Shown: one piece after another, positions 1 through 64,000 of the stretch
Layout: each line of letters opens with the position of its first letter
Position numbering within the stretch: position 1 is the stretch's first letter
Virus record (IMG/VR): IMGVR_UViG_3300037805_000644
Location: 124,001 to 188,000 of that record
Length of the DNA: 64,000 nt
Direction: 5' to 3' (one strand)
The notes under the pieces: model-generated
The model's database searches: none
Told to the model about the DNA's origin: nothing
What the model saw: only the letters and a program-made list of their open reading frames with translations
Made by a program: the position numbers and the translations under genes

Positions 1-1
1 G

Positions 2-733
2 GGGGTCATCCACCTGGTGAACGTGGAGGGCGGGACCACCTGGGTCAACCTGTCCGACCAGGGTCGAGAGATTCTTGGGAATTATGGTCCGGGTTGGGAT
101 CCCACAGCGCACTTTTACCAGGGCCACATCGGAACCGCTGTAGTGATCTGCGATGTCCTCCGGGAATTGGGCCGTGAGACCGACCTGGAAGAACTCGTCA
201 GGCTGACGGGCTGGAAAACGGTCGGCAGCAAGATCAGAGACTGGGAGCTGGATCACGCAGGCGTTGTCCTCATCGGGAAAAAGAACACCGGACGCTGCCT
301 CACCTACCAGCTTATCGGGAACCCCACCCCCCAGGAAGCTTACGCCCGGATCGACGCCCAGCGGGAGATTCGGAAGGCTCGGAAGGCGGCGAAGAGGGCG
401 GCAGCAGAGGCTTTGGTGATCGAGGCCGACACCCCGATCACCAAAGCCTCCGCCCTATGGGCCGCCCAGCTCTGGAAAACGAAACCAGCGGGCACCGAGA
501 CGAAAGGGGAGGAGGATCTGGATCTCCTGGTGAACTCCCTCCCGGATAGCCCGGAAACTCTGCACACCTCTCAGGGGTACAGCATTCAGGTTCTCCTGAC
601 CCGAGCCGTCCGTGTGGAGGGGGTTCATTTCACCACTCCGGCCGGCACACCCCTTTTGGCAGATAACCTGTCGGAGAAAGAGGCCCGCTCCCTACTTGAT
701 GTTTTTCGGGAAACCCTGAAAAACATCAAGTAG
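2..733 (+). CDS. hypothetical protein, 5'-truncated by window edge
   Basis: Frame open from base 2 to TAG at 733; no family recognised. Confidence 0.6.
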   Translation, partial: GVIHLVNVEGGTTWVNLSDQGREILGNYGPGWDPTAHFYQGHIGTAVVICDVLRELGRETDLEELVRLTGWKTVGSKIRDWELDHAGVVLIGKKNTGRCLTYQLIGNPTPQEAYARIDAQREIRKARKAAKRAAAEALVIEADTPITKASALWAAQLWKTKPAGTETKGEEDLDLLVNSLPDSPETLHTSQGYSIQVLLTRAVRVEGVHFTTPAGTPLLADNLSEKEARSLLDVFRETLKNIK

Positions 734-804
734 GGGGGCCCACCCCCCCTATCGTAGAGTAATCCCCAAACCCGGGCTCCGGCCCACCCCAAAGGAGCAA
801 CGCC

Positions 805-1008
805 ATGAGCGTGCAAAGCGAAGTTCAGGACCTCATCACTATCCTCACCAACTCCCTGGAGGACGCAGGCAAGGTGGACCTGGGGGTCAAGGCCGCCTCC
901 CCCCGCCTCCGCAAGGAGCTGGCCTATGTCCGCGACACCTGCCAGGAACTGCGGAAAGCGTCCAGTGACGCCACCCGGAGCGTGAAGAAAGAAACTGTCG
1001 CGGACTGA
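805..1008 (+). CDS. histone H1-like Hc1-family small protein
   Basis: DAGKVDLGVKAASPRLRKEL resembles the Hc1 core (D-x-x-K-x-x-x-G-x-K-A-A-x-x-R-x-R-K); AAGGAG RBS; followed by terminator. Confidence 0.65.
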   Translation: MSVQSEVQDLITILTNSLEDAGKVDLGVKAASPRLRKELAYVRDTCQELRKASSDATRSVKKETVAD

Positions 1009-1020
1009 GAACCCCAAGCC

Positions 1021-1070
1021 GAAAAAACAAAGCCCCCGTCTGGTCCTCCAGGCGGGGGCTTTGTTTTTTC
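1021..1070. terminator. intrinsic terminator, probably bidirectional
   Basis: gaaaaaacaaagcccccgtctgg-tcct-ccaggcgggggctttgttttttc, near-perfect stem with A/T tails. Confidence 0.9.
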
Positions 1071-1095
1071 TGACCCTACACCAGAGGAGACAACA

Positions 1096-1308
1096 ATGGA
1101 CCAGCAAACCCGAGACCTGCTGAACGCAGCAATCAACGGAGCCCGAATGGCGGCTCGACGCGCCCGTCAGCCATTCGAGGGGCAGCGCAATGATCAGGCC
1201 CGTATCGCAAACGCTGCGGCCACCCAAATTGAGATGGCAGGGCTGGCCCTAGCCGGCCTGCGAGAGCAAGCCGATGCGGGGCCCGACCTTTTTGAGAATA
1301 GGGGGTAA
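1096..1308 (+). CDS. hypothetical protein
   Basis: GAGGAG RBS, 70 aa. Confidence 0.7.
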   Translation: MDQQTRDLLNAAINGARMAARRARQPFEGQRNDQARIANAAATQIEMAGLALAGLREQADAGPDLFENRG

Positions 1309-1340
1309 CAATCCGGCTTTCGGTAGTAGGTGAGGTGAAC
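1304..1340 (+). promoter_or_regulatory. class I promoter-like motif GGTAAC-N12-GGTAGTAGGTGAGGTGAAC
   Basis: Recurring motif directly upstream of RBS/ATG at 1353. Confidence 0.8.
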
Positions 1341-1352
1341 GAAGGAGGCCAC

Positions 1353-2639
1353 ATGAGCCAGGACACCACCCGCTGCTACACCATCCCAGCCCACAATGAG
1401 GCCGAGTTGCAGAAGCGCCTGAACCTCATGGGTCGACGGGCGGCCAAGCTCGGTCTCCCTGCCCCCACGGCAACTCAGACGGCAGTCGAGTTCCGCCCCG
1501 TTCGGAAAAACGGCAAGCCCGTCCTCACCAGCTCGGGTGAAGCCGTCACCTCCAAGTGGCTCACCTTTGAGGTGAGCGCGGCCATTGTCAAGCTGGCCGG
1601 TTGGACCTTCCTGGGCACCGTCGAGCACACCCCCCATGGGAACATCCTCCGGGCCACTCCGGCGGGTGGTGACCTGGACCTCACCAAGTTCCGCAAGGAC
1701 AAGCCCACCTGCGACCACTGCAACACAAACCGGCAACGCAAGGACACCTACCTGGTTCTCCACGAGACCGGGGAGATTCGGCGAGTTGGCAAGAGCTGCA
1801 TCCAGGCGTTCCTGGGCAAGGATGCCCTGTCCAGCCTGACCTATGAGATTCAGCTCGATGATCTCGATGAGCTGGAAGAGTTCGGCGGGTTCGGGCGCTG
1901 CACGCCCTTCTACGGCATTGGGGATGTCTTGAGCACCACTGCCACCACCATCCGCCGCTTGGGGTGGGTGCCCCGCAGCAAGGCAGATGAGGGCTCCTGG
2001 GCCACCGCTGATGTCGTCTGCATGTGCCTTGCAAACCCTGAGGCTGCCCGTCGGGCGGGTCTCGGCCCCATCCTGGATGATTACACGGACAACGACACCA
2101 AGACGGCCAGCAAGGCCCTGGAGTGGGCACGCTCCATCGATGAGGACACCCCCAACGACTACCTGAGCAACCTGCGGGTTTCCTGCATGGCCGATGACAT
2201 TGAGGGTCGGGGGTTCGGCATCGTGTGTTCGGCGGTCTCCGCCTACAACCGGGAAATCTCCCGGGAAGCCCAACGCAAGGCGGAGCGTGAGGCCACGGCG
2301 GACTCCAAGCACCTGGGCAACATCGGTGACCGGATCAATGCCAAGAAGCTTCCCAAGAAAGACCGGGATGCGGGTAAGTCTGCCATCCCCCCCTTCGAGG
2401 CGACGATCACCCGCTGTTACGCTTTCGAGTCTGACTTCGGGGTCCGAACCCACCTCAAGTTCTGCACCCCTGAGGGCAACGTCCTCGGGTGGTGGGCGGC
2501 TGGCGACTACGACTACGCCGTTGGCGACAAGGTCTGGATCTCCGGCGGCACCGTCAAGAAGCACGGCGAGTACCAGGGTGTCCTTGAAACCACCCTCAAC
2601 CGGGTCAAGCTCCTCAAGCGGGAGCTGGTTGACGCATGA
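1353..2639 (+). CDS. conserved phage protein with CDHC..VGKSC Zn site and C-terminal OB-fold-like domain
   Basis: CDHCNTNRQRKDTYLV..VGKSC and GTVKKHGEYQGVLETTLNRVK; AGGAGG RBS before ATG 1353. Confidence 0.7.
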   Translation: MSQDTTRCYTIPAHNEAELQKRLNLMGRRAAKLGLPAPTATQTAVEFRPVRKNGKPVLTSSGEAVTSKWLTFEVSAAIVKLAGWTFLGTVEHTPHGNILRATPAGGDLDLTKFRKDKPTCDHCNTNRQRKDTYLVLHETGEIRRVGKSCIQAFLGKDALSSLTYEIQLDDLDELEEFGGFGRCTPFYGIGDVLSTTATTIRRLGWVPRSKADEGSWATADVVCMCLANPEAARRAGLGPILDDYTDNDTKTASKALEWARSIDEDTPNDYLSNLRVSCMADDIEGRGFGIVCSAVSAYNREISREAQRKAEREATADSKHLGNIGDRINAKKLPKKDRDAGKSAIPPFEATITRCYAFESDFGVRTHLKFCTPEGNVLGWWAAGDYDYAVGDKVWISGGTVKKHGEYQGVLETTLNRVKLLKRELVDA

Positions 2640-3532
2640 GAGGCATCGACCCCCAAGACCTAAAGCAGTTCGCCCATTTCGGGCTTGCTGAGAACTCTGA
2701 GCGGCCCGAGGTTCAGAACCCCGGCGAGCGTTACCTGGAGGCGTTCCCTGCGCTTGGGGGGCGGTGGATTCAAAAGCCCGGGGATTTTGAGCGTTACCTC
2801 TCCCGGTTTCCCCTGGAGAGCCTGGAGCGGGTCTTCACCCTTGAGGAGAATTACCGGCTCTGGATGCAAAGTGCTTGGCAATGCCCTTTCGGGGAGCGGG
2901 TTCGTAAGTCCTTGGGACCGGAACGGGCCCTGTACAAGATCCAAAACTCCATGTGGCGGTCCCACTTCAAGCGGGACTGGAACCAGGTTGTGCGGGTCCT
3001 TGAGGGCATCCCGAAGTTCCGGCTCGGCGACCTGGAACTCCGGTTGGACATCACCACCGGATCCAATGACAAGGGTTACTGCGTCTTCCACCGGAGTGAG
3101 AAAGACGGGTTGCCCAAAGACAAGTACCTGTACCTAGATGGAACCATGGGCTTCGTGATCTACCACAAGGGCAAGCCCGTGGGGGTCATTGGGTTCTCCC
3201 CCATCATCGGCGGGGTCCTCCTCAACCAGGTGCAGATGATCAAGCCCAAGGGCAACCGCTGGCTCTACAAGCTGGAGAAGCCGCTGTTTGAGATGGTGGC
3301 TGAGGCCATGTGTGAGGCGTTTTCCGACTGCGGGGGGGTCTTCCTCGTGCAAGGTGCAAGTGCCGTCCAGCAGATTCGGCAGGCATATGGTACCGCAGAC
3401 TCCGTCAAACCCGAGGTAGCCAGCCGTATCCAAGCCTTTTACGACCAACCCCTCTCAAATCTGAACCGAGGAGAAACCCTCTCTGTGAGGGGGAACCTGT
3501 TCTACAGGCTGGAGGCTGCATGGCCGCAGTGA
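2636..3532 (+). CDS. hypothetical protein
   Basis: ATGA overlap with the upstream gene, 298 aa. Confidence 0.7.
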   Translation: MRGIDPQDLKQFAHFGLAENSERPEVQNPGERYLEAFPALGGRWIQKPGDFERYLSRFPLESLERVFTLEENYRLWMQSAWQCPFGERVRKSLGPERALYKIQNSMWRSHFKRDWNQVVRVLEGIPKFRLGDLELRLDITTGSNDKGYCVFHRSEKDGLPKDKYLYLDGTMGFVIYHKGKPVGVIGFSPIIGGVLLNQVQMIKPKGNRWLYKLEKPLFEMVAEAMCEAFSDCGGVFLVQGASAVQQIRQAYGTADSVKPEVASRIQAFYDQPLSNLNRGETLSVRGNLFYRLEAAWPQ

Positions 3533-3583
3533 CCATCGAAATGTCCCGCTTACTGCCCTGGAGCGCGTTCAGCTCCATCGTTT

Positions 3584-3620
3584 GGTAACTTTTGACCACT
3601 CGGCAGTAGGTAAGGTGAAC
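3584..3620 (+). promoter_or_regulatory. class I promoter-like motif
   Basis: GGTAACttttgaccactcGGCAGTAGGTAAGGTGAAC before RBS/ATG 3632. Confidence 0.8.
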
Positions 3621-3631
3621 AAAGGAGGACC

Positions 3632-3910
3632 ATGAACGTGCCCGTCGAAGAGTTCATCAAGAACGGCACCCAGGAGTTCATCGACCGCGACTTCCGGGTC
3701 ACCGTCGAGTTCTCGACCACCCCCGAAAAGATCGGGGTCATCTACCCGTTCATCCGAAAAGCCAACCAGGACCTCCGAGCGGCCTGGGTCAAGGCCACTG
3801 AGAGCAACCCCGAGGCGGCGCTCGGGCGTTGGACCATCACCACCTGTGAGGTCTGCAACGAGTACAGCGAAGGGCATTACCTGCTCGTCGAGATCGAAAG
3901 GATCCCATGA
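3632..3910 (+). CDS. hypothetical protein
   Basis: AAGGAGG RBS, follows class I motif. Confidence 0.75.
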   Translation: MNVPVEEFIKNGTQEFIDRDFRVTVEFSTTPEKIGVIYPFIRKANQDLRAAWVKATESNPEAALGRWTITTCEVCNEYSEGHYLLVEIERIP

Positions 3911-4113
3911 TCTGCAAGGGTTGCGGGAAACAGCTCACAGGCAGGACCTACATGACGCCCCCTGAGGGGGACCGTTACTGCTCAAAGGAGTGCATCGTGA
4001 AGGACGCACTCCGCATCTACCACGGGCTTGGTGGGGGCCGGGGCGCTGAGGGGCGGATAAGGCGGAACCTAGAGCGGGGGGCAGGGATGTTCCTTAACCC
4101 TTACTCCCCATGA
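3907..4113 (+). CDS. small Zn-binding protein (CxxC...YCSxxC)
   Basis: CKGCG...YCSKEC; ATGA overlap. Confidence 0.65.
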   Translation: MICKGCGKQLTGRTYMTPPEGDRYCSKECIVKDALRIYHGLGGGRGAEGRIRRNLERGAGMFLNPYSP

Positions 4114-4136
4114 TCCTCAAGGATTGGGTCTTTGAA

Positions 4137-4163
4137 GGTAACACCTCAACCACTTGGTAGTAG
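4137..4163 (+). promoter_or_regulatory. class I promoter-like motif (17-nt spacer)
   Basis: GGTAACacctcaaccacttGGTAGTAG. Confidence 0.7.
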
Positions 4164-4196
4164 TTAGGGTAAGCGGAAGCCCTATTGGAGAAACTG

Positions 4197-4463
4197 ATGC
4201 CCGTAACCCTCGCCAACTTGTCGATAACCCCACCGCCAGTGCGACCCACTCCCACCAACACACAGGTGGTGCTCACTTTGTGGATCGTATGCACCCTCGG
4301 GGTTAGCTGTGCTTTCATCGGGCTCACCTGGGGTAATCTCATGGCCCTGCCCACTTGGTGGGCGGCTGTGGGGTTCACCGCAGGGTTACAGTTGTTCGCT
4401 GGGGTGTGTGCCGCCCTCGGGCTCATGGTGGGCATGGGACCCGCCCTTGCGGCGGCTCGATAG
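4197..4463 (+). CDS. small membrane protein (2 TM)
   Basis: Two hydrophobic segments; GGAG RBS before ATG 4197. Confidence 0.6.
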   Translation: MPVTLANLSITPPPVRPTPTNTQVVLTLWIVCTLGVSCAFIGLTWGNLMALPTWWAAVGFTAGLQLFAGVCAALGLMVGMGPALAAAR

Positions 4464-4482
4464 CACTTACAGGAGAAAATCG

Positions 4483-5391
4483 ATGTCCACTCTGAAAGCC
4501 CTCATGCTGGCGTCTGCGGCGCTCGGCACCAACCTTGTGCAGCCGGAGCCAGGTCTCCCGTTTTACCGACGCGAGACTGACCCCTTCACGGGCACGTCCG
4601 GCTGGATGCTTGATCGGTTCGACCTGATCGCTGCGGCTGCCTTTGAGCAGCCCATGACCCGTAAGGTCGTCACCCGCGTCCGCACGGGTAAGACCGGACC
4701 TAAGCTGCGCCAGCGGCAGTATGGCTACACAACGACGTTTGAGCGGGACGCTGCCCATGTGCCCGCTGGTACCCCCATCCGCGTCCTTGAGACTCCTCAC
4801 GACAGCGATGGTGCCGTGCTGTGCATCATCGGAACAAAGGACCTCAAGGGGAAACGCCGCTATGTGGATCGCTCCCACATCGCACCTCATGCGGACTCGC
4901 CCGTGTATGCCTTCTGGCATGCCTGGGTCCGCAGTGCAGGGACGCACTACATCCCCACGTACGTCAAGCTACTGGACGCCTATGGGATCTCCGTCAAGGG
5001 CCCCTACAACCCCCTGGAGCTATCAGACGTTGAGGTGGTTGCCTGGGAGAGCGCGGAAACCGCGTTTGCGCCCACCTACAAGGGCCTTGGGGAACCCAGC
5101 GCCCACCCCTGGTTGATCACGGTGTTTGGGGATGTCGTGATCAAGTTTGAGTCCGACATCAAAACCGCAATGGAGGTTATCGCCGAACTTAATGGTGTGG
5201 CCGCGACGTTTAACGTCCGGGCAGGGCTTGAGCGTGCTCTGGTCAGATACCGCCACGTCGGGTCGTACCAACGAGGCAGCCTGGCCCTGCAAGAGCGCAC
5301 CCAAGCCGCATTCGCTCGGCGTGCTTTCCGGCTCATCGCGGACGCCAAGGGCGCCTCAAAGGTTGAAATCCTGGCGGCCTGCAAAGGATAG
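4483..5391 (+). CDS. hypothetical protein
   Basis: AGGAG RBS before ATG 4483 (MSTLKAL). Confidence 0.7.
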   Translation: MSTLKALMLASAALGTNLVQPEPGLPFYRRETDPFTGTSGWMLDRFDLIAAAAFEQPMTRKVVTRVRTGKTGPKLRQRQYGYTTTFERDAAHVPAGTPIRVLETPHDSDGAVLCIIGTKDLKGKRRYVDRSHIAPHADSPVYAFWHAWVRSAGTHYIPTYVKLLDAYGISVKGPYNPLELSDVEVVAWESAETAFAPTYKGLGEPSAHPWLITVFGDVVIKFESDIKTAMEVIAELNGVAATFNVRAGLERALVRYRHVGSYQRGSLALQERTQAAFARRAFRLIADAKGASKVEILAACKG

Positions 5392-5393
5392 CC

Positions 5394-5828
5394 ATGAAGC
5401 GCGCCCTCCTCCTCGCCCTCCTTGCAAGTTGCTCGGCTCGACCGAGCCCTTGGGGACACCCCAAGGGCTCCCTCACGAGATGGCCACCCTCAACCCCGCA
5501 ATCCGTTGAGGTGGCCAACCCACACGCTGCATTCAACCGGGCACGCCGGGCAATGGACAACCTGGGGCTGAACTTGCAGGTAGCCGACCGATCCTTGGGG
5601 ATCCTCACCACGGAATGGACAAGCCGAGCCGCTGGGTGTGGGGAGATGTTCTCTTGCCCAAAGGGGCACATCCAGATCCGTTACCGGGTGGTGGTGACCA
5701 AGACCCAGGCCACGGTCTCCATCCAGTCTCGTAAGGGCTACCGTAAGCTAGAACACCACCCTGCGACCGAGGAAGCTCTCCGAAACCAGGAGTTCCTGGC
5801 TCAAGCTCTCGCAGATCTTTGGCGGTAA
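5394..5828 (+). CDS. lipoprotein, BamC/NlpB helix-grip-like
   Basis: Signal peptide with lipobox LASC; AFNRARRAMDNLGLNLQVADRSLGILTTEW resembles a BamC-type domain. Confidence 0.6.
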   Translation: MKRALLLALLASCSARPSPWGHPKGSLTRWPPSTPQSVEVANPHAAFNRARRAMDNLGLNLQVADRSLGILTTEWTSRAAGCGEMFSCPKGHIQIRYRVVVTKTQATVSIQSRKGYRKLEHHPATEEALRNQEFLAQALADLWR

Positions 5829-5860
5829 CTTTCAACCACTCGGTAGTAGGTAAGGTGAAC
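5824..5860 (+). promoter_or_regulatory. class I promoter-like motif
   Basis: GGTAACtttcaaccactcGGTAGTAGGTAAGGTGAAC. Confidence 0.8.
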
Positions 5861-5877
5861 GCTTAGGGGGAATTTGC

Positions 5878-6291
5878 ATGAAACAGCTACCGCAGAATGC
5901 TCAAGAGTTGGTGGAGTACCTTGGCGACGGCTGGACCGTGTGGGTGCCGGAACCCTGGCCCGATTACCTGGGAGACCTGGGGCCGACGGCAGGGGACGAG
6001 CGTGTGGGTGCTCAGAAAGAAGGTTGGGCTGTTTTTATCGAGTATTTCGAGACGGACGGAACGCTCTACCAAGGAGAGTTGGCAGGTATCGACAACACAG
6101 GGTACCTGGACACGCCTGAGGAGGTACTGCGTAATCTCGAACGTACTCGCGAGATTGTTATTGAGAAAGCCCAAAAGAGGTTGGCTCAGTGGCAGCAGAT
6201 CAAAACGCTGGCGGAGTTGTCGGCTACGTCGACTCAAGGCAGCGGCTCTGCCCCGCATCTGGCTGCCGGAACCACTTGTCACGGGCGCTGA
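5878..6291 (+). CDS. hypothetical protein
   Basis: Follows class I motif; 3' end overlaps a convergent gene. Confidence 0.65.
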   Translation: MKQLPQNAQELVEYLGDGWTVWVPEPWPDYLGDLGPTAGDERVGAQKEGWAVFIEYFETDGTLYQGELAGIDNTGYLDTPEEVLRNLERTREIVIEKAQKRLAQWQQIKTLAELSATSTQGSGSAPHLAAGTTCHGR

Positions 6292-6448
6292 CCGCCTTGT
6301 CGAAGCTGTCAAGGCAACCCGACAGGAAAGACGCGAGCATGAAATCCGGCGAGTTGGACCCGTTCTCCATCGAGTGCTTGTTAATCAGACTGCGCAACTC
6401 TTCTTCAAAAGTCGGCTTCTCTGCGGTGGGTGTGCTGAGCGATTGCAT
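6224..6448 (-). CDS. conserved small phage protein (ENGSNSPDFMLA type)
   Basis: FEEELRSLINKHSMENGSNSPDFMLASFL..RDKWF matches a recurrent phage hypothetical family as recalled. Confidence 0.65.
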   Translation of the reverse strand: MQSLSTPTAEKPTFEEELRSLINKHSMENGSNSPDFMLASFLSGCLDSFDKAVSARDKWFRQPDAGQSRCLEST

Positions 6449-6520
6449 CCTTATCCCCCTTGTTATGGGCCAGGGTACCTAGATTAGGCCCCTGTGGGTT
6501 GACTATGGTGCCCCGAGGCT

Positions 6521-9397
6521 ATGGAAGCAACCTCTTTCAAGAAAACTCAGCCTGAGTACCAACTCAGTACCCGAAGGGACCACATGAACACCTTCACGCT
6601 CCGCCACAACCAGCATGAGGCATTCCACTACCTGTTCCGGCACCTTCTCTGCGGACACGGCGCAAATCGCCGTGAGGCGCTGATGAACAAGCCCACAGGG
6701 GCCGGCAAAACGCTGACATGCCACTACCTGCTCGGGAGGCTGCTAGAGACCGAACGGTACATCTCGGCCACCATCATCGCCCCCCAGCACCAAATCATGG
6801 ATGGGTTCTTCCTCAATGAGGATGAAGACACCGCGATCAAACCCCTCCCTGTCGAAGACCACCTGACGATCAGAGGAGAGGTGGAGATCAAGCCAGAAGA
6901 ATGGTGGGCCACCTCTGGCAAAAAAGGAGACAAGGCTGCCTTCTCCGCCCATATCCGCAGCACCAACCCCAGCACCAAAGGGCTGGTGTCGTCACACCAA
7001 GCTGTAGCTCGGTGGTACAAGGACAACCCCCAACTCCTGCCCGCCGACCTGGCGGGGCGGATCTTGGTCGTCGATGAGGCACACCATGCCTCAACCCGCA
7101 ACAGTTTGGGCAGCTTCGTCGGGGCATGGAAGGCCGCTGGCGGCACGGTTATCTACCTGACTGCGACAGCCTTCCGCACCGACGGCAAGACCATCATGGA
7201 GAATGCTGCACGGTTCACCTTGACCCTGGCAGAACACATCCAGTGTGGCTTTGCACCCCGCAATGTGAAGATCCGCAGTCACCACCTCCCAGTGACGGCC
7301 CGCACTGTGAATCAGTTGGCAGGCGTCGAGAAGAGCAGCGACGACCACGCAGATACCGTAGAGGTCATTGCAGACCTCCATGAGTCCGATGGCAACCCCA
7401 AGGCCGTGATCATCCTGCCGAGTGATTCCGGGGTGATGGCAGACGCTCTCCAGACCGAGCTGGGGGGTCGGGGCGTCCGAGTCTTCAACGCTGTGGGGGC
7501 GGGCAAGACCAAGGAGTTGATGGAGGTTTTGCAGCGTGAGCGGCAAGCCGACCGCTACGGCGGCTCAGAGTACGGCGTGATTCTGGCCTGCGCCCGCTTC
7601 AACGAAGGCACTGACTGGGCGTTTTGCAGCCATGTCTACAACATCGGGCTGTCTTACTCGTTTCTGCTCATCCTGCAACGCCTGGGGCGTGCCTTGCGCT
7701 TCAAAGGCAAGATCGACGAGTACCCTGAGCAGCACAAGGACCACGCGGTCTTCACCTTCATGGTCCCTGCCGTGTCCGATGACGTGTTCTCCAAGTTCGA
7801 GAGCAAGCACGATGACCACGCTTTCCTGTTGGCGTGCTTCATGGCGGACATGAACACCGCCCAAGACCACCTGGGTGTGATCCAGAGGTTTGCTGGTGCC
7901 GTCCGCACTGCCAAGGGCAGCACCCTCAAGCAGGCGCTGACGGATCTGGCACAGTCCCTCCATGCTGACGTGGAGGACAGCCGCGTTGCCGCAGGGCAGG
8001 TGGTGCTCGCCATCAGCGGGTTGCGGAGAGACGGCATCGAGAAGCCCACCTCAGATGATGTGAAATCGTACATGGCCAACGAGATGAGCTTGTCGGGAGA
8101 CGACCTCGCTGCTGCCGAAATGGCCGTCGATTACAAGGTGATGGGCGAGCACAAAGAGGTTTTCAATTCCCTGGTATCCCGCTTGCTCCGCAAGGTCGAA
8201 AACCGGGGCAAGACTCAGGACCCAAGCGACCCCAATGTCATCAAGACGGATCTACGGGCGGCCTTCGACGAGATGAAGGCCGAGTTCAAGTACAAGGTGA
8301 TGGGCACCGCCAACGTGGATGCCGCCTTGGTCCACCTCTCGCAGTTCACGGGGAAGACGGCTCAGGGAGTTGCCGAGTACCTGAGTGGCCGGCTCCACTG
8401 GTTCGCGGAGTTCATCAAGCATCTTCGGGCATACAAGGCTGAGCGTGGACACTGCAAGGTGCCCGGGACACACATCTGTGAAGACGGTTACACGCTCGGC
8501 TCAAGGGCCAATAGAGTCCGCTCTGGTGCTAACAAAGCCACAGAGGAACAACGAACAGAACTCGATTCCATGGGGTTCATCTGGGATCTGAAAGTGCATC
8601 AGTGGTCAAAGTTCACCATGCACTTTCGGGCTTACACAATGGAATTTGGCCACTGCTGCGTACCCGCCCTCTACTTATGTGCTGATGGGTACAAGCTCGG
8701 AAGCAAGGTCCGAGGCATCAGGTCTGGAAGCAAGATCACCGACCCCCAGAAAGCCGAACTCGATAGACTAGGGTTCGTCTGGGATTCTAAAGAATACAGG
8801 GACGCTCGTTTTTTCGAGCACTTACGGGCATTTGTTGGGGCGGCGAACCACTGTCGGGTCCCACAGCTCTATATATGTGCTGACGGATACAAACTTGGTC
8901 AGTACGTATCAGAAGTACGCTCAGGAGCATATAAGCTCTCCGATGATCAGCGGGCGAGACTCGACACCTGGGGCTTTGTTTGGGACTTATATGGCCTGAA
9001 ACGCGCTGACCTGTTCATGCACATCAGGGAATACGCCTCCGAGTTCGGCCACCCCAATGTGCATCAACGCCATGTATGTGTGGATGGCTACAAACTTGGA
9101 CGGAATGTTGCCCGAATCAGGTCGGGTCGTATCAAGACATCAAACACAGAGCGGGCAGAACTCAGCACCTTGGGTTTCATTTGGGATCTGCGGGCACACA
9201 ACCGTGCTGATCTGTTCACGCGAATTCAATCTTTCTGGGCAGAAAAGGGACACTGTGATGTGCCCACTTCCCACATCTGCGAGGATGGGTTCAAGCTCGG
9301 GTCGAGGGTCATCAGGATCCGATCAGGGAAATACAAAACCACTGAAACCGAGAAAGCCCTGCTTGACTCCTGTGGCTTCCGCTGGGGAAAGAAATGA
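6521..9397 (+). CDS. SF2 helicase with four C-terminal helicase-associated (HA) repeats
   Basis: PTGAGKT, DEAHH, LTAT, EGTD, QRLGRALR; four repeats of GHCxVP..GYKLG..R..LDxxGFxW; alternative start at 6584. Confidence 0.85.
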   Translation: MEATSFKKTQPEYQLSTRRDHMNTFTLRHNQHEAFHYLFRHLLCGHGANRREALMNKPTGAGKTLTCHYLLGRLLETERYISATIIAPQHQIMDGFFLNEDEDTAIKPLPVEDHLTIRGEVEIKPEEWWATSGKKGDKAAFSAHIRSTNPSTKGLVSSHQAVARWYKDNPQLLPADLAGRILVVDEAHHASTRNSLGSFVGAWKAAGGTVIYLTATAFRTDGKTIMENAARFTLTLAEHIQCGFAPRNVKIRSHHLPVTARTVNQLAGVEKSSDDHADTVEVIADLHESDGNPKAVIILPSDSGVMADALQTELGGRGVRVFNAVGAGKTKELMEVLQRERQADRYGGSEYGVILACARFNEGTDWAFCSHVYNIGLSYSFLLILQRLGRALRFKGKIDEYPEQHKDHAVFTFMVPAVSDDVFSKFESKHDDHAFLLACFMADMNTAQDHLGVIQRFAGAVRTAKGSTLKQALTDLAQSLHADVEDSRVAAGQVVLAISGLRRDGIEKPTSDDVKSYMANEMSLSGDDLAAAEMAVDYKVMGEHKEVFNSLVSRLLRKVENRGKTQDPSDPNVIKTDLRAAFDEMKAEFKYKVMGTANVDAALVHLSQFTGKTAQGVAEYLSGRLHWFAEFIKHLRAYKAERGHCKVPGTHICEDGYTLGSRANRVRSGANKATEEQRTELDSMGFIWDLKVHQWSKFTMHFRAYTMEFGHCCVPALYLCADGYKLGSKVRGIRSGSKITDPQKAELDRLGFVWDSKEYRDARFFEHLRAFVGAANHCRVPQLYICADGYKLGQYVSEVRSGAYKLSDDQRARLDTWGFVWDLYGLKRADLFMHIREYASEFGHPNVHQRHVCVDGYKLGRNVARIRSGRIKTSNTERAELSTLGFIWDLRAHNRADLFTRIQSFWAEKGHCDVPTSHICEDGFKLGSRVIRIRSGKYKTTETEKALLDSCGFRWGKK

Positions 9398-10086
9398 GCA
9401 CCGAGACCCCAGGCGAGAAGGTCGAACGCCTGCTCACCGCCCTCGGCGTCCACCGATCCCGTTCGGGGATCGGGGGCAAGCACGCCTACCCCATCGACAG
9501 GAACCCCGCGAAGCACCAGACGAGGATGGACACCCTCGAACGGATGAAGCGGTCCGTGTTCTGGCTTGATGGCCAGCTCCACTGCGACTGGTTTGAGATC
9601 TGCGGTGACAAGGACGCCATGTGCGCTTGGTTGATTGCCCATGACCTCTTGGCCCCCGGCTACCGGTACATCGGCATCAACAACAACCCCGCCATCATCG
9701 AGGGGAACAGGGCGGACTATGCACCCCTTGGCAACAAGACGGAGTGGGTCTGTGGGGATGCCGTGGAGTACCTGGGCGACCGGGACAGGCCAGGCATGGG
9801 AAAAGTAGGCATCGTCGTGTACGACACGACTGAGAGCCTGTGCGGTGACGCACTGCCCAAGACCCTGAGAGTCCTTCTGTCTTTCTCAGAGCACCAGAAA
9901 AAACGCCTGGGCGGCTTCCTCTTGGTGACCAACCACTCGATGCGGGGGAAAGGTGGTCAGATCGCACGGTTCGGGCGGATCCTCACGAAACATTGTGGCA
10001 GGGACATCCCGGAGAACGCCTACACCGAGTACATCGGCACAGACACGAAAGCCAAGATGAGGATGATGAGACTGACCTACGGTTGA
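9394..10086 (+). CDS. putative SAM-methyltransferase-like Rossmann protein (degenerate motif I)
   Basis: WFEICG / YIGINNN / WVCGDA / GIVVYD occur in class I MTase motif order; ATGA overlap with helicase. Confidence 0.45.
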   Translation: MSTETPGEKVERLLTALGVHRSRSGIGGKHAYPIDRNPAKHQTRMDTLERMKRSVFWLDGQLHCDWFEICGDKDAMCAWLIAHDLLAPGYRYIGINNNPAIIEGNRADYAPLGNKTEWVCGDAVEYLGDRDRPGMGKVGIVVYDTTESLCGDALPKTLRVLLSFSEHQKKRLGGFLLVTNHSMRGKGGQIARFGRILTKHCGRDIPENAYTEYIGTDTKAKMRMMRLTYG

Positions 10087-10133
10087 GGGGCCTCCCTCCG
10101 GCATGTGGTTGGGGCGTCCCCGAAACCTCAAGC

Positions 10134-11576
10134 CTAGCCCACCAACTCGCTGACCCTCCCCCTCAACCACAGCACATCCGCCCAAGGGTCGTCGTACCAG
10201 ATGACCAACAGCTTCAACCCCACCTCCGCAGCTCGACGGGCCTTCAACTCGTCGAGCGCCTTCCGACGCTCAAACTCCACCTCCGTCTTGTGCCAGTAAG
10301 GCACGAACTTTCGGTGCTGTTTCCCGTGGTATTCAATCACCAGGTTGCTGTGCTCGAACCGCCCGTCGAAATACAAGTGGTAGCCCGTCTTGGGGTTCAC
10401 GATCTCAGGGTGCCACCACTCCCAGGCGTAAGGCTCACCCAGGATCTCGGCGATGGAATCTAACACCCGCTTCTGCGTTGCCAGCCGGTTCCGTGTCGTC
10501 AGACCCAGATTCTTGCAGTACCGAAGCACGGACTGCCCTGAACACCCCAGACTGAATGCTGCCAGCGCCACCTGCACCCGTCCCTTGGCGTCCTTGAAAG
10601 GGGACAGATCCGCCGCAGTGAGGTGGAGCTTGTGCGTGGGGAACACCATCACCCCGTCAGCAAACAAGGGGGCGTTGGGGTACTTGGAACGGTAATCCAG
10701 TCCTGGGTGCTCTGCGCCTAAGAGGTGGCCTGTCAGGCTCAACCCCTTCCACCCACACTCTCGACACTCGACATAATCGGCAGGCTCCGCCTTCCCTTCC
10801 CAGTAAGCGGCATCCTCCTGGGATTTTTCCGCTGCTCGGCACTCAGGGCATCGATCATCGTGCAGCGAGCCAAAGAACTTAGAGACCTCACGGTCGCGCT
10901 CGCAAGAAGAACAGGTGATCAGCTTCACCCCCTCGTAAGCATCCGCAGGAAGCCCCGCACGAATCGCCTCTGCACGCGTCCCAATGAGCTTCCGGGCTCG
11001 GATGAGCACTCCAGGGTGCGCTGCCCTGTATTCCTTTGCTGTGAGCCCGTGAGCGGCCTTTAGGTGCCCCACAAGGCTGCGGGCACGATGCCCGCACTCG
11101 CGGCACACCACGTAGTCCTCGTCAGGGTCCAGGTCCATCCACAAGGCATCCTCGGAGTCCTGTTCATAAAGGATATGGGCTTCGTCCTCAGCCTCTCGCC
11201 GATGCCGAAAGTGACCTGACAACCCACGCACCCCATCCACCTTCTGCATGCACACCGGACACTCCCGGTCGTACTTGCAGCCGTCGCAGATGAGCGCCGA
11301 ACGCTGCACCTGGTTCGCCTTGAGTGTAAAGCTGCCTTGGCAGGTCTCACACACCACAAGTACGTCACGGAAAATGCGGTTGGTTGCAAGACCCTTGGCG
11401 GTCTTGGCTGCGGCCTTCGCCTGGAGGGTCTTGCCCCTCGCCTTAAAGGCAGTTTCCCCGAACTCACCCTTCCAAATCGGGCGCAGCGTGTTGGGACTCA
11501 TGCCCAGACGCTTGGCGACCGCCTTGAAGGGCTCATCTGTGTGGAAAGCTAAAAGGGCGGTTTGTCGTCGGTCCAT
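10134..11576 (-). CDS. multi-Zn-finger (Ros/MucR-like) protein with C-terminal Vsr/DUF559-like endonuclease; probable free-standing homing endonuclease
   Basis: DYVVCRECG..SLVGHLKAAHGLTAKEYR and related fingers; LYFDG..LVIEYHGKQH..DELK..GLKLLVIWY. Confidence 0.75.
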   Translation of the reverse strand: MDRRQTALLAFHTDEPFKAVAKRLGMSPNTLRPIWKGEFGETAFKARGKTLQAKAAAKTAKGLATNRIFRDVLVVCETCQGSFTLKANQVQRSALICDGCKYDRECPVCMQKVDGVRGLSGHFRHRREAEDEAHILYEQDSEDALWMDLDPDEDYVVCRECGHRARSLVGHLKAAHGLTAKEYRAAHPGVLIRARKLIGTRAEAIRAGLPADAYEGVKLITCSSCERDREVSKFFGSLHDDRCPECRAAEKSQEDAAYWEGKAEPADYVECRECGWKGLSLTGHLLGAEHPGLDYRSKYPNAPLFADGVMVFPTHKLHLTAADLSPFKDAKGRVQVALAAFSLGCSGQSVLRYCKNLGLTTRNRLATQKRVLDSIAEILGEPYAWEWWHPEIVNPKTGYHLYFDGRFEHSNLVIEYHGKQHRKFVPYWHKTEVEFERRKALDELKARRAAEVGLKLLVIWYDDPWADVLWLRGRVSELVG

Positions 11577-11617
11577 CGGGACACCTCCTAGCTAAAGAGG
11601 TTAGACCCAACGGTGGT

Positions 11618-11663
11618 TGATTTCAAGGGGTTTGGCTAGGAAAGCCCTAACCCCTTGAAATCA
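11618..11663. repeat. 15-bp perfect inverted repeat downstream of the sheath gene
   Basis: tgatttcaaggggtt (11618-11632) / aaccccttgaaatca (11649-11663). Confidence 0.85.
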
Positions 11664-11669
11664 TTGGGC

Positions 11670-14600
11670 TTACAAACTTGCCCGTAGGTGGAAAGTCAAA
11701 ACAATATAGAGGAGCGGAAACACAGGAGAATAGAACGCCTCCACCTCGGCCACCGTCGGGTCGTCAGCGGCCACGTTGGCCTTGACCCCCGTGTATGCCG
11801 AGATGATCTGCTGCTTCACCATCTGCTTGAGCATCATGGCGAGGCGGCCTTCGATCTGCGTCAAGATCCCGGGCAGGAACTTGATGCCGATGAACCGCTC
11901 CAGGACGGCCCGGCTCTGGCGCTGGACCTCATCGGAGATCATACGCACCGTCGGGACCTTCGTGAGCACGTTGCTCATATCGGTCGTCAGGCCGTGGCGG
12001 ACTCGGAGGTACGGCGGGCGCTCCTCCATGAGAATCACGCCCTTCTGGGCCACCTGGTTCATCTGAACCGCGTCGAGCCGGGTTGCAAGCTGGCTGAAAC
12101 CAACCAGGCGGCGACCCGTCCACGGGACAGCAACATCCACGTTCGGGGACACCACCGAGCCCGCGAGGGCCGCTGCGAGCATCGGGCCATCGACCAGGTG
12201 CTCCTTGGTGGTGTTGAACGCGTCGGTGAGCTGCACGATGGCCATGCTCGGGTACACGAGCCGCATGCGGTCCGAGTTCAAGAGCTGGGCCAGATCGCCC
12301 GCATCCTTGGGGGTGCGGCCTGCCGACATGCCGATGATGCTGGTCCGCTCCGAGCGGTACCGGATGCTCGACTGGATGCTGTTGGACCGGCTCAGGATCT
12401 GGTACAGCTCGGTCGAGTCGCCCCGCAACGGGGTGATGATGTCCGGGGTCACCTGACCGGGGAGGACGCCCTCCAGGTCGGTGATGGCATCACGGTATGA
12501 CTCGATGGAGGCGTAGTTGCTACCCTCCTCACGCTGGACCTGCTTGATGCCCACCAGGACGGCCCCGTTGAGGGTCGCCAGGAAGGACGCGAGGGTCACC
12601 GGGTTGTCCGGGTGGATCTCACCGTAAGCCGCCTCGATGGAGGCGACCTTGGTGTAGAACGCCGTCGAGAAGTCATCCTTGGAGTACGTGTACGTGGTGT
12701 AGTACACGTCACCGTTCAAGGGCTCATTCCCGCCTCGCTCATGGGTGCTCACCAGGGCCGTGTCACCGACTGCCATGCCCAGCGTGTTGGCCACCTTCAT
12801 CTCCAGACCCTTGAGGGCCAGGATAGGCAGGTTGGCATCCGTGCTGACGGTGCGGCTGATGCCGAACCGGAACGTGGCGTTGGCACCCGTCGGGTAAGCC
12901 ACCCAGGGGCCCGTCGGGTTGCTCTGCCAACCACGGGGGAGAACCGTGAAGGTCAAGCCCGTGACGGCATCCCGGTAGGTCTGACCCACCACACCATCGG
13001 AGCCGGTGCCGTTATTCAGCACCGAGTCAGCGGCCGAACCGGAACCCGTGGGCTGGTTCGAGGAGACGAAGAAGCCATCAAGACCGGCCTCACCGACCGC
13101 ACCATCGAGGTCCACGGCATCCACGCCCGTCCCAGGGAACAGCCAGGACTGGTTGACCACGGCAGCAACCGTCGGGTCACGCAGCTCAACGATGGAGCTG
13201 GTGCCGAGGCTGAGGCTCTGGAGGAACAGGAAGTCGTTACCCGCCGAGTCCTCGGCAACCCGGGCAAGACCCAGGCTGGCGAACATCTCGTTCGGGTTCG
13301 GGTTGACCGCCGTGAAGTCCAGGATCCAGGTGCCGAAGGTGGCGTGGCGGTTCTCGTTGAGAGCCGAAGCCAGTGCCTGCACCGACGGGATATCCCGCTG
13401 AGCAAGGTCACCCTCGGTGAAGCCCAAGACGCCTGCGCTGGAGCCACCGGTGATCTCCACCAGGGAGGTCACCTGCGACGTGGCCGAGCTGATCTCGATC
13501 CCTGCGCCAACCTGGTACACGATGCCATTGGCGAACACCGCTGCGGCGTTGGCACCAAACAGGGTGGTGGCACCTGCGATGGCGTCAATGACCTGATCGA
13601 GCACCGAGCCGTTGCCGGTACCCGATGCGGGGCCGAGGTCCGTCGCCGTACCCGCAGCCGAGGAGGTGAACTGCACCGTGATGGAGATCCCATCGAGGGT
13701 GAGTACCAGCTCATCATTGGCAGCTTGCACGCCCGTGCCGTCGTAGAACGTCACCTCGGGCTGGCTGGTGGCCACATCCTGACCGCCAGAGAACCCAATC
13801 TCACCCCGGAGGGTTGCAGGGGTGACCAGAGCCGAGCCGCCCGCGCCAAAGTCACCAGCCGCAAAACCGAAGCGGTCGAGTGCAGAACCTGCACCAACCC
13901 GCAGCTCGATCTGCTCCCCGTCTGCAATGCTGAGGAGCCCTGAGGAGGGGACCAGGCGGTTGCGGAGCGCCACATTGTCGTAAAGGGCACCCGAGGCACC
14001 CACCACCGAGAGCACCTTCGCCACGTCACCAGCACACACGAGGTGTGCCTGACCACTGGCGACAGCGGCACCGGCGGACCAGCCCAAGAGGAGGGCCAGG
14101 TTGTCCGCATCTGCGATGGCTGCGTTGATCAGGGTGAAGTACGCCTGGGTGTCGTCACCAGCCGCACGTACCTTGAGAACCATCCGACCGTCGGCATCTG
14201 CCGTAACCACGCAACCGGCACCGTCGAACGCGGCACCTGCTGCGGTCCAGCCAGCGGCGCCATTGAGGGCGGCCTCAATGGCGGGGGCCAGGTCTGCGGC
14301 GCTGGCGTAGGGGCCAGCACCCAAGGAGATGGCTGCACCGGGGGTGTATGTGCCCGACACGTCACCCACGTAGGTGAACAGGATGTCGCTGAAAGCGGTC
14401 AGGTCCACAGGACCGTTGACCCGCGTGGCACCCTTGTACTGGGCCATGGACTCGGGGTTGTAAACCCGCATCCCGGAGCCGCCGCCCACGTCCGAGGCAG
14501 CGCCCGACCAAGCAGCGACCGTAGCCGTGCGGGTGGCCGAAACATAGCTGGTGATGGTGCGAACATCCCCGGCCCCTGCGGCCATGGCGGGGATGCCGCT

Positions 14601-16973
14601 CACGTCCCCGACAACGACCTCCCAGTTCTCGAAGTACCCGTTGATACCCGAGCCCGGCACCGTCACCGGGATGAGGAACGTGGTCGCGGAACCACCGGCA
14701 TCCGAGCTGAGCTGGACACCGTTGGCGGCCTCGTTGACGGACTCGATGAGGTCGGATGCCGTGGAGGCATTCTGGGCCGGGATGGTTACCGGGACCTCAA
14801 CACCGTCAATGTAAAGGACCAGGTCCTCATTGGCTGCCAGGCTGTAGCTCTGGCCGATGGTGGCACCCGTGCCGCCGTCATAGTCAATCTGCTCACCGAC
14901 CAGGTTGGCCGGGGCACCACCGCTGTGGGTGGTGGGGTTGGTCAGGGGGATACCGCTGACACCCGCGTTCAGCTCGGTGTTATCCAAGCGGATGCGTACC
15001 CGGTCGGACTGGCTGGTGATGAACTCGTAGGGGCTGGCACCAGGCACAGCGAACCGGGCGGGCGTGGCGTCCTTCGACTCGAACTGAACCGTGACGATCT
15101 CATCCACAGGGCCAGTGAACAGGTCACCACCCACGCCCTCGAAGCGGGCGTCCGGGCTCAGCTCAGAGCCCGAAGGCCACTCAACGCTCACACCGAGGAG
15201 GGCAGAACCCTTGTCGCCGGTCGAGAACCCGACGTTGCGGACGGGGCTGCCAGCCTCATCCTCAATGGTGTACTGGCCCGTGCCGCTGGCCCCGATGAGG
15301 CTGGCGGTCAGGGTGTACTCATTGTCGGTCAGCGAGTTGTAGTAGAAGCTGGCGTAAACCGTGGCGCCCGTGGGCACCTCAGCGGCCAACTCGATGATGT
15401 TGCCCTCGACCTTGGTGACCGTGACGGCACCGCGATCCAAGGCGTCCTGCACACCGTAGCCCCAGTATGCATCCACCACATCAGGTCGGTTGACCGGCTG
15501 GTCAATGCGGCCGTTGGAGACGGTCTGGAACAGGCTGGCACCCAGAGGGGTGTTGCGGCCGTTGCCCAAGGTCGGGTCGAATGGAAGCTGGAACAGCTTC
15601 TTGCTCTCAACGGCGGAGCCGCCGGAAGCCTGAACCACCGAGGAGCAGGTGCTCAGGAAAGTCTTGTCATCCACCAGGGTGCCGCTGACCTGGGTGTCGT
15701 CGAACAGCTCAGACCCGGCACTCGTGTTGTCAGCCTCCACCGTCCAGGCGGTGCCCCAGAGGATCTTGTCATCCTTGAGGATGAAATCCGCGCCCTGGTT
15801 GAAGCCGGTGCCGTCAGGCACCTCACCGAGAGCGTTCACCTCAACCACGCTGTTGTGGGCGAGGTAATCGAAGGTGTTCTCCCAGGAGTTGAACCAGTAC
15901 GTCGCTGCTACCGTGGCGCCCGTTGCCGGGGCCTGGGGGAGGGTGATAGCCCGGGTGGAGCCATCCACGCTGGTCGGAATGACCTGGACGCCGTCCACCT
16001 TAACGGTGACGTGGCTCGGGTCGGTCGTGGTCACGCCGCCGTTGGTGCCATCCACGAGGGGGCCCTGGAAAGCGTAAAAGGTCTTGCGGCGGCTGGTGGT
16101 GGCACCTGAGAGCAAGCCCAGGTCCTGGTTGGCCGAGCCGCTGCCGATGGTGATGTCGTTGTCTGCCGACAGGCTCAAGGCACTCTTGCCGAAATGATTG
16201 ATGAAGGTGCCACCCACCAGCGAGCCCAGAGGAGCCGAGCTGATGAGGTTGGAGACCTGCTGCACCGTGTAGGAACCTGCCGTCAGCTCAACGCTGTACT
16301 CGGTGCCGTCCACGGTGGCGATCAGGACGTTGTTGCCGGGGGTGACGACATTGCCGTCCCCATCGAGCACGTCAGCACGCAGGGCGACGACCTCGGTGCC
16401 GGCATCTTGGGCGTTCACGTCGGAGATGCCCGAGATCGCCAGGATGAGGGCGGTGTCCACAGAGACCTGGTCGCTCAAGTCGTCGGTGACGAGCGTGTCG
16501 GTGCGGTTGAAGAAGTACGTGATCCGCACATCATCCGTCGCCAGGGGGGCCTGGGCCAGCTCCACGATGCCGTTGGCACCGTCCACCGACAGGACCACGA
16601 TGGGGAGCCCGTTGATGGTGGCGGAGACATCGGATCGGCTGTTCGTGATGGTCCCGTTACCGGAGCCGTTCACGAGAGGCAGGTCACGAACCTGGAGCCG
16701 GGTGAGCACGCCATCCCAGTTGCCCAGGGTGATCTCACCGGTACCTGAGATCGCAGCGACGGCGCGGCCGGAGGTGTCCTCCTTGACCTTGCGCTGGTCG
16801 ATGGTGGCGGAGCTACCGCGAACCACTTCGAGGTTCCGCTGAACCAGGAACTCGTTGCCCTCGCCAATGAAGACGGGGATCTTGATGGTGTCGAGACCAC
16901 CCTGAATGGGGTTCTCAAACTGCGTCCGGGAGTACGGAGCGGGAGGGGCGTAGTTGTTGCCGGGGAAAGCCAT
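11670..16973 (-). CDS. contractile tail sheath protein, very large (1767 aa)
   Basis: N-terminal YAPPAPYSRT..IPVFIGEG; sheath C-terminal domain (VRHGLTTD..VRMISDEV..FIG..VEAFYSPVFPLLYIVLTF). Confidence 0.9.
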   Translation of the reverse strand: MAFPGNNYAPPAPYSRTQFENPIQGGLDTIKIPVFIGEGNEFLVQRNLEVVRGSSATIDQRKVKEDTSGRAVAAISGTGEITLGNWDGVLTRLQVRDLPLVNGSGNGTITNSRSDVSATINGLPIVVLSVDGANGIVELAQAPLATDDVRITYFFNRTDTLVTDDLSDQVSVDTALILAISGISDVNAQDAGTEVVALRADVLDGDGNVVTPGNNVLIATVDGTEYSVELTAGSYTVQQVSNLISSAPLGSLVGGTFINHFGKSALSLSADNDITIGSGSANQDLGLLSGATTSRRKTFYAFQGPLVDGTNGGVTTTDPSHVTVKVDGVQVIPTSVDGSTRAITLPQAPATGATVAATYWFNSWENTFDYLAHNSVVEVNALGEVPDGTGFNQGADFILKDDKILWGTAWTVEADNTSAGSELFDDTQVSGTLVDDKTFLSTCSSVVQASGGSAVESKKLFQLPFDPTLGNGRNTPLGASLFQTVSNGRIDQPVNRPDVVDAYWGYGVQDALDRGAVTVTKVEGNIIELAAEVPTGATVYASFYYNSLTDNEYTLTASLIGASGTGQYTIEDEAGSPVRNVGFSTGDKGSALLGVSVEWPSGSELSPDARFEGVGGDLFTGPVDEIVTVQFESKDATPARFAVPGASPYEFITSQSDRVRIRLDNTELNAGVSGIPLTNPTTHSGGAPANLVGEQIDYDGGTGATIGQSYSLAANEDLVLYIDGVEVPVTIPAQNASTASDLIESVNEAANGVQLSSDAGGSATTFLIPVTVPGSGINGYFENWEVVVGDVSGIPAMAAGAGDVRTITSYVSATRTATVAAWSGAASDVGGGSGMRVYNPESMAQYKGATRVNGPVDLTAFSDILFTYVGDVSGTYTPGAAISLGAGPYASAADLAPAIEAALNGAAGWTAAGAAFDGAGCVVTADADGRMVLKVRAAGDDTQAYFTLINAAIADADNLALLLGWSAGAAVASGQAHLVCAGDVAKVLSVVGASGALYDNVALRNRLVPSSGLLSIADGEQIELRVGAGSALDRFGFAAGDFGAGGSALVTPATLRGEIGFSGGQDVATSQPEVTFYDGTGVQAANDELVLTLDGISITVQFTSSAAGTATDLGPASGTGNGSVLDQVIDAIAGATTLFGANAAAVFANGIVYQVGAGIEISSATSQVTSLVEITGGSSAGVLGFTEGDLAQRDIPSVQALASALNENRHATFGTWILDFTAVNPNPNEMFASLGLARVAEDSAGNDFLFLQSLSLGTSSIVELRDPTVAAVVNQSWLFPGTGVDAVDLDGAVGEAGLDGFFVSSNQPTGSGSAADSVLNNGTGSDGVVGQTYRDAVTGLTFTVLPRGWQSNPTGPWVAYPTGANATFRFGISRTVSTDANLPILALKGLEMKVANTLGMAVGDTALVSTHERGGNEPLNGDVYYTTYTYSKDDFSTAFYTKVASIEAAYGEIHPDNPVTLASFLATLNGAVLVGIKQVQREEGSNYASIESYRDAITDLEGVLPGQVTPDIITPLRGDSTELYQILSRSNSIQSSIRYRSERTSIIGMSAGRTPKDAGDLAQLLNSDRMRLVYPSMAIVQLTDAFNTTKEHLVDGPMLAAALAGSVVSPNVDVAVPWTGRRLVGFSQLATRLDAVQMNQVAQKGVILMEERPPYLRVRHGLTTDMSNVLTKVPTVRMISDEVQRQSRAVLERFIGIKFLPGILTQIEGRLAMMLKQMVKQQIISAYTGVKANVAADDPTVAEVEAFYSPVFPLLYIVLTFHLRASL

Positions 16974-17172
16974 CTCTTGACCTCTTTGGTAGTCAGATTG
17001 TCCAGCTCAAAGGCTCATCGGTGCTTGCTTCATCTCACCCTCCCTCTAGGGGAGGCGTTCCGAGGATCCCCTCGGCAGCCCAACTGAGTTCTGCTTTGCT
17101 GTCTATCTGACCACCGCACGGGGCGGGGATGGCTTTCGGAGAACAAGAGCCCTCCTCTGATAAGCCTGGGGT

Positions 17173-17187
17173 ATAGGGGAGCTATCG
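17173..17187 (-). promoter_or_regulatory. class II promoter-like motif CGAT-N7-CTAT
   Basis: CGATagctcccCTAT, about 200 nt upstream of the sheath ATG. Confidence 0.65.
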
Positions 17188-17366
17188 ACCCAGCCGTGAA
17201 CCTTCATCCTGAGACTCGCCCTCAACCGGAAAGAAAGTCATCTTTCTAATGCCGGTCAGGCGAAGCCGCACCACGCCCACCTTCTTGAGGATCAGAGGTG
17301 CATCGTCAACCCAGCCGTCCGCCTCGGTCGCCAGGGAGCTGGGCGGGGGCAAGAGAATCGGGTCGC

Positions 17367-17702
17367 TCATTCCTCTTGCCCCCTGTCGAATCGAGCCCGG
17401 AGCCGTCGGTACTCTGCGTGGTCCTGAGCTTCCTTCTCCGCCAGGGCCTCAGCAGCCTTACGTCCCCGGAATGCCTTTTTCGCCTCAGCGAGATCGAAGG
17501 GGACCTTGTCGCCCACGGGGTAAACGTAAACCTCATCCACGCTGGACTCATCGTTACCCAGGCGGTCTCCCTCTTCCAGAAAAGCATGTACCTCCTGGTG
17601 CAGAGTCTCAGGAGTGGCCTCCACAAAATCGAAAGCCTGGCCACACCCAATGGTGTAGTCGCACCCACCATTTTGCTCCATAATCACAATGTACTGCATC
17701 AC
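17367..17702 (-). CDS. hypothetical protein
   Basis: Overlaps stop of upstream Zn-ribbon gene; GGCDYTIGCG motif. Confidence 0.7.
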   Translation of the reverse strand: MMQYIVIMEQNGGCDYTIGCGQAFDFVEATPETLHQEVHAFLEEGDRLGNDESSVDEVYVYPVGDKVPFDLAEAKKAFRGRKAAEALAEKEAQDHAEYRRLRARFDRGQEE

Positions 17703-18130
17703 GGATTCTTCTTCCCCAGGCCCTTCTTCATGGCCCGGCTGTTGATGACGTTTGCCCGCACGGCAAACCCCTTCTCGTCTTTGGTGATCGTCCGGTACTG
17801 GCCGTCAGGGTCCCGGGTGATGAGGTTGGGGTCAGCCCCGTCCCGCACCAGCCGCCGCTTCGCTTTCTGACGCTCCTCGATGACCGCCATGCTCTGCTCG
17901 GTGGACTTGCCAATCACCCGGTCGATGTGGGTGTCCAGGCCGTGGATGCCCGTGTTCTGGGGGCCGGGCCCATCCACGTCCTTATTGAAATGCCCACTCA
18001 CGGTGTTAGGCATGGCCCGAGGGGCGGCCTCGTCGCAGCCGGGGCAAGGCATCGGGTCCTTGGACTTGGACGCCTTGTTGGCGGCAGAGAACTGCACGCC
18101 GCATTCGCATTGGTACTTGTAAGTGGGCAA
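17699..18130 (-). CDS. FmdB-family Zn-ribbon protein
   Basis: MPTYKYQCECG..CPGC; TTG start with GGAG RBS. Confidence 0.8.
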   Translation of the reverse strand: MPTYKYQCECGVQFSAANKASKSKDPMPCPGCDEAAPRAMPNTVSGHFNKDVDGPGPQNTGIHGLDTHIDRVIGKSTEQSMAVIEERQKAKRRLVRDGADPNLITRDPDGQYRTITKDEKGFAVRANVINSRAMKKGLGKKNP

Positions 18131-18226
18131 TTGGATCTCCAGGGCGGTTCCTGGCCTATCGTACCCCGCTGGGGTAACAACCTACCCCTTTCAGAGTAAG
18201 GGGTAAGGACTGACCGGAGGGTTCAA

Positions 18227-18472
18227 TTGGAACGGAATAGCAAACTGGGGAAGATGCTCAGGCAAACCACAGAGCTTGCCTGGGAGCGAAGGGCCAAATC
18301 TGCGGAGGAGTGGGCGAAAGCAGCAGAGGTCAGGCTGGTGGCGGCTCATGCTCGGGCGGAAACCTTTAAGGGTGAACTCGGCACTACCCGGCGCTTGAGC
18401 CTGACACTGGTGCTCCTGGTGATCCCCCTCAGTGCCGAAATGCTCCTGCGGGGGCTAGGCTGGGTGGGCTAA
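18227..18472 (+). CDS. small coiled-coil protein with C-terminal TM
   Basis: Preceded by a class II motif (18145-18159), a class I variant (18173-18199) and GGAGG. Confidence 0.55.
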   Translation: MERNSKLGKMLRQTTELAWERRAKSAEEWAKAAEVRLVAAHARAETFKGELGTTRRLSLTLVLLVIPLSAEMLLRGLGWVG

Positions 18473-18475
18473 CCC

Positions 18476-19684
18476 TCAACGGATAATGGGGTACCCTCGC
18501 CCGACCTGGTAAAAGGGGTCCTGCACAGACTCAAGGCCCAACCCCACCTTGGCTTTGATGTTCCCCTCATGTCCGTCCAGCTCATCATCGGACAAGGAGG
18601 CGATGTAGTTGGCTTGCTCTTGCGTCAGGGGGGTGGCCTGGCGCAGGGAGACGTTCAGTGGCACAAAGGCTGCCCACTCCGTCTCGACGTTCAGAGAGAA
18701 GCTGGAGTTGAAGAAATAATCGTTCCCCGTCTCATCATAGATCTCCTCAGACTCCCCCCCAATGCTGATGTTCATGACCTCCAGGCCCTCCGAGGAGAGC
18801 CGCCCGCGAGCCGAGCCAAACAGGTACATCACCGAGTTGTCGGCGATCTCCCGCTGGTCGTAAACGTCTCGGGCAAACACCTCGAACTCCATGGCCATCT
18901 CCCACCGACCCCCGTACTCCATGGCAGAGGCCATGCGGGTGGCCTCCACGACCACGGCAAGCTGGTCCTTATCCTGCACCCTCCGACCAAACGCCAACAC
19001 CACGCCGGGGATGGCGGTGTTGTTGGCGTGACGCTCTCGGATGGGGTAAGGGCCACTGCTCTCGGCCACATAACGGTAATCGGCCTGGATCCAGCGGCCA
19101 TTGCTCAAGGGGGTGTTGAAATTGACGACACCGGTGGGTGCCCCGGAACCAGGGTCGGTCTCCAAGGTGTAATTGGTACCTGCCACCAGCTTGTACCGGG
19201 CGGGCATCTCGTACAGCCTGAGAGACCCGCTCAGTGGTGGGGTCTGTAGCATCCCGGTGGTGGCGTCCGTCATCATCACCTGCTCTTGGTAAGCATTGAG
19301 GAGGGGGTCCACATAGAAGACGTTCTTGTTGTTCTCTTCCCGTACATCTAGGTAATAGACGCCAGGGGGGCTGGGGAAAGTGCCCCCGTTCGCCTGGATG
19401 GCCCTGCCGTCCTCACGGACCCACTCCACGGAATACCCAGGCTTGTTGTTGGCCTTGGCCAGGTGGCAGTGGCTGTAAATGATGCCCTTGTAGTTGTCCG
19501 CTGAGAGAGGGGAGTGCGTCCCCCCAGTGGACTTAACGACGATGCCCCTCTGGGGGCGCTCCCGGAAGCTGTACTTGCCCTGGATGTTCTCGGGCAGGTC
19601 TTCAAACTTGGGGTGTGTCGTCCAGTACGTGCGGAGTTCCTGGGTGAAACGCCGGGTCAGGTAATCGGTGAGGTGGAAAAACAC
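18476..19684 (-). CDS. virion structural protein, tail-terminator/tail-completion-like
   Basis: Position near sheath; YGGRWEMAMEFEVFARDVYDQREIAD; class II motif upstream. Confidence 0.5.
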   Translation of the reverse strand: MFFHLTDYLTRRFTQELRTYWTTHPKFEDLPENIQGKYSFRERPQRGIVVKSTGGTHSPLSADNYKGIIYSHCHLAKANNKPGYSVEWVREDGRAIQANGGTFPSPPGVYYLDVREENNKNVFYVDPLLNAYQEQVMMTDATTGMLQTPPLSGSLRLYEMPARYKLVAGTNYTLETDPGSGAPTGVVNFNTPLSNGRWIQADYRYVAESSGPYPIRERHANNTAIPGVVLAFGRRVQDKDQLAVVVEATRMASAMEYGGRWEMAMEFEVFARDVYDQREIADNSVMYLFGSARGRLSSEGLEVMNISIGGESEEIYDETGNDYFFNSSFSLNVETEWAAFVPLNVSLRQATPLTQEQANYIASLSDDELDGHEGNIKAKVGLGLESVQDPFYQVGRGYPIIR

Positions 19685-19717
19685 GGGTAGCCTCCAAAGT
19701 CCTACAGAGAGGACTGG

Positions 19718-19732
19718 ATAGGCTACCCACCG
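19718..19732 (-). promoter_or_regulatory. class II promoter-like motif
   Basis: CGGTgggtagcCTAT. Confidence 0.7.
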
Positions 19733-19776
19733 GAGAGCTTATTCGCCGGGAGGCAGCTCCCCCTGAAACATCTGCC

Positions 19777-20103
19777 TCACGGGACCAGCACGGATCCTGA
19801 GGACTTCTCCTCGATGTGCCCGAGGACTTGCGGCACGACCAGAAGGACGCACTTCTGGTCCAGGCCCTCCAGGCCCTCCATCTCGATCTGCCCGGCACTC
19901 AGATAAGCGACCCGCTGGCCGGGCTTGAATCCGGTTGGGACCACCTTGCCGTTGTCGAAGGTACGGCCGGAGCCCACCTCAACCACCAGGCCCGTCTCAT
20001 AGCTCTTGGTCTGGATGCCCCGGGGGATGATGAGCCCCTTTTGGGTTTCGCTCTCGATGTCGGGTGCGACCAGAATTCGGTTACCATTGGGGATAAAACG
20101 CAT
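19777..20103 (-). CDS. groES: co-chaperonin GroES/Cpn10
   Basis: PNGNRILV..TQKGLIIP..GLVVEVGSGR..G. Confidence 0.85.
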   Translation of the reverse strand: MRFIPNGNRILVAPDIESETQKGLIIPRGIQTKSYETGLVVEVGSGRTFDNGKVVPTGFKPGQRVAYLSAGQIEMEGLEGLDQKCVLLVVPQVLGHIEEKSSGSVLVP

Positions 20104-20146
20104 CAGCTCAACTCCTTGAGGTTCAGTACCTCAGTCAAAAAATCCA

Positions 20147-20545
20147 TCAGGTAGTCACCACCGGAGCCTCATGGGGGCCCCGGCCAGGGAAAGTCAGCCG
20201 GTCCGCCAGGAGCTGGGTCCACCCCGTAAACTCATGGGTCATGGAATTCAGGGTCCTCGGTGAAGGACCCGTGGCGTCAAACAGGGTGGCAGGGTTGCCG
20301 CACGGGTTGTGGCGGCTCGGGCTTGCATCAGGCCCCTCCAGGATGAAGGCTGCCCAGAGAGCCTTGTGAGCACTGCCCACACCCCACACCTCGACCAGCT
20401 CCAGCACCTCTTCGTCCTTGGCCCGGAACTCCCAACAATTACGCCCGGCTGTCCCGTACTGTTCGAGGTCATAGGGGGTGAACTCAGCCACCATCCGCTG
20501 AGCCGTCAAGAAATCGCCCTTGGGGACGTAAGTGCGTGCCTTCAT
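20147..20545 (-). CDS. hypothetical protein
   Basis: TGATG overlap with the actin-like gene. Confidence 0.55.
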   Translation of the reverse strand: MKARTYVPKGDFLTAQRMVAEFTPYDLEQYGTAGRNCWEFRAKDEEVLELVEVWGVGSAHKALWAAFILEGPDASPSRHNPCGNPATLFDATGPSPRTLNSMTHEFTGWTQLLADRLTFPGRGPHEAPVVTT

Positions 20546-21564
20546 CAGTCGTCCTCGTGCTCAATGATAGCCTGGGTAAGCATCCCGTTGGCCACTGCAT
20601 TCAGAGGGTCTGAGGCGTGTCGGATCTCCGACACCTTGAGGGGGAACCGCTTCTGCCGCTTCTTGAACTCTTTCTCGAAGAGCTGCACGAAATTCCCAGC
20701 CTTGCTCGTACCGCCTGAGATCACCAGGGGGATCGGCTTGGGCATCTCAAACTGCCCCTGGATCTGCTTGAAACGCTTGGCGATCTCGTCGAGGGTGTAG
20801 CGGATCAGTTCCTTGTAATAGAAAGAGACGGCCTCCTCCTCACGCCCTTGCGGGTTGAGCAGGTCCACCCCAGCCTCCTTGAGGGCACAGATACGGGCCT
20901 GGGTGGACCCGAGGGACCCCGCCACCCCCGCATCAATCCAGTCCCCACCCCGGGCCACTGAGAACGCCAGACCTTCGATGGTATTGATGGCCAGTGCCAC
21001 GTTGGTCATGCCGGCCCCGAAACTCAGGGCGATGCCGCTGAACCCGTCGCCAGAGCACTCGGAGAAAATGATGGACATCGCCTCGTTGGCGGGCCAGGGG
21101 GTGTAGCCGCACTCCTCCACGATCCGCTCAAACACACCCTTGTGGTAAATCACGTCCCGGTCAGGTCGATCAATGGGTGCTGCGGGGACCGAGAAATAGC
21201 AGTGCTCATCAGGCACCCGAGGCGGGCCGAGGATCTGCTTGATCATCAAGCCCAGCACCTCCAGTGCCTCTACCTCACCGGCGGAGACCAGGCCCGCCTG
21301 GAGGGGTCGGCGTGCCTCTTTGCCAAACACGTTGGCTGTCTCCATCGCAGCGTCCCCCAAGAGGAGAACGTCCTCACCTCGCTCAACGAAACTGGTGCCC
21401 GAGAGCTTGAGCATCTTCTTGGCGGAGGGGGGGAGGTCCAGGAAAGCATCCCGCATCCGGGTGTGCTCTACCGCAGTACCCGTGTGCCGAGCAGCCACCA
21501 GGTTCATGGTGCCGATATCGAGGCCAACCCCCAAAGGGGTCTTGGTGTCGTTCTTTGCAGGCAT
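20545..21564 (-). CDS. actin-fold ATPase, volactin-like
   Basis: GLDIGTMN (phosphate 1), NEAM (connect 1), SFGAGMTN (phosphate 2), GGDWID, SGGTS (adenosine), DPLNAVANG (connect 2). Confidence 0.85.
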   Translation of the reverse strand: MPAKNDTKTPLGVGLDIGTMNLVAARHTGTAVEHTRMRDAFLDLPPSAKKMLKLSGTSFVERGEDVLLLGDAAMETANVFGKEARRPLQAGLVSAGEVEALEVLGLMIKQILGPPRVPDEHCYFSVPAAPIDRPDRDVIYHKGVFERIVEECGYTPWPANEAMSIIFSECSGDGFSGIALSFGAGMTNVALAINTIEGLAFSVARGGDWIDAGVAGSLGSTQARICALKEAGVDLLNPQGREEEAVSFYYKELIRYTLDEIAKRFKQIQGQFEMPKPIPLVISGGTSKAGNFVQLFEKEFKKRQKRFPLKVSEIRHASDPLNAVANGMLTQAIIEHEDD

Positions 21565-21573
21565 TCGGTGTCC

Positions 21574-22167
21574 TTACTTCTTTTTCTTTCGGGCAGCCTT
21601 GAGGGCTGCGGTGGCGTCACCCACACCTGAGTCTGAGGACTCGGACTTGCTGGTTCGGATATCACCCTTCACCTCCCGGGCAACGAGATTGCCGGGGATG
21701 AACATGGGAGTATCGTCCTGCACCTTACCCACCGAGGGTGGAGTTATGGGGGGTGTTGCACCAGAATGGTGAACCACTTGGGGCTGCATGTTGCTGAGGG
21801 CTGCCAACAGGCGCGACTCCATCTCAACAAGCTGGGCCTTGACCTCGTCAGCCACCTCTTTGCGGGTGAGCCCTGGAGGGATCCGATCCACCACCGCCTG
21901 AACCACGGGTGGCACCTGGGTTACCGGCTGGGGGTTCAGGCGGGGCCTCGCCGGCTCAGGGGTTGGGAGCATCGAAGCGGGTCGCTTCTGGTTGTACCTC
22001 TTGATGGGGCGGACGGCCACGGCACCATTGCGGCGGGCATTGTACAGATCGGAGGAGGCTTCGGCATCCGCGTACGGAATGCAGATCTTCTTTTTCCGAG
22101 TCAGGATCAAACCCAGATCGGGCAGCTCGATCCTTCGGCAAATGCAGGTAAGCTCAGCTTCAATCAT
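21574..22167 (-). CDS. hypothetical protein, candidate actin partner
   Basis: Start MIEAEL at 22167 overlaps upstream stop (ATGA); Pro-rich linker, short coiled coil, basic tail AALKAARKKKK. Confidence 0.65.
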   Translation of the reverse strand: MIEAELTCICRRIELPDLGLILTRKKKICIPYADAEASSDLYNARRNGAVAVRPIKRYNQKRPASMLPTPEPARPRLNPQPVTQVPPVVQAVVDRIPPGLTRKEVADEVKAQLVEMESRLLAALSNMQPQVVHHSGATPPITPPSVGKVQDDTPMFIPGNLVAREVKGDIRTSKSESSDSGVGDATAALKAARKKKK

Positions 22168-22778
22168 TGTGTAGGGTCCCCCTGGAGGAGGTGCTTCACC
22201 ACCTCCTGGGTCAGGCGCTGGGCGCATCGTTCTCTCCCCTTGCGGATCCCCCGCTGCATGAACGTAAACTTGGCGATGCCCGGGTGGATCCATGCATCTC
22301 TGGTCTCAAAGGGGGCGAACCTCAGCACCACACCACCACCTTTCTGCTTGAGAGGCACCACCAGCGGCAGGCGCTCACCCTTGGAGATCTTGCCTGATTG
22401 CTTCATGCCCCTCTCGCGTTCGCCTTTGGTGAGCTTGAACTTCTCAGGGTGGTCTTCCTTGTGTTTCTGGGTCATCCAGGTCATCCGCCGGCTGGGGATG
22501 TCCCCTGAGGCCAGCTCAACCATCCCATACCAGGTGGATTGGATCTCGATGGTGGATCCACCTCGGATGCGGTAGCTCCAGGACTTAGGGAAATCGGCAC
22601 CCCCGTCCGGGTCCCGCACAGACCACCCCCGCTTGGCGAAGTCTTTGAGACCTTCCTCAACCACAGACGCAATGAGGCATTTGGCTAGGTCCTCCAGCAC
22701 CTCGGGGGTGATGGGGATACTAGACATCTTCGACCACGGCTTACCGTAAACACCACGTACTCGGCGAGTATCACTCAT
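22164..22778 (-). CDS. putative neck/tail-completion protein
   Basis: Basic protein, VLRFAP..WIHPGIAKFTFMQRG C-terminus; structural context. Confidence 0.45.
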   Translation of the reverse strand: MSDTRRVRGVYGKPWSKMSSIPITPEVLEDLAKCLIASVVEEGLKDFAKRGWSVRDPDGGADFPKSWSYRIRGGSTIEIQSTWYGMVELASGDIPSRRMTWMTQKHKEDHPEKFKLTKGERERGMKQSGKISKGERLPLVVPLKQKGGGVVLRFAPFETRDAWIHPGIAKFTFMQRGIRKGRERCAQRLTQEVVKHLLQGDPTQ

Positions 22779-22809
22779 GGCCCATTGTACCCTCTATCTC
22801 AGAAAAAAC

Positions 22810-22846
22810 GGTAACTCCTGAGGAGTTGGTAGTAGGCAAGGTGAAC
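22810..22846 (+). promoter_or_regulatory. class I promoter-like motif
   Basis: GGTAACtcctgaggagttGGTAGTAGGCAAGGTGAAC. Confidence 0.8.
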
Positions 22847-22859
22847 AAGGGAGAGCAAA

Positions 22860-23294
22860 ATGAACGTGAACATCGCAAGTGTCAAGGCCCTCTACACCAA
22901 CCCTGAGTTTCTGGTCCTCCTTGCTGTGCTGGAGCTGGCTCAGGAGGAATCCGCCCGACTCCGAGCCCTGGTTGACGCCTACTCCCAGCCCATTCTGGAC
23001 AAGGCGGGGCTGGTGGACGATGAGGGAAACCCCATCACCGACCTGCGCCGGGCTTGGCTCTGCCAGGACGGCGATGCCTGCGACGCCTACTATGCTGCCC
23101 GCCTCCAGGCCAACAACGACAACGGGTTCGACCTGGGGGATAGCTGCCCGGCTCTCGTCGCTGAGAGCAGTGTCACTGACGCTGAGAATGCCTTGATTGC
23201 TGCTGCCAACACCCACTATGGGCTGCCCACCATCTACAACCTGGACCTGCGGGCAAAGTACCTGGACTTGCTCACCAACCCACCCCGCCACTAA
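22860..23294 (+). CDS. hypothetical protein
   Basis: Single plus-strand gene behind a class I motif within the structural region. Confidence 0.75.
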   Translation: MNVNIASVKALYTNPEFLVLLAVLELAQEESARLRALVDAYSQPILDKAGLVDDEGNPITDLRRAWLCQDGDACDAYYAARLQANNDNGFDLGDSCPALVAESSVTDAENALIAAANTHYGLPTIYNLDLRAKYLDLLTNPPRH

Positions 23295-24292
23295 CCCCAC
23301 TCCTCTCGCAGGGGATGCCAAAGCCGCAGCATCCGCTCACCGGCGGCAATACGGGTGGCGGACCTTCCCAGATGAGCCAGGGCCCACCCCGAATGGATCT
23401 CTGATTCCGAGTACCGCACCACTGAATACCCCAAGGTATAAAACCCTTGTGCTGTCTGCACGTCATCCGCAATCCGGGCACGGGCATCCCCGAAAATGTA
23501 GCCAGGGCCATGGAAAGCTTCCCCATCACACAGAACAACCAGCTTTTGCTTGCCGAGAATAACTTTGATGTCTGCTTCCCGAGGTCTCCACACCCCCTCG
23601 AAATCAAGGCTAATCCAATCGTTCAAGACATGGGAATACCCCTGAGCGGCCAGAGTTTCCCCAAAGCCCCTCTCCAATGCGGATCCGCCACCAAATCTAC
23701 GTTTGATTTCTGCGGCTTTCTGCTCTGGGGTCATGGCGTTCCATGCCTGGTGTGCTTTTTGGATGTTAGCTGTGCAGGCCACCTTTTTCCGCAGGGCTGC
23801 CAATTCTCGGTAGCCCCCGACACCAAAATGATCTTCTGCGATGGCCTTGAAAGTTTTGTAAGGGATCCCGAGCCTCCGGGTAAGCCCGCCCACCGTCTCC
23901 CCCGCCCTGTAACCAGAGGCCACTTCACGGTAAAGGGGGTCCCCTTTCTGCCAGTTGCAGATGTCTTCGGGTTGGGGTCGGGAGATGACCTCGGGCAGGG
24001 TCGGGTGCTGCACCTGGGTTTTCTCATACCTGCGCTTGCCCAGCCGATTGCGGAGTTCCTGGCAGGAAGGGCACCTTTTACGGTGAACCTTTTTGGGGTC
24101 CTGAACCTCCCAAACCCCGCCACACTTACGACATTCGGGGTACCCCCGATACTGGGCACGACCCTGCCGCCACCGCTCTCGGAGGGCCAGGTGCTCGGGA
24201 TCGGGGTTGAACCGGAAATGCTGAGACAACGCTCGGTTGTTCCTTACGGACTTACCGCACACCTCACAGGAACCAAGAAACGACCCCATCAC
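23291..24292 (-). CDS. Zn-finger/HTH protein with Vsr/DUF559-like endonuclease; probable homing endonuclease
   Basis: CEVCG..ALSQHF, CRKC/CPSC; ADIKV..LVVLCDGEAFHG..D..LGYSVVRYSESEI. Confidence 0.7.
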   Translation of the reverse strand: MMGSFLGSCEVCGKSVRNNRALSQHFRFNPDPEHLALRERWRQGRAQYRGYPECRKCGGVWEVQDPKKVHRKRCPSCQELRNRLGKRRYEKTQVQHPTLPEVISRPQPEDICNWQKGDPLYREVASGYRAGETVGGLTRRLGIPYKTFKAIAEDHFGVGGYRELAALRKKVACTANIQKAHQAWNAMTPEQKAAEIKRRFGGGSALERGFGETLAAQGYSHVLNDWISLDFEGVWRPREADIKVILGKQKLVVLCDGEAFHGPGYIFGDARARIADDVQTAQGFYTLGYSVVRYSESEIHSGWALAHLGRSATRIAAGERMLRLWHPLREEWG

Positions 24293-25781
24293 AAACCTCC
24301 ACTACCAGCCGGTACACCAAGTACAGGCTGATAGGGGAAATACCGTAGCTGGTGTTCTCCCAAACCTTGGTGCGCCCGCGCTTCTCATTGTGGTCTGGGA
24401 CGGAGCCCTTCTCAGTCTGGAGCGGGGTGACCACCTCGGGCCCTTCGGGGTAGGTGGGCCCTGCCCAGCCTTCATCCTGATCGTAAGACCGCTCACCGGT
24501 CACCGGCATCCGGGGGTACATCGGAGCAGGCTCACCCGACTTCGGGCGGGTCTCGGGCCAGGGGAGTTCCGTGGTCCCGTCGATGGGCATCCGGTACCGG
24601 ATGTCGCCCTCAGCGAGATATCCGATGTTGAAATGCTGCTGGAGCAGGTTACCCCGGTGCGTGGGCCTCCGCACTGGACCCACGCTGTACCGCTCATTGG
24701 TCTGCTTGACGATGAAATCCCGCTGGGTGAGGAGAGGAGAGGGACCCGTCCACACCTCGTACTGGTGTTCCTTGTGCCGCCCCAGGGAGGTCTGGGAGAT
24801 GCGGCGCTCCGCGTCGTCAGGGGCGATGATGGTCTCAAAGGGGCCGTCGTACCCACCAACGAATCCTGTCCCATAGCAGGTCAGGCAGTTGTTCTCAGGC
24901 TGCTTGCTGTACTCCAGCGCACGCACATCCTCACGGGTGCATTCGCAGGGTGATCCACAATGCTTGCGGATAAACAGCTTCACCCGTTCACCACCACACC
25001 CGAGGATCCACTGGTTGCGGCGCACCGCCTCTTCCCAGATGTAATCCATGCTCTCAACCTCGGCGGTTGAGAGTGGTTTGGTTTGGTTGAGGGGGGTCTC
25101 AGTGTAGCCGGAAGGGGTCTCGGAGTCGATGACCACAGTGGTCAGCCGATACCAGTTCCACTTGTCTAGGCCCGAGGCCACGTAGTTGGCGGGGGCCCAG
25201 TATTCGACACGAACAACGGAATCCGCTGTCGGGATGACAGCGTGCTCTACGCTCTCGGTCCCCACCTCAAACCGTGCCTGGTTGATGAGGGTCACCTCAC
25301 CCGCAGGGCCAAACACCTCCGAAACGGGGACCTCTACATCATCAATGTAGACGGTCAGGTCAGCAGGGTGGTTGGCGAATGTCGGTTTGTCATAGGGGGC
25401 CGCATCACGCTGCTTGCAGATTCGGCGGGTGGTTCGGAACTGGAACCTGCGATCATTGGGCTTGTCGCCCTTGAAATTCCAGGCGACATCCCACCGCACT
25501 GTCTCTGAGACGAACTGGAGGTCCGTCCGGTCCCGGTAAAACCCGGACCCGATGGGGAACTCGTTGATGCGGTAAAAGGGCCCCCGGTCGGAGCTGTCCG
25601 ACCGATAGACGTTCACACCTACAACGTGATAGGGGGTGTTGCCGGATAGGAGGGTGGGGTTATCCCACCGGAGATCGATCACCCCTGGCAGGTACGGGCT
25701 TACCGCCGCCCCGTCACTGGGAGGGAGGGGGTAGCCCCCCCCACCAAACCCAGAACTCTTAGGATCCCATCCAGCGGCCAT
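24264..25781 (-). CDS. putative neck/head-closure protein with FN3-like N-terminus and Cys cluster
   Basis: IDLRWDNP..GVNVYRS; GGERVKLFIRKHCGSPCEC..CLTCYGTGFVGGY. Confidence 0.5.
   Translation of the reverse strand: MAAGWDPKSSGFGGGGYPLPPSDGAAVSPYLPGVIDLRWDNPTLLSGNTPYHVVGVNVYRSDSSDRGPFYRINEFPIGSGFYRDRTDLQFVSETVRWDVAWNFKGDKPNDRRFQFRTTRRICKQRDAAPYDKPTFANHPADLTVYIDDVEVPVSEVFGPAGEVTLINQARFEVGTESVEHAVIPTADSVVRVEYWAPANYVASGLDKWNWYRLTTVVIDSETPSGYTETPLNQTKPLSTAEVESMDYIWEEAVRRNQWILGCGGERVKLFIRKHCGSPCECTREDVRALEYSKQPENNCLTCYGTGFVGGYDGPFETIIAPDDAERRISQTSLGRHKEHQYEVWTGPSPLLTQRDFIVKQTNERYSVGPVRRPTHRGNLLQQHFNIGYLAEGDIRYRMPIDGTTELPWPETRPKSGEPAPMYPRMPVTGERSYDQDEGWAGPTYPEGPEVVTPLQTEKGSVPDHNEKRGRTKVWENTSYGISPISLYLVYRLVVEVCDGVVSWFL
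24331..24345 (-). promoter_or_regulatory. class II promoter-like motif for the endonuclease gene, inside the 3' end of the upstream ORF
   Basis: CGGTatttcccCTAT. Confidence 0.65.
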
Positions 25782-25787
25782 CTAACC

Positions 25788-26105
25788 TCACTCCTCAGTC
25801 GTAACCGGGAGGTCCTTGTGGTTCTTCTGCACCACCTGGACCTTGTTGTCCGGGGTGATCTTCCACGGCGTGCCCTTCTCAATGCCGCACCGCTTGGCAA
25901 TGCCTTCCATGACGCCCTGACCCTGGCCCTCGATGGCGCCGATCCGGCCAAGGATGGCCGCCTTGCGGACTTCGAGCTGGCCGATCTGGTTGTAGCTGGC
26001 GTTGGCCTGGGCCTGGAGCTGCTGGAGCTGTGCGATCTCAGCCGGAGCCAACTCACCCTGAATGCCGTTGTTGTTCTCGTTCTTACTCATGATACGGGTC
26101 TCCAT
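25788..26105 (-). CDS. small coiled-coil protein
   Basis: Gln-rich heptads; lies in structural gene string. Confidence 0.7.
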   Translation of the reverse strand: METRIMSKNENNNGIQGELAPAEIAQLQQLQAQANASYNQIGQLEVRKAAILGRIGAIEGQGQGVMEGIAKRCGIEKGTPWKITPDNKVQVVQKNHKDLPVTTEE

Positions 26106-26136
26106 TTATCTCCCCCTACATTAAGGGGTGCCGACT

Positions 26137-26409
26137 CTACCCGCCCGGCTGGGCATCCGTACCCATCTCCACCGCCGTCTCCACCTCTGCTCTCACCCGC
26201 AAGGCGGAGAGGAAATTGAGCAGGTGGACACCAAGACGGCTACCTAGCACTAGCCGTCGGGGGGTCATCCTTTGGGTGTTCTTGTGGAAAGAGTAATACA
26301 CCACACCATCCTGGTCCGTGTACTCGTAAACCCTCTTGCCGGCAACAGCAGCCTCCATCAGGCGCTGTTCAGAGGTCGCCTCAAGGCTTGAGGATTTGCT
26401 GGTGGTCAT
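26137..26409 (-). CDS. hypothetical protein
   Basis: AGGAG RBS before ATG 26409; class II motif at 26452-26466. Confidence 0.6.
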   Translation of the reverse strand: MTTSKSSSLEATSEQRLMEAAVAGKRVYEYTDQDGVVYYSFHKNTQRMTPRRLVLGSRLGVHLLNFLSALRVRAEVETAVEMGTDAQPGG

Positions 26410-26485
26410 AGGGAACTCCTGGCGGGGGGTCTTCTCACTTGGGGTGCGGGTATAGGCAGAAGACCGCAACCCCAAAGGAGCAAGG

Positions 26486-27424
26486 ATGCCTCTTCCAGAC
26501 CACCTCCAGCAATTCCAGGACCACCCCATCAGGGTGCTGGATGACGGCCACGTCCAGCTCATTGACGTGATGGGCGACGACATGACCATCGTTGACGCTG
26601 CACGGGTCAGCTATGGCAAGGGCACCAAGCGGATGTCCGCAGACCGCCACCTCATCCGCTACCTCATGCGGCACCGCCACACGAGCCCCTTCGAGATGTG
26701 CTCGATCACCGTCAGGGTGCGAGTCCCTATGGACTGCTGGCGCCAGTGGATCCGCCACCGCACTGCCTCGGTCAACGAGTACAGCACCCGCTACTCCGAG
26801 GCCATCGACTCCGCCCAGGCTGCCGAGGGCAACTGGCGTGCCCAGGCCAAGGACAACAAGCAGGGCTCTGCGGGGGTGGTCACCGAGTTCCCCAAGGGGT
26901 TCCGCATGATGGACATTGAGAACACCCCTGCCATCATGGTGCCGACGACCGGCTCAGGGTACCTGAGCTTCCGGGAGCAGCAGCTCCAGGCGCTGTCCCG
27001 TGTGGTGTATGAGGAGCGTCTGGCTTTCGGCGTCGCTCGTGAGCAAGCCCGCAAAGACCTCCCGCTCTCCACGTACACCGAGGCGTACTGGAAGATGGAC
27101 CTGCACAACCTCTTCCACTTTCTCCGGCTCCGCATGGACCCCCACGCCCAGTCGGAGATCCGGGAGTTCGCCAACGCCATCGCTGAGATCGTCAAGGAGT
27201 GGGTGCCTTGGGCCTGGGAAGCCTTCGAGGACTACCAGCTCGGGGGCATGTACCTCACCAAGTTTGAGCAGCAGGGCATCTCAGCCCTGCTGACCGATCT
27301 GATGGACCTCGCCAATGCAGGCGGCCCTGAGTCCGTGATGCCTGTTGCAGAGAAAGGCTCAGGGCTTACCAAGGGTCGAGAGCTGCGTGCTTTCCGGGAC
27401 AAGCTCATGAGGCTCCTGGGCTGA
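26486..27424 (+). CDS. thyX: flavin-dependent thymidylate synthase
   Basis: AARVSY, HTSPFE, RQWIRHRTASVNEYSTRY, AREQAR, HAQSEIR. Confidence 0.97.
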   Translation: MPLPDHLQQFQDHPIRVLDDGHVQLIDVMGDDMTIVDAARVSYGKGTKRMSADRHLIRYLMRHRHTSPFEMCSITVRVRVPMDCWRQWIRHRTASVNEYSTRYSEAIDSAQAAEGNWRAQAKDNKQGSAGVVTEFPKGFRMMDIENTPAIMVPTTGSGYLSFREQQLQALSRVVYEERLAFGVAREQARKDLPLSTYTEAYWKMDLHNLFHFLRLRMDPHAQSEIREFANAIAEIVKEWVPWAWEAFEDYQLGGMYLTKFEQQGISALLTDLMDLANAGGPESVMPVAEKGSGLTKGRELRAFRDKLMRLLG

Positions 27425-27457
27425 CACCCTCCCGTCTTTCGGGCGGTAGAGTCCCCC

Positions 27458-27805
27458 ATGAATGGCGGACTTCACCTTTATCTAATCCAGGCGCACACCA
27501 CTGGGGCCTTCAAGGTCGGCCGCTCCTCTAACCCGGAGCGGCGCTTGAAGGAACTCCAGACAGGCAGCCCTTTCGAGCTTCGGATCATCCTCGTGATCGA
27601 GAACTCAGGGCACCGTGAGAAACCCCTCCACCGCCGACTGCACGGGTACCGATCCCAGGGCCACCTCAAGGGAGAGTGGTTCATTGAACCCGCCCTGGGT
27701 GAGCTTCCTGACGATGTCTATGATCAGCTCGATCTGGACACGGTCAATGAGTGGTGGGTGTCCGAAGCCGGGCCCATCCACCACCCGGGACCCCCCACCC
27801 GGTAA
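27458..27805 (+). CDS. GIY-YIG-like T5orf172/Mug113 domain protein
   Basis: LYLIQ..FKVGRSSNPERRLKELQTGSP..GEWF. Confidence 0.85.
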   Translation: MNGGLHLYLIQAHTTGAFKVGRSSNPERRLKELQTGSPFELRIILVIENSGHREKPLHRRLHGYRSQGHLKGEWFIEPALGELPDDVYDQLDLDTVNEWWVSEAGPIHHPGPPTR

Positions 27806-27853
27806 CAGCACACCCCCTTTCGAGTAGAGACCCTGAACTTCTAGGGGACCCCC

Positions 27854-28102
27854 ATGGATGAAGACCTGGACAACCTGCCCCTCTGGGTGGCAGCTCTTGC
27901 GGTATTGACCCTGATGATCACCCACATGATCCCGCTGGTGTTCCTGGCAACCGCCGCTTGGGTGCTGGGTTCTGCGGTCTCAAGCTCCACCTGGGTATCT
28001 GCCCTATTGATTATTCTGACGGTAGCCGTTTACGACACCCTGTGGAACCGCACGGTGGACCGCCTCATTCTGAGGTACGGCGATCCAGGAGAGCAAGAAT
28101 GA
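27854..28102 (+). CDS. small membrane protein
   Basis: Hydrophobic segments; class I motif at 27801-27827. Confidence 0.6.
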   Translation: MDEDLDNLPLWVAALAVLTLMITHMIPLVFLATAAWVLGSAVSSSTWVSALLIILTVAVYDTLWNRTVDRLILRYGDPGEQE

Positions 28103-28455
28103 ACGACGACGATAACATCATCTTTTACGAGAACGGCCGGGGTGGCGCAGCAGTGTCCTTGGATGGCGGGGTCTCCGTGATCGTCCCCACCGGAAGGTCC
28201 CTCAACCTAGCGGACACCCCCGTATGGGAAGAAACCGACTTTGAGCATACGGAGGTCCTGCTCACGAGGGTGCAACAGAAAGCCCTCCAGGATCACCTGG
28301 ACCGGGGGCCCCTCACCCCCTTGGAGGAGATGGCAGAGAACTTGCGGCGGGAGTCAACCCTGCGGAAACGTCGTGAGAACGCCCCTCAGAACTTCTGCAA
28401 GTATCGGGGCAAGCTAGGCGAGCGCACCTTGGTGGTCCTGTCCGAGACAGATTGA
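28099..28455 (+). CDS. hypothetical protein
   Basis: ATGA overlap, start MNDDDNII. Confidence 0.6.
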   Translation: MNDDDNIIFYENGRGGAAVSLDGGVSVIVPTGRSLNLADTPVWEETDFEHTEVLLTRVQQKALQDHLDRGPLTPLEEMAENLRRESTLRKRRENAPQNFCKYRGKLGERTLVVLSETD

Positions 28456-29124
28456 GCGCCACTCTCCTGGCGTAGGGGGCTTCCAGGTGGGGTCGGACAC
28501 CCAAGGGTGGCTCGGCCCCTCACCCCTGCACAGCAACGAATTCGAGGGGGTCCAGCACAGGCGTGCTTTCCCCCGCTTCCCCCTCTTGAGTGCGTACTCT
28601 GCCCTCAGCGCCTCCGACCTGCTGTAGTAAGGCCCGTGCAGAGCCCTCGCCTCCCAGGGACGATGCTTTGAGGTGTACCTCCCCCCCAGAGGGTTCCCAG
28701 GCTTCCCATTTGCATAGAGCCCGTTATGCTCCCGTAGCCGCCTCGCCGGCTCAGTGGTCATGCCTACATAAAAGAACCCGGGCAAGGGGCCCCGCTTCCC
28801 CACGCGGGCCTGGAGGCTCTGCACCACATACACCCAAAAGAGCCGCAAGGGGAGTTCAGGAACTTTCTTGTTGAGGCACCCTTCCCCCGCTGCCTGAGCA
28901 AGCAAGATCGCCCTGGCCTCACCCTCCCGGGCAGACTCCTCACTCGGGAACTCTTCGAGTATGGTGGAGGTCACCCCCTCCCAGGTGTGTGAGTCGTGGA
29001 AAGTCAGGGCTCGGGCGGAGGTCACCCCAAAAGTAAATCCACCCTCCTCGAAAACCATCCGGTACAGCAACCAGGGGTGGACCTGGGGAGCTTTTCTGGG
29101 GGATCGCCTTTTTTTTCGTTTCAT
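28414..29124 (-). CDS. SLX1-like GIY-YIG nuclease
   Basis: WVYVVQS..FYVGMT..RRLREHNG..GGRYT..RPW..ALRAE. Confidence 0.85.
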   Translation of the reverse strand: MKRKKRRSPRKAPQVHPWLLYRMVFEEGGFTFGVTSARALTFHDSHTWEGVTSTILEEFPSEESAREGEARAILLAQAAGEGCLNKKVPELPLRLFWVYVVQSLQARVGKRGPLPGFFYVGMTTEPARRLREHNGLYANGKPGNPLGGRYTSKHRPWEARALHGPYYSRSEALRAEYALKRGKRGKARLCWTPSNSLLCRGEGPSHPWVSDPTWKPPTPGEWRSICLGQDHQGALA

Positions 29125-29126
29125 CG

Positions 29127-29163
29127 GGTAACTCTGAGAAAGTCAGTAGTAGGTAAGGTGAAC
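29127..29163 (+). promoter_or_regulatory. class I promoter-like motif
   Basis: GGTAACtctgagaaagtcAGTAGTAGGTAAGGTGAAC. Confidence 0.8.
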
Positions 29164-29202
29164 TGAGGACGCTGTGGAGCAAAACCTCATAAGGAGATCG
29201 TC

Positions 29203-30576
29203 ATGCGTAACTGGATCGCCCTCGTCACTCTTACCCTCGCCACCACCTTCACCGGGTGCGGAGATGGCGGATTTTCAGCAGAGAACCCCATGCAGGTGCT
29301 CACAGATGTCTCTGTGAGCGGGGAGGTGAACCCCGACGCCGAACCTGATGAGGCGGTCTTTGATGCGGGCGTCCCTGATGCGGACGCCGAAGCCGACGCG
29401 GGGCCCGACGCCGAAGCCGACGCGGGGCCCGACGCCGAAGCATCCGACTCAGGCCCCCCCGATGTGGGGGTGCCGGACAGCGGGCCGATCACTGAGCCGG
29501 ACCCCTTGCCGGCCCCTGTGGGGGATGGGGACGCCTGCACCTGGGACGTGTGTGATAACGAGGGCTGCATCCAGGTACCCCGCTCCAGCTTCCACGGGCT
29601 GCCGGACAACCGGGGCATCCTTTACGGGGGCGTTGTCCTTCCCGGGGGCGACTTTGTTTTCGCGGGTAACAACGGCAACCAGGCCCGCCACACCCGGATG
29701 GGGCACTCTGGGGCGTGGGATCCCTGGCCCCTCGGTGCGGGGATTGGGCGAAACATCCTTGTGCAAGGCAACACCCTGGTTGGCTTTGTTGGTCGTGTTA
29801 TCCTAGAGGGGGGCATTCGGGGTCTCCGGCTGGTGACGCAAGACCCCGAGGATGGTGACCTCTTGGTGGATACGACCATCACAGGAGCGGACATGCTGGG
29901 ATTCACCCCCCACCCCGATGGGGGGTATGCCGCCCTGATTTACATCCGGGGCTCGGGGTTCGCCACCGTTCGTTACTCCTCACAGGGGGCGGTGCTGTGG
30001 TCTTACCCCCTGCATTCGGGACTCGGTCGAGACCTGGTGCCTGCCCCCGACGGGTTCTACACCTCAGCAGACGTGATGGGTGCCTCCGAGGTGATCCGGT
30101 ACGGCTTCGACGGCCAGGAGCTGTGGGTTGCCTCAATTCCGAGCAAGGTAGGTATCAGCATCCAGATGTTGGCCGCCACTGCCGAGGGGGGCGTCCTTCT
30201 CAGCACCGTCGCACCGGATGGGGTCCCCCAGGTTACTTACCTGAGCCCCGAGGGGCATGAGCATTGGACCACCCGCCTGGAGATGGAGGCTGAGGAGTTT
30301 CGGACCGATCCGGTTGGCGTCATTGCCTCGGCTGATGGCATCTATGTGGTGGGGAATCGCAGGTCCATTGCCACCAACCAGGAAAATGTCTTCGTGGGCC
30401 GGCTGAGCGAAGAAGGCAACCTGGAAGACCTGTGGCTCTGGGAAGGTGCGGAGGGGACAGCGCGGCTGTACGGGGTGATGGCCCTCCCCGAGGGGGGTGT
30501 GGTGGCTTACGGTGAGATGGGGTTCACCCCATACTGGCAGGTCCTGGACGCCCGTGGGCGGTGCCCTTTCCTCTAG
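29203..30576 (+). CDS. lipoprotein with Asp/Ala/Pro linker and beta-propeller-like domain
   Basis: Lipobox FTGC; DAGPDAEA repeats; DGDACTWDVC; repeated RY..G..LW blades. Confidence 0.75.
   Translation: MRNWIALVTLTLATTFTGCGDGGFSAENPMQVLTDVSVSGEVNPDAEPDEAVFDAGVPDADAEADAGPDAEADAGPDAEASDSGPPDVGVPDSGPITEPDPLPAPVGDGDACTWDVCDNEGCIQVPRSSFHGLPDNRGILYGGVVLPGGDFVFAGNNGNQARHTRMGHSGAWDPWPLGAGIGRNILVQGNTLVGFVGRVILEGGIRGLRLVTQDPEDGDLLVDTTITGADMLGFTPHPDGGYAALIYIRGSGFATVRYSSQGAVLWSYPLHSGLGRDLVPAPDGFYTSADVMGASEVIRYGFDGQELWVASIPSKVGISIQMLAATAEGGVLLSTVAPDGVPQVTYLSPEGHEHWTTRLEMEAEEFRTDPVGVIASADGIYVVGNRRSIATNQENVFVGRLSEEGNLEDLWLWEGAEGTARLYGVMALPEGGVVAYGEMGFTPYWQVLDARGRCPFL
29383..29441 (+). repeat. 24-bp coding tandem repeat (about 2.5 copies)
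   Basis: gacgccgaagccgacgcggggccc x2 plus partial. Confidence 0.85.
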
Positions 30577-30590
30577 AGGGAGTGCCGAGA

Positions 30591-31562
30591 TCAGCGTTTC
30601 GAGACCACCTTCTGGGGGGTCTTCTTCGCCTGGTGCTCCTCAACGGCCACAATGATGGAGGCCACCAGAGGGTGCCGCACCACGTCAACCGTGCCAAACT
30701 CATGCAGCCCAATGCCAGGGACATGCTGGAGAGCGGCCGTCATCTCAGCGAAGCCAGACTTGGTCCGCTCCAGGTCAACCTGGGTCACATCTCCCGTCAG
30801 GATACACCGGCTGTCCTCACCCAGGCGGGTGAGGAGCATCACGAGCTGCTGCCAGGTGCAGTTCTGAGCCTCATCAAGGAGCACGTAGGCATCTGAAAGG
30901 GTTCGCCCCCGCATGTACGCCAGGGGGGCAATCTCGATCTTGCCCTCTTTCTTGAGACGTTCCACAACAGCTTTGCCGGTGAGGGTGTTCAAGGAGTCGA
31001 AAAGGGGCTGGAGGTACGGGTTCACCTTCTCGTCGAAGGTGCCAGGGAGGAAGCCCAGACTCTCCCCCGCCTCGACAGCGGGTCGAGTCAGGATGATGCG
31101 CTTCACCTTCCCCTCATGGAACGCCTTGAGAGCGGCGGCCACGGCCAGGAAGGTCTTGCCAGTGCCCGCAGGTCCAAGCCCAAAGACGATGTCGTTGGAG
31201 GCGATGACATCCAGGTACTCCGCCTGACCCTCCGTCTTGGGCTTGACGTTGCTGTAGGTGACCGGCTTCCGATTGCTGCGGCTTTTCATGTAGGCATCCA
31301 TCACTGGGGGGCTTGTCTCGTTACCTTGGTGGGACCTCAACGAAATGAAGTTCACCAGATCCGTGACGTACTCCAGGTCATGCTCCGAGCGAGCGTTCAG
31401 CACAAGCTTTTTGGATTGGATTCGGGTACGCACCCCGAGGCGTTTGAGGAACTTGATAGTTGCCCAGTCAGGCCCGCAAAATTTCGCGAGTACCGACTCG
31501 TCCTTGAACTTGAACACCCTTTTGTGAGGGAAGACTACGTTCATAGAGGCTCCGTTCATCAT
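30591..31562 (-). CDS. phoH: PhoH-family ATPase
   Basis: GPAGTGKT, LTRPAVEAGESLGFLPG, YMRGRTL, DEAQN, GDVTQVD, VVRHPLV. Confidence 0.95.
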   Translation of the reverse strand: MMNGASMNVVFPHKRVFKFKDESVLAKFCGPDWATIKFLKRLGVRTRIQSKKLVLNARSEHDLEYVTDLVNFISLRSHQGNETSPPVMDAYMKSRSNRKPVTYSNVKPKTEGQAEYLDVIASNDIVFGLGPAGTGKTFLAVAAALKAFHEGKVKRIILTRPAVEAGESLGFLPGTFDEKVNPYLQPLFDSLNTLTGKAVVERLKKEGKIEIAPLAYMRGRTLSDAYVLLDEAQNCTWQQLVMLLTRLGEDSRCILTGDVTQVDLERTKSGFAEMTAALQHVPGIGLHEFGTVDVVRHPLVASIIVAVEEHQAKKTPQKVVSKR

Positions 31563-31595
31563 TCCCCTACAGCATACGATAGCAGGGCTACCGGA

Positions 31596-31910
31596 TCACC
31601 ACTTTTGAGTGGGGTGGTCCTGGAAATACTGGGCATAGGCAATCAGCCACCTTGCCATGGCGGATGTGATGGTACGGTCATAGCGCACCACCAGACGGGT
31701 GCAGGCGGCACAACGCACCCCTCCGGGGTCAAGGGCGTGTCGGTCGATATAGGCAATCAGCTCGGCCACCGTGTCGATGCCCAGACGCTGGGCCTCTTTC
31801 AGATTGAACATGGAGTTGGTGGGGAGGGGTTGCCCTAGGGCCTCGGGGGCCTCGGGGGCCTCGGGGGCCTCCCCAAAGAGAGAGGACACGGCGTCATCTT
31901 CAAAAACCAC
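31596..31910 (-). CDS. hypothetical Zn-binding protein
   Basis: GVRCAAC..YDRTITSAMA; EAP repeats. Confidence 0.5.
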   Translation of the reverse strand: MVFEDDAVSSLFGEAPEAPEAPEALGQPLPTNSMFNLKEAQRLGIDTVAELIAYIDRHALDPGGVRCAACTRLVVRYDRTITSAMARWLIAYAQYFQDHPTQKW

Positions 31911-31918
31911 GGTAAACT

Positions 31919-31964
31919 CCCAAGATCCGGTCTGGTGGCTTTACCCCCCAGACCGGATCTTGGG
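31919..31964. terminator. 17-bp stem hairpin downstream of the GNAT gene
   Basis: cccaagatccggtctgg / ccagaccggatcttggg; no clear U-tract. Confidence 0.55.
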
Positions 31965-31969
31965 GGGGA

Positions 31970-33301
31970 TCAACCCCACTTAGACTCAGCCATCTCCAGC
32001 AGCGCACTGTACTTGTCGCCGTAAGGGTCGCGTTTCCGACGCACCCCCTTTTCCAATCGTGCTATCTGAGGCAGATTCAGGATGTCGCCGGTCAAGGCGA
32101 CATAATCACCGCTGGCATCCGCCTCAGCCTGACGGATGAGGTTCCACTCCAGGGTGTCGCCATAACCCTCACCGACATAGATCGGCTTACCGTCATCCCG
32201 AGCCATTTGGAGAGCGATGGCCGTGGCGAGCTTGTCGTGCCCCCGGTCATAATCAATGGTGTACAGGAACGACTTACCAAGGGAGTCTCGGAAAAACCCG
32301 TACGCGTAGATGTACTGGTCATCGGGGTCATCCAGGAAAGCTTGATCGTACACCGCGAATACAGGGTGGTCCACCAAGACCAGCATCTTCGAGGTGACTT
32401 TCTTCTCCTCCACCACCACAGCCCTGGGCTTCTTACCGGGCAACCCGGCCAGGATCTCCTTGACCTTGGCCATAGGCAGCCTCCCCGCCCGCACCAACTC
32501 GGAGTACCAGCCGTTGGAGAGGAACTGACGAACTCGGTCAGCCCACAGCCGGAGAGCGTTTGCCTGACCCCGAGGGGTGAATCCACCGGAAGGCGTGTGA
32601 GGGTTCCACCGGTACCAGAGCTTACCGATGATTTGGCCCAGCCCCCTACCTCGGTACTCCTGAGCCACCACTAGGAGAGTGGCACCCCATTCGTCCTGAG
32701 CAGAAGCCACCTTCAAGCCGCCCGAGTTGAGGACCACAATGGAGGCACGCTCGCCCTTCTTCAAAGTACCCTCAGCGCGAACCTGGCAAGGCTCACCCTG
32801 GACGAGGATATTCTGCAAGAGCACCGGGTTCGCGGCCAGGTTGTTCCTGGCTATATTGCTGACCAGGGCGGCAGCTTCCGTGATGTATTTGACGACCTTG
32901 CGGCGCTTCACCTCAAAGTAAACCACTGCTAGGTTGCTCAGGTAGCTCTCGGGAAACTTCGAGCCCGACCACTTGTCGTGGTAAAGGGTGCCTCGGTGGA
33001 TCACCCCGATCACCTGCTCCTTTTCCTTGAGCAGGATCCCTTCTCGGTTCCCCCACACACCCAACCCCTCCCCCAGCATACCGGTTTGACCGAGGTGCCT
33101 GAGAGAGTGGTCCTTATTCATCTGCTGGAGGTCCCAGTCGTAACTCTCAGCCTCGTGGGACTCCCCCTTAGGGTTACGGAGGGTGAGGAATTCTGCCCAA
33201 GTCAGAAGACCCGGCTCCGTCGTCTCGAATTTGTCAGGTAGGGGTGTGGTCGCTGACACACGGGTAAGCCAGCGGCAGGCTAGGCGGTGGGCTGGGGTCA
33301 T
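31970..33301 (-). CDS. GNAT acetyltransferase-domain protein
   Basis: VVAQEYRGRGLG (motif A), SGGFTPRG; AGGAGG RBS before ATG 33301; class II motif at 33327-33341. Confidence 0.7.
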   Translation of the reverse strand: MTPAHRLACRWLTRVSATTPLPDKFETTEPGLLTWAEFLTLRNPKGESHEAESYDWDLQQMNKDHSLRHLGQTGMLGEGLGVWGNREGILLKEKEQVIGVIHRGTLYHDKWSGSKFPESYLSNLAVVYFEVKRRKVVKYITEAAALVSNIARNNLAANPVLLQNILVQGEPCQVRAEGTLKKGERASIVVLNSGGLKVASAQDEWGATLLVVAQEYRGRGLGQIIGKLWYRWNPHTPSGGFTPRGQANALRLWADRVRQFLSNGWYSELVRAGRLPMAKVKEILAGLPGKKPRAVVVEEKKVTSKMLVLVDHPVFAVYDQAFLDDPDDQYIYAYGFFRDSLGKSFLYTIDYDRGHDKLATAIALQMARDDGKPIYVGEGYGDTLEWNLIRQAEADASGDYVALTGDILNLPQIARLEKGVRRKRDPYGDKYSALLEMAESKWG

Positions 33302-33348
33302 GGGATCCTCCTGTTGGGGATCAACCATAGAGGGGATACCGGCAGCCC

Positions 33349-35826
33349 TTAGGGGCGGGACACCGAGAAATACTCACCCTTCACCGAAACACTGAGGAGC
33401 AACCCACCCCCCAACTGGAAAAAGGTGCCCTCTTCCTTCTCAGCCTTGTTCAGCTTGATGCCGGGGATGTCCTCAGCGATCTGCTCGGCCGTCCGTGCCT
33501 GTGCTGCGAAGCTCTCTGGGACCAGCCCTGTGGATCCGACATAGAAAGCGACAGGCACGACCCGCTCGATGTACAGATTGGAGACGGCCCGGTTCACTGC
33601 CTTCTCGGCTGAGGTCAGGATCGCAACCGCATCCTCCACGTCCTCACAGCCGCCCTGGATGGCCCAGAGGAAATCATGGCGTGCATCAGCATCGAGACCC
33701 GCCTCTTCGAGAGCCCCTGTGAGGTGCAGGGGGCTCTCCAACCCCAGGAACTCCGCGTACAGGGGGTAACTCAAGGCATCCACAGCATCGAGCTTCGTGC
33801 GGGCACTGAGAGACTTGATGCCCCAGACCACATCCAACGGAGGATCCCCGGCCATCGTCTGGTTCTGCATGAACAGCGCCAGGGTGGGCTTCTTCACGGC
33901 CTCCCCGGCCACCGTGGCGGTGAACCGACGCTGGAGGTATGCATTGCCCGACTTGAGCTTGCCCAGATTGGTGATGTCCCCCGTGCCGATCTCCACCTTG
34001 TAAGACAGGCGGGTGTCGATGTCGCCCTTGGCGATGGCCTCCTTGAGATCCGCGTAAGGGGTGGTCGTAGGTGCCGCAAAATACATGGCCGGGCTGAGGT
34101 TGTACCCCTTGAGTTCGGCGATCTGATCCGGGCTGAGGCTGGTCGAGCTGTCCTTGAGGACCCCCGAAAGGATCTTGCTGAGGACCTGGAGCTTGGCCAG
34201 CTTGTCGAAGGTGTCTGCCGGGAGGTCAAATCCCTGATCGAAGTCCACCAAGGGGAGGTCCCCCAAGTTGATGGTCAACATCACCTGGGGGTCGAAATCC
34301 CCATCCACCACACCCAGCTTCTTGAGGGCCCGGAAGGCACGCTTATCACTGGTCTGGATGGGGAGCTGGGCCACGGTGACCTCACCGTCCCCAACCACCG
34401 TGTAGTTGCGGAAATCCTTGAGATCGAGAGGGATGCCCGCAACCTTGTGGATGGCCTCCCCCGTCTCCCGCTCCACCAGGTTGCAGTCCTGGGTCAGCTT
34501 GATGTTCGCTGTTGCCGTGTTGCGGTTGATGTCTACTGAGCTGATTTGGACATACCCGTCCTCATCGGCCTTGCGGTGCAGCGCATACTTCGGCTTGGTG
34601 ATCGTGCCGTCCTCGTTGCGGACCCCCGCGATCCGCTGAACCCCTCGGCGCTTGTACGTGCCCAAGAGGGTCGGGACGTGGACCCGGATGTGTCGGCTGT
34701 ACTCATTGAGGGTCTGGAGCACCGAGAGGACGGAGGGGCCCTCAAAGGCAAGACCGTAAGTGCTCCCGAGGGTGTCACCCGGCCAGTTCGGCGTGCGGAA
34801 AAGGTAGCTCTCCACTTCCTCGGCCATGCGGGCGACCGCAGTGGCTGTCAGTGCCTTGTAGTTGCGCTCCAGCAGCCCCTGCCACCGGCTGGACACCAGG
34901 GCAAACTTGGCAGCATTGAGATTGCCATCGGAGATCGCAGCTCGGGCGAACGCCACGGCCAGATCGTGGGCCGCCTCCTGCTCAATGCAGTCGAAAGCCT
35001 GCTTGTCGATCTCGTACAGCCGGTACGTCGTGGCCCAGCCGGCACCCAAGCCCCGGACGTTGATCGTCTCACTCGACCCAAGCACCTTCCGCCCACCGAG
35101 GCTCACAAACAGGACGTAGTCGGCATCGCCGATGCCCACCTCAACCGTAGGGCTCAGATCCCCAGCAAGGAGCTTCTGGGTGTCATAGAACGCCTGGTAG
35201 ACCTGCTTGATGTTCTTGGCCTGGATGCAGGTGCCCGAGAGCTGGTTGGCGATCCCGGCCAGGAGGTTGAAGTCCGCCCAGTCCCGGTAGGCAACCGTGT
35301 TGACGAACACGTTGGGGTGTGCCTTGAGGGTGTCCACCGCTTCCTGGATGGCCCGGTTCTCTCGGCTCGGGGAGCGGTCGTTGGCGTACCCGTCCGAGTG
35401 CAGCGAGATGCAGGTGATCTCACTGTCGTCGATCATCGTCTCAGCCTTGGCCAATCCCTGGCTGATGCAGGTGAGACCTCGTGTGCGGAGGTTACGGATC
35501 TCCTGAACCTGGGGAGAACCCACGCCCATGACCTGCTCAATGGGGGCACGCTCGAAGTGGACCTTGACATCCCCCATCGAACTGTACGTGACGAGGCTGA
35601 CCACCAAGCCGGGGTTGTTGAACTCATCGAGGGTCAGCACCTTCTCGACGGTCGCCTTGAGGTCCTTGAGGTCGTAGTACATTGACCCCGACACGTCAAA
35701 GACGAAAATGTGGTGTGCCGGGGCTGAGACGGGGGTGCTCCCTGCCTCGAACTTCTCGGACTCGACACGATAAAACTTGACCGGCTGGCCATTGAAATTG
35801 CGAAGTGCGAAACGGGTCTGGCTCAT
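33349..35826 (-). CDS. vWA (MIDAS) domain protein, 825 aa
   Basis: FVFDVSGSM, T of TCISQG, HSDG. Confidence 0.85.
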   Translation of the reverse strand: MSQTRFALRNFNGQPVKFYRVESEKFEAGSTPVSAPAHHIFVFDVSGSMYYDLKDLKATVEKVLTLDEFNNPGLVVSLVTYSSMGDVKVHFERAPIEQVMGVGSPQVQEIRNLRTRGLTCISQGLAKAETMIDDSEITCISLHSDGYANDRSPSRENRAIQEAVDTLKAHPNVFVNTVAYRDWADFNLLAGIANQLSGTCIQAKNIKQVYQAFYDTQKLLAGDLSPTVEVGIGDADYVLFVSLGGRKVLGSSETINVRGLGAGWATTYRLYEIDKQAFDCIEQEAAHDLAVAFARAAISDGNLNAAKFALVSSRWQGLLERNYKALTATAVARMAEEVESYLFRTPNWPGDTLGSTYGLAFEGPSVLSVLQTLNEYSRHIRVHVPTLLGTYKRRGVQRIAGVRNEDGTITKPKYALHRKADEDGYVQISSVDINRNTATANIKLTQDCNLVERETGEAIHKVAGIPLDLKDFRNYTVVGDGEVTVAQLPIQTSDKRAFRALKKLGVVDGDFDPQVMLTINLGDLPLVDFDQGFDLPADTFDKLAKLQVLSKILSGVLKDSSTSLSPDQIAELKGYNLSPAMYFAAPTTTPYADLKEAIAKGDIDTRLSYKVEIGTGDITNLGKLKSGNAYLQRRFTATVAGEAVKKPTLALFMQNQTMAGDPPLDVVWGIKSLSARTKLDAVDALSYPLYAEFLGLESPLHLTGALEEAGLDADARHDFLWAIQGGCEDVEDAVAILTSAEKAVNRAVSNLYIERVVPVAFYVGSTGLVPESFAAQARTAEQIAEDIPGIKLNKAEKEEGTFFQLGGGLLLSVSVKGEYFSVSRP

Positions 35827-35900
35827 CTGGTTTTCCCCTCATGGATGCCCTTCTTTTACTCTGCTGAGGGTTGAGGAAACCCCTCAAGGCTCAGAAAAAG

Positions 35901-35937
35901 GGTAACTCTGAGCCCTTTCCTAGTAGATAAAACGAAC
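35901..35937 (+). promoter_or_regulatory. class I promoter-like motif
   Basis: GGTAAC-N16-GTAG...GAAC. Confidence 0.7.
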
Positions 35938-35952
35938 AGCTTCGGAGACGAC

Positions 35953-37128
35953 ATGGGAAACCTCGAAAACCTGACCCTCATGCGGATGCTTGCCCAGGTC
36001 ACCTCCGACCTTGGAGTCAGTGAGCACACCTATGTTGTGGGGGGTGCTGTCCGGGACTTTGCCCTGGAGCGCCCCATCAAAGACATCGACGTGGTCACAG
36101 ACACCGTCAGCGGCGGAATGAGCAGTGAGCAACTGGCCAAGGCTCTGGCCTCCCTTTCCCCGGGATCCGGTCTGGTCACCAACAACTATGGGGTGGCCAT
36201 CCTCACCCTGGGCCGTCGTGACTGGGAGGGGGTATCCCTCAAAGGGATGGTGGTCGAGATCGCCAACGCTCGCAAGGAGAGTTACGGGGGTCATGGGGGG
36301 AAAGGATACAAACCCCACATGGTGGAACCTGCCACCATCCTGGAGGATGTGGTCCGGCGTGAGTTCCGGTTCAACACCCTCCTGCTGCGAATGTCCGATC
36401 TCCGTGAGGGCCCCCAGAGGGCAAAGGTTCTTGACCTGACCGGAGAGGGCCTGGGGGATCTGGCACGCGGAGAGATGATCTGCCCTGCGAACCCAAACAA
36501 GGTGTTCACCGATGATCCGACTCGGATGCTTCGGGCCATCAAGTTCGGGATGCGCTTTGGGTTCACCCTTGGTGACCAGGAGTGCCGGGCCATCCGGGCC
36601 CATGCACACGCCCTGGCCAAGGTGCCTCAGAACGCAGTCGCCACGATCCTGATCGAGAACATCTTCAAGGTGGACACGAGCCGGGGTCTGGATTGGCTGT
36701 ACCAGCTTGGTCTGGTGCCCGTCATCCAGGACATGCTGGAGGATGAGCCCAACTTCAAGACAACCCTGACCAACTGGGCACGGACCAATGTCGAGGACAT
36801 GCTCTGCCTGGCCATTTACGGGGGGTTTCAGGTCACGGGGGGCTTACGACACCTCCTGGGGGGAGATCCCGTCGGCAAGTCCTCGGAGGGGCTGTACCGC
36901 CTCGAAAAAGCCCTTGCAATCTTTGAGGGGGATGCTGAGAAGGCCCTGGCCCTCGTCGAAGCCATCAAGCAGCCGGGGCGGGTGATGGACACCCGAGCCC
37001 TTGCCGCCCAGCGGGGGCTCAAGGGGGCGGGGATGCGGATTCTGATGGTGGAGGCTCGGGAGCTTCTACTGGAGAACCCGAGCCTGGTGTTCGGCGGCCT
37101 CAATGAGGCAATGGGTCTCCAGGGGTAA
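35953..37128 (+). CDS. class II tRNA nucleotidyltransferase (CCA-adding/poly(A) polymerase family)
   Basis: VGGAVRD, DID, ARKESY, EDVVRREFRFN, DDPTRMLR. Confidence 0.9.
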   Translation: MGNLENLTLMRMLAQVTSDLGVSEHTYVVGGAVRDFALERPIKDIDVVTDTVSGGMSSEQLAKALASLSPGSGLVTNNYGVAILTLGRRDWEGVSLKGMVVEIANARKESYGGHGGKGYKPHMVEPATILEDVVRREFRFNTLLLRMSDLREGPQRAKVLDLTGEGLGDLARGEMICPANPNKVFTDDPTRMLRAIKFGMRFGFTLGDQECRAIRAHAHALAKVPQNAVATILIENIFKVDTSRGLDWLYQLGLVPVIQDMLEDEPNFKTTLTNWARTNVEDMLCLAIYGGFQVTGGLRHLLGGDPVGKSSEGLYRLEKALAIFEGDAEKALALVEAIKQPGRVMDTRALAAQRGLKGAGMRILMVEARELLLENPSLVFGGLNEAMGLQG

Positions 37129-37273
37129 CCTCCCGGGGTTGGTCTGCACGTAAGGTGGTGATCTCGGCTTCCAGCCGAGCCGTCCTGATGCGGAGCCCTG
37201 AGATGGTCCCGTACTGTGCCTGGATCTTCTCCAATTGAGCGATCCGGCCCTTCATTTCTTTTTCAGTCATCAT
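37100..37273 (-). CDS. small hypothetical protein
   Basis: Start MMTEKEMK overlapping upstream gene end. Confidence 0.45.
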   Translation of the reverse strand: MMTEKEMKGRIAQLEKIQAQYGTISGLRIRTARLEAEITTLRADQPREVTPGDPLPH

Positions 37274-37502
37274 CACCAGCACTCCCCGGAAGGTCTCCAC
37301 TGAAAGCAGTGCAGTGGGGGTTCTCGCCCTTGCTGCCCTGCACCCACTCCCGGGGGTACTCGGGCTCGTGGATCTCATGAAGCATGGCACGCAGCATGAT
37401 GCCACACCCCTCCTCCGGGTCGTCCTTGGCGCAACGGTCGCACCATCTCCCCTCGAAAATCATCCCCTCAGATCCATTGCTCGGTCGGTATGGCTTGGTC
37501 AT
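37263..37502 (-). CDS. conserved small Cys-rich phage protein
   Basis: YRPSNGSEG..WCDRC..C..PREW..CTAF. Confidence 0.7.
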   Translation of the reverse strand: MTKPYRPSNGSEGMIFEGRWCDRCAKDDPEEGCGIMLRAMLHEIHEPEYPREWVQGSKGENPHCTAFSGDLPGSAGDDD

Positions 37503-38191
37503 GCTTTAATCCTTGGATCCTTGGGGCCGTCCACACGCAGGACCTCCACCCCGTTTTTCTCTAGGTACTCGATGCCGTTCTCTCCGGCATAGCCACCCTC
37601 GATGATGTAAACTCGCTGGATGCCCGAGTGGTGGATGAGCTTACTGCACATCCGGCAGGGCTCCCCAGTGCAGATGAGCCACGCCCCTTCGGTGGCCACC
37701 CCACCAGCCGCTGCGTTGCAGACCACGTTCATCTCAGCATGGTGGCAGCCCACCTCCATACAGGTCCCCGACTTGACCCCGGGATATTTCACCAAAAGGG
37801 CAGCGGCATACTGATGGGCCTCAGCCTTTCCATCCGGCCGGGGGACTTCCTTACCCCCTGAGTGCAAGGTCGGGTAAACTTTTGGGAACGTCTTCTCGAC
37901 CTCCCCCTTGACCCGGACCAGGTAACTGTCCTCCCGGCGAACAGGGATGCGGAGGGGAGGCAAACCCTCGGTGATCTCGATGTCCTCTCGCTTGAGCCCG
38001 TCCCGCTCACAGAAAGATCCGCCGCAAAGGGTGCCCTCTGCTCCCCGGGGGCCTCCGTTGTACCCGTCCATCAGGACGACGTTCCGCTTGGGGTCCAGGA
38101 GCATGGCCCCGAACTTGCGGCGGGGGCAGTTGCTGGCATTCGAGAGGGACAGGCACTGTTCGATGCGGATGGCAAGGTGCTTAGGCTTCAC
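37499..38191 (-). CDS. dCMP deaminase (ComEB-like) with insertion
   Basis: CPRRKFGA, GYNG, HAEMN, PCRMC. Confidence 0.9.
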   Translation of the reverse strand: MKPKHLAIRIEQCLSLSNASNCPRRKFGAMLLDPKRNVVLMDGYNGGPRGAEGTLCGGSFCERDGLKREDIEITEGLPPLRIPVRREDSYLVRVKGEVEKTFPKVYPTLHSGGKEVPRPDGKAEAHQYAAALLVKYPGVKSGTCMEVGCHHAEMNVVCNAAAGGVATEGAWLICTGEPCRMCSKLIHHSGIQRVYIIEGGYAGENGIEYLEKNGVEVLRVDGPKDPRIKA

Positions 38192-38547
38192 GAGAATAGC
38201 TCCTCAAGGGGGTTGGGCTCAGGGGGAGGGGCAGGGTTCAGCTCACCCGCCAAACGCTCCAGGATGGAGGCGTGGCAGGGTTTAGGGGCACAGAAGCACA
38301 CCAGGTTCTTGCCGTGCAGCTCAGAAACCTTCTGGCGGTACTCGGGGTCCTCCTCTAGCCTTTGCCGGGCCCAAACCTCAAAGCAGGCAAGGGTAGTCCC
38401 CTTGCCCAAGTGGACTTCACCGCAGATCTGGCAGGTCTGGCTCCGCCGCACGGGGTTCCCGAAGTATCCGTCCACACCCCGCCCTGGGCGTCCGACATAC
38501 ACGTCATCGGGCCGGAGCCCCCTGCGGTGTAGGTTGAACACAGGCAT
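38188..38547 (-). CDS. DUF4326-family protein
   Basis: DVYVGRP..FGNP..LHGKNLVCFCAPKPCHASIL. Confidence 0.85.
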   Translation of the reverse strand: MPVFNLHRRGLRPDDVYVGRPGRGVDGYFGNPVRRSQTCQICGEVHLGKGTTLACFEVWARQRLEEDPEYRQKVSELHGKNLVCFCAPKPCHASILERLAGELNPAPPPEPNPLEELFS

Positions 38548-39269
38548 CAGTGCTCCTTGCGCACAAGGCCGGTGCAGGAGACCCTTTCGGACTCCGCCCA
38601 CTCACGACAGGTTCGGGTGCGCTGCACATAATGGGGGGATCCCGGTCCAGGAGCGGATAGCTCACTCAGAGCCACACAGGTCAGTGTCAGCTTGTCCTCA
38701 GGGGTAACCTCACTCCGATCATGGAGGAGCCCCACATTGCAGTAATAACCGGGCCGGGAGTCACAGTGCAGAAGGGGCACGAGATCTCCACCGTGGTGGA
38801 TGAACCGGTCCACCGTTTCGCCCCGAAGCAATGCCGCCCTGTTGGGTTCTAGCCACCTTGAGGAGAGGCCCCCCAAGATGTTTTTCAGCTCGGCCTCACA
38901 AACACGGGGGCCTTCAAGGCCCTCAAACAGGGTCCCGCAATCCCCACACACATACCGATCCACTTGTGCCTCCCCCTTGAAGGGGAAGCCCTCAAGGGAG
39001 GGCTGGGTCAGGAGGGCATCGCACTTCTTGTTGATGTGGTCGAAAACCTCGGCGAGATCGATATCGTGAGCACGGAGCATGGAGAGCAGGACGAAGAGAA
39101 CGTCCCCCGCTTCGGATGCGGGGGACTCATCCCCCTTGCCCCGCAAAGCCTCGATGAACTCCGAGACCTCAAGGTGCAGGTAACAGCCGCCATTGTTCCA
39201 GGTCCGCTCCCACTCATGGAGGCGGCAGACCGCAATGGACTTGTCAGCGAGATCGTTGATGTTGGGCAT
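38547..39269 (-). CDS. MazG-like NTP pyrophosphohydrolase domain protein
   Basis: LEVSEFIEALR..SEAGDVLFVLL. Confidence 0.7.
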   Translation of the reverse strand: MPNINDLADKSIAVCRLHEWERTWNNGGCYLHLEVSEFIEALRGKGDESPASEAGDVLFVLLSMLRAHDIDLAEVFDHINKKCDALLTQPSLEGFPFKGEAQVDRYVCGDCGTLFEGLEGPRVCEAELKNILGGLSSRWLEPNRAALLRGETVDRFIHHGGDLVPLLHCDSRPGYYCNVGLLHDRSEVTPEDKLTLTCVALSELSAPGPGSPHYVQRTRTCREWAESERVSCTGLVRKEH

Positions 39270-39319
39270 GAAGCTCCCCCTTTGAGGGGATTACCCGGGC
39301 CGCTGAGACAGCGACCCCC

Positions 39320-39643
39320 TCAAGCCCTAGGGAAGCCCAAGGCTTCCCGCATCGAGATAACCTCCCGACCCACCAGCTCGGACATTGAGAGAACCCGGGT
39401 CGATTTGGAGGCCCCCTTGCTCAGGAGGGCGTGAACTACCCCCGTGTTGATCTCCTCAACCTCGGTTCGGCTCAGGCGAGGGGTCCCGTCGGGGGTGGGC
39501 CAGGGCATCACCTCACGGAGGGTAGCATACAGGTCCCGGGACCGGTGGGCGGCTTCCTGGCGGGAAGCGACTTTGGCCCGGTAGCCTGCAACAGTGCCGA
39601 CCAGGTAACTGTTCACCTGGGGGGTGGGTGTGGAGTTCTGCAT
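39320..39643 (-). CDS. hypothetical protein
   Basis: GAGGAG RBS before ATG 39643; class II motif at 39680-39694. Confidence 0.6.
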   Translation of the reverse strand: MQNSTPTPQVNSYLVGTVAGYRAKVASRQEAAHRSRDLYATLREVMPWPTPDGTPRLSRTEVEEINTGVVHALLSKGASKSTRVLSMSELVGREVISMREALGFPRA

Positions 39644-39722
39644 TGGGGTCTCTCCTCTAGGGTCTACCCGAGGAAAGATATAGGCCGAATACCGGGGGGA
39701 GTTTCGATTGCCACCACCCTCC

Positions 39723-40619
39723 TTACAGGAACCCTCGGGGGGAGAGCACACCCCGGCCTACATGAGGGCCGAAAGCGGATCGAATGCCCATACCAAACTT
39801 AGGCTGCTGGAGACCCCGGATGAACTTGGTGGTCCGCACCTTGGCTTCGGCCGCTTTGTCGAGCTGACCCTCAGCGTTCTGTTTCAGGCTCTCATACTTG
39901 CTCGATTTCTCGATGGAGAGGCTAACCCCTCCGATGGAGTAATCAAATTCGTCAGCCACCCAGTTGGCTGCCACCGCAAACATGGCGTGGACGATGGCCC
40001 CCCACAGAACTGCTGTCCTCCACGAGGGCTTCTGGTTTACCAGGCGATCAATGGAGCAGAGGCTTTCTGTGCTTGGCGGAAGGCTGTTCCAGTAATCCAG
40101 AGCCGTCTCCAGATAGCACAACAACTCTGCATCCTCCCAGATCTGCCCAAACACCCTGTCGTAATTACCCACCCGCCCGGAGTGCTCCGGGGGTCGGAAA
40201 TGGTAAAACTTGTCGGGGTTCTGATCTCGGAGGAGCACCCGCAACTTGCTGATCATCGCCCGTTCCGCCGAGCTGTACTGGATCTGAGTTGCCTCCTCAT
40301 CCGCAGCCACCGTGAACTCCTGGGTGACCGTCTGCTGAGGGCTGTTGGCATACTGACGGAAAGTCCAACGGATGCGGTAGGTGCCACCTGTTGCCGCCGG
40401 CGGCACCATGAGGGCGGCCCAATACTCACCCATGCTTGGGTTCACCGGCATTCGGTTGGGGTCCCCGATCAGAACCTCCATCTCCGGCGGTCCGGCATCC
40501 ACAAAATAGATGGCGTAAGTGATCTCGTAAGCGTTGACGGGACTCTCATTCGAGTCCACAAGGAACATGTTGAGATCCTTGCGGGCTGTGGTGTACCCGG
40601 GGAAAAACTGGGTGGCCAT
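39723..40619 (-). CDS. putative head-to-tail adaptor/neck protein
   Basis: KLRVLLRD..WEDAELLCYLETAL..YSIGGVSLSI pattern; structural context. Confidence 0.55.
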   Translation of the reverse strand: MATQFFPGYTTARKDLNMFLVDSNESPVNAYEITYAIYFVDAGPPEMEVLIGDPNRMPVNPSMGEYWAALMVPPAATGGTYRIRWTFRQYANSPQQTVTQEFTVAADEEATQIQYSSAERAMISKLRVLLRDQNPDKFYHFRPPEHSGRVGNYDRVFGQIWEDAELLCYLETALDYWNSLPPSTESLCSIDRLVNQKPSWRTAVLWGAIVHAMFAVAANWVADEFDYSIGGVSLSIEKSSKYESLKQNAEGQLDKAAEAKVRTTKFIRGLQQPKFGMGIRSAFGPHVGRGVLSPRGFL

Positions 40620-40622
40620 CGG

Positions 40623-40838
40623 TCAGACTCCTACGGTGGTGCAGCGGTCGATAAGGGAAGGGACAAACCCTCGGGCAACCCGGATACGGGCCTGGACTTG
40701 TGCCTGGGCACCGGCCACCTCCACAAAATCAAGCAAGAAATCTGGGCCGTCAGGGAGCACACGGAAAGCGTTGGCCTCGACTGTCTGAACAGCCACACCC
40801 TCAACCACCTCCACCTCTACATCAACTCGTCCCGGCAT
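40623..40838 (-). CDS. DUF3467-like small protein
   Basis: ANAFRV..FLLDF..ARIRV. Confidence 0.55.
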   Translation of the reverse strand: MPGRVDVEVEVVEGVAVQTVEANAFRVLPDGPDFLLDFVEVAGAQAQVQARIRVARGFVPSLIDRCTTVGV

Positions 40839-40846
40839 AGCCTGCC

Positions 40847-41101
40847 TTACATGTGGGTCATGGCCTTGAGCATCTGGATTTCCTGGGAGTACGCCAGGGG
40901 GGAGATCTTGACCTGCTCCCGACGGAACCAGACGTTTTTCAACTCTTTGACAGTTTCGGTGTACTCAAACAGGAATTCCTTGCGGTGCCTTTCACCCTCT
41001 TTGGGGACGCAATCCACAAAGGGCACATCCGCTACCTTGAGGAAAGCGGCAAAGTACAAGTCCGTTGTTCGGTAGCACTTGCTGTGATCAATCTCAGGCA
41101 T
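40847..41101 (-). CDS. DUF5659-like small protein
   Basis: YRTTDLYFAAFL..FLFE; class II motif at 41154-41168. Confidence 0.65.
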   Translation of the reverse strand: MPEIDHSKCYRTTDLYFAAFLKVADVPFVDCVPKEGERHRKEFLFEYTETVKELKNVWFRREQVKISPLAYSQEIQMLKAMTHM

Positions 41102-41175
41102 TGTTCTCTCCATCTGCTCCAGCCCTTGAGGGCGGTCTACTACAGGCGAGCCTATAGCCAGTCCACCATACCAAC

Positions 41176-41216
41176 GAAAAAGCCCTACCGGCCGAGAGGG
41201 GCTGATAGGGCTTTTC
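41176..41216. terminator. intrinsic terminator after the paralog trio
   Basis: aaaagcccta...tagggctttt stem with T tails. Confidence 0.8.
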
Positions 41217-41236
41217 AGAGGGTTGAGGGCTGGGGG

Positions 41237-42196
41237 TCAGTCGATGCGGATGCCCGCCTGGTCAAAGACCGTGCAGAGGGGGGCGATCCCGTTTGCCGGG
41301 ATGACCACGTTGTCAAACGGGTTCTGAGCAAAGGGCCGGGCGGCGGTCGGCGTCATGCCCACACGAGAGAAGTTCGGGTTGAGCACCGCAACGCCTGTGG
41401 GGGCTGCGAACGCCGCCAGGACGCCTGCCTTGGCAGAGAGCCTAAGCGCCCCATTCGGCACCAGGCCAGGAACGGCACGGAAACCGACCTCAGCGGTGGC
41501 CAGGAAGCCACCCTGAGCATACACAGGGAACGCCAATTGGTTGCCCGTGACTCGGGTGTTGCGGTCCGTCAGACTCAGGAACGCGCCTGCCTGGTCTGCG
41601 ACACAGGTGTTCTCTCGGGTTCGGTAAACCTCACCAGAGAGAATGCGGATGATGTCCTCGACCGAGCCGAACGAGTCGGAGGTCGCCCCCGCACCATCAA
41701 GGTCAGTCCCTGCACCCGCATGGGCAACCAAGAACCCGTTGATGTCGGCGAGGGCAAGGTTGTTGCTGCCGCCGGGGATGAGGTTTTGGGGATCAGCTCG
41801 GGCCGCGATGGAGTTGAACATCAGGTTCAGCTCCGCCTGGTTGAGGGTGTCATCATTGACGCCGGGGTTAACGTGTACCCGCTCTCGCAGGTACGCCTTG
41901 AGCCCGAAATCGGTGGCCTGGGTCAGCAGGGTCTCGTTGCCGCCGGGGGCGATAACGTCCGCCGCTGCGGTTGCAGCGATGGTGATCCTGTTGGGTGAGC
42001 CGCTGACCAGACCCTCAGCAGCATTCACCACCTGGTCATCGGCCTGAGCATTGAACGAGTGGTGGAGGTAATGGGACTGACCCACACCGTCCAGGACACT
42101 GCTCTTCTGCGACCCGTTGGGCTTGAGGTCATAGACGTACAAGCCCATCCCCGCCAAGTCGTCACGCAGAGGAACCATGTAAGCTCGATTGGCCAT
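41237..42196 (-). CDS. virion protein, paralog 3 of tandem trio
   Basis: Shares N-terminal R.DL..L...DL.PN.SQ..S....GQ.HY and C-terminal TV(F/Y)...G motif with neighbours. Confidence 0.7.
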   Translation of the reverse strand: MANRAYMVPLRDDLAGMGLYVYDLKPNGSQKSSVLDGVGQSHYLHHSFNAQADDQVVNAAEGLVSGSPNRITIAATAAADVIAPGGNETLLTQATDFGLKAYLRERVHVNPGVNDDTLNQAELNLMFNSIAARADPQNLIPGGSNNLALADINGFLVAHAGAGTDLDGAGATSDSFGSVEDIIRILSGEVYRTRENTCVADQAGAFLSLTDRNTRVTGNQLAFPVYAQGGFLATAEVGFRAVPGLVPNGALRLSAKAGVLAAFAAPTGVAVLNPNFSRVGMTPTAARPFAQNPFDNVVIPANGIAPLCTVFDQAGIRID

Positions 42197-42208
42197 TGAC
42201 CTCTCCTA

Positions 42209-43108
42209 TCAGGCGATGACGGTGCCGTCGGCGGCGTAAACCGTCACGGCTCGATGAGCACCCGTTGCCGGGATGGCCACGCCGTCCAGGTCCGTCGCGG
42301 TACCGCCCGCACCATAGGTGAAGGCGGGGTTGAGGAACGTGAACGCGGGGGCGACCAGCTCGGACAGAACCCCGCTCAGGGCACTGAGCTGGAGGGCTCC
42401 CGTGTTCACGATGGGCAGCACCTGGTTGTGGTTGCCGTCCTGCGTTCCGGTGTTGACCACCGCAGTGGTGGGGACAACCCGGCCCGAGAAGGGGTTACGG
42501 CCACGGATGCCTGCGCCGTTGAGGGCACGAACCGATTCGGGCTGCTCGATGTTGGCGGCAGTGGTGAAGAAACCACGGACGGCGGCATCGAAAGTGCCAC
42601 CGACAACCTGCACCTGGGAGTTGTCCGGGAGCTTCCAACGCTCGCCTGCGAGGATGCGGAGGACTTCCTCCACACTCCCGGTCGAGGCGCCGAGGATGCC
42701 ATCGAGGTCCGAACCACCTACACCAGCGGGGGTGTTGATGTGGATGTTGATGGCCGCCAAGGTGAGGGCGACACCATTCGAGGCATCCTGCTCAATGAGA
42801 GCCGAAATCTGACCAGCTTCCACAGCCGTCAACGCCTGTGTGCCCAGGGTGTCCTCAACATTGTCGATGAGGTAAGCGGACAGCCCGTAGGTGTCGCCGT
42901 CCGAATCGAGAGAGGCACCGCCAGCCAGGCCCGCCTGCGTCGCGACGGCGGCATTCACCGCGTCGAGCAAGAAATGGGTCTGGTAGTGGGTCTGGCCAGC
43001 GCCGGCATAGACCGAGTTGCGCTGGGACTTGTTGGGGCTGAGATCGAGGACCTGGAGGAGGTTGTCGTCCAGGTCGTTGCGAGCCAGCACGATGTATGCA
43101 CGAGCCAT
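42209..43108 (-). CDS. virion protein, paralog 2 of tandem trio
   Basis: Same shared motifs; Ala/Gly-rich. Confidence 0.7.
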   Translation of the reverse strand: MARAYIVLARNDLDDNLLQVLDLSPNKSQRNSVYAGAGQTHYQTHFLLDAVNAAVATQAGLAGGASLDSDGDTYGLSAYLIDNVEDTLGTQALTAVEAGQISALIEQDASNGVALTLAAINIHINTPAGVGGSDLDGILGASTGSVEEVLRILAGERWKLPDNSQVQVVGGTFDAAVRGFFTTAANIEQPESVRALNGAGIRGRNPFSGRVVPTTAVVNTGTQDGNHNQVLPIVNTGALQLSALSGVLSELVAPAFTFLNPAFTYGAGGTATDLDGVAIPATGAHRAVTVYAADGTVIA

Positions 43109-43120
43109 GATGATTCTCCT

Positions 43121-44395
43121 TTAAGCCAGCGTGCCGTCGTCGTTGTAGACGGTCACGATCCGAGCCGGGGTAACGGCGGCGTTGTTGGGGCCGGGCTGGT
43201 AGTGGGTTGCCTGGAAGGGCACCAGGTCACTGTCTGGGAAAAGGGTGACGGAACCGTCCTGCATCTTGCTCAGGTAGCCGCCCAGGAGAGATTGCTGGAA
43301 GCTGCCGTCATCGACGGTGTCCCGAATCCCCTTGTGCTCAGTCTGCTCGATGTCGCCACCGTTCGTGACGGCGAGACCCTTGTGGCGGATCCAGGGGTTC
43401 ACGGGACCGATCACACCGCCGACCATCTGGGTGTCAAACACCGTGTTGGCCCGGGTGAAAGAACCGAGCTGGGTCGAGTCCCAGACGGTGAGCGGGAGGG
43501 CCGCAGCCACCAGCTTCACGCTCCCGGAGGGAAGCTGGTAACCTCGACCGGCCATCAGCTCCAGGATGTCCAGGGCTACCCCAGTGGAGGCTGATCCACC
43601 AGCGGAGGTCAGCTCGGTCCCCGCAGCGGCTGCTGCAAGCACCGTGTTGATGTTGCCGAGGGCGAGCACCTGTCCCGCATCCACCCGAGCAAGCAAGGCT
43701 GCTGCTGCCGCTGCCACGGTGGCTGCCGTCCAGCTCTGCACTGCCCGAGTCATCGTGGCGCCGCCAAGGGTGATTTCAACTGCACCCGAGTCCTCAGCCA
43801 CAGTCGTCTGGAGGTAGTTGGTACCCGGACGCACATCGGCGACGATGGTCACCGTGTCCACGGTGCCGGCGGTGTTGTCTGCGGAGATGGTCTCCCCAGA
43901 GGCCACCCCTCCGATGCTCGTTTCCAAGAGAGCCTGAGAGGCCGCATCATTGATGGCGCCCACCAGGCTGGTGGCCGTGTTGATGGCCGAGCCCGAGTTG
44001 GCTACGTCGTTGAACTCTTGGTTCGCTGCGACGGCACCACCGGCTACTGCCGTGAAATCCACCTGGATGCCGGAGGGGCCATCGATGGTGATGATGGTCC
44101 CTGCGGCGAGGCCGGCGAGAATCTGGATGGTCTGTGACTCCGCAGTCAGCCCACCTGCCTCAACTCGGTCCGCCAGGTAGGCAGCCAGCCCCCGAGCGGC
44201 GCTTGCGGGCTCATCGGTGCGAGTCACCTGACCCGTGGCCGCATCGAACGACAGGGCGTCGATCTGGGCACGGTTGAGGTAACGGGTTTGGCCTGGCGGG
44301 TCCAGATCGCTCCGAAGACTCGTGTTGGGCACGAGGTCGAGAACCTGGAGCACGCCGTCGGGAATGTCGGTCCGTGCAAGGCAGATGTACGGCAT
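43121..44395 (-). CDS. virion protein, paralog 1 of tandem trio, with central insertion
   Basis: Same shared motifs; class II motif at 44449-44463. Confidence 0.7.
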   Translation of the reverse strand: MPYICLARTDIPDGVLQVLDLVPNTSLRSDLDPPGQTRYLNRAQIDALSFDAATGQVTRTDEPASAARGLAAYLADRVEAGGLTAESQTIQILAGLAAGTIITIDGPSGIQVDFTAVAGGAVAANQEFNDVANSGSAINTATSLVGAINDAASQALLETSIGGVASGETISADNTAGTVDTVTIVADVRPGTNYLQTTVAEDSGAVEITLGGATMTRAVQSWTAATVAAAAAALLARVDAGQVLALGNINTVLAAAAAGTELTSAGGSASTGVALDILELMAGRGYQLPSGSVKLVAAALPLTVWDSTQLGSFTRANTVFDTQMVGGVIGPVNPWIRHKGLAVTNGGDIEQTEHKGIRDTVDDGSFQQSLLGGYLSKMQDGSVTLFPDSDLVPFQATHYQPGPNNAAVTPARIVTVYNDDGTLA

Positions 44396-44460
44396 GTCTT
44401 CGGTCTCCTATCTTCGGCAAGTCTGTACTCGCCTATCTGGGCCAGGCTATAGGCTCTCTA

Positions 44461-45300
44461 TCAGACCCCGCCTGAGGCACCCTGGTCCAAGTTGGCGATG
44501 ATAACGAACGTGGGGTTGCTCCCCGGGGTTACACTGGACAGGTAAATCTCTTTCACGGACCCGAAAGTCGTGATCTCAAAGTCACCACCACCGAGGGCCC
44601 CCAGGGCCAGGTAAGGCTGGTTCCAGCCGAAACTCACGGCGAGGCCGTTGGCGGCGTCCTTGTTACGCACCGTCACCGAGGTGGTTGGCCAGGGGAGGAC
44701 AACACCTGTGGGAGGACCGTTACCGGCGCCCCCGTTGTCAAGAGTCTGATCGAAACCCGAGGGGGCGTCCCCTTCGGAGACGCCGAGATCGGTGACTCCC
44801 CCGGTGATGACCACGGTGCCTTCACGGAGGCTCAATACCTCCGGGGGCGGGAGGGCCAGGATCGGACCGGTGATGTCAAACCCTGCGTTTGCCCCTGCAA
44901 GGGCCTGGGCGGGGCCCGCAGCGCGGATCTGCTGAACAGCCAAGTACACCTGGGCGTTGTTCGACAGATTCAGGGCAGGGAAATCCTGCAAGGTGAAGAT
45001 GGCCCTGGTGGCCTTGCCCAGCTTTTCATCACAGGCACCCCACCCGTTGCGGCGGATGGTCGGGCTGCGGAACATGCGACCCGCCAGTACGGTGAACAGG
45101 TTCTGCCGCACGGCGGGGGCTACAACCCCCGACCCGATGGGAGCACCATACAGGCTATCCACGCTGGACGACGCCCACACCCGGTACCCGGAGGCGTCCG
45201 GGGAGTGTGGGATCTGGATGGAGATGCGGTCAGATGTCCGCAAGACGATGCCCGGGAACTGACCCCAAGGGCCCATATCAAAGTTGTGTGGCACGCTCAT
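44461..45300 (-). CDS. putative virion protein
   Basis: Beta-rich, Gly/Ala-rich; structural context. Confidence 0.55.
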   Translation of the reverse strand: MSVPHNFDMGPWGQFPGIVLRTSDRISIQIPHSPDASGYRVWASSSVDSLYGAPIGSGVVAPAVRQNLFTVLAGRMFRSPTIRRNGWGACDEKLGKATRAIFTLQDFPALNLSNNAQVYLAVQQIRAAGPAQALAGANAGFDITGPILALPPPEVLSLREGTVVITGGVTDLGVSEGDAPSGFDQTLDNGGAGNGPPTGVVLPWPTTSVTVRNKDAANGLAVSFGWNQPYLALGALGGGDFEITTFGSVKEIYLSSVTPGSNPTFVIIANLDQGASGGV

Positions 45301-45671
45301 GCGTTCTTCTCCTCGCGGATCTTCGCATCATAGGCGGCGGTGTCTCGACCCTTTGAGGTCGCCAACTTCTTGGCGTCTGACCAAGAGTCCACACGTTCCC
45401 CGCCTACATTGGGGGCCAGGGTCAAAGCAGGAGCATCTTTCAACTTCACCTTGCCCTTGGCGGTCAGCCGGCGGTTCTTTTCCCGCATCTGCTGCTTGAT
45501 CTTCATGTTCTTACCAACCCAGTCGTCTCCTCGTTGGAGGAACGACACTTGTCCGACCACCCGCTTAGCAGGCTCGCCGCAGTCGCAGGGTTGGGGCTGG
45601 GTGCATTCGGACCGATCAACGCTCTTCTCGAACGTCTCGCCGCAAGGACACTTATAGCTGTAGAGGGGCAT
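45297..45671 (-). CDS. FmdB-family Zn-ribbon protein
   Basis: MPLYSYKCPCG..CDCG. Confidence 0.8.
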   Translation of the reverse strand: MPLYSYKCPCGETFEKSVDRSECTQPQPCDCGEPAKRVVGQVSFLQRGDDWVGKNMKIKQQMREKNRRLTAKGKVKLKDAPALTLAPNVGGERVDSWSDAKKLATSKGRDTAAYDAKIREEKNA

Positions 45672-47352
45672 GGGTACTCCTTCCTTTCAGCTCAAGATAC
45701 CGAGCTGCGAGGGTCCGAATCTCGACAGACGGGATGGTGTGTACAGTCCACACCTCACCGTTGATGAGCATATCGGAGAGATACCGAGGGTCAGGCGCCT
45801 CAGACCCACGCTTGTGGCGGGGTCGGGGGATGTCCCAATCCAGGCCGAGAGCATGATCGAGCACTGCAAGGACATGCTTGCAAACCCCATGCTCATGCAC
45901 AGGATCCTTGATCACGGGGAAGCTGGCCGTGCCCCGAGGCTTCCCATACAGGTAGCCGTTCTGCTTGGCCCAGTGCTCGGGCCCCTGCCAACGCCAGTAA
46001 GGGCAGTCGCAGGAAAGAAACACGTCAGCCTTGGACAGCCGTCGGGCATTGCCCTTGGTCTTGCCCTGAACCCGGACCCTGTAAGTACCGGAATTGCCGT
46101 TCACGTCGAAAAGCCACATCCCGTTGCGCTGGTCTACCTTCTTGAGCTTCCAGGTCAGGCCGGTCACCTTCTCCCGGATGCTGTCGTCCACACCCGACAT
46201 GATGTCGGAGATGCGGAAAGCGAACCTCCGACCCTCTTTATTTTGGAAATCGTGCCCCTCGGGGATGACCTTAGCGGACCCGGGGTTGTTCGTAACCTCA
46301 CCGAAATCGTTGAAGGTTTTCATCCCGGGGTTCCGCTTCTTTTTGCGCACCCGCTCTTTGCGGTCCGTGGCCCGGTCGTATGCCTGCCCTGGGGGGTCTT
46401 TGCGGTCCACCCGCTCATACAGCATCTCTGCGGTGTGCATCGCCTCTTGGTACCCTAGGGCCTTGTCCAGGTACCCGAAAAAGTAATCATCATCGATGAC
46501 GGCCTCGTCGAAAAACTCCACCAAAGGCCGGCTCTGGTACATGCCCCCCACCTGGAAAGTCACCCACCCTGTGAGCTGGGAGACGCCCATCACCACACCC
46601 CAAGCCTGAGTGGGGAGATGGTAAAACCCAACGGGGCGGAACAGCGCCTCAGCCTTCTTCTCGCCGGGCTTGTCTTTCCGGTTCTTCAACTTCTCGCGGT
46701 ACTCGGTCCCCCGCTGCTTGAGAGTGCTGGCCCCCCCAGGCTTGCGCTCGAACCTCTCAGGCTTCTCCTTTCGCCTCTCCTGGTCCCGCTGGTAGGTCCC
46801 CTTGTTCTTGGCCCGGGCATACCACCGCTCCATGCGGCTGCGTACCTTGCCCCGGTTTTTCTGGTACCACTTCTGGAAGTACCGCTTGGCCTGGCCACGC
46901 TGTTCTTTCTGTCGGTCGGACCCTGGGTAAGGCTTGCCCTGGGCCGCGCCCATGCGTTGAAGTACCGACAGGATCTCCTCCTGGGTGGGCATGATGGGAT
47001 CATAAAGCTGGGACTCCTCCTCGCTCTCCCCATACACGCCAGGTCGACGGGTGTTCATCCCTGGACCCGACTGGGCTGGAGAGCCCTTAGAGCCAGGGTG
47101 TTCACCCCCGGGCTCGCTTTGGGTGCGAGCCTTGTCCTTGTGGATGGACTTGTTGCCCTCACCTGTGCCGCTCGGGCCCGGGGTGTTGAAGTTGTGGGGG
47201 CCGCTCTTGGTCGTGTTGGTCCACTGAGGGCTAGGGAGCGCAGAAGGCTTCCTCTCATCCCTCCCCGGCACCGTGGGCTTGGTTCCCGGTGACGGATTCT
47301 TGACGACGGTACGGACCCCACTCAGGTCCTGGGAGCGGCTTGATGTCTTCAT
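45652..47352 (-). CDS. SWIM Zn-finger domain protein with disordered basic N-terminus
   Basis: SCDCPYW..CKHVLAV. Confidence 0.75.
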   Translation of the reverse strand: MKTSSRSQDLSGVRTVVKNPSPGTKPTVPGRDERKPSALPSPQWTNTTKSGPHNFNTPGPSGTGEGNKSIHKDKARTQSEPGGEHPGSKGSPAQSGPGMNTRRPGVYGESEEESQLYDPIMPTQEEILSVLQRMGAAQGKPYPGSDRQKEQRGQAKRYFQKWYQKNRGKVRSRMERWYARAKNKGTYQRDQERRKEKPERFERKPGGASTLKQRGTEYREKLKNRKDKPGEKKAEALFRPVGFYHLPTQAWGVVMGVSQLTGWVTFQVGGMYQSRPLVEFFDEAVIDDDYFFGYLDKALGYQEAMHTAEMLYERVDRKDPPGQAYDRATDRKERVRKKKRNPGMKTFNDFGEVTNNPGSAKVIPEGHDFQNKEGRRFAFRISDIMSGVDDSIREKVTGLTWKLKKVDQRNGMWLFDVNGNSGTYRVRVQGKTKGNARRLSKADVFLSCDCPYWRWQGPEHWAKQNGYLYGKPRGTASFPVIKDPVHEHGVCKHVLAVLDHALGLDWDIPRPRHKRGSEAPDPRYLSDMLINGEVWTVHTIPSVEIRTLAARYLELKGRSTHAPLQL

Positions 47353-47355
47353 CCG

Positions 47356-48306
47356 TTACTTTCCCAGGTGTTTCTTCACGATATTCTGGATGCCGTGATT
47401 GTGGCTGTGAGGCAACACGCAGATGCCAGGGGCCTTCGGGTCAGGCATCCCTTTCCAGTACACGGTGATGATCCGGGCCGTCCTCTTGGACGGGACAGCG
47501 AACACCAGGAAGAGGTTCCATTTCTTGAAAAGGAACTCAATGGGCTCTCCCCGGCGGATGGTCATCATGGCGTGTTCGTACTCGTAACTCTTCTGACTTT
47601 TCCAGTCATTGAGGCTCTGGCCGAACTGTTTGAGGCCGACGCGGATATCCGGGATGCTGATCCCCCGCAGGTCCATGCGGTACTGGGCGTGGCTTGTCAG
47701 CTCGATCTGCTTGAACAACCCAGCACCTTGCTCCTTGAGCGGCTTGTAAACCACTCGGGCCTCCGGGTTGCTCAGGGACTTGCCTTCCTCTACCTTCTCT
47801 TGGAGGACATCACGCACCCGGGGTGAGCGAACCTTATCCTCGATACGGTTGACGACATAGCAGGGACCCGCCTCGGTGGGCAGACCCAAGGCGGGCATGA
47901 GGTCCGCCTGCTTGCCCACCCAAGCCGAGGATACCCTCTGAGAGGCGCTTTCCGACTCGGAGTTCCGATCCATCCCCCCGCCGAAAGCGGGGGATAGGGT
48001 CTCCTCGACGAGCTGCTTTTCGGAGAGAGGGAGACGGGCCCCCAGATAGCTCTCACCCATCTTGACGAGAGCCAGGGCAGTGCGATCCAACACCTGCTCC
48101 AGGGCATCCATGCGCTCAGGGGCGGCGATGATAATGTCGCCAGCCACCTCGAACAGGTGCTCTTTCTGATCCGAAGAGGAGATTAGCTTGCCTGCCCTGT
48201 TTACCAGGTGGCGGAGTCGGTGGGTGTCCAAACGAGCCTGGGTCACACCCTCAGTGATGAGGGCCCAGGCTGCTTGGGAACTGGCGGTTTTGTCGGTCTT
48301 GCTCAC
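47356..48306 (-). CDS. protein with C-terminal DUF4258 (RelE-like RNase fold) domain
   Basis: LTSHAQYRMDLRGISIPDI..IITVY; GTG start at 48306 with GGAG RBS; class II motif at 48352-48366. Confidence 0.65.
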   Translation of the reverse strand: MSKTDKTASSQAAWALITEGVTQARLDTHRLRHLVNRAGKLISSSDQKEHLFEVAGDIIIAAPERMDALEQVLDRTALALVKMGESYLGARLPLSEKQLVEETLSPAFGGGMDRNSESESASQRVSSAWVGKQADLMPALGLPTEAGPCYVVNRIEDKVRSPRVRDVLQEKVEEGKSLSNPEARVVYKPLKEQGAGLFKQIELTSHAQYRMDLRGISIPDIRVGLKQFGQSLNDWKSQKSYEYEHAMMTIRRGEPIEFLFKKWNLFLVFAVPSKRTARIITVYWKGMPDPKAPGICVLPHSHNHGIQNIVKKHLGK

Positions 48307-48368
48307 AACGGTCTCCGATGCAGACACAGAAGTCCTCACCCAGAGTCGCTGATAGGCGGGCAACCGAA

Positions 48369-49760
48369 TCAGCCGTTGAGGTTGGCGATTGCGGAGCGGA
48401 TGCGCTTCACGATACCCGGACCCTCGATGGCGCAGATGGCGTCGATGATCGCAGGGGAGTCCGGGTAGCACTCCACTGCCTCAGAGACCCGGGCACGCCA
48501 GTGCTGGCTCTTGTCCCAGGTGGCCACGATCTCTTTGATCGAGTCCTCAGGGCTCTTCCGCTGCGGGCCCGTGTGCTTGAGTCCCTGAGTCAACTCCTGA
48601 ACTGCCTCCTCGGGGGGTCGTGCGGCGGCGGCGAAAAGGGAGTCACCCGGTGTTGGTGTGGAGACCGCACCCGCCCCCATGGCGTCCCCAATGGAGCGAT
48701 CAATGGTCACGATCAGGTCATCGTGCTGGACGACCGGCATCGAGGCTCGCCGCATGTGCGCGGGGTCTACCCCGTCGTCAATGGCGGCGACCTGAGGGGC
48801 CGACCCCACGGTCACAGTGGGGTTCTGCCACTGAGGGGTCCCCCCCACCTGGGCCTGTAGGTTGCGGATGGCGCCCTGATCCCGAATCAAGGTGCCCGCA
48901 GACTCACTGTTCAGGACGGCTCCCGACTGGGAGTCCACCATGACTCCCCGGGTGTTGGTGTATTCCTTGAGCTTGGGATCACCCTCATAGCTCGCAGGGG
49001 CCGAGATGGAGCTGGTCTTGACCTGCCCGATGGAGGTGCCCTGCTGGCTATCCATCGCCTGCACGGTGAACTGCCCCTTGGCGCCGACACGGCGGCCACT
49101 GGACCCATCCGCCGAGTTGTGTCGCTCCCCCCCCATGCTGACCGGCTTCTGGATGGGCTGACCGTACGCGATCTGGTTGATCACAGCGCCATTGTACTCG
49201 TCAGTGGCAAGGCTGAACTCAGCCTCCGACTTGTACTCTTTGCGGACAGGCCAGGGCGGGATGACCCCCTCATCAAACCATGCAGGGACGACCTGCCCGT
49301 TGGGGAGCTGCTTACGGCCAGGCACGTACTGCACCTGGGCCTGACGCCCCGCAGCCTGCTGTTGGGCAGTCTGCGGCTGCTGTGGGGCAGTCTGCGGCTG
49401 CTGTGCTGCCTGCACGGAGCGAGGGGCGTGGACCTGGCCGACGACCTGCTCCTCCTCGGTGATCACTGCCGTCCGCATGGCGACCCGGTCACCCTTGGTG
49501 GTGTCCGCCTGATGAAGCTGCACGCCCGCAGGCTGCGCCCGGTAGGTCGAGGAGGTGTCCGAAACGGGCACCAACCAGCCCCCCAGGACGGCGCCCTTGA
49601 GGGTGGGCATGGGGTGGCTCTCACCGCCCATCTTGAGGGTAATGCCGTCGAACTCAACCTCCTGGTCTTTAACCAGGTCCGTTTGGATGGGGCCGAGGTG
49701 GAAGGTGGTTGTGGCACGAAGCTTATGAAAGGTGCCGTGCTTGAATTGAATCTGACTCAT
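48369..49760 (-). CDS. hypothetical protein, Gln/Pro-rich
   Basis: 463-aa ORF with AAGGA RBS. Confidence 0.7.
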   Translation of the reverse strand: MSQIQFKHGTFHKLRATTTFHLGPIQTDLVKDQEVEFDGITLKMGGESHPMPTLKGAVLGGWLVPVSDTSSTYRAQPAGVQLHQADTTKGDRVAMRTAVITEEEQVVGQVHAPRSVQAAQQPQTAPQQPQTAQQQAAGRQAQVQYVPGRKQLPNGQVVPAWFDEGVIPPWPVRKEYKSEAEFSLATDEYNGAVINQIAYGQPIQKPVSMGGERHNSADGSSGRRVGAKGQFTVQAMDSQQGTSIGQVKTSSISAPASYEGDPKLKEYTNTRGVMVDSQSGAVLNSESAGTLIRDQGAIRNLQAQVGGTPQWQNPTVTVGSAPQVAAIDDGVDPAHMRRASMPVVQHDDLIVTIDRSIGDAMGAGAVSTPTPGDSLFAAAARPPEEAVQELTQGLKHTGPQRKSPEDSIKEIVATWDKSQHWRARVSEAVECYPDSPAIIDAICAIEGPGIVKRIRSAIANLNG

Positions 49761-49827
49761 GTGCCTGTCCTTTAGGGTAATGGGAACCCGCGACTCGCCA
49801 CAATACCCTGCGGATCTCGGGATCAGT

Positions 49828-50112
49828 TCAGTGGGCTGCGCTGGGTGTCATCTCGACCAGGGCCAGGGTCCCTCGGAGCTGGTTGATCATGACGGGCAAG
49901 AGTTTCGGGGAGACCCGCACCCGGGCTACCACCAGGGCTCGGTGCAGGGTGGGGCTGTACAGCAAGAATTCCAAGAACACCCGGGAGGGGAGATCTCCGT
50001 CGAGTACCCGAAAAGCATTGGCATAGACCCCGAGTTCCAGGGGGGGCTCGATGCTGATAGCGAGGTCCACCGTGTGGCTGTCCGTCATCCGGTGCCTTTG
50101 GAAGGGGTTCAA
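49828..50112 (-). CDS. DUF3467-like small protein
   Basis: GVYANAFRV..FLEF..VVARVRVSP; true start probably MTDSH. Confidence 0.6.
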   Translation of the reverse strand: MNPFQRHRMTDSHTVDLAISIEPPLELGVYANAFRVLDGDLPSRVFLEFLLYSPTLHRALVVARVRVSPKLLPVMINQLRGTLALVEMTPSAAH

Positions 50113-50157
50113 GGTTAAACCTTACCGGGTAAGATGGTCAGATTGATGGAGGTAACT

Positions 50158-50589
50158 ATGCAAGAATATGTCGCCGGGTTCATGTTCAACCCTTCCATGA
50201 CCCAGGTCGCCCTGATCAGGAAAAACAGGCCCCCTTGGCAGGCAGGCAAGCTCAATGCTGTAGGCGGGAAAGTTGAGCCTGGGGAGGACCCTTTGAGGGC
50301 GATGGTTCGGGAGTTTGAGGAGGAGACCGGAGTTCACCATGAGAACTGGGAACCCACGGTCATCCTGTCTAAGGATGGGGCGTTCCGGGTCCATTTCTTC
50401 CGAACTTTCTCAGAGAAAGCTTATCAGGTAAAGACCGCCACGGATGAACCCATCGATCTCTATATGCTGGACGATCTGAATGATCTGAATGCAGGACCCT
50501 CTTCGACGACGGTCCCTAACTTGGCCTGGCTGGTTCCAATCCAACTGGATCTCCACCTGGCTTTCCCGGTGGTGCTCGTAGAGAAGTAG
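50158..50589 (+). CDS. Nudix hydrolase
   Basis: GGKVEPGEDPLRAMVREFEEETG Nudix box; GGAGG RBS before ATG 50158. Confidence 0.93.
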   Translation: MQEYVAGFMFNPSMTQVALIRKNRPPWQAGKLNAVGGKVEPGEDPLRAMVREFEEETGVHHENWEPTVILSKDGAFRVHFFRTFSEKAYQVKTATDEPIDLYMLDDLNDLNAGPSSTTVPNLAWLVPIQLDLHLAFPVVLVEK

Positions 50590-50594
50590 TTGGG

Positions 50595-50633
50595 AAAAGA
50601 AAAACCCTCGACACACAAGGTGTCGAGGGTTTT
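50595..50633. terminator. bidirectional intrinsic terminator
   Basis: aaaaccctcgacac-acaag-gtgtcgagggtttt; longer U-tract on minus strand. Confidence 0.9.
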
Positions 50634-50777
50634 AGAGGATCCGAAATGCTGCGGACTGCACGAAAGCTTCCAGACAGCAGTGGGTATTCACGAAGGCAAC
50701 GGCACCTTCCTCCCCACTCGGGAGGCTTGACGTGTCTGTCAAGCCCAACCACCTTAGATGGTTCCGTCTTTAAGGGG
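50595..50777 (-). ncRNA. candidate ~180-nt structured small RNA
   Basis: Between a sigma70-type promoter and a terminator, no credible ORF, several adjacent hairpins. Confidence 0.6.
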
Positions 50778-50783
50778 ACTGGG

Positions 50784-50812
50784 AATCTACACTGTGGTGC
50801 CCCGCCAGTCAA
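50784..50812 (-). promoter_or_regulatory. sigma70-type promoter TTGACT-N17-TAGATT
   Basis: -35 at 50812-50807, -10 at 50789-50784. Confidence 0.7.
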
Positions 50813-50816
50813 GTAA

Positions 50817-52196
50817 CTAGCGGTACTTATCCGCAGTGTAAGAGATTTCGGGAACCTCCACCGAACTCTTGGGGGTGACCCCCGCCTCTGCCTCGATCCG
50901 TGCCGTCAGGTTACGCTGGGACTTGTCCGCCAAGGCGGTTCGCCGCTCATGGGCAGCCTGCACCTGCACCAACTCCAGGTGCAGCTCCTTGATGCGAATC
51001 GACTCCTGCCGCAAAATCTCCAGGCTTGCGTCCAGGTCGATCTGCTCCTGCACATGTCGCAGACGTGCCCGCTCCAGAGCGGCCTCCTCTCGGGCTTCCT
51101 GGTCGGCGGCCAGCTTGGGCAACCATTCCTGGTTGAGGTAATAAGAGAGCGCCGCAGCATGACCCCCACTCAGCTTGAGGTGCCGGGCCTCTGCCTCCAG
51201 GACTACCTCGTACTGCGTCTCGATGTGGAACATGCTTGGGGCCTCCTCGGGCAGCAAGTCCTCGGGGATCTCCTCGGGATCCAAGCCCTCGGGGGTCAGG
51301 CTCGGAGGCTCAGGCGACGCGGAGAGGGGCCCCCACAGGGTGGGAGACGCGGAGGCCAAGGTCACCAGGGCGGGACGGGGGACCGGCTTCGGCGCGAGGC
51401 GTGCCCGCATCGGACAGGCTCCTTCAAGCAGGGCGTCAAAATCGACATCCTCATCGCCCCCACCCGTCTCTGGCTCCGAGAGGGCCTTGGTGGTGTCCGA
51501 GATCACCCTGGAGACCACCTCCTCAGTGATATCCCGCTCAGGAGCCTTGGTGGTGAGCGCATTCGCAGCCACACCCTCTGCCAGCGCAGTATCCCTCGCG
51601 ATCACGGGTGTGGCCTGCCAGGCCCCTCCGATGCGCTCGACGGCACCCGCCCAGGCCCAGGCGGCACCCGGGGGGGCGTCAGGCACCTCAAGGCCGTTGC
51701 GGAGTGCCCGGAGTGCCCGGAGTGCCTGATTCGGAGTCAGGGCACTACGCTGGGCCACCTGGAGAGGAGTCAGCAAACCATCTGCCTGCTGGAGGATGGC
51801 CATCACCAAAAGGCTGGCGGCATGATCCTTCGAGCGGGGGCTCAGCAGGAAAGATGCCCAGTCCGCAGCCTCCAGGCGGGCCCAGACCAGGGACCCATAG
51901 TGGGTGATCTTGAACAGGGGGTCCCCAACGCCGGAACCAGTCCCTTGGTAGAAGACAAGGTTGGAGCCCTCAGCCAGAAGGGCAAGGTGTGCGAACACCC
52001 GGTTGTAGCTCCCGGACGACCGGAAAGTCTTCCCCGTGTGGAGGGACACATGGCCGCCAATGGTGGCCATGTCCAGGCGTCGGCCCTGCTTAGCAAGCTG
52101 AGCAGCAGCTCCGAAAGTCAGGAGGGTGGCCCAAGAGGGCGTGTTGACCCTGCGATGGATACCGTGAATGTCGAAAATGTTGGTCGTATCGGCCAC
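50817..52196 (-). CDS. hypothetical protein (possible wHTH plus coiled coil)
   Basis: 459 aa, AAGGAG RBS; class I variant at 52228-52254. Confidence 0.65.
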   Translation of the reverse strand: MADTTNIFDIHGIHRRVNTPSWATLLTFGAAAQLAKQGRRLDMATIGGHVSLHTGKTFRSSGSYNRVFAHLALLAEGSNLVFYQGTGSGVGDPLFKITHYGSLVWARLEAADWASFLLSPRSKDHAASLLVMAILQQADGLLTPLQVAQRSALTPNQALRALRALRNGLEVPDAPPGAAWAWAGAVERIGGAWQATPVIARDTALAEGVAANALTTKAPERDITEEVVSRVISDTTKALSEPETGGGDEDVDFDALLEGACPMRARLAPKPVPRPALVTLASASPTLWGPLSASPEPPSLTPEGLDPEEIPEDLLPEEAPSMFHIETQYEVVLEAEARHLKLSGGHAAALSYYLNQEWLPKLAADQEAREEAALERARLRHVQEQIDLDASLEILRQESIRIKELHLELVQVQAAHERRTALADKSQRNLTARIEAEAGVTPKSSVEVPEISYTADKYR

Positions 52197-52372
52197 AGGT
52201 TTTTTACTCCTTGTCCTGTCGAGAGAACTACCCTTTATGAGGTAGATCGTTACCCCCTATCTCCACCAGCCCGGTACTGCGGCTATCCTCAACGGGTAAA
52301 GAGTCGGTGGCGACCTGCCTCTCGGTGGTTTCTGGGCTCGCTGTTTTACCTCGACGACTCAAAGGAGTTGCC

Positions 52373-53872
52373 ATGAATCATTGGTGGGAAGAATACGCCG
52401 ACCTATACTCGGACCGTATTGTCAAAGGAAGGCGATCAGCGAGCCGCATCGCCAGCATGACGGGACTCACTCTGACACATGCCTCCGCCCTGGCCGCTTT
52501 CTGTCGCCGAGGTATCACACCTTGCCCCGATCTGGACGACCCCCGCGCCACCAGCACACCCCCGGACGCGGTGCCCCCTGTAGAAGAGGGTGATGGCGAG
52601 GTCACTGAGAAAGAGGCCAGCCAGTTTTTCCTCGACTCCGACTACTTCTACAACAAAGCTGACGACAGCTACGTCACCTGGATCCCGGGCCTCCCCAAGC
52701 CCCTGAACCTCCCCGGCGAGGTCCACCGAGAGATCGTACGGGCCTACAGCAACTACGATGATCAGCCTGCCAGCATCAACCAGATCGCCAGGACCGTGGG
52801 CTTCCCTCGATCCTGGTTGGTCAAGTACCTGCGAGTTCACGGTATCACCCACGACCGGGAGCCCTTCACACCCGAGGAGCTGATGGGCCGCACGGATGAT
52901 GACCTCATCCAGGATGCTCTCCAGCTTCGACGCATGGCGGTCTACAAGAAACTGGAGAAAGCCAAGTGGGCAGATATCCGCAATGATGCCATGAAGTGGC
53001 GGGACCTGGAGACCCATTTTGTGCTCCCGCTCCTGTCGGCATTGGCCGACCGGGAGCCAGCGGTGGTGCGGCCCATCCCCATGAAAACTGCCCAGACCCC
53101 CTTTGCAGGGGTGGTCGGCCTCACTGACTTCCACTGGGGCAAGTACAGCGACCCGGCTGAGAACTTTGAGGCGTTTGACAAGAACATGGCGCGGGAGCGT
53201 CTGTTCGGGGCCACCGAGGACATTGCCTCCAGGCTCCAGCATCTCGGTCGGCCTGAGAAGCTGTATGTGCCCATCGGCTCGGACTTCCTGCATGTGGACA
53301 CCGAGCAGGGCACCACCACCAGCGGGACTCAGCAAGATATGGACGGGACACCTGCTGAGATGCTGGTTTCTGGTTGCCAGCTCATGGAGGAGTGGATCCT
53401 CACACTCACCCAGATCGCACCTGTTGAGCTGGTCCTCATGAGTGGGAACCACGACCGTCTGACGGGCTTGGCTATTCTGCTGTACCTGGAGGGGGTCTTC
53501 CGCACCAATGACAAGGTGACCGTGCGGCTGGACCGGACCCCGAGGGTGTACCGGGCCTACGGGAAAAACCTGATCGGGTTCATCCACGGCGATGGTGTCA
53601 AGAAAACTACGGACATGGCAGGCCACATGAGCCGGGAGGCTTCCCGACACTGGCACGCCTGCCCGCACAAGACCGTCTACACGGGACACCTCCACCACGA
53701 GAAAACCGAGACCGACGTGGCTTTCGGGGTGACTCGCCGCCAGCTCCCCTCCCTGGCGGGCTCAGATCGTTGGCACGCCCTTAATGGGTACGTTGGGGCA
53801 CCTAAGGCTCTCCCACTCTACCTGCATGATCGGGAGCGGGGCCTCCTGACGGTTCTCTACAGCCCCGCCTAA
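52373..53872 (+). CDS. calcineurin-like metallophosphoesterase with N-terminal extension
   Basis: TDFH, GSD, GNHD, HGD, GHLH; class II motif at 52272-52286. Confidence 0.88.
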   Translation: MNHWWEEYADLYSDRIVKGRRSASRIASMTGLTLTHASALAAFCRRGITPCPDLDDPRATSTPPDAVPPVEEGDGEVTEKEASQFFLDSDYFYNKADDSYVTWIPGLPKPLNLPGEVHREIVRAYSNYDDQPASINQIARTVGFPRSWLVKYLRVHGITHDREPFTPEELMGRTDDDLIQDALQLRRMAVYKKLEKAKWADIRNDAMKWRDLETHFVLPLLSALADREPAVVRPIPMKTAQTPFAGVVGLTDFHWGKYSDPAENFEAFDKNMARERLFGATEDIASRLQHLGRPEKLYVPIGSDFLHVDTEQGTTTSGTQQDMDGTPAEMLVSGCQLMEEWILTLTQIAPVELVLMSGNHDRLTGLAILLYLEGVFRTNDKVTVRLDRTPRVYRAYGKNLIGFIHGDGVKKTTDMAGHMSREASRHWHACPHKTVYTGHLHHEKTETDVAFGVTRRQLPSLAGSDRWHALNGYVGAPKALPLYLHDRERGLLTVLYSPA

Positions 53873-54138
53873 TCGGCATCGTGGTAAGCCTCCTCCCGGG
53901 TGAGCACATTGAAGCACCGGGGGGCAGTCCCGTCGGCCAACATCGCCTCCCGCACCTTCTGAGGGACGTAGCTGTTCATGAGCTGCATGTCGGCCCGAGA
54001 AAGCAACACACCCCCTTCGATGTCGATGACCTCAGGCACCGTGCCCTTGAGGCGCATCTCCTGCCGGGCCTCTTCCGAGAGGAGGCCCAGCAGGAGGTTG
54101 ATGTCGTTGGTGCTCATGTAAACGGTAGCGGTGCTCAC
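53869..54138 (-). CDS. hypothetical protein
   Basis: Downstream of class I motif at 54167-54201. Confidence 0.65.
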   Translation of the reverse strand: MSTATVYMSTNDINLLLGLLSEEARQEMRLKGTVPEVIDIEGGVLLSRADMQLMNSYVPQKVREAMLADGTAPRCFNVLTREEAYHDAD

Positions 54139-54166
54139 AGTGTCCCCTTTGTCCCTGTTTTCTCTC

Positions 54167-54201
54167 TCACCTCACCTACTACCGAGGCGCCGAGAGTTAC
54201 C
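54167..54201 (-). promoter_or_regulatory. class I promoter-like motif
   Basis: GGTAACtctcggcgcctcGGTAGTAGGTGAGGTGA. Confidence 0.8.
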
Positions 54202-54212
54202 TTTTTCCGGGG

Positions 54213-55403
54213 TTACCGCAGGAACTTCTTGATGCGGATCACCGCCTCAGGGGGGATTCGGTACTCCTTCTCCCCGGGATGGTAACTGATGCTGGGGTGG
54301 GTCATGTCCACCTCCACCGCCAGCACCCCGATATCCCCGGGGCGCTTCGCCAGATACTCCGCCGTCCTACGGATGTGTAGGAAAAAGGGGTTGAAGCGGC
54401 TTGTCGTTGTGCTGAGGTATGCCTTGTACAGCTTGACCCTGTCCCTGGGCGTGGAGAACACCTTATCGGGGTCACGGTATCGACGGGTCCGCTCCACAGG
54501 GTCTGGCTCAAACAGGTGCCACTTGCCGCCTTCAAAGCTGAAAATGAGTGCGTAGTCACGCCACTCTGTGTCAAGGAAGCTGAGGAACCCTTTTGGATTC
54601 CCCTCCCGCCGGACCCAATCAAGGATCTGAGCAGGCTTCACCCCGCCTTTGTACACCAGTGCCAGCTCCTTATACACCCGAGCAATGCCGAAAGCAGCCT
54701 TTTGGTCATAGGTCATGGAGATGGCACGGCCCCCCGATTTGTCCTCCTGAGATCCCCCCAACCCCATCCCCAAAGCCTCATCGGGGACCGAGCTAGAGAA
54801 CCCTGTGGAGTACAGCTTCCGAGCATTCGCTGAGGCGTGGTAAAGGGTCTCAACAGCCCCAGGCTTCACATCCTTGGTGCGTGTTGCCTCATACCGGGCT
54901 AGATGTACTGCCAGTGCCTTATGCAGCCCTGAGAGAGCATCCTTGAGCCGTGCGGGGCCCGCCAGGACCTGGGGCGGCACACCCTCTTTCCACTCGGCAT
55001 CCCACAGGTACCCCTCCTCCTCCGCAGCTCCTTCAAGAGCCCTGAGTGTGACCTTGCGGAAGGAAGGGACGTGCTTGGACAGGGTGTCCTGAATGCTCTG
55101 AACATCCCCAGCGTAGTCCTGCAACCAAGTGTCGTAAGGGCCGGTGCCCATGTACTCCAGGTGGCTGAGCCTGTACTGGATTTTCCGGTAAACCTCACCC
55201 TGGGGGTTGAGTTCAAACCAGAGCTGGGCCTCACCTGTCAGAGCTTCGAGGAGGTTCCTCAGCTCATAGTCAAAATCGCCAGCACCCTCGTACGCCTGTG
55301 CCCACTCTTGCAAGGCTTTGGACACTGCGGCTTGGGTCTTCTTAACGAACAGGCGTTCGCTGCGGATGGGCTGGGTAAGGGCAACCCGGTCTTGGTTCTG
55401 CAT
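54213..55403 (-). CDS. putative ADP-ribosyltransferase-fold protein
   Basis: TLYHAS ... AISMT ... GEKEYRI in ART strand order. Confidence 0.55.
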   Translation of the reverse strand: MQNQDRVALTQPIRSERLFVKKTQAAVSKALQEWAQAYEGAGDFDYELRNLLEALTGEAQLWFELNPQGEVYRKIQYRLSHLEYMGTGPYDTWLQDYAGDVQSIQDTLSKHVPSFRKVTLRALEGAAEEEGYLWDAEWKEGVPPQVLAGPARLKDALSGLHKALAVHLARYEATRTKDVKPGAVETLYHASANARKLYSTGFSSSVPDEALGMGLGGSQEDKSGGRAISMTYDQKAAFGIARVYKELALVYKGGVKPAQILDWVRREGNPKGFLSFLDTEWRDYALIFSFEGGKWHLFEPDPVERTRRYRDPDKVFSTPRDRVKLYKAYLSTTTSRFNPFFLHIRRTAEYLAKRPGDIGVLAVEVDMTHPSISYHPGEKEYRIPPEAVIRIKKFLR

Positions 55404-55435
55404 GTTTCACCTCACCAGGTGAGGGGTATAAACAA

Positions 55436-55468
55436 AAAACCCTGGCAGGTTGCCCTGCCAGGGGTTTT
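55436..55468. terminator. intrinsic terminator after the major capsid gene
   Basis: aaaaccctggcagg-ttgc-cctgccaggggtttt. Confidence 0.85.
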
Positions 55469-55512
55469 AATGGGTGTGCTCATCAGAGCCGCTGTCTAGC
55501 CTCTAAGGGCTA

Positions 55513-56385
55513 TTAGCGGGTGACGGTGAGGCGGGCCAACCCACGGGGGTTGTAGGCGCCGATACCCAGGTTCTCGAAGACCGAGAAACCGATGGTACGT
55601 GCCTTGGGGTCGTCGGCGCTGAGCACGGTCAGCTCGGTGCGGACCGGGATCCGACCGAAGTGCTCGGGCTCGCAGCACAGGTAGACCGTGCCGACGGGAA
55701 CCAGGCGGCTCACGACGATCTGGGCACCGTAGATGACGCCCATGAGACCAGTCTTGAGCAGGGTGCCCTGGGACTCGATGTCCAAGATGTCACGACCGAA
55801 CTTACGGATGTCCGCGTAGTCACGGGCGTTCATGTAGACACGAGCAACGCGGAGGTCCCAACGCTCGATGAGAGCGAAGGCATCAGCCAGGACCGCACCC
55901 GAGATGGGGGCGATGACCGGGATGTCCGGGTTGAGCTGACCAGGCAGCGAGTCGAAGCCCGCAGTGGCGATGGAGTCGAGCACGGCAAAGACGCGCTCAT
56001 CCTCGGCAGCCTGCACCTGGGCACGGGCCAGGTCCTGAGCACGCTCAATCAGATCGAAGCGGCGCTCCTTGATCTGGGTGAGCGGGATCTCCGGGTTCGA
56101 GGCAATCTCGAACAGGGGGAAGATCACACGACGAGGCTTGGTGATGGCCAGGATGTTCTGACCTTCCTCACCAATCACGAATGCGGTCACATCCGGGTCT
56201 TTGTCGTAGATCGGCAGGGCCCCGTCAGGAAGCTGCTCGACCAGGAAGGTCTTGCGGCCGACTGCGGCGTAGTCACGCCGGGTACGGAGGGGCTGCGTCA
56301 TACTGGCAGCGAGCTTGGCCCGTCCCTGGGGGGACTGGATCAGCTCGCCGATGAGGCGTTGCTTGACGGCGTTTGTAACGGCCAT
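55513..56385 (-). CDS. major capsid protein (HK97 fold)
   Basis: KLAASMTQPLRTRRDY..FLVEQLPDGALPIYD, PLFEIASNP, GFSVFENLGIG; gene order protease-scaffold-decoration-MCP; strong RBS. Confidence 0.88.
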   Translation of the reverse strand: MAVTNAVKQRLIGELIQSPQGRAKLAASMTQPLRTRRDYAAVGRKTFLVEQLPDGALPIYDKDPDVTAFVIGEEGQNILAITKPRRVIFPLFEIASNPEIPLTQIKERRFDLIERAQDLARAQVQAAEDERVFAVLDSIATAGFDSLPGQLNPDIPVIAPISGAVLADAFALIERWDLRVARVYMNARDYADIRKFGRDILDIESQGTLLKTGLMGVIYGAQIVVSRLVPVGTVYLCCEPEHFGRIPVRTELTVLSADDPKARTIGFSVFENLGIGAYNPRGLARLTVTR

Positions 56386-56413
56386 GATTTTATCTCCTTG
56401 AACCCGTCAGGGA

Positions 56414-57121
56414 TCAGACGCGCTGGTCGTAGACCAGCTCGTTCTGGGTTGCGTCAGGTGCCATCTTGAGCACCGCGAGGGTGGTCACGGCGGCGGCACC
56501 GAGGCCACCTGCGTGGACGAAGCCTTCGGCACTCTCGGCGGCAACGGCATCCAACGCCTGGAGGGCGGCGGCGCCATCGACGATGCGACGGGGCTGGAGG
56601 TAACCATTGCGGCTGGCCATGAGGCGCATACCGGCGATGTACGTCAGGGCAGCACCCTGGGCATCCGCACCGATGGCGTTCTGGAGCTGCGTCTCAAACA
56701 GGCCGTTGGCATGGGTGCCCTGGCTGCTGAGGTAGGTGTTCTTACCGCTGGCGGTACCAGGGGTGTTCTCGAAGGCATTGCCGTTCACCGAGTTGATGAA
56801 CACACCCAGAGCGCGGTAGCCGATCTCCTGGGCGTTGGCTGCCGCGATGGCGGTCTGCGTGGCCGCATCACCCGGGCCGCCGATCATGTTCTCGCCAGCA
56901 TCGGGGCGCACAAAGGCGACCGAGCCAGAGAGGACACCGACGAGGGTGCTGTCGACCTGCTGAGAGGTGGTGGTCCCAGCGACGGGATCCACAACGGGGT
57001 TGGCCTGGATGAACGAGTCGGCTGTCATGACGCCGGTTGCGTTCCGTACACCAATGTGCAACGGGCGCAGCGCCGAAGACGACTCGGTCCAACCACCACT
57101 GGCCTGTCCGAGAAGGGGCAT
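56414..57121 (-). CDS. putative head decoration/minor capsid protein
   Basis: Immediately upstream of MCP; class II motif at 57242-57256. Confidence 0.6.
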   Translation of the reverse strand: MPLLGQASGGWTESSSALRPLHIGVRNATGVMTADSFIQANPVVDPVAGTTTSQQVDSTLVGVLSGSVAFVRPDAGENMIGGPGDAATQTAIAAANAQEIGYRALGVFINSVNGNAFENTPGTASGKNTYLSSQGTHANGLFETQLQNAIGADAQGAALTYIAGMRLMASRNGYLQPRRIVDGAAALQALDAVAAESAEGFVHAGGLGAAAVTTLAVLKMAPDATQNELVYDQRV

Positions 57122-57269
57122 AGTGTCCTCCATTCTCCTGTTTACAGGAGGGTGAGTCTCAAAGGGCTACCCCCCAACAAGGAGGACAGCGGCAAGCTGG
57201 AAGGGCTCCCAGACCGGGGCCTTCACTGAATAGGGGGAGGGATAGACGCTCTATTGAGAACCCCCCCCT

Positions 57270-57307
57270 AAAAAAGTAAAGCCCACCCGATTTCTCGGAT
57301 GGGCTTT
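57270..57307 (-). terminator. intrinsic terminator after scaffold gene
   Basis: aaagcccacccga-tttc-tcggatgggcttt with T-tract on minus strand. Confidence 0.75.
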
Positions 57308-57343
57308 AGAGGCCGAAACGGGGTTAGAACCCCCGGCTGGGGG

Positions 57344-58828
57344 TCAGACGCCGAACACCTTGCTCACGTCGGGGGCGGACTTCCAGAGCTTTTCCAGCAT
57401 ATCCACCGAACCCGGGGCCGCCGAGGCGACGCGAGTCTGGTTCCCAAGGGCGGTGACGCCGTTGCTGGCCTGGCGGGGCTGAGGGGACAGCTCCAGCTCT
57501 TCACCGGCCGTGTGGCCAGGGAGACCGGCGGAGAAAATCTCCTCCAGCAGCTCTTCGTCGGCAGCGGAGAGGGACATGCTGCTGCCCCCACTCAGGCCCA
57601 TGGGGTCATGGCCAGCCGTGTCGAACAGGTTGGCAGCCTTGTCGGCACCATCCTCGTCGTCGTCCTCGTCGCCGTCGTCAGTGGCCTTCTTGCCAGCTTC
57701 GACCGCGTCGTCGTCCTCATCCTCGTCGTCGCCTGCCTTCTTCTTCTTGAGGAAGTCGGGGAACTTGTCGTCCTTCTTGTCGTCCTTCTTGTCGTCCTTC
57801 TTGTCGTCCTTCTTGTCGCCCTTGTCCCACTGCTTCTTGAAAGCTTCGGGGACCTCACCGGCCAGGACCATCTCGCCACAGGCGCTCATCATCCCGACTT
57901 CATCGTCCATGAAGTCGTCAGCCATGCCCATCATCTCATCCGAGGGGTCGAACATGGCGGTGATCAGCTCACCCGAGGTGACCACACCGTCAGAGTCGGT
58001 GTCCACGGCGGCGAAGAGCGCCTTCGATCCGGTCCAATCGTCGGCCAGGGCAAACCCGTCCTCACCACCACCATGGGTGGCGAAGTAGCTGGCAACTCGC
58101 CCCTGGAGGCTGGCGAAACGGGCCGAACCCTTCTTCTCGCCCTTGGCGGTGGAAGACGCCTCAGCACGCTCCTGCTCCTTCGGATCGTTCTGGCTGGCGG
58201 TGATCTGAGCCTTGAGGCCACGGATCTCGGAGGCCATGTGCTGCATCATGGACATCATGTCGTCGCCGGGGGCGCCAACATCGAGATCGTCATCCATGCC
58301 GAACATGTCGTCATCCATGCCGAACATCTCGTCGCCCATGTCGTCCATGTCGTCGCCGAGGAACATGTCATCATCCATGGCCAGGAAGCCGCCACCGACG
58401 CGCTTGAGGCTGGCCGCAAGGTACGAGTTGGGCAGATCCATCATGTCGAGGGCCTGCGACTCAACCAGATCCTGCGTCGCATTCTTGCCGAGCTGATGCT
58501 TGGCGAGAACGAGGCACTTGGCGGCCTTGCGCTGGATCCCAGCAGACAGCTTGGCATCCTTCTGAACCCGGGGGTTCCGCTTGTGCGCCGGGTGGTCACC
58601 ATCCTCGGTGTCGTAGCCGGGAACTGCCGGGGGGTTACCCTCGGGGTACGGGCCCTGGTGGACATCCTCGGCCCAAGCCGAGGTGTCGCCCTTTTGGTAC
58701 TTCTCGTAGGCAGGATCGGCCTGGTGGGCCGGGTGGCCCTGGTCTTCCTTGCCGTAACCGGGAACTGCGGGTGCGGCAGACGCCTTACGGTCCGTCTTGC
58801 TCCACGTCGTGCGAGTGCGATTGCTCAT
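57344..58828 (-). CDS. putative capsid scaffolding protein, acidic low-complexity, with EF-hand motif
   Basis: Between protease and capsid genes; GAGGAG RBS before ATG 58828; DTDSDGVVTSGE loop. Confidence 0.7.
   Translation of the reverse strand: MSNRTRTTWSKTDRKASAAPAVPGYGKEDQGHPAHQADPAYEKYQKGDTSAWAEDVHQGPYPEGNPPAVPGYDTEDGDHPAHKRNPRVQKDAKLSAGIQRKAAKCLVLAKHQLGKNATQDLVESQALDMMDLPNSYLAASLKRVGGGFLAMDDDMFLGDDMDDMGDEMFGMDDDMFGMDDDLDVGAPGDDMMSMMQHMASEIRGLKAQITASQNDPKEQERAEASSTAKGEKKGSARFASLQGRVASYFATHGGGEDGFALADDWTGSKALFAAVDTDSDGVVTSGELITAMFDPSDEMMGMADDFMDDEVGMMSACGEMVLAGEVPEAFKKQWDKGDKKDDKKDDKKDDKKDDKFPDFLKKKKAGDDEDEDDDAVEAGKKATDDGDEDDDEDGADKAANLFDTAGHDPMGLSGGSSMSLSAADEELLEEIFSAGLPGHTAGEELELSPQPRQASNGVTALGNQTRVASAAPGSVDMLEKLWKSAPDVSKVFGV
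57767..57822 (-). repeat. 12-bp coding tandem repeat (KKDD)n
   Basis: gtcgtccttctt repeated about 4 times. Confidence 0.8.
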
Positions 58829-58859
58829 CGTGGTTCTCCTCTGGCGCTCTGCCAGGTCT

Positions 58860-60317
58860 TTACTGTTGTCCCCGAAGGGCCTGGCCCCTTCGGGACATGA
58901 TAGAGCCGAGCCGCAGGAACTTCCTGGCCTCAACTGGATTGGGCTGACGCCCAAAGGCGGAGGCGCAAGCCCCCAGAAAATCTCTGCCGGTACTGTACCG
59001 ACTGGTCGGGCCTGCACTCAGTGCTGCCCGGTATAGGTCTCGATCAACACTAATGCCGGCTGCCTTATCCAGAGCCGCCACGCCCTCAACGAGGGCGATA
59101 TCGGTGCTGGCAATGCGAGTGAGGACACCTACGGCGGCCTCACGCTGGATGGTGTCATTCGGGGCGGTCGAGTCGCCAACGGACTTGGACAGGTCTCGGC
59201 CCCGCATCTCATCTTTGATGCGCTTTTTCACACGCTGCTGCATGTGCTCGGTCAACTCATCCTCGGTCTCATCGAGCGGGGATTTCTTCTCCGCAGGGGG
59301 GGCTTCACCACCCTCCTCAGCAGCGGGGGCATCCCCTTCTTCATCATCCCAGCCGGCGAGGAAAGCATCACCGCCCAGGGAGGCGCCTGTGTGCGTCGCA
59401 CGAGCAGCACGCTGCATCTGGTCCGCATTCCACTCCGGCGGTGGGGTGTTCAGCACCTTGGCAGCCTTGTCGAGCATGGCCTGAGTCGGCTCCAACACAT
59501 TCCGCAGGACTGCTCCCGTGAACGCGGGAGTCTCTACCCAGCTCGCCTCGATGAACCGGACACCGCCCGTGGGGTCGATGCTCTCATGGCCACACAGCTC
59601 TGCAATCCGATGCTGGCGACCCAGCTCATCGAAAAATGCGGTGCCTTTGGCGTACTTGATGTGAGAACACATCTCGGTTTCGTCAGCGGCCCAGTGCCCG
59701 CAACGGGTGCAGACCGTGCCGTCCACGGTGCAACCCATGGACATCGTGGCCATCTTGCCGGACGTGATGGCCTTAACCAACTCGGTGTGCTTGCGGTCCG
59801 TGGCCACCAGAATGTCGATGTAGATCGAATCCCCGATGTCCCGAGCCACTGCATCAATGATGCGGCCCTTGGACTGCTCCTCAATCTGTACGTGCTCGAC
59901 GAAATTGTGCCCACCCACAAACGTCTCAAATGCCTTGAGCAGGACGGGCCGGCTCCAGGCATCGAGGTTGTTGTTGATGAATTTGTCGCAGCTCTGGCGG
60001 ATACGGTACTCGGCGTAACGGCGGTTGACCCGGAAGCCCCCCTCCATGACATGACCGAGCCTCACCCCTTGCGGAGACTCCACATCCACCGAGGCCACGA
60101 TAGTGGCATGGGTGAGCAGGAAGTTCTCAGGGTTGAAGGGCTTGCCCAAGATTTGGGTAGCCCGCTCCACCAGGTTGGAGGACATCGCCACCTTGGTCGG
60201 GCGAAAGGATGAGGCAACCTTCCCGTGCTGCTTAGCGGCGGCTCGGACATTGCCCCATTGCTCTTTCCTGATGGAAGGGGTGGCAACACTGGCGTATGCA
60301 TACTTCATCAAAGGCAT
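58860..60317 (-). CDS. prohead (capsid maturation) protease with Zn-binding insert
   Basis: NNNLDAW, NFVEH, KGRIIDA, MSMGC..CTRCG..CSH, FIEASWVETPA. Confidence 0.8.
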   Translation of the reverse strand: MPLMKYAYASVATPSIRKEQWGNVRAAAKQHGKVASSFRPTKVAMSSNLVERATQILGKPFNPENFLLTHATIVASVDVESPQGVRLGHVMEGGFRVNRRYAEYRIRQSCDKFINNNLDAWSRPVLLKAFETFVGGHNFVEHVQIEEQSKGRIIDAVARDIGDSIYIDILVATDRKHTELVKAITSGKMATMSMGCTVDGTVCTRCGHWAADETEMCSHIKYAKGTAFFDELGRQHRIAELCGHESIDPTGGVRFIEASWVETPAFTGAVLRNVLEPTQAMLDKAAKVLNTPPPEWNADQMQRAARATHTGASLGGDAFLAGWDDEEGDAPAAEEGGEAPPAEKKSPLDETEDELTEHMQQRVKKRIKDEMRGRDLSKSVGDSTAPNDTIQREAAVGVLTRIASTDIALVEGVAALDKAAGISVDRDLYRAALSAGPTSRYSTGRDFLGACASAFGRQPNPVEARKFLRLGSIMSRRGQALRGQQ

Positions 60318-60319
60318 GA

Positions 60320-60940
60320 TTACATCCCCCCCATCATGCGCTGGCGGGCCAGCCGGATGCCGGAGAACGGCTGAGGGGCAGGCCCCGCAGCATCCGCATC
60401 GAAGTAATCAGGGTGACCCATGATATCGCACTTCTTCACCAGGAACATGCACTCAGGGCACCCGAGTAGCTTCTCCCGGGCTCCATCACGCATCTTGTAA
60501 GCAGCAGGGCGGAGACACCCCATCTTGCATTTGGGGCAGGTGTAACTGCCCGTATCAAGCTCTGCTTTTGTAGCCCTGTAATTGCGGTTCTTGGCCGCCC
60601 AATACAGAGACTTTTTGACAAAAGCCTGGGCAACTCGAAGAGAGCTGGCTGCCTTCGGCCCACCGGGGACAGACACGGTTCCGGCCCCACCGGGGACGTT
60701 GTCGTGCTCTGCCTTTGGCGGGATAAGATCTTTGGGTTCGTAACGCCCCAGCTCTTCAACTGGGTAACGCTCACTCCCGTGAGGCCACTCAACATCGACC
60801 ATGCCGATAGCAGGGTAAACCGCCACGACACGACCGCTGTTTTCGTAGTTGCCGCTCATGAAAGGATACACCAGGTCACCGACCCCAAACTCTGAGGCCC
60901 GCTGCTGAAAATCCACGTATGCCGAGCGGTCTTTACTCAC
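60320..60940 (-). CDS. head-module protein with SH3-like and Zn-ribbon parts
   Basis: FGVGDLV..GRVVAV..VDVEW; CPKC..CPEC. Confidence 0.6.
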   Translation of the reverse strand: MSKDRSAYVDFQQRASEFGVGDLVYPFMSGNYENSGRVVAVYPAIGMVDVEWPHGSERYPVEELGRYEPKDLIPPKAEHDNVPGGAGTVSVPGGPKAASSLRVAQAFVKKSLYWAAKNRNYRATKAELDTGSYTCPKCKMGCLRPAAYKMRDGAREKLLGCPECMFLVKKCDIMGHPDYFDADAAGPAPQPFSGIRLARQRMMGGM

Positions 60941-60954
60941 GTCAGTTCTCCGAA

Positions 60955-61533
60955 TCAGGCGTACAGGTTGAAGCCGTGGGCCTTCTTGCCGGACTCTTTC
61001 TCGTCGCCCTCATCCTCATCCTCATCATCCTCAGCAGACTTGACGATCTGGGAGGCAAGGCGTAGAGCTTTGGCAACCCGGGCCTCCTCGGCGAAGCTGA
61101 GGTTGGTGCTCTGGAGAGCAGCCACGAGGCTCAGGAAGCTGGCTTGGACGCCGGCCCGTGCGGGCTGCTCCGCCATGCTCGGAGCAGCAAGGTTGCCACC
61201 CTCCACTTCCTCGCGAAGCTCCCGGTTCTCCTGCTGGGAGAACTGGCCGCCCATGTAACCGGACTCGTCGCCGTCACCCTCAAGAGGACCGCCATCCTCC
61301 CGGCCGATCTCCGAGGGATCGAAGTCAGCGTTCTTGACCTCACCCCCCTCGTCACGCTCAAGGCCAGCGGTGACCTCAATGCGGTCCGAGAGGAGGTCGC
61401 AGCGGTGGGCGAAGTCAGCAGCGATTTTCTCGGGGATCCCGAGTGCTGCGTGCTCTGCCTGAATGAGGGTGGCAACGCGATCCAAAGCGGTAGAAGCCTG
61501 GAAAGCGCCCTTCTTGGTGATACGGTTGGGCAT
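60955..61533 (-). CDS. acidic head-module protein
   Basis: AGGAG RBS; class II motif at 61615-61629. Confidence 0.65.
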   Translation of the reverse strand: MPNRITKKGAFQASTALDRVATLIQAEHAALGIPEKIAADFAHRCDLLSDRIEVTAGLERDEGGEVKNADFDPSEIGREDGGPLEGDGDESGYMGGQFSQQENRELREEVEGGNLAAPSMAEQPARAGVQASFLSLVAALQSTNLSFAEEARVAKALRLASQIVKSAEDDEDEDEGDEKESGKKAHGFNLYA

Positions 61534-61671
61534 GTCTTCGTTCTCCTGTTCCGTCAGGGCCTCAGCGGGATGACAGCTCGGGCGTTGAATGCCCTTCGCT
61601 GATATGGGCTGGGTATAGACGAACGATTGAAAATCGGTGGTTGTAACCCGGTTTACCAGGTCGGTTAAAGT

Positions 61672-63999
61672 TCACGACTTCTTACCTTTACCCTTACCGC
61701 CCGGCCCCACCTTTCTGCCGTCGTTGTGGGCCTCAACCTTCTGGTCAAGGACATCCACCTCGCCTGTCTCACAGACGTGGCGCACACGGGCGACCTGGGG
61801 GTTCAGCTTGTCCGGCGCCTTACCTGTCACCTTCTCGGCGGCGGCGTATGTAGCGCACATGTCCGTCACCTGGAGAGAGTCTGCACCGCCCTTGCATTTC
61901 TCCAGCTCTGCCTGAGTGGTTGCCTTGGCAATGCAGCCTGCCAGCTTGTCGACCGCGTCCTTGAGGGTGCGGTCATTGCCTTTCTCGGCACGTACACGCT
62001 CCGCCAAATCCTCAGGCTTTGTGGTGGGGGCTCCCTTTTCGGGCTCGTCTCCACCACCGCCAAGAGAGTTGAGGAAACCTTGCATGGTGGTCATGTCGTT
62101 GACTGCCAGCATCTTGAGCAGATCTCGGGCGAAAGCTCTCTGCTCTCCGCCCATCAGGTTGTCCTCCCCCTCATCCAGGAGGGCGGCCCCGATGGGCCCA
62201 TATGCGGTGTCCTTGCTGGCGACCACCTCTACCAGATCGGCGTCCGGTAGCGAGTCCAGCGCCTCACGCACCCTAGAGCGTCCCTCAGGCCCGTAAATCT
62301 CAGACCCACCCCGGAGTAGCAGACTATGGTCCCCCTGGGCTGCTAGGGCCTGTGAGAGCACCTGGAAGCTCTTGGAGACCTCATCGGCACCGGGGAGTTG
62401 GCGACCTTGCACTGAGGCAGCTAGAACCATCCCAGACTTGATGGCGTCCAGCTCAATGAACTCGTCGGACTCTGGGTCCAGGTTGCTCAACTGATCTTCA
62501 AGCTTCCGGGCAGCGACATCCATCAGCTCTGTGCCAGCCTTGAGGAACTGCCGGAAAGCATCCTCAGCGCGAGATTGGAGCTGATCAGCGGACTTGGTGC
62601 TGTCGTTGATTGGCACCCCACCCACCAAAGAGGGATCGGACACCACCTGCCGGGCGAACACGTACTCGGCCAGCATCTCTGCCTGAGCCTCTAGGCTCCT
62701 GTCCCCTAGGCCCTTGAGATCCTGCTTGAGTGCCTTGTTGGCGGCCTTGAACGCCTCGGCCCGGAGCCCGTCAGCAGTGAACCGACCTTCCCGAAGCTGG
62801 CTCATATGGGCAGTGTATGCCTCCGCCAGAGCAGCGGCTCCCTTCTCATCCAAATCTCGAATCAGTCGATCTGCGTCCCGAGGGAGATCCTTGGTGACCT
62901 TGCTGAAATCGTCGAGCTGACGCTCATGTTTGGCCCGCTGTTTCTCCCGAGCCTTGCCTCGGTCAGCTTTTTCCTGCTCGGCAGCGGCCTCAGGGTCGGG
63001 CTCCTCTTCCTCAGACTTGCGGTTGCCCTCGGCCATCCGCTTGGCGGCGGGCTCATCCGTGGCAGAGGTGGGCTGCTTGGCGCCCGGAGGCCAGACCCCC
63101 CACCCGTTTCGGGTTTGCCAGTAATCGCCCTCTTTCTTGTCAGCGTCTGGGGCGACCCGAGCTGCGATCCTGGTGGCCGTGGCACTGCCCCACCCGCCGA
63201 CCCGCACGGCTGCGTCCTGGGCCTTCAAGTGCGTGTGGACCCCCTTGAGGATGATCTGCTTGTTCCTCGGGGTCAGGTACGGCTCGATGTCTGGCCACTT
63301 GGAGTCCTTCAACGCCTCCCTGACGGCCATATTGAAACCCATGCCGTAACCCATGAACTCTTGAACGGAGTCCCCCACCTGGGTCACCACATCGCGCATC
63401 AGCGCCCGGACCTCTGCGGGGTGGTTGTGGTGGTGCCGCTTCAAATCTTCCATTGACCCGGAGAGATCACCCGCCGAACCCTTGCCAGACCAAACGTCTG
63501 CCGCGTGGGTCAACTCATGGGCGAGGAGACGGTACAGCTCATCCTCGATGATCCGAGTGGGACGTTGCTCGAACGACCGAAGGTAAGGGTTGACGAACAC
63601 CCTCATCAGCGGACCCTCCCCACGGCGCTTGAGGAAGCCCCCGTGAAGCAATTCGTTGTTGAACGGGTCAGGGTGCCTGCGTGGGGATCCCGTCAACAGG
63701 ATCTCCACATCAATCTCATTGCCCAGGACGTTGGTGATGTACAGATACTCCTGAGCAACCACCTGACCTGGCCTGGGGAGCCCCCGCTGGCGGAGTTGTA
63801 GGGCCAGCTTCTTGGAGAGGGCCTTGATCTCCCGAGTGGGCAACCGGATGGGACGGGCCGCCTGTTTGGTGGAGGCGAGATCTCGGCCCTTGGGGGCGTC
63901 GTCAGGGTTGACCACACGCACGACTTCAAGGGCACGAGGGTCGTAGGTCTGGTTGCCCACTGTGGACTGCCAACCCTCCATCCAGAAACCCACAGCGCC
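61672..63999 (-). CDS. large protein with zincin HExxH domain, 5'-truncated by window edge
   Basis: LLAHELTHAAD..HPAEVRA; frame open to the window end. Confidence 0.65.
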   Translation of the reverse strand, partial: GAVGFWMEGWQSTVGNQTYDPRALEVVRVVNPDDAPKGRDLASTKQAARPIRLPTREIKALSKKLALQLRQRGLPRPGQVVAQEYLYITNVLGNEIDVEILLTGSPRRHPDPFNNELLHGGFLKRRGEGPLMRVFVNPYLRSFEQRPTRIIEDELYRLLAHELTHAADVWSGKGSAGDLSGSMEDLKRHHHNHPAEVRALMRDVVTQVGDSVQEFMGYGMGFNMAVREALKDSKWPDIEPYLTPRNKQIILKGVHTHLKAQDAAVRVGGWGSATATRIAARVAPDADKKEGDYWQTRNGWGVWPPGAKQPTSATDEPAAKRMAEGNRKSEEEEPDPEAAAEQEKADRGKAREKQRAKHERQLDDFSKVTKDLPRDADRLIRDLDEKGAAALAEAYTAHMSQLREGRFTADGLRAEAFKAANKALKQDLKGLGDRSLEAQAEMLAEYVFARQVVSDPSLVGGVPINDSTKSADQLQSRAEDAFRQFLKAGTELMDVAARKLEDQLSNLDPESDEFIELDAIKSGMVLAASVQGRQLPGADEVSKSFQVLSQALAAQGDHSLLLRGGSEIYGPEGRSRVREALDSLPDADLVEVVASKDTAYGPIGAALLDEGEDNLMGGEQRAFARDLLKMLAVNDMTTMQGFLNSLGGGGDEPEKGAPTTKPEDLAERVRAEKGNDRTLKDAVDKLAGCIAKATTQAELEKCKGGADSLQVTDMCATYAAAEKVTGKAPDKLNPQVARVRHVCETGEVDVLDQKVEAHNDGRKVGPGGKGKGKKS

Positions 64000-64000
64000 C

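What the first reader, a model, noticed from the sequence alone, without database searches (positions are those of the whole stretch)
1304..54201. ECF-sigma-like motif GGTAAC-N16/17-GTAG(GTRAGGTGAAC) heading small accessory gene cassettes, 11 copies
Seen: full-length copies at 1304, 3584, 5824, 22810, 29127 (+) and 54201 (-); core-only copies at 4137, 18173 (GTAA), 27801, 35901 (+) and 52254 (-). Each lies shortly upstream of a non-structural gene, several of them lone genes antisense to the structural operons. Knowledge: an AAC-type -35, GT-type -10 and 16-17-nt spacer is typical ECF sigma architecture. The conserved GTRAGGTGAAC extending past the expected +1 is unusual and could be an activator site or recombination handle. 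Inference: an early/middle regulon driven by a host or phage ECF sigma.
Basis: partly seen in the sequence, partly recalled or inferred. Interest (0 to 1): 0.7.

Follow-up and report, generated by a model that had tools for sequence, protein, structure and literature searches.

The report
Portable promoter heading phage orphan genes
A repeated two-part DNA signal in a giant marine phage is most likely the phage's own non-standard promoter, attached like a plug to single orphan genes inserted between conserved genes; it shows how huge phages acquire and express new genes, though which sigma factor reads it is unknown.

Summary
GGTAAC-N16/17-GTAG occurs 10 times in the window (0.04 expected), plus the GTAA variant at 18173. 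The 223-kb parent contig holds 25, from a marine huge myophage (~0.5 Mb) distantly related to Agrobacterium phage Atu_ph07.

Every copy lies 48-76 nt upstream of, and co-oriented with, a start codon. The invariant columns are GGTAAC and GTA, 16±1 nt apart. The 'full-length' copies add a conserved block, GGTGAGGTGAAC or GGTGAGAGAGAA, at the expected transcript start.

The genes behind the motif are unrelated orphans. Only 2 of 22 have a homologue in the 485-kb relative LR745208, against 82 of 200 other genes. They sit between genes that are adjacent in relatives.

A closer relative (L058) carries the same motif before a different orphan at the same junction. LR745208 has about 50 copies of a different bipartite motif that matches the sigma-28 consensus, and an ECF-like sigma gene behind a perfect sigma-70 promoter.

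Best reading: a portable promoter-plus-leader module, analogous to a T4 PeSL or a moron, read by an alternative sigma rather than a sigma-70-consensus one.

The ECF resemblance is real for the -35 and the spacing. No cognate sigma was found in this fragment, and no transcript data exist.

The parts
1304..1340 (+). Full-length motif (GGTAAC-N14-TAGTAG-GTGAGGTGAAC). The TAA inside GGTAAC is the stop codon of the upstream gene 1096-1308.
1353..2639 (+). Downstream gene, 428 aa, phrog_2319 (unknown function). No homologue in LR745208.
3584..3620 (+). Full-length motif (CAGTAG variant).
3632..3910 (+). Downstream orphan gene, 92 aa.
4137..4163 (+). Core motif with 15-nt gap before TAGTAG and a degenerate leader (TTAGGGTAAG).
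4200..4463 (+). Downstream small ORF, 87 aa from the ATG. It is in frame with the ORF listed at 4185-4463. My gene caller missed it.
5824..5860 (+). Full-length motif. The TAA of GGTAAC is the stop codon of gene 5394-5828.
5878..6291 (+). Downstream orphan gene, 137 aa.
18173..18199 (+). Weak or core variant, GGTAAC-N17-GTAA.
18227..18472 (+). Lone 81-aa antisense ORF (TTG start). It lies between two genes whose orthologues are 3 nt apart in LR745208.
22810..22846 (+). Full-length motif. Its spacer is a palindrome that, read on the - strand, gives a hairpin plus T-run.
22860..23294 (+). Lone 144-aa antisense orphan. At the same junction L058 has a different 68-aa orphan with the motif, and L059 and LR745208 have no insert.
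27801..27827 (+). Core-only motif (GGTAAC-N17-GTAG, class with GAGTAG). The TAA of GGTAAC is the stop codon of gene 27458-27805.
27854..28102 (+). 82-aa orphan, absent between the orthologous flanking genes in L058.
29127..29163 (+). Full-length motif with the longest leader (76 nt to the ATG).
29203..30576 (+). Lone 457-aa antisense gene. Its 33%-identical orthologue in L058 keeps the motif.
35901..35926 (+). Core motif (strong A-tract plus GGTAACTC, TAGTAG, degenerate leader).
35953..37128 (+). Lone antisense gene, 391 aa, tRNA nucleotidyltransferase / poly(A) polymerase head domain.
52228..52254 (-). Core-only motif (GGTAAC-N17-GTAG, GGGTAG).
50817..52196 (-). Downstream 459-aa orphan (GTG start), flanked by + strand genes.
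50601..50633 (.). 14-bp-stem bidirectional terminator-like hairpin downstream of the 50817-52196 cassette.
54165..54201 (-). Full-length motif with the GGTGAGAGAGAA leader subtype. A second GGTAAC at 54217 holds the stop codon of the upstream gene 54213-55403.
53869..54138 (-). Downstream 89-aa orphan (GTG start).

Best explanation
The motif is the core of a promoter specific to this phage lineage. It has a -35-like GGTAAC (often preceded by an A-tract), a 16±1-nt spacer and a -10-like aGTAg.

In its 'full-length' form the motif continues into a conserved block, GGTGAGGTGAAC or GGTGAGAGAGAA. This block would be the first bases of the transcript. It forms a short leader that carries an extra Shine-Dalgarno-like GAGGTGA ahead of the gene's own ribosome-binding site.

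Promoter, leader and one orphan gene form a portable unit, analogous to T4-type PeSL cassettes and to phage morons. These units are inserted between conserved genes of a ~0.5-Mb marine myophage, often antisense to the structural operons, so each newcomer is expressed independently.

The phage has no RNA polymerase of its own, so host core polymerase must read the motif. It must do so with a sigma that does not have sigma-70-consensus specificity. The form fits an ECF-like two-domain sigma. By analogy with the relative LR745208, the sigma is more likely phage-encoded, in the unsequenced ~58% of the genome, than a host stress sigma.

Shown: the motif statistics, geometry, orphan association, insertion polymorphism and conservation in a close relative. 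Inferred: promoter activity, transcript start, the identity of the sigma, and timing.
For: 1. Non-random and geometrically constrained. There are 10 matches against 0.04 expected and 25 against 3 in the contig. All lie 48-76 nt upstream of co-oriented starts. 27 of 144 GGTAAC hexamers are in that position against about 4 expected.

2. Invariant columns. Across 11 window copies and 2 copies from a related phage, the invariant columns are exactly GGTAAC and GTA, plus one spacer T, with spacing varying by ±1. The spacer is otherwise free. This is the pattern of a two-element sigma-type promoter.

3. The genes served are unrelated orphans. They show no paralogy. Only 2/22 have a homologue in LR745208 against 82/200 for the rest, Fisher p=0.002. 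They lie between genes that are adjacent in LR745208, and at the 22810 junction also in L059.

4. Evidence from the closest relative, L058 (86% aa on a neighbouring gene). It has the motif before a different 68-aa orphan at the same junction as the 22810 cassette. It also has it before the 33%-identical orthologue of 29203-30576. It lacks the 27854 orphan together with its motif.

5. Not sigma-70. There are 0, 5 and 1 consensus matches in the three thirds of the window, against 3.8, 4.1 and 3.3 expected. None lies at the motif. The whole contig has none at >=10/12.

6. No phage RNA polymerase. Pfam beta-subunit and T7-like models find nothing in this contig or in the 485-kb relative.

7. Precedent in the clade. 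LR745208 has about 50-68 copies of an analogous bipartite motif, CTAAA-N15-GCCGATAG. They lie before small genes (median 94 aa), of which 0/49 have a homologue here. It also encodes a weakly ECF-like sigma (TIGR02937 region 2, E 1e-3) behind TTGACA-16-TGcTATATT.

8. The -35 GGTAAC carries the AAC core typical of ECF promoters (PMC5758882). It matches GTAAC(A/G) of C. glutamicum SigD (PMC6338062) and GTAACC of Caulobacter SigF (PMC3511200).
Against: - No transcript 5' ends are available. No RNA run was listed.
- No sigma with region 2 is detectable in the 223-kb fragment. The relative's sigma family has no member here.
- The -10 GTAG is not one of the -10s I compared (CGT, GAT/GTT, CGAA); I did not compare all ECF groups.
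- The 11-nt conserved block after the -10 is not explained by sigma recognition. It may reflect common descent of the module rather than function.
- Only one cassette (50817-52196) has a clear terminator.
- Gene calls are from my own simple caller.
Confidence: 0.6

Rival explanations
1. Host alternative sigma. The motif is read by a host-encoded ECF (or other alternative) sigma, so the cassettes are expressed only when that host stress regulon is active.
For: The architecture is ECF-like: an AAC -35, a 16-17-nt spacer and a G-T-N -10 (PMC5758882, PMC6338062, PMC3511200). No phage sigma with region 2 was found in the fragment.
Against: A phage that depends on a conditionally active, anti-sigma-controlled host factor for about 25 genes would be unusual. 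The related phage carries its own ECF-like sigma behind a sigma-70 promoter. The extended motif was not found in 185,579 species genomes, although a host promoter would share only the core. The host is unknown.
Confidence: 0.15
2. Unusual housekeeping-sigma promoter. These are immediate-early promoters read by the host primary sigma, with a phage-specific extended consensus, as in T4 early promoters and PeSLs.
For: T4-type phages use strongly conserved early promoters with an A-rich upstream region, placed before orphans in hyperplastic regions (PMC2839356, PMC4122927). An A-tract precedes GGTAAC at about 10 of 17 strong sites. GTAACT shares 3/6 positions with TTGACA.
Against: No TAnnnT-type -10 can be placed. 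The position that would be -7 is G or A in TAGTAG and TAGGTG. The tool's sigma-70 scan never hits the motif. The relative has textbook TTGACA/TATAAT promoters, which it uses for other genes rather than for its cassettes. Related phages differ in both halves of the motif, which is hard to square with the conserved specificity of primary sigmas.
Confidence: 0.12
3. Activator-dependent promoter. A phage DNA-binding protein, for example the conserved 209-aa protein with two sigma region-4 domains, binds GGTAAC and/or GGTGAAC and recruits polymerase, as in T4 MotA-type sigma appropriation.
For: The contig encodes a protein with two region-4 helix-turn-helix domains (Pfam 1.7e-9; model pLDDT 81 with sigma-4 structural matches). 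It lies next to a NusG-like gene and a clamp-loader-like gene. GGTAAC and GGTGAAC look like a 30-bp-spaced direct repeat.
Against: Both recognition helices (SQPTVxYRLxRA and SQGxVRHRF) are nearly invariant (conservative changes only in one paralogue) across 35 family members. These include LR745208, whose cassette motif is entirely different. This protein therefore cannot set the lineage-specific motif. Sigma appropriation also needs a sigma-70 -10, which is absent. Core-only copies lack GGTGAAC yet keep the geometry.
Confidence: 0.05
4. Not primarily a promoter. The repeat would be a recombination or insertion scar of cassette mobility, or an RNA-level element such as a processing site, translational operator or standby ribosome site, with transcription coming from elsewhere.
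For: The conserved block includes a perfect anti-SD complement, GAGGTGA. Identity between copies 1304 and contig 46238 runs through the RBS into the first codons of unrelated proteins. Stop codons of upstream genes sit inside GGTAAC at four sites.
Against: Lone genes antisense to the surrounding operons have no other visible source of transcription. Core-only copies keep GGTAAC/GTAG at fixed spacing without the leader. There is no Rfam family and no consistent secondary structure. These functions may be additional to, rather than instead of, promoter activity.
Confidence: 0.08

Closest known systems
PeSLs (promoter-early stem-loops) of T4-type phages (Arbiol et al. 2010, PMC2839356; Comeau et al. 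2014, PMC4122927)
   Same: Both are conserved intergenic promoter modules with an A-rich tract upstream of the -35 and a Shine-Dalgarno at the 3' end. Both are repeated before orphan genes in plastic regions of large T4-related myophages. In both, indels between relatives coincide with the modules.
   Different: PeSL promoters match the sigma-70 consensus and carry a G/C stem-loop terminator. Here the consensus is not sigma-70, and a stem-loop is seen at only 3-5 of 17 sites. Recombination between copies is inferred here, not shown.
ECF sigma-dependent promoters, e.g. C. glutamicum SigD (GTAAC(A/G) / GAT; PMC6338062) and Caulobacter SigF (GTAACC-N16-CGAA; PMC3511200)
   Same: An invariant -35 with an AAC core (GGTAAC), a 16±1-nt spacer and a short -10 beginning with G-T.
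   Different: The -10 is aGTAg rather than CGT, GTT, GAT or CGAA. No cognate sigma/anti-sigma pair was found. A long conserved block follows the -10. The promoters serve about 25 phage orphan genes rather than a stress regulon.
Phage morons (promoter-gene-terminator units inserted between conserved genes)
   Same: Single genes with their own upstream signal are inserted between genes that are adjacent in relatives, often in the opposite orientation.
   Different: All units share one highly conserved phage-specific promoter instead of assorted host-type promoters. A terminator is clear for only one unit.
Sigma-28 (FliA) promoters, TCTAAAG-N14-GCCGATAA (PMC12784957)
   Same: The equivalent motif of the relative LR745208, CTAAA-N15-GCCGATAG, fits this consensus in both elements and in spacing. 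In our motif, TCGGTAG aligns with its CCGATAG at 5/7 positions.
   Different: Our motif does not fit. The position that would be the flipped A(-11) is G, and the conserved -35 is GGTAAC rather than TAAA.

Membership tests
ECF sigma-dependent promoter | -35 element with a conserved AAC core | tested here: met
   GGTAAC is invariant in 13/13 aligned copies. The AAC criterion is from PMC5758882. GTAAC-type -35s are known for SigD (PMC6338062) and SigF (PMC3511200).
ECF sigma-dependent promoter | Group-specific short -10 (CGT, GTT, GAT and the like) 16-18 nt downstream of the -35 | tested here: inconclusive
   An invariant GTA lies 16±1 nt after AAC. The spacing fits. GTAG is not one of the -10s I compared (CGT, GAT/GTT, CGAA); I did not compare all ECF groups.
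ECF sigma-dependent promoter | A cognate two-domain (sigma-2 / sigma-4) sigma factor is present | tested here: not met
   No Sigma70_r2 or TIGR02937 region-2 match in the 223-kb fragment. The relative's ECF-like sigma family is absent. About 58% of the genome (CheckV estimate) and the host are unseen, so absence is not established.
ECF sigma-dependent promoter | Transcription start a few nt downstream of the -10, dependent on that sigma | not testable with these tools
   No RNA run was listed. DNA runs hold only identical low-coverage copies.
Sigma-70 consensus promoter | TTGACA-N16-18-TATAAT, with A at position 2 and T at position 6 of the -10 | tested here: not met
   None of the consensus hits coincides with a motif copy and there is no enrichment. 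The contig has 0 sites at >=10/12.
Sigma-28 / FliA promoter | TAAA-N15-GCCGATAA | tested here: not met
   By hand alignment CTCGGTAG matches GCCGATAA at 4/8, with G at the -11 position. The A-tract at the TAAA position is present in only about 10/17 sites. The feature is met by the relative's motif (PMC12784957).
PeSL (T4-type mobile regulatory cassette) | Repeated conserved promoter module in intergenic regions before orphans of plastic regions | tested here: met
PeSL (T4-type mobile regulatory cassette) | Promoter of sigma-70 consensus | tested here: not met
PeSL (T4-type mobile regulatory cassette) | Associated stable stem-loop acting as a terminator | tested here: not met
   Mean folding z-score is about 0 for the core and -0.65 for the 60 nt upstream. 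Only 3-5 of 17 sites have z < -2. A hairpin plus T-run is seen on the opposite strand at 22813-22827 only.
PeSL (T4-type mobile regulatory cassette) | Recombination between copies creates indels or mini-circles | tested here: inconclusive
   Presence/absence and replacement of orphans occur at motif-bearing junctions between this phage, L058, L059 and LR745208. Breakpoints were not mapped, and no joints were seen in DNA contigs.
Moron | Insertion between genes that are adjacent in relatives | tested here: met
   The 18227 and 22860 units lie between genes whose LR745208 orthologues abut or overlap. The 27854 orphan is absent from L058.
Moron | Own terminator | tested here: inconclusive
   Clear only for 50817-52196 (hairpin at 50601-50633).

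The most novel reading that the evidence does not exclude
Related huge phages would each carry a private, orthogonal sigma/promoter pair. Here the pair would be an ECF-like GGTAAC/GTAG type, and in LR745208 a sigma-28-consensus type driven by a phage sigma that is itself under a sigma-70 promoter.

The promoter module would serve two roles. It would be the universal expression plug for newly acquired orphan genes, and it would be the homology patch through which these genes are shuffled.

Switching the sigma/promoter pair between lineages would then reset which acquired genes can be expressed. It would also isolate lineages from each other's cassettes.
Probability: 0.3. Interest if true: 0.75.

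Novelty: new variant of a known kind. Interest (0 to 1): 0.55.

Why it matters
Huge phages (~0.5 Mb) are known almost only from metagenomes, and their gene regulation is essentially uncharted.

This locus gives a concrete, testable promoter class for one marine lineage. It shows that the class marks exactly the fast-turnover orphan genes. Comparison with a relative shows that the promoter type changes between lineages while a second, late-type signal stays conserved.

If confirmed, it would extend the PeSL / mobile-regulatory-cassette idea from sigma-70 promoters of T4-like coliphages to alternative-sigma promoters of uncultured giant phages. It would also provide a simple sequence marker for recently acquired accessory genes, and a source of orthogonal sigma/promoter parts.

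Tried and rejected
- **Transcript evidence.** No RNA run was listed for the 1304 unit. Four seawater DNA runs hold the same phage at low depth with no variants or joints, so they give no footprint.
- **Scans for the extended motif.** IMG/VR, JGI metagenome contigs and 185,579 species genomes gave no hits.
- **Other locus searches.** Megablast of two 12-kb pieces against phage records gave nothing. The helicase-based locus search in metagenomes gave nothing. A whole-record search of the Logan/JGI relatives was not possible. The 84%-identical relative's locus came back without DNA.
- **Distant IMG/VR relatives.** G001 and G002 lack the motif.
- **Phage RNA polymerases.** None found.
- **Sigma-54 reading.** Rejected by inspection, because the spacer where the -12 GC would lie is not conserved.
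- **MotA-like appropriation.** Rejected for lack of a sigma-70 -10 element.
- **Double region-4 protein as specificity factor.** Rejected because its recognition helices are nearly invariant across phages with different motifs.
- **Relative's ECF-like sigma.** A profile of this family found nothing in a six-frame translation of our contig.
- **Secondary structure and known RNA families.** Neither found.
- I left it out and did not send it elsewhere.
- **Not used.** No complex prediction was run.


Full report
**Setting**

The window is bases 124,001-188,000 of a 222,939-bp IMG/VR viral contig. CheckV estimates it as 42% complete. It comes from seawater and has about 61% G+C.

PHROG hits to tail sheath, head-maturation protease and helicase mark it as a myophage. 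A conserved 443-aa protein is 39% identical to Agrobacterium phage Atu_ph07 (490 kb) and 35% identical to Salicola phage SCTP-2 (440 kb). The parent is therefore a huge phage of roughly 0.5 Mb.

Gene coordinates come from my own codon-usage caller, which found 222 genes with 95% coding. They are approximate at start codons.

**The observation**

GGTAAC-N16/17-GTAG matches 10 times in the window against 0.04 expected. The copy at 18173 has GTAA.

Six copies continue into GTAGGTRAGGTGAAC with at most 2 mismatches. The contig has 25 core matches, against 3 for the backward control. A position-weight scan gives 17 strong sites against 1 in the reversed sequence.

Every copy points at a start codon 48-76 nt downstream of GGTAAC, most often 49-54 nt. 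GGTAAC alone is placed there 27 times out of 144, where about 4 are expected. No copies in the window were missed.

**Anatomy**

I aligned the 11 window copies with two copies from a related phage. The invariant columns are GGTAAC and GTA, plus one spacer T. A-GTA-G is nearly invariant, and the spacing varies by ±1.

About 10 of 17 strong sites have an A-tract just upstream, and T-C often follows GGTAAC.

Two classes appear.
It has (C)TCGGTAGTAG followed by GTGAGGTGA and then either AC or GAGAGAA.
- Class 2 is 'core-only'. Examples are 27801, 52254, 18173 and contig 3168, 25298, 45142. It has a 17-nt spacer with a C-run and an A/T-run before G(A/G)GTAG, and no conserved leader.

Both classes keep GGTAAC and GTAG at fixed spacing. 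These two elements are therefore the likely recognition elements. The extra block in class 1 is a separate feature.

If the start lies 6-8 nt after the -10, the transcript begins within GGTGAAC. It would then carry GAGGTGA, a 7-nt complement of the 16S rRNA 3' end, ahead of the gene's own AAGGAGG. This is inference.

The TAA inside GGTAAC is the stop codon of the upstream gene at 1304, 5824 and 27801. At 54217 a second GGTAAC plays that role.

**What the motif serves**

Of the ten proteins downstream of the motif that I searched in Pfam and PHROGs, only two have any hit. One is a tRNA nucleotidyltransferase (35953-37128). The other is a PHROG of unknown function.

The proteins are not paralogues of one another.

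The closest complete relative in GenBank phages is LR745208.1. It is 485,034 bp with 55% G+C, and was found through a 52%-identical protein. Only 2 of 22 motif-driven genes have a homologue there, against 82 of 200 other genes (Fisher p=0.002).

Synteny shows that these genes are insertions:
- The flanks of the 18227 unit are 3 nt apart in LR745208.
- The flanks of the 22860 unit overlap in LR745208.

A closer relative is L058, from a Logan contig of another sample. It is 86% identical on the neighbouring gene and 58.7% G+C. It has GGTAAC-N-CAGTAG-ACAAGGTGAAC before a different 68-aa orphan at exactly the 22860 junction. It also has the motif before the 33%-identical orthologue of 29203-30576. 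It lacks the 27854 orphan together with its motif.

L059 (78% identical) has no insert at that junction, and neither L059 nor L060 (76%) has the motif.

The unit of gain and loss is therefore 'motif plus one gene'.

**What reads it**

The motif is not a sigma-70-consensus promoter. Such sites are not enriched in the window, and none coincides with a copy. The whole contig has none at 10/12 matches or better. No TAnnnT can be placed.

No phage RNA polymerase is detectable here or in LR745208, so host core enzyme is used.

In form the motif fits ECF promoters.
- ECF promoters have an AAC core in the -35 (PMC5758882).
- GTAAC-type -35s are documented for C. glutamicum SigD, with -10 GAT (PMC6338062).
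- They are also documented for Caulobacter SigF, GTAACC-N16-CGAA (PMC3511200).
- The spacing fits. The -10 GTAG does not match the -10s I compared (CGT, GAT/GTT, CGAA); I did not check all ECF groups.

No sigma with region 2 was found in the fragment.

**The relative's system**

LR745208 lacks our motif. De novo k-mer analysis of its upstream regions found about 50-68 copies of cGATTTCrCTAAAAAGT-N10-GTGCCGATAGGGTaTTGAGGA. They lie 22-28 nt before the start codons of small genes with a median length of 94 aa. None of the 49 genes so headed has a homologue in our contig.

This is the same kind of system with a different sequence.

CTAAA-N15-GCCGATAG fits the sigma-28 consensus in both elements and in spacing. 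The reference is P. aeruginosa fliC, TCTAAAG at -36 to -30 and GCCGATAA at -15 to -8 (PMC12784957).

The same genome has textbook sigma-70 promoters in a few intergenic regions. One of them, TTGACA-16-TGcTATATT, drives a 244-aa protein with weak similarity to ECF sigma region 2 (E about 1e-3).

That protein family has only 32 members in 5.8 billion proteins. It is absent from our fragment.

This suggests a cascade in which host sigma-70 transcribes a phage sigma, which then serves the cassette promoters. It also suggests that the sigma/promoter pair differs between lineages. For our phage this is an argument by analogy only.

**A candidate that fails**

The contig encodes a 209-aa protein with two sigma region-4 domains, at contig 208,354-208,983. 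Pfam scores it at 1.7e-9. It has more than 700 homologues on huge-phage contigs. The AlphaFold model has mean pLDDT 81, and its domains match solved sigma-4 domains.

It sits next to a NusG-like gene and a clamp-loader-like gene.

Both recognition helices are nearly invariant across 35 members, with only conservative changes in one paralogue. The members include LR745208's orthologue and paralogue. The protein therefore cannot account for motifs that differ between these phages. It is more likely tied to a conserved signal.

**Comparison with known systems**

The best functional analogue is the PeSL of T4-type phages. PeSLs are conserved early-promoter modules with an A-rich upstream tract and a Shine-Dalgarno. 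They flank orphans in hyperplastic regions and mediate modular shuffling (PMC2839356, PMC4122927).

Two defining PeSL features are not met here:
- the sigma-70 consensus;
- the stem-loop terminator. The folding z-score is about 0 for the core, and only 3-5 of 17 sites are structured.

The units also resemble morons. A clear terminator follows only 50817-52196, at 50601-50633.

I therefore describe the motif as working like a PeSL or moron promoter module with an ECF-like consensus, not as a member of either family.

**Verdict**

The 'ECF sigma' part is a fair description of form, but membership is unproven. The 'early/middle' timing is untested.

My confidences are:
- about 0.8 that this is a promoter module for orphan cassettes;
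- lower that the sigma is phage-encoded.

**Limits**

- There are no transcript data.
- The host is unknown.
- About 58% of the genome is unseen.
- Gene calls are home-made.
- Only one close relative with DNA was available.

Noticed in passing
window 24344, 26456, 31592, 33340, 39693, 41158, 44453 (all - strand); contig-wide list: A second, different upstream signal precedes structural (- strand) genes. It has the form (C)CGGTA-N7-8-(C)CTAT(A/C), or G/C-CTATA-C/G, and lies 33-63 nt before the start codons. CCTATA is strongly avoided elsewhere: 20 occurrences against 59 in the reversed control. The CTATAC element is conserved in the orthologous divergent intergenic region of L058, L059 and L060. 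It is a candidate late promoter, conserved across the clade, unlike the cassette motif.
   Followed up: partly
window 20545-21564 (-): A full-length match to Pfam PF25216 'Volactin', an actin-family protein named in Haloferax volcanii (3.4e-69). It sits among structural genes. More than 2,000 homologues at E<=1e-30 lie on long metagenomic contigs, up to about 400 kb. This looks like an actin-like core gene of this huge-phage clade.
   Followed up: partly
outside the window: contig 208,354-208,983 (-) = L009:1147-1776:-: A conserved 209-aa protein made of two sigma-70 region-4 domains and no region 2. It lies next to a NusG-like gene (contig 209,078-209,623) and a clamp-loader-like gene. It has more than 700 homologues, and LR745208 has a second paralogue. 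Its function is unknown. The invariant recognition helices suggest a conserved DNA target.
   Followed up: partly
LR745208.1 (L014-L038), e.g. 12,950; 13,202; 15,297; 74,943: The relative has about 50-68 sigma-28-consensus promoters (CTAAA-N15-GCCGATAG) before small orphans. It also has a divergent ECF-like sigma gene (74,150-74,884, -) behind a perfect extended-10 sigma-70 promoter. Several TTGACA-16/17-TATACT promoters have no nearby ORF.
   Followed up: partly
window 1306-1308, 5826-5828, 27803-27805; 54213-54217: The TAA inside GGTAAC serves as the stop codon of the upstream gene at three sites. At 54217 an extra GGTAAC, 16 nt upstream of the real motif, holds the stop of gene 54213-55403. 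This may be a scar of cassette insertion.
   Followed up: no
window 1326-1365 versus contig 46,259-46,298: Two motif copies share near-identity from TAGTAG through the ribosome-binding site into the first codons (..CCACATGAGCC) of unrelated proteins of 428 aa and 126 aa. One Logan contig in run X2 aligns to the window only between 1324 and 1359 and continues on both sides into the sequence of the contig-46,238 copy. This is consistent with recent module transfer or recombination.
   Followed up: partly
window 35953-37128 (+), 26486-27424 (+), 33349-35826 (-): A tRNA nucleotidyltransferase-like gene is one of the motif-driven cassettes. A ThyX (Thy1) gene and an 825-aa protein with a VWA domain lie nearby.
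   Followed up: no
outside the window: contig ~10,560-10,650 and ~37,600: Short repeats of AACTTTC / GAAACTTT occur three times in tandem upstream of gene 36,635-37,573 and three times between the divergent genes at 10.5-10.7 kb. They resemble GGAACTT-type -35 elements. They are unexplained.
   Followed up: no
window 55440-55463, 57277-57308, 1042-1060: Strong terminator-like hairpins with 10-14 bp stems and T-runs lie between late genes. Overall, terminator-like sites are not enriched over shuffles.
   Followed up: no

What the first reader, a model, noticed from the sequence alone, without database searches (positions are those of the whole stretch)
17173..61629. Compact late-type promoter motif YRRT-N7-CTAT (mostly CGGT-N7-CTAT), 15 copies
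Seen with a fixed 7-nt spacer, oriented toward the next gene start. Minus strand: 17173-17187, 19718-19732, 24331-24345, 26452-26466, 31579-31593, 33327-33341, 39680-39694, 41154-41168, 44449-44463, 48352-48366, 55428-55442 (GGGT..TTAT variant), 57242-57256, 61615-61629. Plus strand: 18145-18159, 52272-52286. It precedes the sheath, capsid, head-module and paralog-trio genes. It does not match sigma70, sigma54 or T4 late (TATAAATA) consensus. Inference: recognised by a phage-encoded sigma factor or RNA polymerase not in this window; it would also class PhoH, GNAT, ART and the phosphoesterase as late genes.
Basis: partly seen in the sequence, partly recalled or inferred. Interest (0 to 1): 0.75.

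Follow-up and report, generated by a model that had tools for sequence, protein, structure and literature searches.

The report
Huge-phage late-gene promoter motif
A short two-part DNA signal (CGGT, seven bases, CTAT, then a GGTAG-like box about 12 bases on) sits just upstream of the structural genes of an uncultured ~400-kb marine phage and its relatives; it is most likely their late-gene promoter, read by the host RNA polymerase with phage-made sigma-like helpers rather than by a phage polymerase.

Summary
YRRT-N7-CTAT occurs 14 times in the window against 3.5 expected, and CGGT-N7-CTAT 9 times against 0.6. Only the 7-base spacer is enriched. 13 of 14 window copies lie 15-130 nt upstream of a gene start on the sense strand.

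The window is part of a 223-kb IMG/VR contig, about half of a ~400-kb marine huge phage. Ten of the 15 listed copies are conserved at orthologous intergenic positions in a collinear relative (G001). A copy also sits at one fixed orthologous position in all 14 related phages examined.

The motif is longer than reported. A third element, YRGTRRRG (GGTAGA, GTAGGA, GGTGAG), lies about 12-13 nt after CTAT. The same box is the downstream element of a second, ECF-sigma-like promoter class (GGTAAC-N15-RGTAGG) that precedes non-structural genes.

The finding's class precedes the major-head operon and the sheath, baseplate and tail-fibre genes, so "late" is reasonable.

No phage RNA polymerase was found in complete relatives. 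A conserved phage protein with two tandem sigma region-4 domains is the best candidate reader; this is inferred, not shown.

The transcription start is untested because no RNA run was listed. One listed copy (55428) is a terminator T-tract, and two others (18145, 26452) are unconserved.

The parts
17153..17187 (-). Class-B unit: CGATAGCTCCCCTAT + downstream ..TATCAGAGGAGG box. Lies 200 nt upstream of the 1767-aa sheath-domain gene (11670-16973).
   Evidence: Sheath domain phrog_2839, E 6.6e-27. Conserved at G001 301698, including the TATCAG box.
18145..18178 (+). CGGTTCCTGGCCTAT. Faces only an 81-aa TTG ORF (18227-18472). Doubtful copy.
   Evidence: No counterpart in G001.
19700..19732 (-). 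Class-B unit: CGGTGGGTAGCCTAT-N12-GTAGGA. Lies 33 nt upstream of the 402-aa gene 18476-19684.
   Evidence: All 15 nt identical in G001 (304263). The same spacer, with TTAT, occurs in G002 before a different gene, the 1703-aa orthologue.
24313..24345 (-). CGGTATTTCCCCTAT inside the 3' end of 24264-25781, 41 nt upstream of 23291-24289.
   Evidence: The downstream gene has no G001 orthologue.
26434..26466 (-). CGGTCTTCTGCCTAT-N12-AGTGAG. Lies 42 nt upstream of a ~90-aa ORF (26137-26409).
   Evidence: Not conserved at the orthologous G001 position.
31565..31593 (-). CGGTAGCCCTGCTAT-N8-GTAGGG. Lies 34 nt upstream of PhoH (30591-31544).
   Evidence: phrog_170, E 1e-76. Conserved at G001 316988.
33306..33341 (-). 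CGGTATCCCCTCTAT. Lies 25 nt upstream of 31970-33301; here the box coincides with the Shine-Dalgarno AGGAGG.
   Evidence: The gene has no G001 orthologue.
39663..39694 (-). CGGTATTCGGCCTAT-N11-GGTAGA. Lies 36 nt upstream of 39320-39643.
   Evidence: G001 322853 has CAATAATTGGCCTAT at the orthologous site.
41136..41168 (-). TGGTGGACTGGCTAT-N12-AGTAGA. Follows a terminator-like hairpin with a T-run, 52 nt upstream of 40847-41101.
   Evidence: Conserved at G001 324887.
44432..44463 (-). TGATAGAGAGCCTAT-N11-GATAGG. Lies 53 nt upstream of the 424-aa 'MPY' gene (43121-44395) and its two paralogues.
   Evidence: Identical in G001 328892. The same architecture stands before the orthologue in IMG/VR relatives L024, L025, L026, L031 and L032.
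48335..48366 (-). CGGTTGCCCGCCTAT-N11-GGTGAG. Lies upstream of 47356-48306.
   Evidence: Conserved at G001 332965.
52272..52300 (+). CGGTACTGCGGCTAT-N8-GGTAAA. Lies 86 nt upstream of the SbcD-like exonuclease (52373-53872).
   Evidence: phrog_704, E 9e-44. G001 336585 has TGATACTCCGGCTAT.
55406..55463 (-). Intrinsic terminator (stem 55440-55463 plus T-tract). Probably not a motif copy, although a GGTGAGGTGA box and an ATG follow.
   Evidence: 10-bp stem, 8 GC pairs, tail TTTTTTGTTT..
57222..57256 (-). CAATAGAGCGTCTAT-N14-AGTGAA. Lies just after terminator 57277-57308. Upstream of 56414-57121, which is followed by the major head gene 55513-56385.
   Evidence: Major head protein phrog_2522, E 1.4e-50. 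Conserved at G001 340734.
61595..61629 (-). CAATCGTTCGTCTAT-N10-TATCAGCGAAGG. Lies 81 nt upstream of 60955-61533.
   Evidence: Conserved at G001 345325, including the TATCAG box.

Best explanation
The motif is the upstream half of a late-gene promoter class of a clade of uncultured huge phages. The full element is tripartite: c-CGGT(AG)-N-(GC)CTAT-(A/C), about 11 nt, then YRGTRRRG (GGTAGA, GTAGGA, GGTGAG).

Shown:
- It is strongly enriched, spacing-specific and orientation-specific.
- It lies 24-65 nt before most of the starts it faces.
- It precedes structural genes.
- It is conserved at orthologous positions in relatives.

Inferred:
- The GGTAG-like box is a -10-type element, because the same box ends a second, ECF-sigma-like promoter class (GGTAAC-N15-RGTAGG) that precedes non-structural genes.
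- With that ruler CTAT sits at about -30 to -27 and CGGT at about -41 to -38. The bipartite element therefore replaces the -35 hexamer, and transcription would start about 23-26 nt after CTAT.
- The host RNA polymerase does the work, since no phage polymerase is detectable in complete relatives.
- The two 4-bp elements lie one helical turn apart and form a pseudo-palindrome, GGTAG-N5-CTATC. They are proposed to be read by a conserved phage protein made of two tandem sigma region-4 helix-turn-helix domains (contig 208354-208965, outside the window). It would act as a -35-region surrogate or activator, in the manner of the T4 MotA box or of a two-HTH monomer such as MarA.
For: Enrichment.

Full architecture RRT-N7-YTAT-N10-13-RGTRRR: 11 observed against 0.8 expected in the contig and 16 against 1.4 in G001. 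The N6 and N8 controls stay at background.

Box position: RGTRRR starts at +12 or +13 after CTAT in 22 of 55 sites and at +9..+16 in 28 of 55. The genome frequency is 0.0044 per position.

Orthologous conservation with G001, which is collinear at about 50-95% aa identity: in 15 site pairs the unselected spacer columns 5-11 are 75% identical, against 46% in the upstream flank. The CTAT-to-box distance is kept even where the sequence between them has diverged, for example at the contig 208333 / G001 364529 pair.

Deeper relatives:
- 7 of about 13 orthologous upstream regions in G002 keep the element.
- It stands before the MPY orthologue in 5 IMG/VR contigs.
- Between the tandem-sigma4 gene and the next gene, all 14 phages examined have a 4-mer, N7, YTAT and a GTAG-type box at +11..+13.

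Gene classes: the finding's class precedes the major head, sheath, baseplate, tail-fibre, PhoH and exonuclease genes. Class A precedes the tRNA nucleotidyltransferase gene and the helicase cluster.

No phage polymerase: PF00940, PF00562 and PF04552 are absent from the contig and from G001-G003 and LR745208.1. The T7 positive control was positive and tblastn with T7 RNAP found nothing.

Candidate reader:
- Sigma70_r4 37.5 bits in two stretches (cut-off 24.1) and r4_2 34 bits.
- AF2 model pLDDT 82.7 with two sigma4-like domains. Foldseek matches only the -35-binding domains of SigE, SigD, SigR and SigF.
- More than 720 homologues on contigs up to 536 kb.
- The gene sits next to a NusG/KOW-like gene and a clamp-loader gene.
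- Weak co-variation: a CGTT first half occurs in 4 phages that carry K or T at YRL[x]RA of HTH1. CGGT, TGGT, CGAT or AGAT occurs in 9 phages with Q, A or M, with one K exception.
Against: - No transcript data: no RNA run was listed, so neither promoter activity nor the start site is measured.
- In some sites the Shine-Dalgarno sequence overlaps or directly follows the box (33327, 19718, contig 91113). A start 6-7 nt after the box would remove or clip it.
- The box offset varies between sites (+8 to +16), more than sigma-type spacers usually tolerate.
- Only about half the sites have a clean RGTRRR box.
- Protein-DNA binding could not be modelled; the tool does not fold such complexes.
- The co-variation rests on about two independent lineages.
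- The sigma2-bearing partner is unknown. The ECF-like sigma of G001 and G002 scores below the Pfam cut-offs. It is absent from the half-genome contig. G002 has it but lacks the GGTAAC class.
- Neither G002 nor LR745208.1 shows genome-wide enrichment of the motif.
Confidence: 0.55

Rival explanations
1. Compact promoter for a phage-encoded, non-canonical RNA polymerase, single-subunit or otherwise unrecognisable. The start would lie a few nt after CTAT, as in T7, SP6 and K11 promoters, which end ..CACTATA|G.
For: CTAT(A) resembles the -5..-1 core of T7-group promoters (T7 phi1.1A and phi1.1B read). At each orthologous site the whole 17-bp block, spacer included, is conserved, as for a contiguous polymerase footprint. 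In short-leader sites the Shine-Dalgarno sequence lies 13-20 nt after CTAT and would stay in the mRNA. Many giant ORFs have no recognisable family. A 1731-aa protein carries a DVDGD string conserved in G001.
Against: No PF00940 or PF00562 hit in the contig, in G001, or in the CheckV-complete G002 and G003, and the T7 control was positive. tblastn with T7 RNAP found nothing. The 1731-aa protein has no match to solved structures, and D-x-D-x-D strings are common by chance. This reading does not explain the fixed-distance GGTAG box shared with the ECF-like class. No start codon lies closer than 24 nt, apart from one doubtful case at 19 nt.
Confidence: 0.12
2. Operator for a dimeric or pseudo-dimeric phage regulator that binds the GGTAG-N5-CTATC pseudo-palindrome. 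The site would modulate (repress, time or activate) promoters defined by other sequences and would not itself be the promoter.
For: The extended consensus is an imperfect inverted repeat. GRTAG-like pentamers occur three times per unit. A two-HTH protein is encoded by every phage of the clade.
Against: The site is strictly oriented towards the gene. CTAC never replaces CTAT, while GGT, GAT and AAT interchange. No sigma70-like promoter excess accompanies it: 2 found against 3.6 expected over 20 kb. Its distance to the box and to starts is constrained, like a promoter element.
Confidence: 0.15
3. RNA-level element: a 5'-UTR stem-loop or a processing or stability site in which CUAU pairs with the downstream GUAG or AUAG.
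For: CUAU can pair with GUAG or AUAG, and several sites extend the stem (44449: GCCTAT..ATAGGC; 24331: a 9-bp stem). One orthologous hairpin shows a compensatory change (19718 against G001 304263).
Against: Folding of the 44 nt from CTAT onward is only slightly better than shuffles: mean z -0.59, with 11 of 55 below -1.5. No stem has a fixed position. What is conserved is sequence identity, not pairing. The CGGT half lies upstream and has no consistent partner.
Confidence: 0.06
4. Chance or compositional artefact of AT-richer intergenic DNA.
For: CTAT alone is 2.6-fold denser in intergenic DNA. The loose core RRT-N7-CTAT is not enriched genome-wide against shuffles.
Against: The spacer is specific, the orientation is specific, and the sites are conserved at orthologous positions.
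Confidence: 0.01

Closest known systems
Phage T4 middle promoters (MotA box at -30 plus a sigma70 -10; sigma appropriation by AsiA/MotA)
   Same: A phage-specific element occupies the -35 region while the -10-type element is shared with another promoter class. A phage DNA-binding factor would supply the upstream contact to host RNAP.
   Different: The sequence is unrelated. The element here is bipartite (4-N7-4) rather than a 9-bp box. It drives late structural genes, not middle genes. The candidate factor is a tandem sigma4 protein, not a MotA fold. No AsiA was sought or found.
ECF (group 4) sigma promoters (-35 with AAC, 16-17 bp spacer, -10 with CGT/GTA)
   Same: The companion class GGTAAC-N15-RGTAGG has this layout, and the finding's class shares its downstream box. 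The candidate factor's domains are closest to ECF sigma region 4.
   Different: The finding's class has no AAC -35 hexamer. The relatives' ECF-like sigma scores below the Pfam cut-offs and was not found in this contig.
T4 late promoters (TATAAATA; gp55 + gp33 + sliding clamp gp45)
   Same: A phage-specific late promoter read by host RNAP with small phage sigma-fragment proteins. The candidate gene lies beside a clamp-loader gene.
   Different: No TATAAATA. The element extends far upstream of -10. gp55 is region-2-like, whereas this protein is region-4-like and duplicated.
MarA/SoxS/Rob marbox (RE1-N7-RE2, read by one monomer with two HTH motifs)
   Same: Two 4-bp recognition elements separated by 7 bp, asymmetric and orientation-dependent, overlapping the -35 region. 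(Comparison from my own knowledge of that family.)
   Different: AraC-type HTHs, not sigma4. An accessory activator of sigma70 promoters, not a phage late switch.
Sigma54 promoters (TGGC-N7-TTGC, -24/-12)
   Same: The same 4-N7-4 geometry, with GG at positions 2-3.
   Different: GC at -12 is absent. GG is often GA or AA. No Sigma54 DNA-binding domain is present in any of the five phage records.
T7-group promoters (..CACTATA|G)
   Same: A CTAT(A) core and a contiguous block of about 17 bp conserved at each site.
   Different: No T7-like RNAP gene in complete relatives. The upstream half is unrelated. An extra downstream box is present.

Membership tests
Sigma70 (group 1) promoter | TTGACA-like -35 and TATAAT-like -10, 16-18 bp apart | tested here: not met
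   Consensus scan of window 38001-58000: 2 sites against 3.6 expected, none at a motif copy. The motif columns show no such hexamers.
Sigma54 promoter | GG at -24 and GC at -12 (TGGCACG-N4-TTGC), plus a sigma54 protein | tested here: not met
   Geometry is the same (4-N7-4), but the second element is CTAT (T, A, T invariant). G3 is A in 15 of 55 sites. PF04552 is absent from the contig, G001-G003 and LR745208.1.
T4-type late promoter | TATAAATA at -10 with no upstream element | tested here: not met
   No TATAAATA in the aligned sites. Conserved elements extend 15 nt upstream of CTAT.
T7-like single-subunit RNAP promoter | A T7-family RNAP gene (PF00940) in the genome | tested here: not met
   No hit in the contig, G001, G002, G003 or LR745208.1. 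The same search finds T7 gene 1 at E 1e-109. tblastn found nothing. The contig itself is only about 42% complete.
T7-like single-subunit RNAP promoter | Transcription start immediately after the conserved block | not testable with these tools
   No RNA run was listed for this sequence.
phiKZ/AR9-type multisubunit phage RNAP promoter | Phage beta/beta'-like subunits | tested here: not met
   PF00562 is absent from all five records while all 14 control genomes rang. No NADFDGD-type string in long ORFs.
ECF-sigma-type promoter | -35 containing AAC, about 16-17 bp spacer, short GT-containing -10 | tested here: inconclusive
   Met by the companion class GGTAAC-N15-RGTAGG: 24 against 0.3 expected here, 83 against 0.2 in G001. 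The finding's class has only the downstream box and no AAC hexamer.
Activator-dependent / sigma-appropriation promoter (T4 MotA type) | A phage factor binds a specific element centred near -30 to -35 and contacts RNAP | not testable with these tools
   Position is inferred from the shared box. Needs EMSA, footprinting or in-vitro transcription.
Functional promoter (any class) | Primary 5' ends of transcripts downstream of the element | not testable with these tools
   Only DNA runs hold the sequence.

The most novel reading that the evidence does not exclude
A widespread clade of uncultured 400-540-kb phages switches host RNA polymerase to late genes with a new kind of specificity subunit. This is a about 200-aa protein made of two tandem sigma region-4 domains. 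As a pseudo-dimer it would read the pseudo-palindromic CGGTAG-N5-CTATC in place of the -35 hexamer. It would work with a separate sigma2-bearing partner, as a split or two-component sigma, possibly coupled to a NusG-like protein and the replication clamp loader encoded beside it.
Probability: 0.3. Interest if true: 0.8.

Novelty: new variant of a known kind. Interest (0 to 1): 0.6.

Why it matters
Almost nothing is known about how the uncultured huge phages found in metagenomes schedule their genes. Here two sharply defined promoter classes can be read straight from sequence. They separate structural from non-structural genes and can be transferred to relatives, giving a temporal map for genomes in which most genes have no annotation.

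The late class has an unusual three-part layout. It co-occurs with a highly conserved, structurally unprecedented tandem-sigma4 protein found in more than 700 metagenomic sequences. If the link holds, it is a new way of redirecting bacterial RNA polymerase and a compact orthogonal promoter-factor pair. It would also help to recognise transcription units, and possibly hosts, of this clade.

Tried and rejected
- **RNA evidence.** No RNA run was listed. The DNA runs X2-X5 carry essentially identical sequence, so they gave no informative natural variants.
- **Protein-DNA complex prediction.** The job for the tandem-sigma4 protein on a motif duplex was counted but not folded. It is no evidence either way.
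- **Hairpin or RNA-structure reading.** Only weak excess stability was found. The short stem GGTAG/CTATC over the N5 loop fails in most sites (by inspection).
- **Giant virion-module proteins as a hidden polymerase.** 11 ORFs were scanned: no polymerase family matched, and only three weak tail-protein or unknown-function hits appeared. The one tried against solved structures (the 1731-aa DVDGD protein) had no match.
- **LR745208.1 and G002 genome-wide counts.** No enrichment with the regex derived from this contig. Conservation there is visible only at orthologous positions.
- **H-versus-C difference in HTH1 as the determinant of CGGT versus GAAT.** Rejected, because GGT, GAT and AAT interchange within one genome.
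- **Literature.** No description of this motif or of tandem-sigma4 phage factors was found.

Full report
**Context.** The window is bases 124,001-188,000 of a 222,939-bp linear IMG/VR viral contig, 61% G+C, with a CheckV completeness of about 42%. The sequence occurs in seawater metagenomes, and only DNA runs were listed. Nothing close exists among deposited phages; the best match is 47% aa identity to LR745208.1, an unannotated 485-kb 'uncultured phage'. The closest relative I found is G001 (IMGVR_UViG_3300028422_000919; 402 kb, terminal repeats, 60% G+C). It is collinear with the contig: contig 1-222,939 corresponds to G001 174.6-377.1 kb, at about 50-95% aa identity. The window therefore belongs to a ~400-kb huge phage of which only about half is assembled.

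**Check of the observation.** All 14 exact coordinates are reproduced. YRRT-N7-CTAT gives 14 matches against 3.5 expected (maximum 7 in shuffles), and CGGT-N7-CTAT gives 9 against 0.6. Over the contig, CGGT-N7-CTAT is about 36-fold denser in intergenic than in coding DNA. The spacer is specific: intergenic GGT-Nx-CTAT counts are 17 for N7 and 0-2 for N5, N6, N8 and N9. Twenty of 27 copies (13 of 14 in the window) lie on the sense strand 15-130 nt before a called start, a zone that holds 5.5% of strand positions (p about 5e-20). The gene calls are my own crude codon-usage caller.

Three listed copies are weak:
- 55428-55442 is the stem end and T-tract of a strong terminator.
- 18145(+) faces only a doubtful 81-aa ORF and is not conserved.
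- 26452 is not conserved in G001.

**Conservation.** Fifteen contig copies, ten of them in the window, have a copy at the orthologous intergenic position in G001. In these pairs the spacer columns 5-11, which were not used to select the pairs, are 75% identical against 46% in the 24 nt upstream.

The element persists in more distant phages:
- It stands before the orthologue of the 424-aa 'MPY' gene in five IMG/VR contigs.
- Seven of about 13 orthologous upstream regions in G002 (536 kb, 52% G+C) keep it.
- In the gap that follows one particular gene (described below), all 14 phages examined have a 4-mer, N7, YTAT and a GTAG-type box at +11..+13.

Genome-wide counts in G002 and LR745208.1 are not above background. 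The deep conservation is therefore positional rather than a matter of copy number.

**The element is longer than described.** Aligning 55 sites from the contig and G001 gives c-CGGT-A-G-nnn-G-C-CTAT-(A/C). This is an imperfect inverted repeat, GGTAG-N5-CTATC. Downstream lie a C-rich stretch and then a purine-rich box, YRGTRRRG (CGGTAGAG, CAGTAGGA, TGGTGAGG). RGTRRR starts at +12 or +13 after CTAT in 22 of 55 sites and at +9..+16 in 28 of 55, against a genome frequency of 0.0044 per position. The full pattern RRT-N7-YTAT-N10-13-RGTRRR occurs 11 times against 0.8 expected in the contig and 16 against 1.4 in G001, with N6 and N8 controls at background. The CTAT-to-box distance is kept in most orthologous pairs even where the intervening bases have diverged completely.

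**A second promoter class gives a ruler.** Reading all upstream regions revealed a much stronger motif, GGTAAC-N12-cGGTAGTAGGTGAGGTGAa. In G001 it takes the form GGTAAC-N15-RGTAGG-N7-8-gAAC. Counts are 24 against 0.3 expected here and 83 against 0.2 in G001. An 'AAC' -35, a spacer of about 16-17 bp and a short GTA-containing -10 is the layout known for ECF sigma promoters; that comparison rests on my own knowledge of the family. This class precedes small genes, a tRNA nucleotidyltransferase gene and a helicase cluster. It is densest in the non-structural part of G001.

The finding's class shares the RGTAG(R) box but not the GGTAAC. It precedes the following genes:
- the operon ending in the major head protein (55513-56385; phrog_2522, E 1e-50);
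- the sheath-domain giant gene;
- a baseplate-wedge gene and a tail-fibre-like gene elsewhere on the contig;
- PhoH and an SbcD-like exonuclease.

'Late' is thus a reasonable label, inferred from gene function. If the shared box is a -10-type element, CTAT lies at about -30 to -27 and CGGT at about -41 to -38. The bipartite element then replaces the -35 hexamer, and transcription would start about 23-26 nt after CTAT.

The distances from CTAT to the start codon fit that placement. The median is about 42 nt. Apart from one doubtful 19-nt case and one mis-called start, the shortest are 24, 24, 24, 24 and 25 nt. They do not prove it. Against it, in a few sites the Shine-Dalgarno sequence overlaps or abuts the box (33327, 19718), and the box offset ranges from +8 to +16.

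**Who reads it.** I found no T7-type RNAP (PF00940), no beta-subunit domain (PF00562) and no sigma54 DNA-binding domain (PF04552) in any of the following:
- the contig;
- G001;
- the CheckV-complete G002 and G003;
- LR745208.1.

The PF00940 search does find T7 gene 1, and tblastn with T7 RNAP is negative. The giant ORFs match no polymerase family. Host RNAP is therefore the likely enzyme.

G001 and G002 encode a divergent ECF-like sigma (L035, L038; region 2 at 15.9 bits and Sigma70_ECF at 20.8 bits, both below cut-off). It lies in the part of the genome missing from this contig.

The contig itself, outside the window at 208354-208965, encodes a 203-209-aa protein with two tandem sigma region-4 domains: Sigma70_r4 37.5 bits in two stretches and r4_2 34 bits, both above cut-off, plus PHROG sigma families. 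Further facts about this protein:
- **Distribution.** It is present and highly conserved in every relative examined. It has more than 720 homologues at 50-79% identity on contigs up to 536 kb.
- **Structure.** Its AF2 model (pLDDT 82.7) is all-helical. Foldseek matches only single -35-binding domains of SigE, SigD, SigR and SigF, with no full-length analogue.
- **Neighbourhood.** The gene always follows a clamp-loader gene and a ~180-aa gene with weak NusG/KOW hits. It is always followed by a copy of the motif.

Two HTH domains in one chain fit two 4-bp elements one helical turn apart, and a pseudo-dimer fits a pseudo-palindrome. The invariant second helix (SQGLVRHRF) would match the invariant CTAT, and the more variable first helix would match the variable first half. 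In the 14 phages, CGTT first halves go with K or T at YRL[x]RA. CGGT, TGGT, CGAT and AGAT go with Q, A or M, with one exception. This amounts to about two independent lineages and is only a lead. Binding could not be modelled.

**Rivals.**
It lacks a polymerase and does not explain the shared box.
- A pure operator reading is weakened by the strict orientation and the absence of other promoter signals.
- An RNA-structure reading is weak: mean folding z is -0.59 and no stem has a fixed position.
- Chance is excluded.

**Verdict.**
- It is best read as a late-gene promoter class with three parts, used by host RNAP under phage-encoded sigma-like factors.
- Promoter nature has about 0.75 confidence.
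- The -35-region placement has about 0.6 confidence.
- The tandem-sigma4 reader has about 0.3-0.4 confidence.
- All three await 5'-end mapping and binding assays.

Noticed in passing
window 1304-1329(+), 3584-3609(+), 4137-4160(+), 5824-5849(+), 22810-22835(+), 27801-27827(+), 29127-29152(+), 35901-35926(+), 54176-54201(-), 52228-52254(-): A second, stronger promoter-like class: GGTAAC-N12-15-(c)GGTAGTAGGTGAGGTGAa, followed by SD and ATG. It has an ECF-sigma-like layout. Counts are 24 in the contig against 0.3 expected and 83 in G001 against 0.2. It precedes non-structural genes.
   Followed up: partly
outside the window: contig 208354-208965(-) (L039:455-1084): A gene for a ~205-aa protein with two tandem sigma region-4 domains and no region 2. 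It has more than 720 highly conserved homologues on huge-phage contigs and no full-length structural analogue in the PDB. One NCBI copy is filed under a Planctomycetota MAG, which is only a hint of the host.
   Followed up: partly
outside the window: contig 209078-209623(-) and 209639-211048(-); L096-L104: Conserved gene order: clamp loader (DNA_pol3_delta2/AAA), then a ~180-aa protein with weak NusG/KOW hits, then the tandem-sigma4 gene, then a motif copy, then a ~100-aa gene. This may be a transcription module next to replication genes.
   Followed up: no
G001 85018-86199 (L035:1168-2349) and G002 (L038:1150-2073): Relatives encode a divergent ECF-like sigma with a long N-terminal extension (region 2 and region 4 both score below the Pfam cut-offs). 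There is no homologue in this contig, which covers only the half of the genome collinear with G001 174-377 kb.
   Followed up: partly
window 55440-55463, 57277-57308, 50601-50633; hairpin plus T-run just upstream of 41154-41168: Strong intrinsic terminators sit directly upstream of motif copies, in a terminator-then-promoter arrangement. The scanned 20 kb holds 19 terminator-like sites against 13.8 expected.
   Followed up: partly
window 55513-56385(-): Major head protein (phrog_2522, E 1.4e-50), 96% identical to its G001 orthologue. The 276-aa protein at contig 122314-123144 is 94% identical but has no family hit.
   Followed up: partly
contig 108821-114016(-) (L008): A 1731-aa virion-module protein carries YQDVDGDF, conserved in G001. 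The string resembles the DbDGD signature of two-barrel polymerases. There is no sequence match to solved structures, and it is probably chance.
   Followed up: partly
contig 50-123 kb and 185-196 kb, minus strand: A run of giant ORFs (3755, 2346, 2121, 2108, 1731 and 1703 aa, and others). They have almost no PHROG matches. Only a few class-B copies punctuate very long operons.
   Followed up: no
window 10134-11576(-): A 480-aa ORF with a C-terminal HNH / homing-endonuclease domain lies between the plus-strand early-type cluster and the sheath gene. It has no G001 orthologue.
   Followed up: no
G001 88.8-110.4 kb: A family of repeated coding segments (GATGGNCCNGCTATCG.., with MORN-like 'EWW.NG' repeats) produces false motif hits in G001.
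   Followed up: no
window 19700-19732 against G001 304263; window 44432-44463: Some units carry a stem-loop right after CTAT. One has a compensatory change between phages (AGTCCT/AGGACT against GGTCC/GGACC). This is not a general feature of the class.
   Followed up: partly

Follow-up and report, generated by a model that had tools for sequence, protein, structure and literature searches.

Do huge bacteriophages build an actin cytoskeleton of their own, and if so, what does it hold? This question was raised by a locus in a window of 64,000 nt (the whole stretch of DNA analysed here), which comes from a huge-phage contig of at least 223 kb. The initial annotation proposed that a volactin-like actin gene and a coupled candidate adaptor gene lie inside a string of virion-assembly genes. 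It further proposed that a late-expressed filament positions or transports capsids or tails, or reshapes the host. We found that the observation itself is correct. The interpretation is supported in part: family, phage origin, gene pairing and a conserved neck/tail setting held, other points had to be refined, and nothing here supports host reshaping.

The gene block and its parts

To verify the locus, we read the open reading frames and their junctions on the minus strand. The 204-aa gene overlaps the adaptor start by ATGA, the adaptor stop (TAA) is followed by 9 nt and the ATG of the actin, and TGATG joins the actin stop to the next ORF, all as first described. The adaptor start giving 197 aa, rather than the longest ORF (239 aa), is supported by the N-termini of homologues (MxEAxIxC...). 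The described adaptor features are also in the sequence: a Pro-rich stretch (aa 62-89), a helical stretch (aa 101-127) and a basic C-terminal helix (aa 180-197).

Table 1. Features of the actin locus, with positions in the window
Positions	Strand	Feature	Observations
24264..25781	-	Conserved 505-aa protein at the upstream end of the block, function unknown	Syntenic in 61-66 loci; only phrog_2806 (unknown function), E 1.4e-4; no PDB match
22164..22778	-	Conserved 204-aa protein, function unknown (possible neck or tail-completion protein)	About 1.0-1.35 kb upstream of the actin in 70 of 80 loci; no Pfam match
21574..22167	-	Adaptor, 197 aa	No Pfam domain
22003-22167	-	Adaptor, N-terminal beta/alpha domain	Model pLDDT 80
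21901-21984	-	Adaptor, Pro-rich linker	
21787-21867	-	Adaptor, helical stretch	
21682-21717	-	Adaptor, 'DDTPMFIPGNLV' motif	
21577-21630	-	Adaptor, C-terminal amphipathic basic helix 'SGVGDATAALKAARKKKK'	
20545..21564	-	Volactin-family actin-like ATPase, 339 aa	
21502-21525	-	Actin, phosphate-1 motif	
21073-21087	-	Actin, catalytic-Glu region	
20998-21024	-	Actin, phosphate-2 motif	
20932-20955	-	Actin, GGDWID	
20701-20724	-	Actin, adenosine motif	
20147..20545	-	132-aa ORF overlapping the actin stop, accessory, no known family	No Pfam or PHROG hit; a homologue in only one other locus, in a different position
19777..20103	-	GroES-like co-chaperonin, accessory insertion between the actin and the terminator-like gene	Cpn10 E 6.8e-12 and phrog_3188; among 80 loci only in the window's own contig and one other (L039)
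18476..19684	-	402-aa neck / tail-terminator-like protein	AF2 model pLDDT 83; downstream of the actin in 64 of the loci
17699..18130	-	Conserved 143-aa protein with N-terminal CxxC...CxxC zinc-ribbon-like motif, between the terminator-like and sheath-like genes	Syntenic in 60 of 80 loci
11670..16973	-	1767-aa protein with a tail-sheath-like C-terminal part (aa 1420-1762)	phrog_2839 'tail sheath' E 6.6e-27; syntenic in 66 of 80 loci

To determine which of these genes belong together, we compared 80 loci, and found a syntenic block in the order 505 aa, 204 aa, adaptor, actin, 402 aa, 143 aa, 1767 aa. The block is not one continuous virion string, as first described, because head genes lie about 34 kb away behind nucleotide-metabolism genes. 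GroES and the 132-aa ORF are accessory insertions seen in only 2 of 80 loci each. Over 40 loci, the actin is the most conserved gene of the block, with a median identity of 64% against 31-52% for its neighbours.

We next examined the genes flanking the pair. A Foldseek search with the predicted structure of the 402-aa protein matched phage 812 neck chain 8qkh_G (E 3e-8) and the neck chains of E217, Pa193, XM1 and Pam3 (8fvh_M, 9b42_G, 7kjk and 8hdr_G) with probability 1.0, and lambda gpU (3fzb) with probability 0.96. TM-scores are low because of extra domains. The fold matches myophage neck and terminator proteins and supports the earlier label of this gene as tail-completion-like. For the 204-aa protein, labelled neck-like in the initial annotation, one of 44 family members hits PHROG 5 (Neck1) at E 0.008 and a profile search of the PDB found nothing; that label is not verified. 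Profile searches of the 505-aa family and of the 1767-aa protein against the PDB were also without a match. In PHROGs, no family was found for the actin, the adaptor, or the 204-, 132- and 402-aa genes.

An actin-like protein of the volactin family

The HMM search and phylogeny named beforehand as a way to check the volactin assignment were both carried out. The 339-aa protein matches Pfam Volactin (PF25216) over profile positions 3-321 of 321, with E 3.4e-69 and 234.2 bits against a cut-off of 35. The only other Pfam hit at E<=10 is FtsA at 0.061, and no ParM, MreB or actin model was found at that level. We identified more than 2,174 homologues. The top 120 are all at 63% identity or more, and all 120 carry PF25216.

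The nucleotide-binding motifs of the actin fold (ASKHA) are intact. GLDIGTMN is located at aa 14-21, ANVFGKEARRP at 77-87, FSVPAAPID at 124-132, SFGAGMTNV at 181-189, ARGGDWID at 204-211, and the adenosine motif VISGGTSK at 281-288. The key residues (D16, G18, T19, N21, E161, G183, G185, D208, D211, G284, G285, T286) are invariant in 26 homologues. The motifs align with those of E. coli MreB, but hhalign against MreB gave a probability of only 2%, so the alignment is not evidence of closeness.

To place the protein among its relatives, we built a tree with haloarchaeal, Methanothrix, Magnetococcales and Acidobacteriota members and with MreB as outgroup. The phage proteins form a separate, monophyletic clade. 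Its nearest cellular relatives are bacterial (Magnetococcales), not haloarchaeal as the motif comparison had first suggested. Haloarchaeal members are 35-36% identical over 96% of the length. The protein is therefore of the same family as volactin (VolA, HVO_2015) of Haloferax volcanii, but it has neither the haloarchaeal lineage nor the chromosomal cell-shape context of VolA, and its role is presumably in infection.

A search of the PDB with the single sequence gave only noise. The profile gave a marginal and partial match to the magnetosome actin MamK (5jyg, 5ljv; E 1e-3, 21 bits, residues 68-241), the best-scoring solved structures, and no ParM at E<=1. MamK is likewise a filament that organises discrete cargo through adaptor proteins, but there is no magnetosome context here.

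These results bear on the reading that the protein is a non-polymerising ASKHA ATPase, a grouping named in advance as one that would count against a filament. In that reading it would serve as an assembly chaperone or enzyme for neck or tail parts (Hsp70-like logic), with the upstream protein as its client-delivery or co-factor subunit. The actin fold is shared with Hsp70 and other non-filament ATPases, the gene lies among assembly genes and, in this window, next to a GroES homologue, and sequence alone cannot prove polymerisation. However, no Hsp70 or sugar-kinase model matched even at E<=10, the nearest solved relative by profile is the filament former MamK, the family's characterised member forms dynamic filaments in vivo (PMC10869688), and GroES is not part of the module. 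We consider this reading improbable.

Coupling of the adaptor to the actin

The pairing could have failed if the upstream gene did not co-occur with the actin, an outcome stated beforehand as counting against it. A word-based search for the adaptor found only 3 hits, so a profile search was used. It revealed a fast-evolving family with 1,220 representatives at 50% clustering, all 180-290 aa. The adaptor lies upstream of the actin on the same strand in 72 of 72 testable phage loci, adjacent in 65, often with overlapping stop and start. It is absent from all 32 comparison loci, namely 31 loci of cellular relatives and one 595-kb phage locus (L002). In an alignment of 47 adaptors, the only strongly conserved parts are the N-terminal domain (NTD) and two short C-terminal motifs.

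To examine whether the adaptor depends on the actin, we collected 50 loci independently through the 402-aa gene. Nine of them lack the actin, so it is dispensable there or moved elsewhere, while the 204-aa gene is retained next to the 402-aa gene in loci that lost it. In four of the nine the adaptor is gone, and in five it keeps the NTD and linker but has lost both C-terminal motifs. Overall, the motif is present in 81 of 82 adaptors with an actin (35 of 36 of those not used to build the scoring matrix) and in 0 of 7 without. On the tree of the 402-aa protein, the actin-less loci are nested among actin-bearing ones, needing 2-7 changes. Taken together, this data indicates that the upstream gene is a real, coupled partner.

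An adjacent, co-oriented adaptor is the hallmark of ParM/ParR, AlfA/AlfB and AlpC/AlpA of the Corynebacterium glutamicum prophage CGP3, which serves viral DNA (PMC4446434, PMC5539076). In these systems a mobile-element-encoded actin-like ATPase has a co-transcribed adaptor that links filaments to a cargo, whereas here the adaptor lies upstream. The pair could thus be a DNA-positioning system, in which the adaptor binds a centromere-like site, or DNA in general through its basic tail, and the filaments move or anchor replicating or packaging-ready genomes. The adaptor ends in a lysine/arginine run that could bind nucleic acid, and very large genomes may need positioning. However, the predicted NTD (beta4-alpha2-beta1) has no match to ribbon-helix-helix or helix-turn-helix DNA binders. 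Its best PDB match has E 0.4, and a search of BFVD gave only weak matches to small uncharacterised myophage proteins. Within 17-27 kb, scanned in this window only, we found no iteron or centromere-like array but only chance-level two-copy repeats, and the overlap with the preceding gene leaves no non-coding site upstream of the adaptor. The ATPase has no detectable sequence relation to ParM-type actins, the module sits in neck/tail genes of huge lytic-type phages rather than near replication functions, and the NTD-only adaptor persists without the actin. We therefore regard a DNA-positioning role as unlikely.

Proposed role of the pair

We propose that the two genes form a phage cytoskeletal module set into the neck/tail morphogenesis block of a large clade of uncultured huge phages, a reading that we hold to be about as likely as not. 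Like VolA, the actin most likely polymerises into nucleotide-dependent filaments in the infected cell, although filament formation was shown only for the H. volcanii protein and not here. The adaptor would be its tether. In this view, the short C-terminal amphipathic basic helix (consensus LDDAxxALKALRKKK), probably together with the preceding PxFIPxxI motif, docks on the actin, and a flexible Pro-rich linker connects it to the small NTD that binds the cargo. No complex of the actin with the adaptor peptide was modelled, and there is no direct evidence of binding.

Since the NTD survives beside the neck genes when the actin is lost, and the pair travels with the 204-aa gene, the cargo is most likely a virion part (neck, tail or filled head). 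This is a guess from gene context only, as the NTD has no significant structural match. The filaments would then position, collect or move assembly intermediates late in infection. This would be an actin-based counterpart of what PhuZ, a cytomotive filament of nucleus-forming jumbo phages that organises late steps of virion production, does for capsids in Chimalliviridae (PMC7950403, PMC13359090), although PhuZ has a tubulin fold and comes from unrelated phages, and a dedicated adjacent adaptor gene is present here. Gene order in phages is only a loose guide to function or timing, no promoter or expression data exist, and scans for promoters and terminators found promoter-like sites below the shuffled expectation. 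What our analysis demonstrates is the family membership, the intact motifs, strong purifying selection, the gene pairing, the joint loss of the actin and the adaptor's C-terminal motifs, and the structural nature of the flanking genes, whereas polymerisation, direct binding, the cargo and the timing are inferences. The high conservation of the actin is as expected of a polymer with many contacts.

A host-takeover cytoskeleton was also considered, in which the actin reshapes the host cell or its envelope (size, shape, division block) to make room for very large virions, and the adaptor links it to a host structure. The host of the phage was not pursued. Volactin acts in cell-shape transitions in Haloferax (PMC10869688), and cellular relatives are encoded next to membrane or FimV-like proteins. 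But the phage adaptor has no transmembrane or FimV-like part, its NTD stays linked to the neck genes, and nothing in the context points to envelope functions. This is the least likely of the alternatives.

Phage-built cytoskeletons are known from one tubulin (PhuZ) and a few ParM-like actins that serve DNA, and a phage actin with an adaptor is already known from AlpC/AlpA. New here are the actin family, the adaptor and the genomic context. Reviews of large-phage cell biology up to 2026, and the paper that released the two related huge-phage genomes, do not mention this actin of a different, barely studied family, although it is nearly a core gene of a cosmopolitan clade of huge phages (contigs up to 618 kb, thousands of metagenomic copies) and more conserved than the virion genes around it. 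If it forms filaments that handle virion parts, spatially organised assembly would be a wider trait of very large phages than the nucleus-forming lineage alone. The co-lost C-terminal helix also gives a concrete, testable candidate for a volactin-binding motif, an open point in archaeal cell biology.

A broader and rather doubtful possibility is that an upstream partner is the rule for the whole volactin family. Cells and phages would then use one short amphipathic peptide to hook volactin filaments onto interchangeable anchors: membrane-spanning proteins in haloarchaea, Methanothrix and Magnetococcales, a FimV-like polar landmark in Magnetococcales, and a virion-linked domain in huge phages. 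A matrix built from the C-termini of the small Magnetococcales upstream proteins did not retrieve phage adaptors (1 in the top 50, the chance level), and the idea therefore remains a lead only. If true, it would name the unknown factor that holds Haloferax volactin filaments to the membrane by their tips, and it would make this the first actin-based virion-assembly or transport system in a bacteriophage. In haloarchaea, a membrane protein is encoded upstream of the volactin gene, where the phages have their specific soluble adaptor. The Magnetococcales relatives lie beside FimV-like, M90 peptidase and PLP-enzyme genes, not magnetosome genes.

Family assignment and distribution of the phage actin

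To examine the assignment of the ORF as an actin, we compared its product with Pfam, and found that it matches one model, Volactin (PF25216), from profile position 3 to 321 of 321 (E 3.4e-69, 234 bits against a gathering score of 35). When the threshold was raised to E 10, the only other hit was FtsA at 0.061. The actin-fold motifs listed in the initial annotation are all present, and their key residues are invariant in an alignment of 26 homologues: D16, G18, T19 and N21 of phosphate-1; E161; G183 and G185 of phosphate-2; D208 and D211; and G284, G285 and T286 of the adenosine motif. Read on the minus strand, the gene junctions are exactly as had been described: ATGA, then TAA + 9 nt + ATG, then TGATG. 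The adaptor start at 22167 (197 aa), rather than the longer ORF, is supported by the shared N-termini of homologues. The original observation is confirmed and is far beyond chance.

The window carries several phage genes, including a major head protein (phrog_2522, E 1e-50), a head maturation protease, PhoH, a helicase, homing endonucleases and nucleotide-metabolism genes. The actin is 100% identical to one on IMG/VR contig IMGVR_UViG_3300037805_000644 (222,939 bp). Among deposited phage genomes, only two uncultured huge phages carry a relative: LR745208 (485 kb, 64% identity) and LR756511 (595 kb, 29%). A word-indexed search found more than 2,174 homologues, of which the best 120 are all at least 63% identical and sit on contigs of up to 402 kb. 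IMG/VR holds 180 relatives on contigs of up to 618 kb. The phage-type actin was also found at 62-68% identity on four contigs assigned to MAGs of Thermoplasmata, an uncultured bacterium, Actinomycetota and Legionellales (loci L003, L004, L005 and L006). L004, L005 and L006 show the same phage gene order, while L003 has too little flanking sequence to tell. These look like phage contigs binned by mistake into cellular genomes. One 297-kb contig, IMGVR_UViG_3300025141_000016, carries two different copies of the trio of 204-aa gene, adaptor and actin about 150 kb apart (loci L084 and L091), indicating either a real duplication or a chimeric assembly of two related phages.

Profile search and phylogeny against other actins had been proposed beforehand as the way to check the family assignment. 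No solved structure is detectable from the single sequence, and a profile reaches only MamK, marginally (E 1e-3, 21 bits, residues 68-241). An hhalign comparison with E. coli MreB aligns the motifs but gives a probability of 2%. True cellular relatives are 30-39% identical. They are about 17 Magnetococcales genomes, Bryobacterales/Terriglobia on megabase contigs, a Bacteriovoracaceae MAG, Methanothrix, a Woesearchaeote, and haloarchaeal megaplasmids at 35-36%, and they lie in ordinary chromosomal contexts. In a maximum-likelihood tree the phage proteins form one clade (SH-aLRT 99), which is sister (90) to Magnetococcales plus two short MAG contigs. Haloarchaeal members lie further out. The LR756511 copy (locus L002) is a separate long branch in another huge-phage lineage, with a different gene context and no adaptor-family gene within 8 kb, which suggests an independent acquisition. 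Thus, the description of the protein as volactin-like is right at family level, but its nearest cellular kin are bacterial.

Gene context and the upstream adaptor

To determine the gene context, we compared 80 IMG/VR loci and found a conserved order: 505 aa, 204 aa, adaptor slot, actin, 402 aa, 143 aa, 1767 aa. The 402-aa protein was modelled with pLDDT 83, and its predicted fold matches myophage neck and terminator proteins: phage 812 neck 8qkh_G at E 3e-8, the E217, Pa193, XM1 and Pam3 necks, and lambda gpU. The 1767-aa protein is unusually long. Only its last 340 or so residues match the tail-sheath PHROG (phrog_2839, E 7e-27), weak DUF2460/DUF4815-like hits lie near aa 320-408, and what the N-terminal 1,400 residues do is open. 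The 204-, 505- and 143-aa proteins could not be named. In 14 divergent loci the terminator-like gene is not within 10 kb downstream, yet the trio of 204 aa, adaptor and actin stays together. Over 40 loci with all seven genes, the actin is the most conserved, with a median identity of 64%, followed by the 505-aa (52%), 402-aa (51%), 1767-aa (50%), 143-aa (41%) and 204-aa (38%) proteins and the adaptor (31%). The pair is therefore embedded in a neck/tail block. However, the head genes lie about 34 kb away behind metabolic genes, so the placement in a single virion-assembly gene string, as initially annotated, is overstated.

The block also carries insertions. GroES and the 132-aa ORF lie between the actin and the terminator-like gene, and each was seen in only 2 of 80 loci: GroES in the window's own contig and locus L039, the 132-aa ORF in the window's own contig and, elsewhere and on the other strand, locus L098. 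The 333-aa ORF is present in only 13 of 80 related loci, and is therefore probably a mobile homing-endonuclease-type insertion.

Features of the window and of related loci (L numbers denote compared loci)
Feature	Location	Strand	Description
Actin	window 20545-21564	-	339 aa, Volactin family
1767-aa protein	window 11670-16973	-	sheath-like C-terminal region
480-aa protein	window 10134-11576	-	ROS/MucR zinc-finger domain combined with an HNH homing-endonuclease-like C-terminus; directly downstream of the sheath-like gene
Hairpin	window 19685-19728		19-nt arms; between GroES and the 402-aa gene
GroES homologue	window 19777-20103	-	insertion
132-aa ORF	window 20147-20545	-	insertion
333-aa ORF	window 23291-24292	-	zinc-finger-like N-terminal repeats (phrog_9929, E 1e-4); overlaps the end of the 505-aa gene
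Divergent phage actin	L002:8001-9020 (LR756511.1)		second volactin-family actin in a huge phage
Loci lacking the actin between the 204-aa and 402-aa genes	L137:6586-6993, L154:6395-6823, L157:6420-6812, L173:5740-6282, L176:6220-6693; also L136, L167, L169, L181		related huge-phage loci
Genes directly upstream of cellular volactin-family actins	L118:2917-3825, L119:2806-3705, L120:2971-3894, L025:5302-5661, L023:5134-5580 and L023:3458-5137 (and the same positions in L007-L031)		membrane-anchored or FimV_N-domain proteins

The adaptor has no Pfam or PHROG family, and a word-based search found only three relatives. However, positional homologues from the loci align into a clear architecture. 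It consists of a conserved N-terminal domain of about 55 aa (MxEAxIxC....IxDLGLxLxRG...S.DL...G.V.V), a variable Pro-rich linker, a variable helical stretch, a short conserved motif D.P.FIP..IV with an invariant proline, an acidic/serine stretch, and a conserved C-terminal amphipathic helix with a basic end (LDDA..ALKALRKKK). A profile of this alignment finds 1,220 cluster representatives at E<=1e-3 and 688 at E<=1e-10, among 1.84 billion. All listed hits are 180-290 aa and nearly all match full length.

A failure of the two genes to co-occur had been set out in advance as evidence against a coupled pair, and we found the opposite. In 72 of 72 phage loci with enough upstream sequence, the adaptor gene is on the same strand as the actin. 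In 65 it is directly adjacent, often with overlapping stop and start. In the other seven (L040/L041, L052, L082, L100, L108, L109) a single inserted gene, encoding an HTH-like protein, a zinc-finger/HNH-like protein or a coiled-coil protein, separates the two, which suggests that the junction is a hot spot for mobile insertions. None of the 32 comparison loci (31 cellular loci and the phage locus L002) has the adaptor gene.

The N-terminal domain models as beta4-alpha2-beta1 with pLDDT 80. It has no PDB match (best E 0.4), and in BFVD it has only weak matches (E about 0.01, TM 0.6-0.7) to small uncharacterised myophage proteins. These results bear on a ParR-like DNA-positioning system, as in AlpC/AlpA (PMC4446434, PMC5539076), which remains a rival explanation. 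It is weakened on four counts: the adaptor, as modelled, lacks a DNA-binding fold, no repeat array was found in 17-27 kb of the window, there is no upstream non-coding DNA, and the context is structural genes.

Loci without the actin and the proposed mechanism

To test the coupling independently of the actin, we searched IMG/VR through the 402-aa gene, which gave 50 loci with at least 5.2 kb of upstream sequence. Forty-one carry the actin and nine do not; whether an actin lies elsewhere on the nine contigs was not checked. In four of the nine, the 204-aa gene is followed by the terminator-like gene with no adaptor gene between them. In the other five, a short adaptor-like ORF of 131-181 aa remains, which keeps the N-terminal domain, the Pro-rich linker and a basic end, but has lost both the FIP motif and the C-terminal helix. 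Scored with a matrix of the helix motif, 81 of 82 distinct adaptors from actin-bearing loci reach the threshold, including 35 of 36 that were not used to build the matrix. None of 7 from actin-less loci does, with scores from -8.7 to 0.9. On the tree of the 402-aa protein, the actin-less loci are nested among actin-bearing ones, and need 7 changes at most parsimony and at least 2 on well-supported branches. The module is therefore ancestral and was lost from this locus more than once. The adaptor's C-terminal motifs go with the actin, while its N-terminal domain stays with the neck genes. This is the strongest evidence here that the two proteins work together and that the C-terminal helix is the actin-facing end.

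The best-supported reading is a filament-forming actin tethered to a cargo, in which the C-terminal helix of the adaptor would dock on the actin and its N-terminal domain would recognise the cargo. Whereas the family membership, the gene pairing and the joint loss are shown here, the remaining steps are inferred. Gene context makes a virion part the most likely cargo. Polymerisation is inferred from family membership, since volactin forms dynamic filaments in vivo (PMC10869688), from the intact catalytic motifs, and from unusually strong conservation. A non-polymerising chaperone-type ATPase cannot be excluded from sequence. The initial interpretation, an actin filament with an adaptor that positions or transports capsids or tails or reshapes the host, is partly supported, and nothing found here supports host reshaping.

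A phage actin with an adaptor is already known from AlpC/AlpA, whereas this actin family, this adaptor, the neck/tail context and the breadth of the clade are new. Full-text searches found volactin discussed only for haloarchaea and no report of an actin in huge or jumbo phages, although the literature covered was incomplete and an earlier mention may exist. The paper that released the two related genomes mentions only PhuZ, and reviews from 2020 and 2026 discuss only tubulin.

Proteins encoded upstream of cellular family members

We found that the genes directly upstream of cellular family members also encode proteins that end in an acidic linker plus a short amphipathic peptide resembling the C-terminal helix of the phage adaptor. 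The haloarchaeal upstream proteins of about 300 aa have N-terminal transmembrane helices and motifs such as VDDAVDGLRQLQ and TVDDQTAKLKELR. The Methanothrix upstream protein is a 120-aa membrane protein ending SLDAVKLMRDLKNKNK. In 14 of the 16 Magnetococcales loci listed, both a small membrane protein (ending SVEDVARKLASMQ) and a FimV_N-domain protein (ending GDVAEAASKLKSM or similar) end in related C-terminal peptides.

To examine this resemblance, the phage motif matrix was scored against 1,371 ORFs of the cellular loci. The reciprocal test, using a matrix built from the small Magnetococcales proteins, did not retrieve phage adaptors, and we therefore treat the resemblance as a lead, not a finding. 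It would fit the published observation that volactin filaments touch the membrane only by their tips, and the authors' call for unknown volactin-binding factors (PMC10869688). In the forward test, five of the six best hits are such upstream neighbours, and the haloarchaeal ones have shuffle p-values of 0.0005-0.0025.
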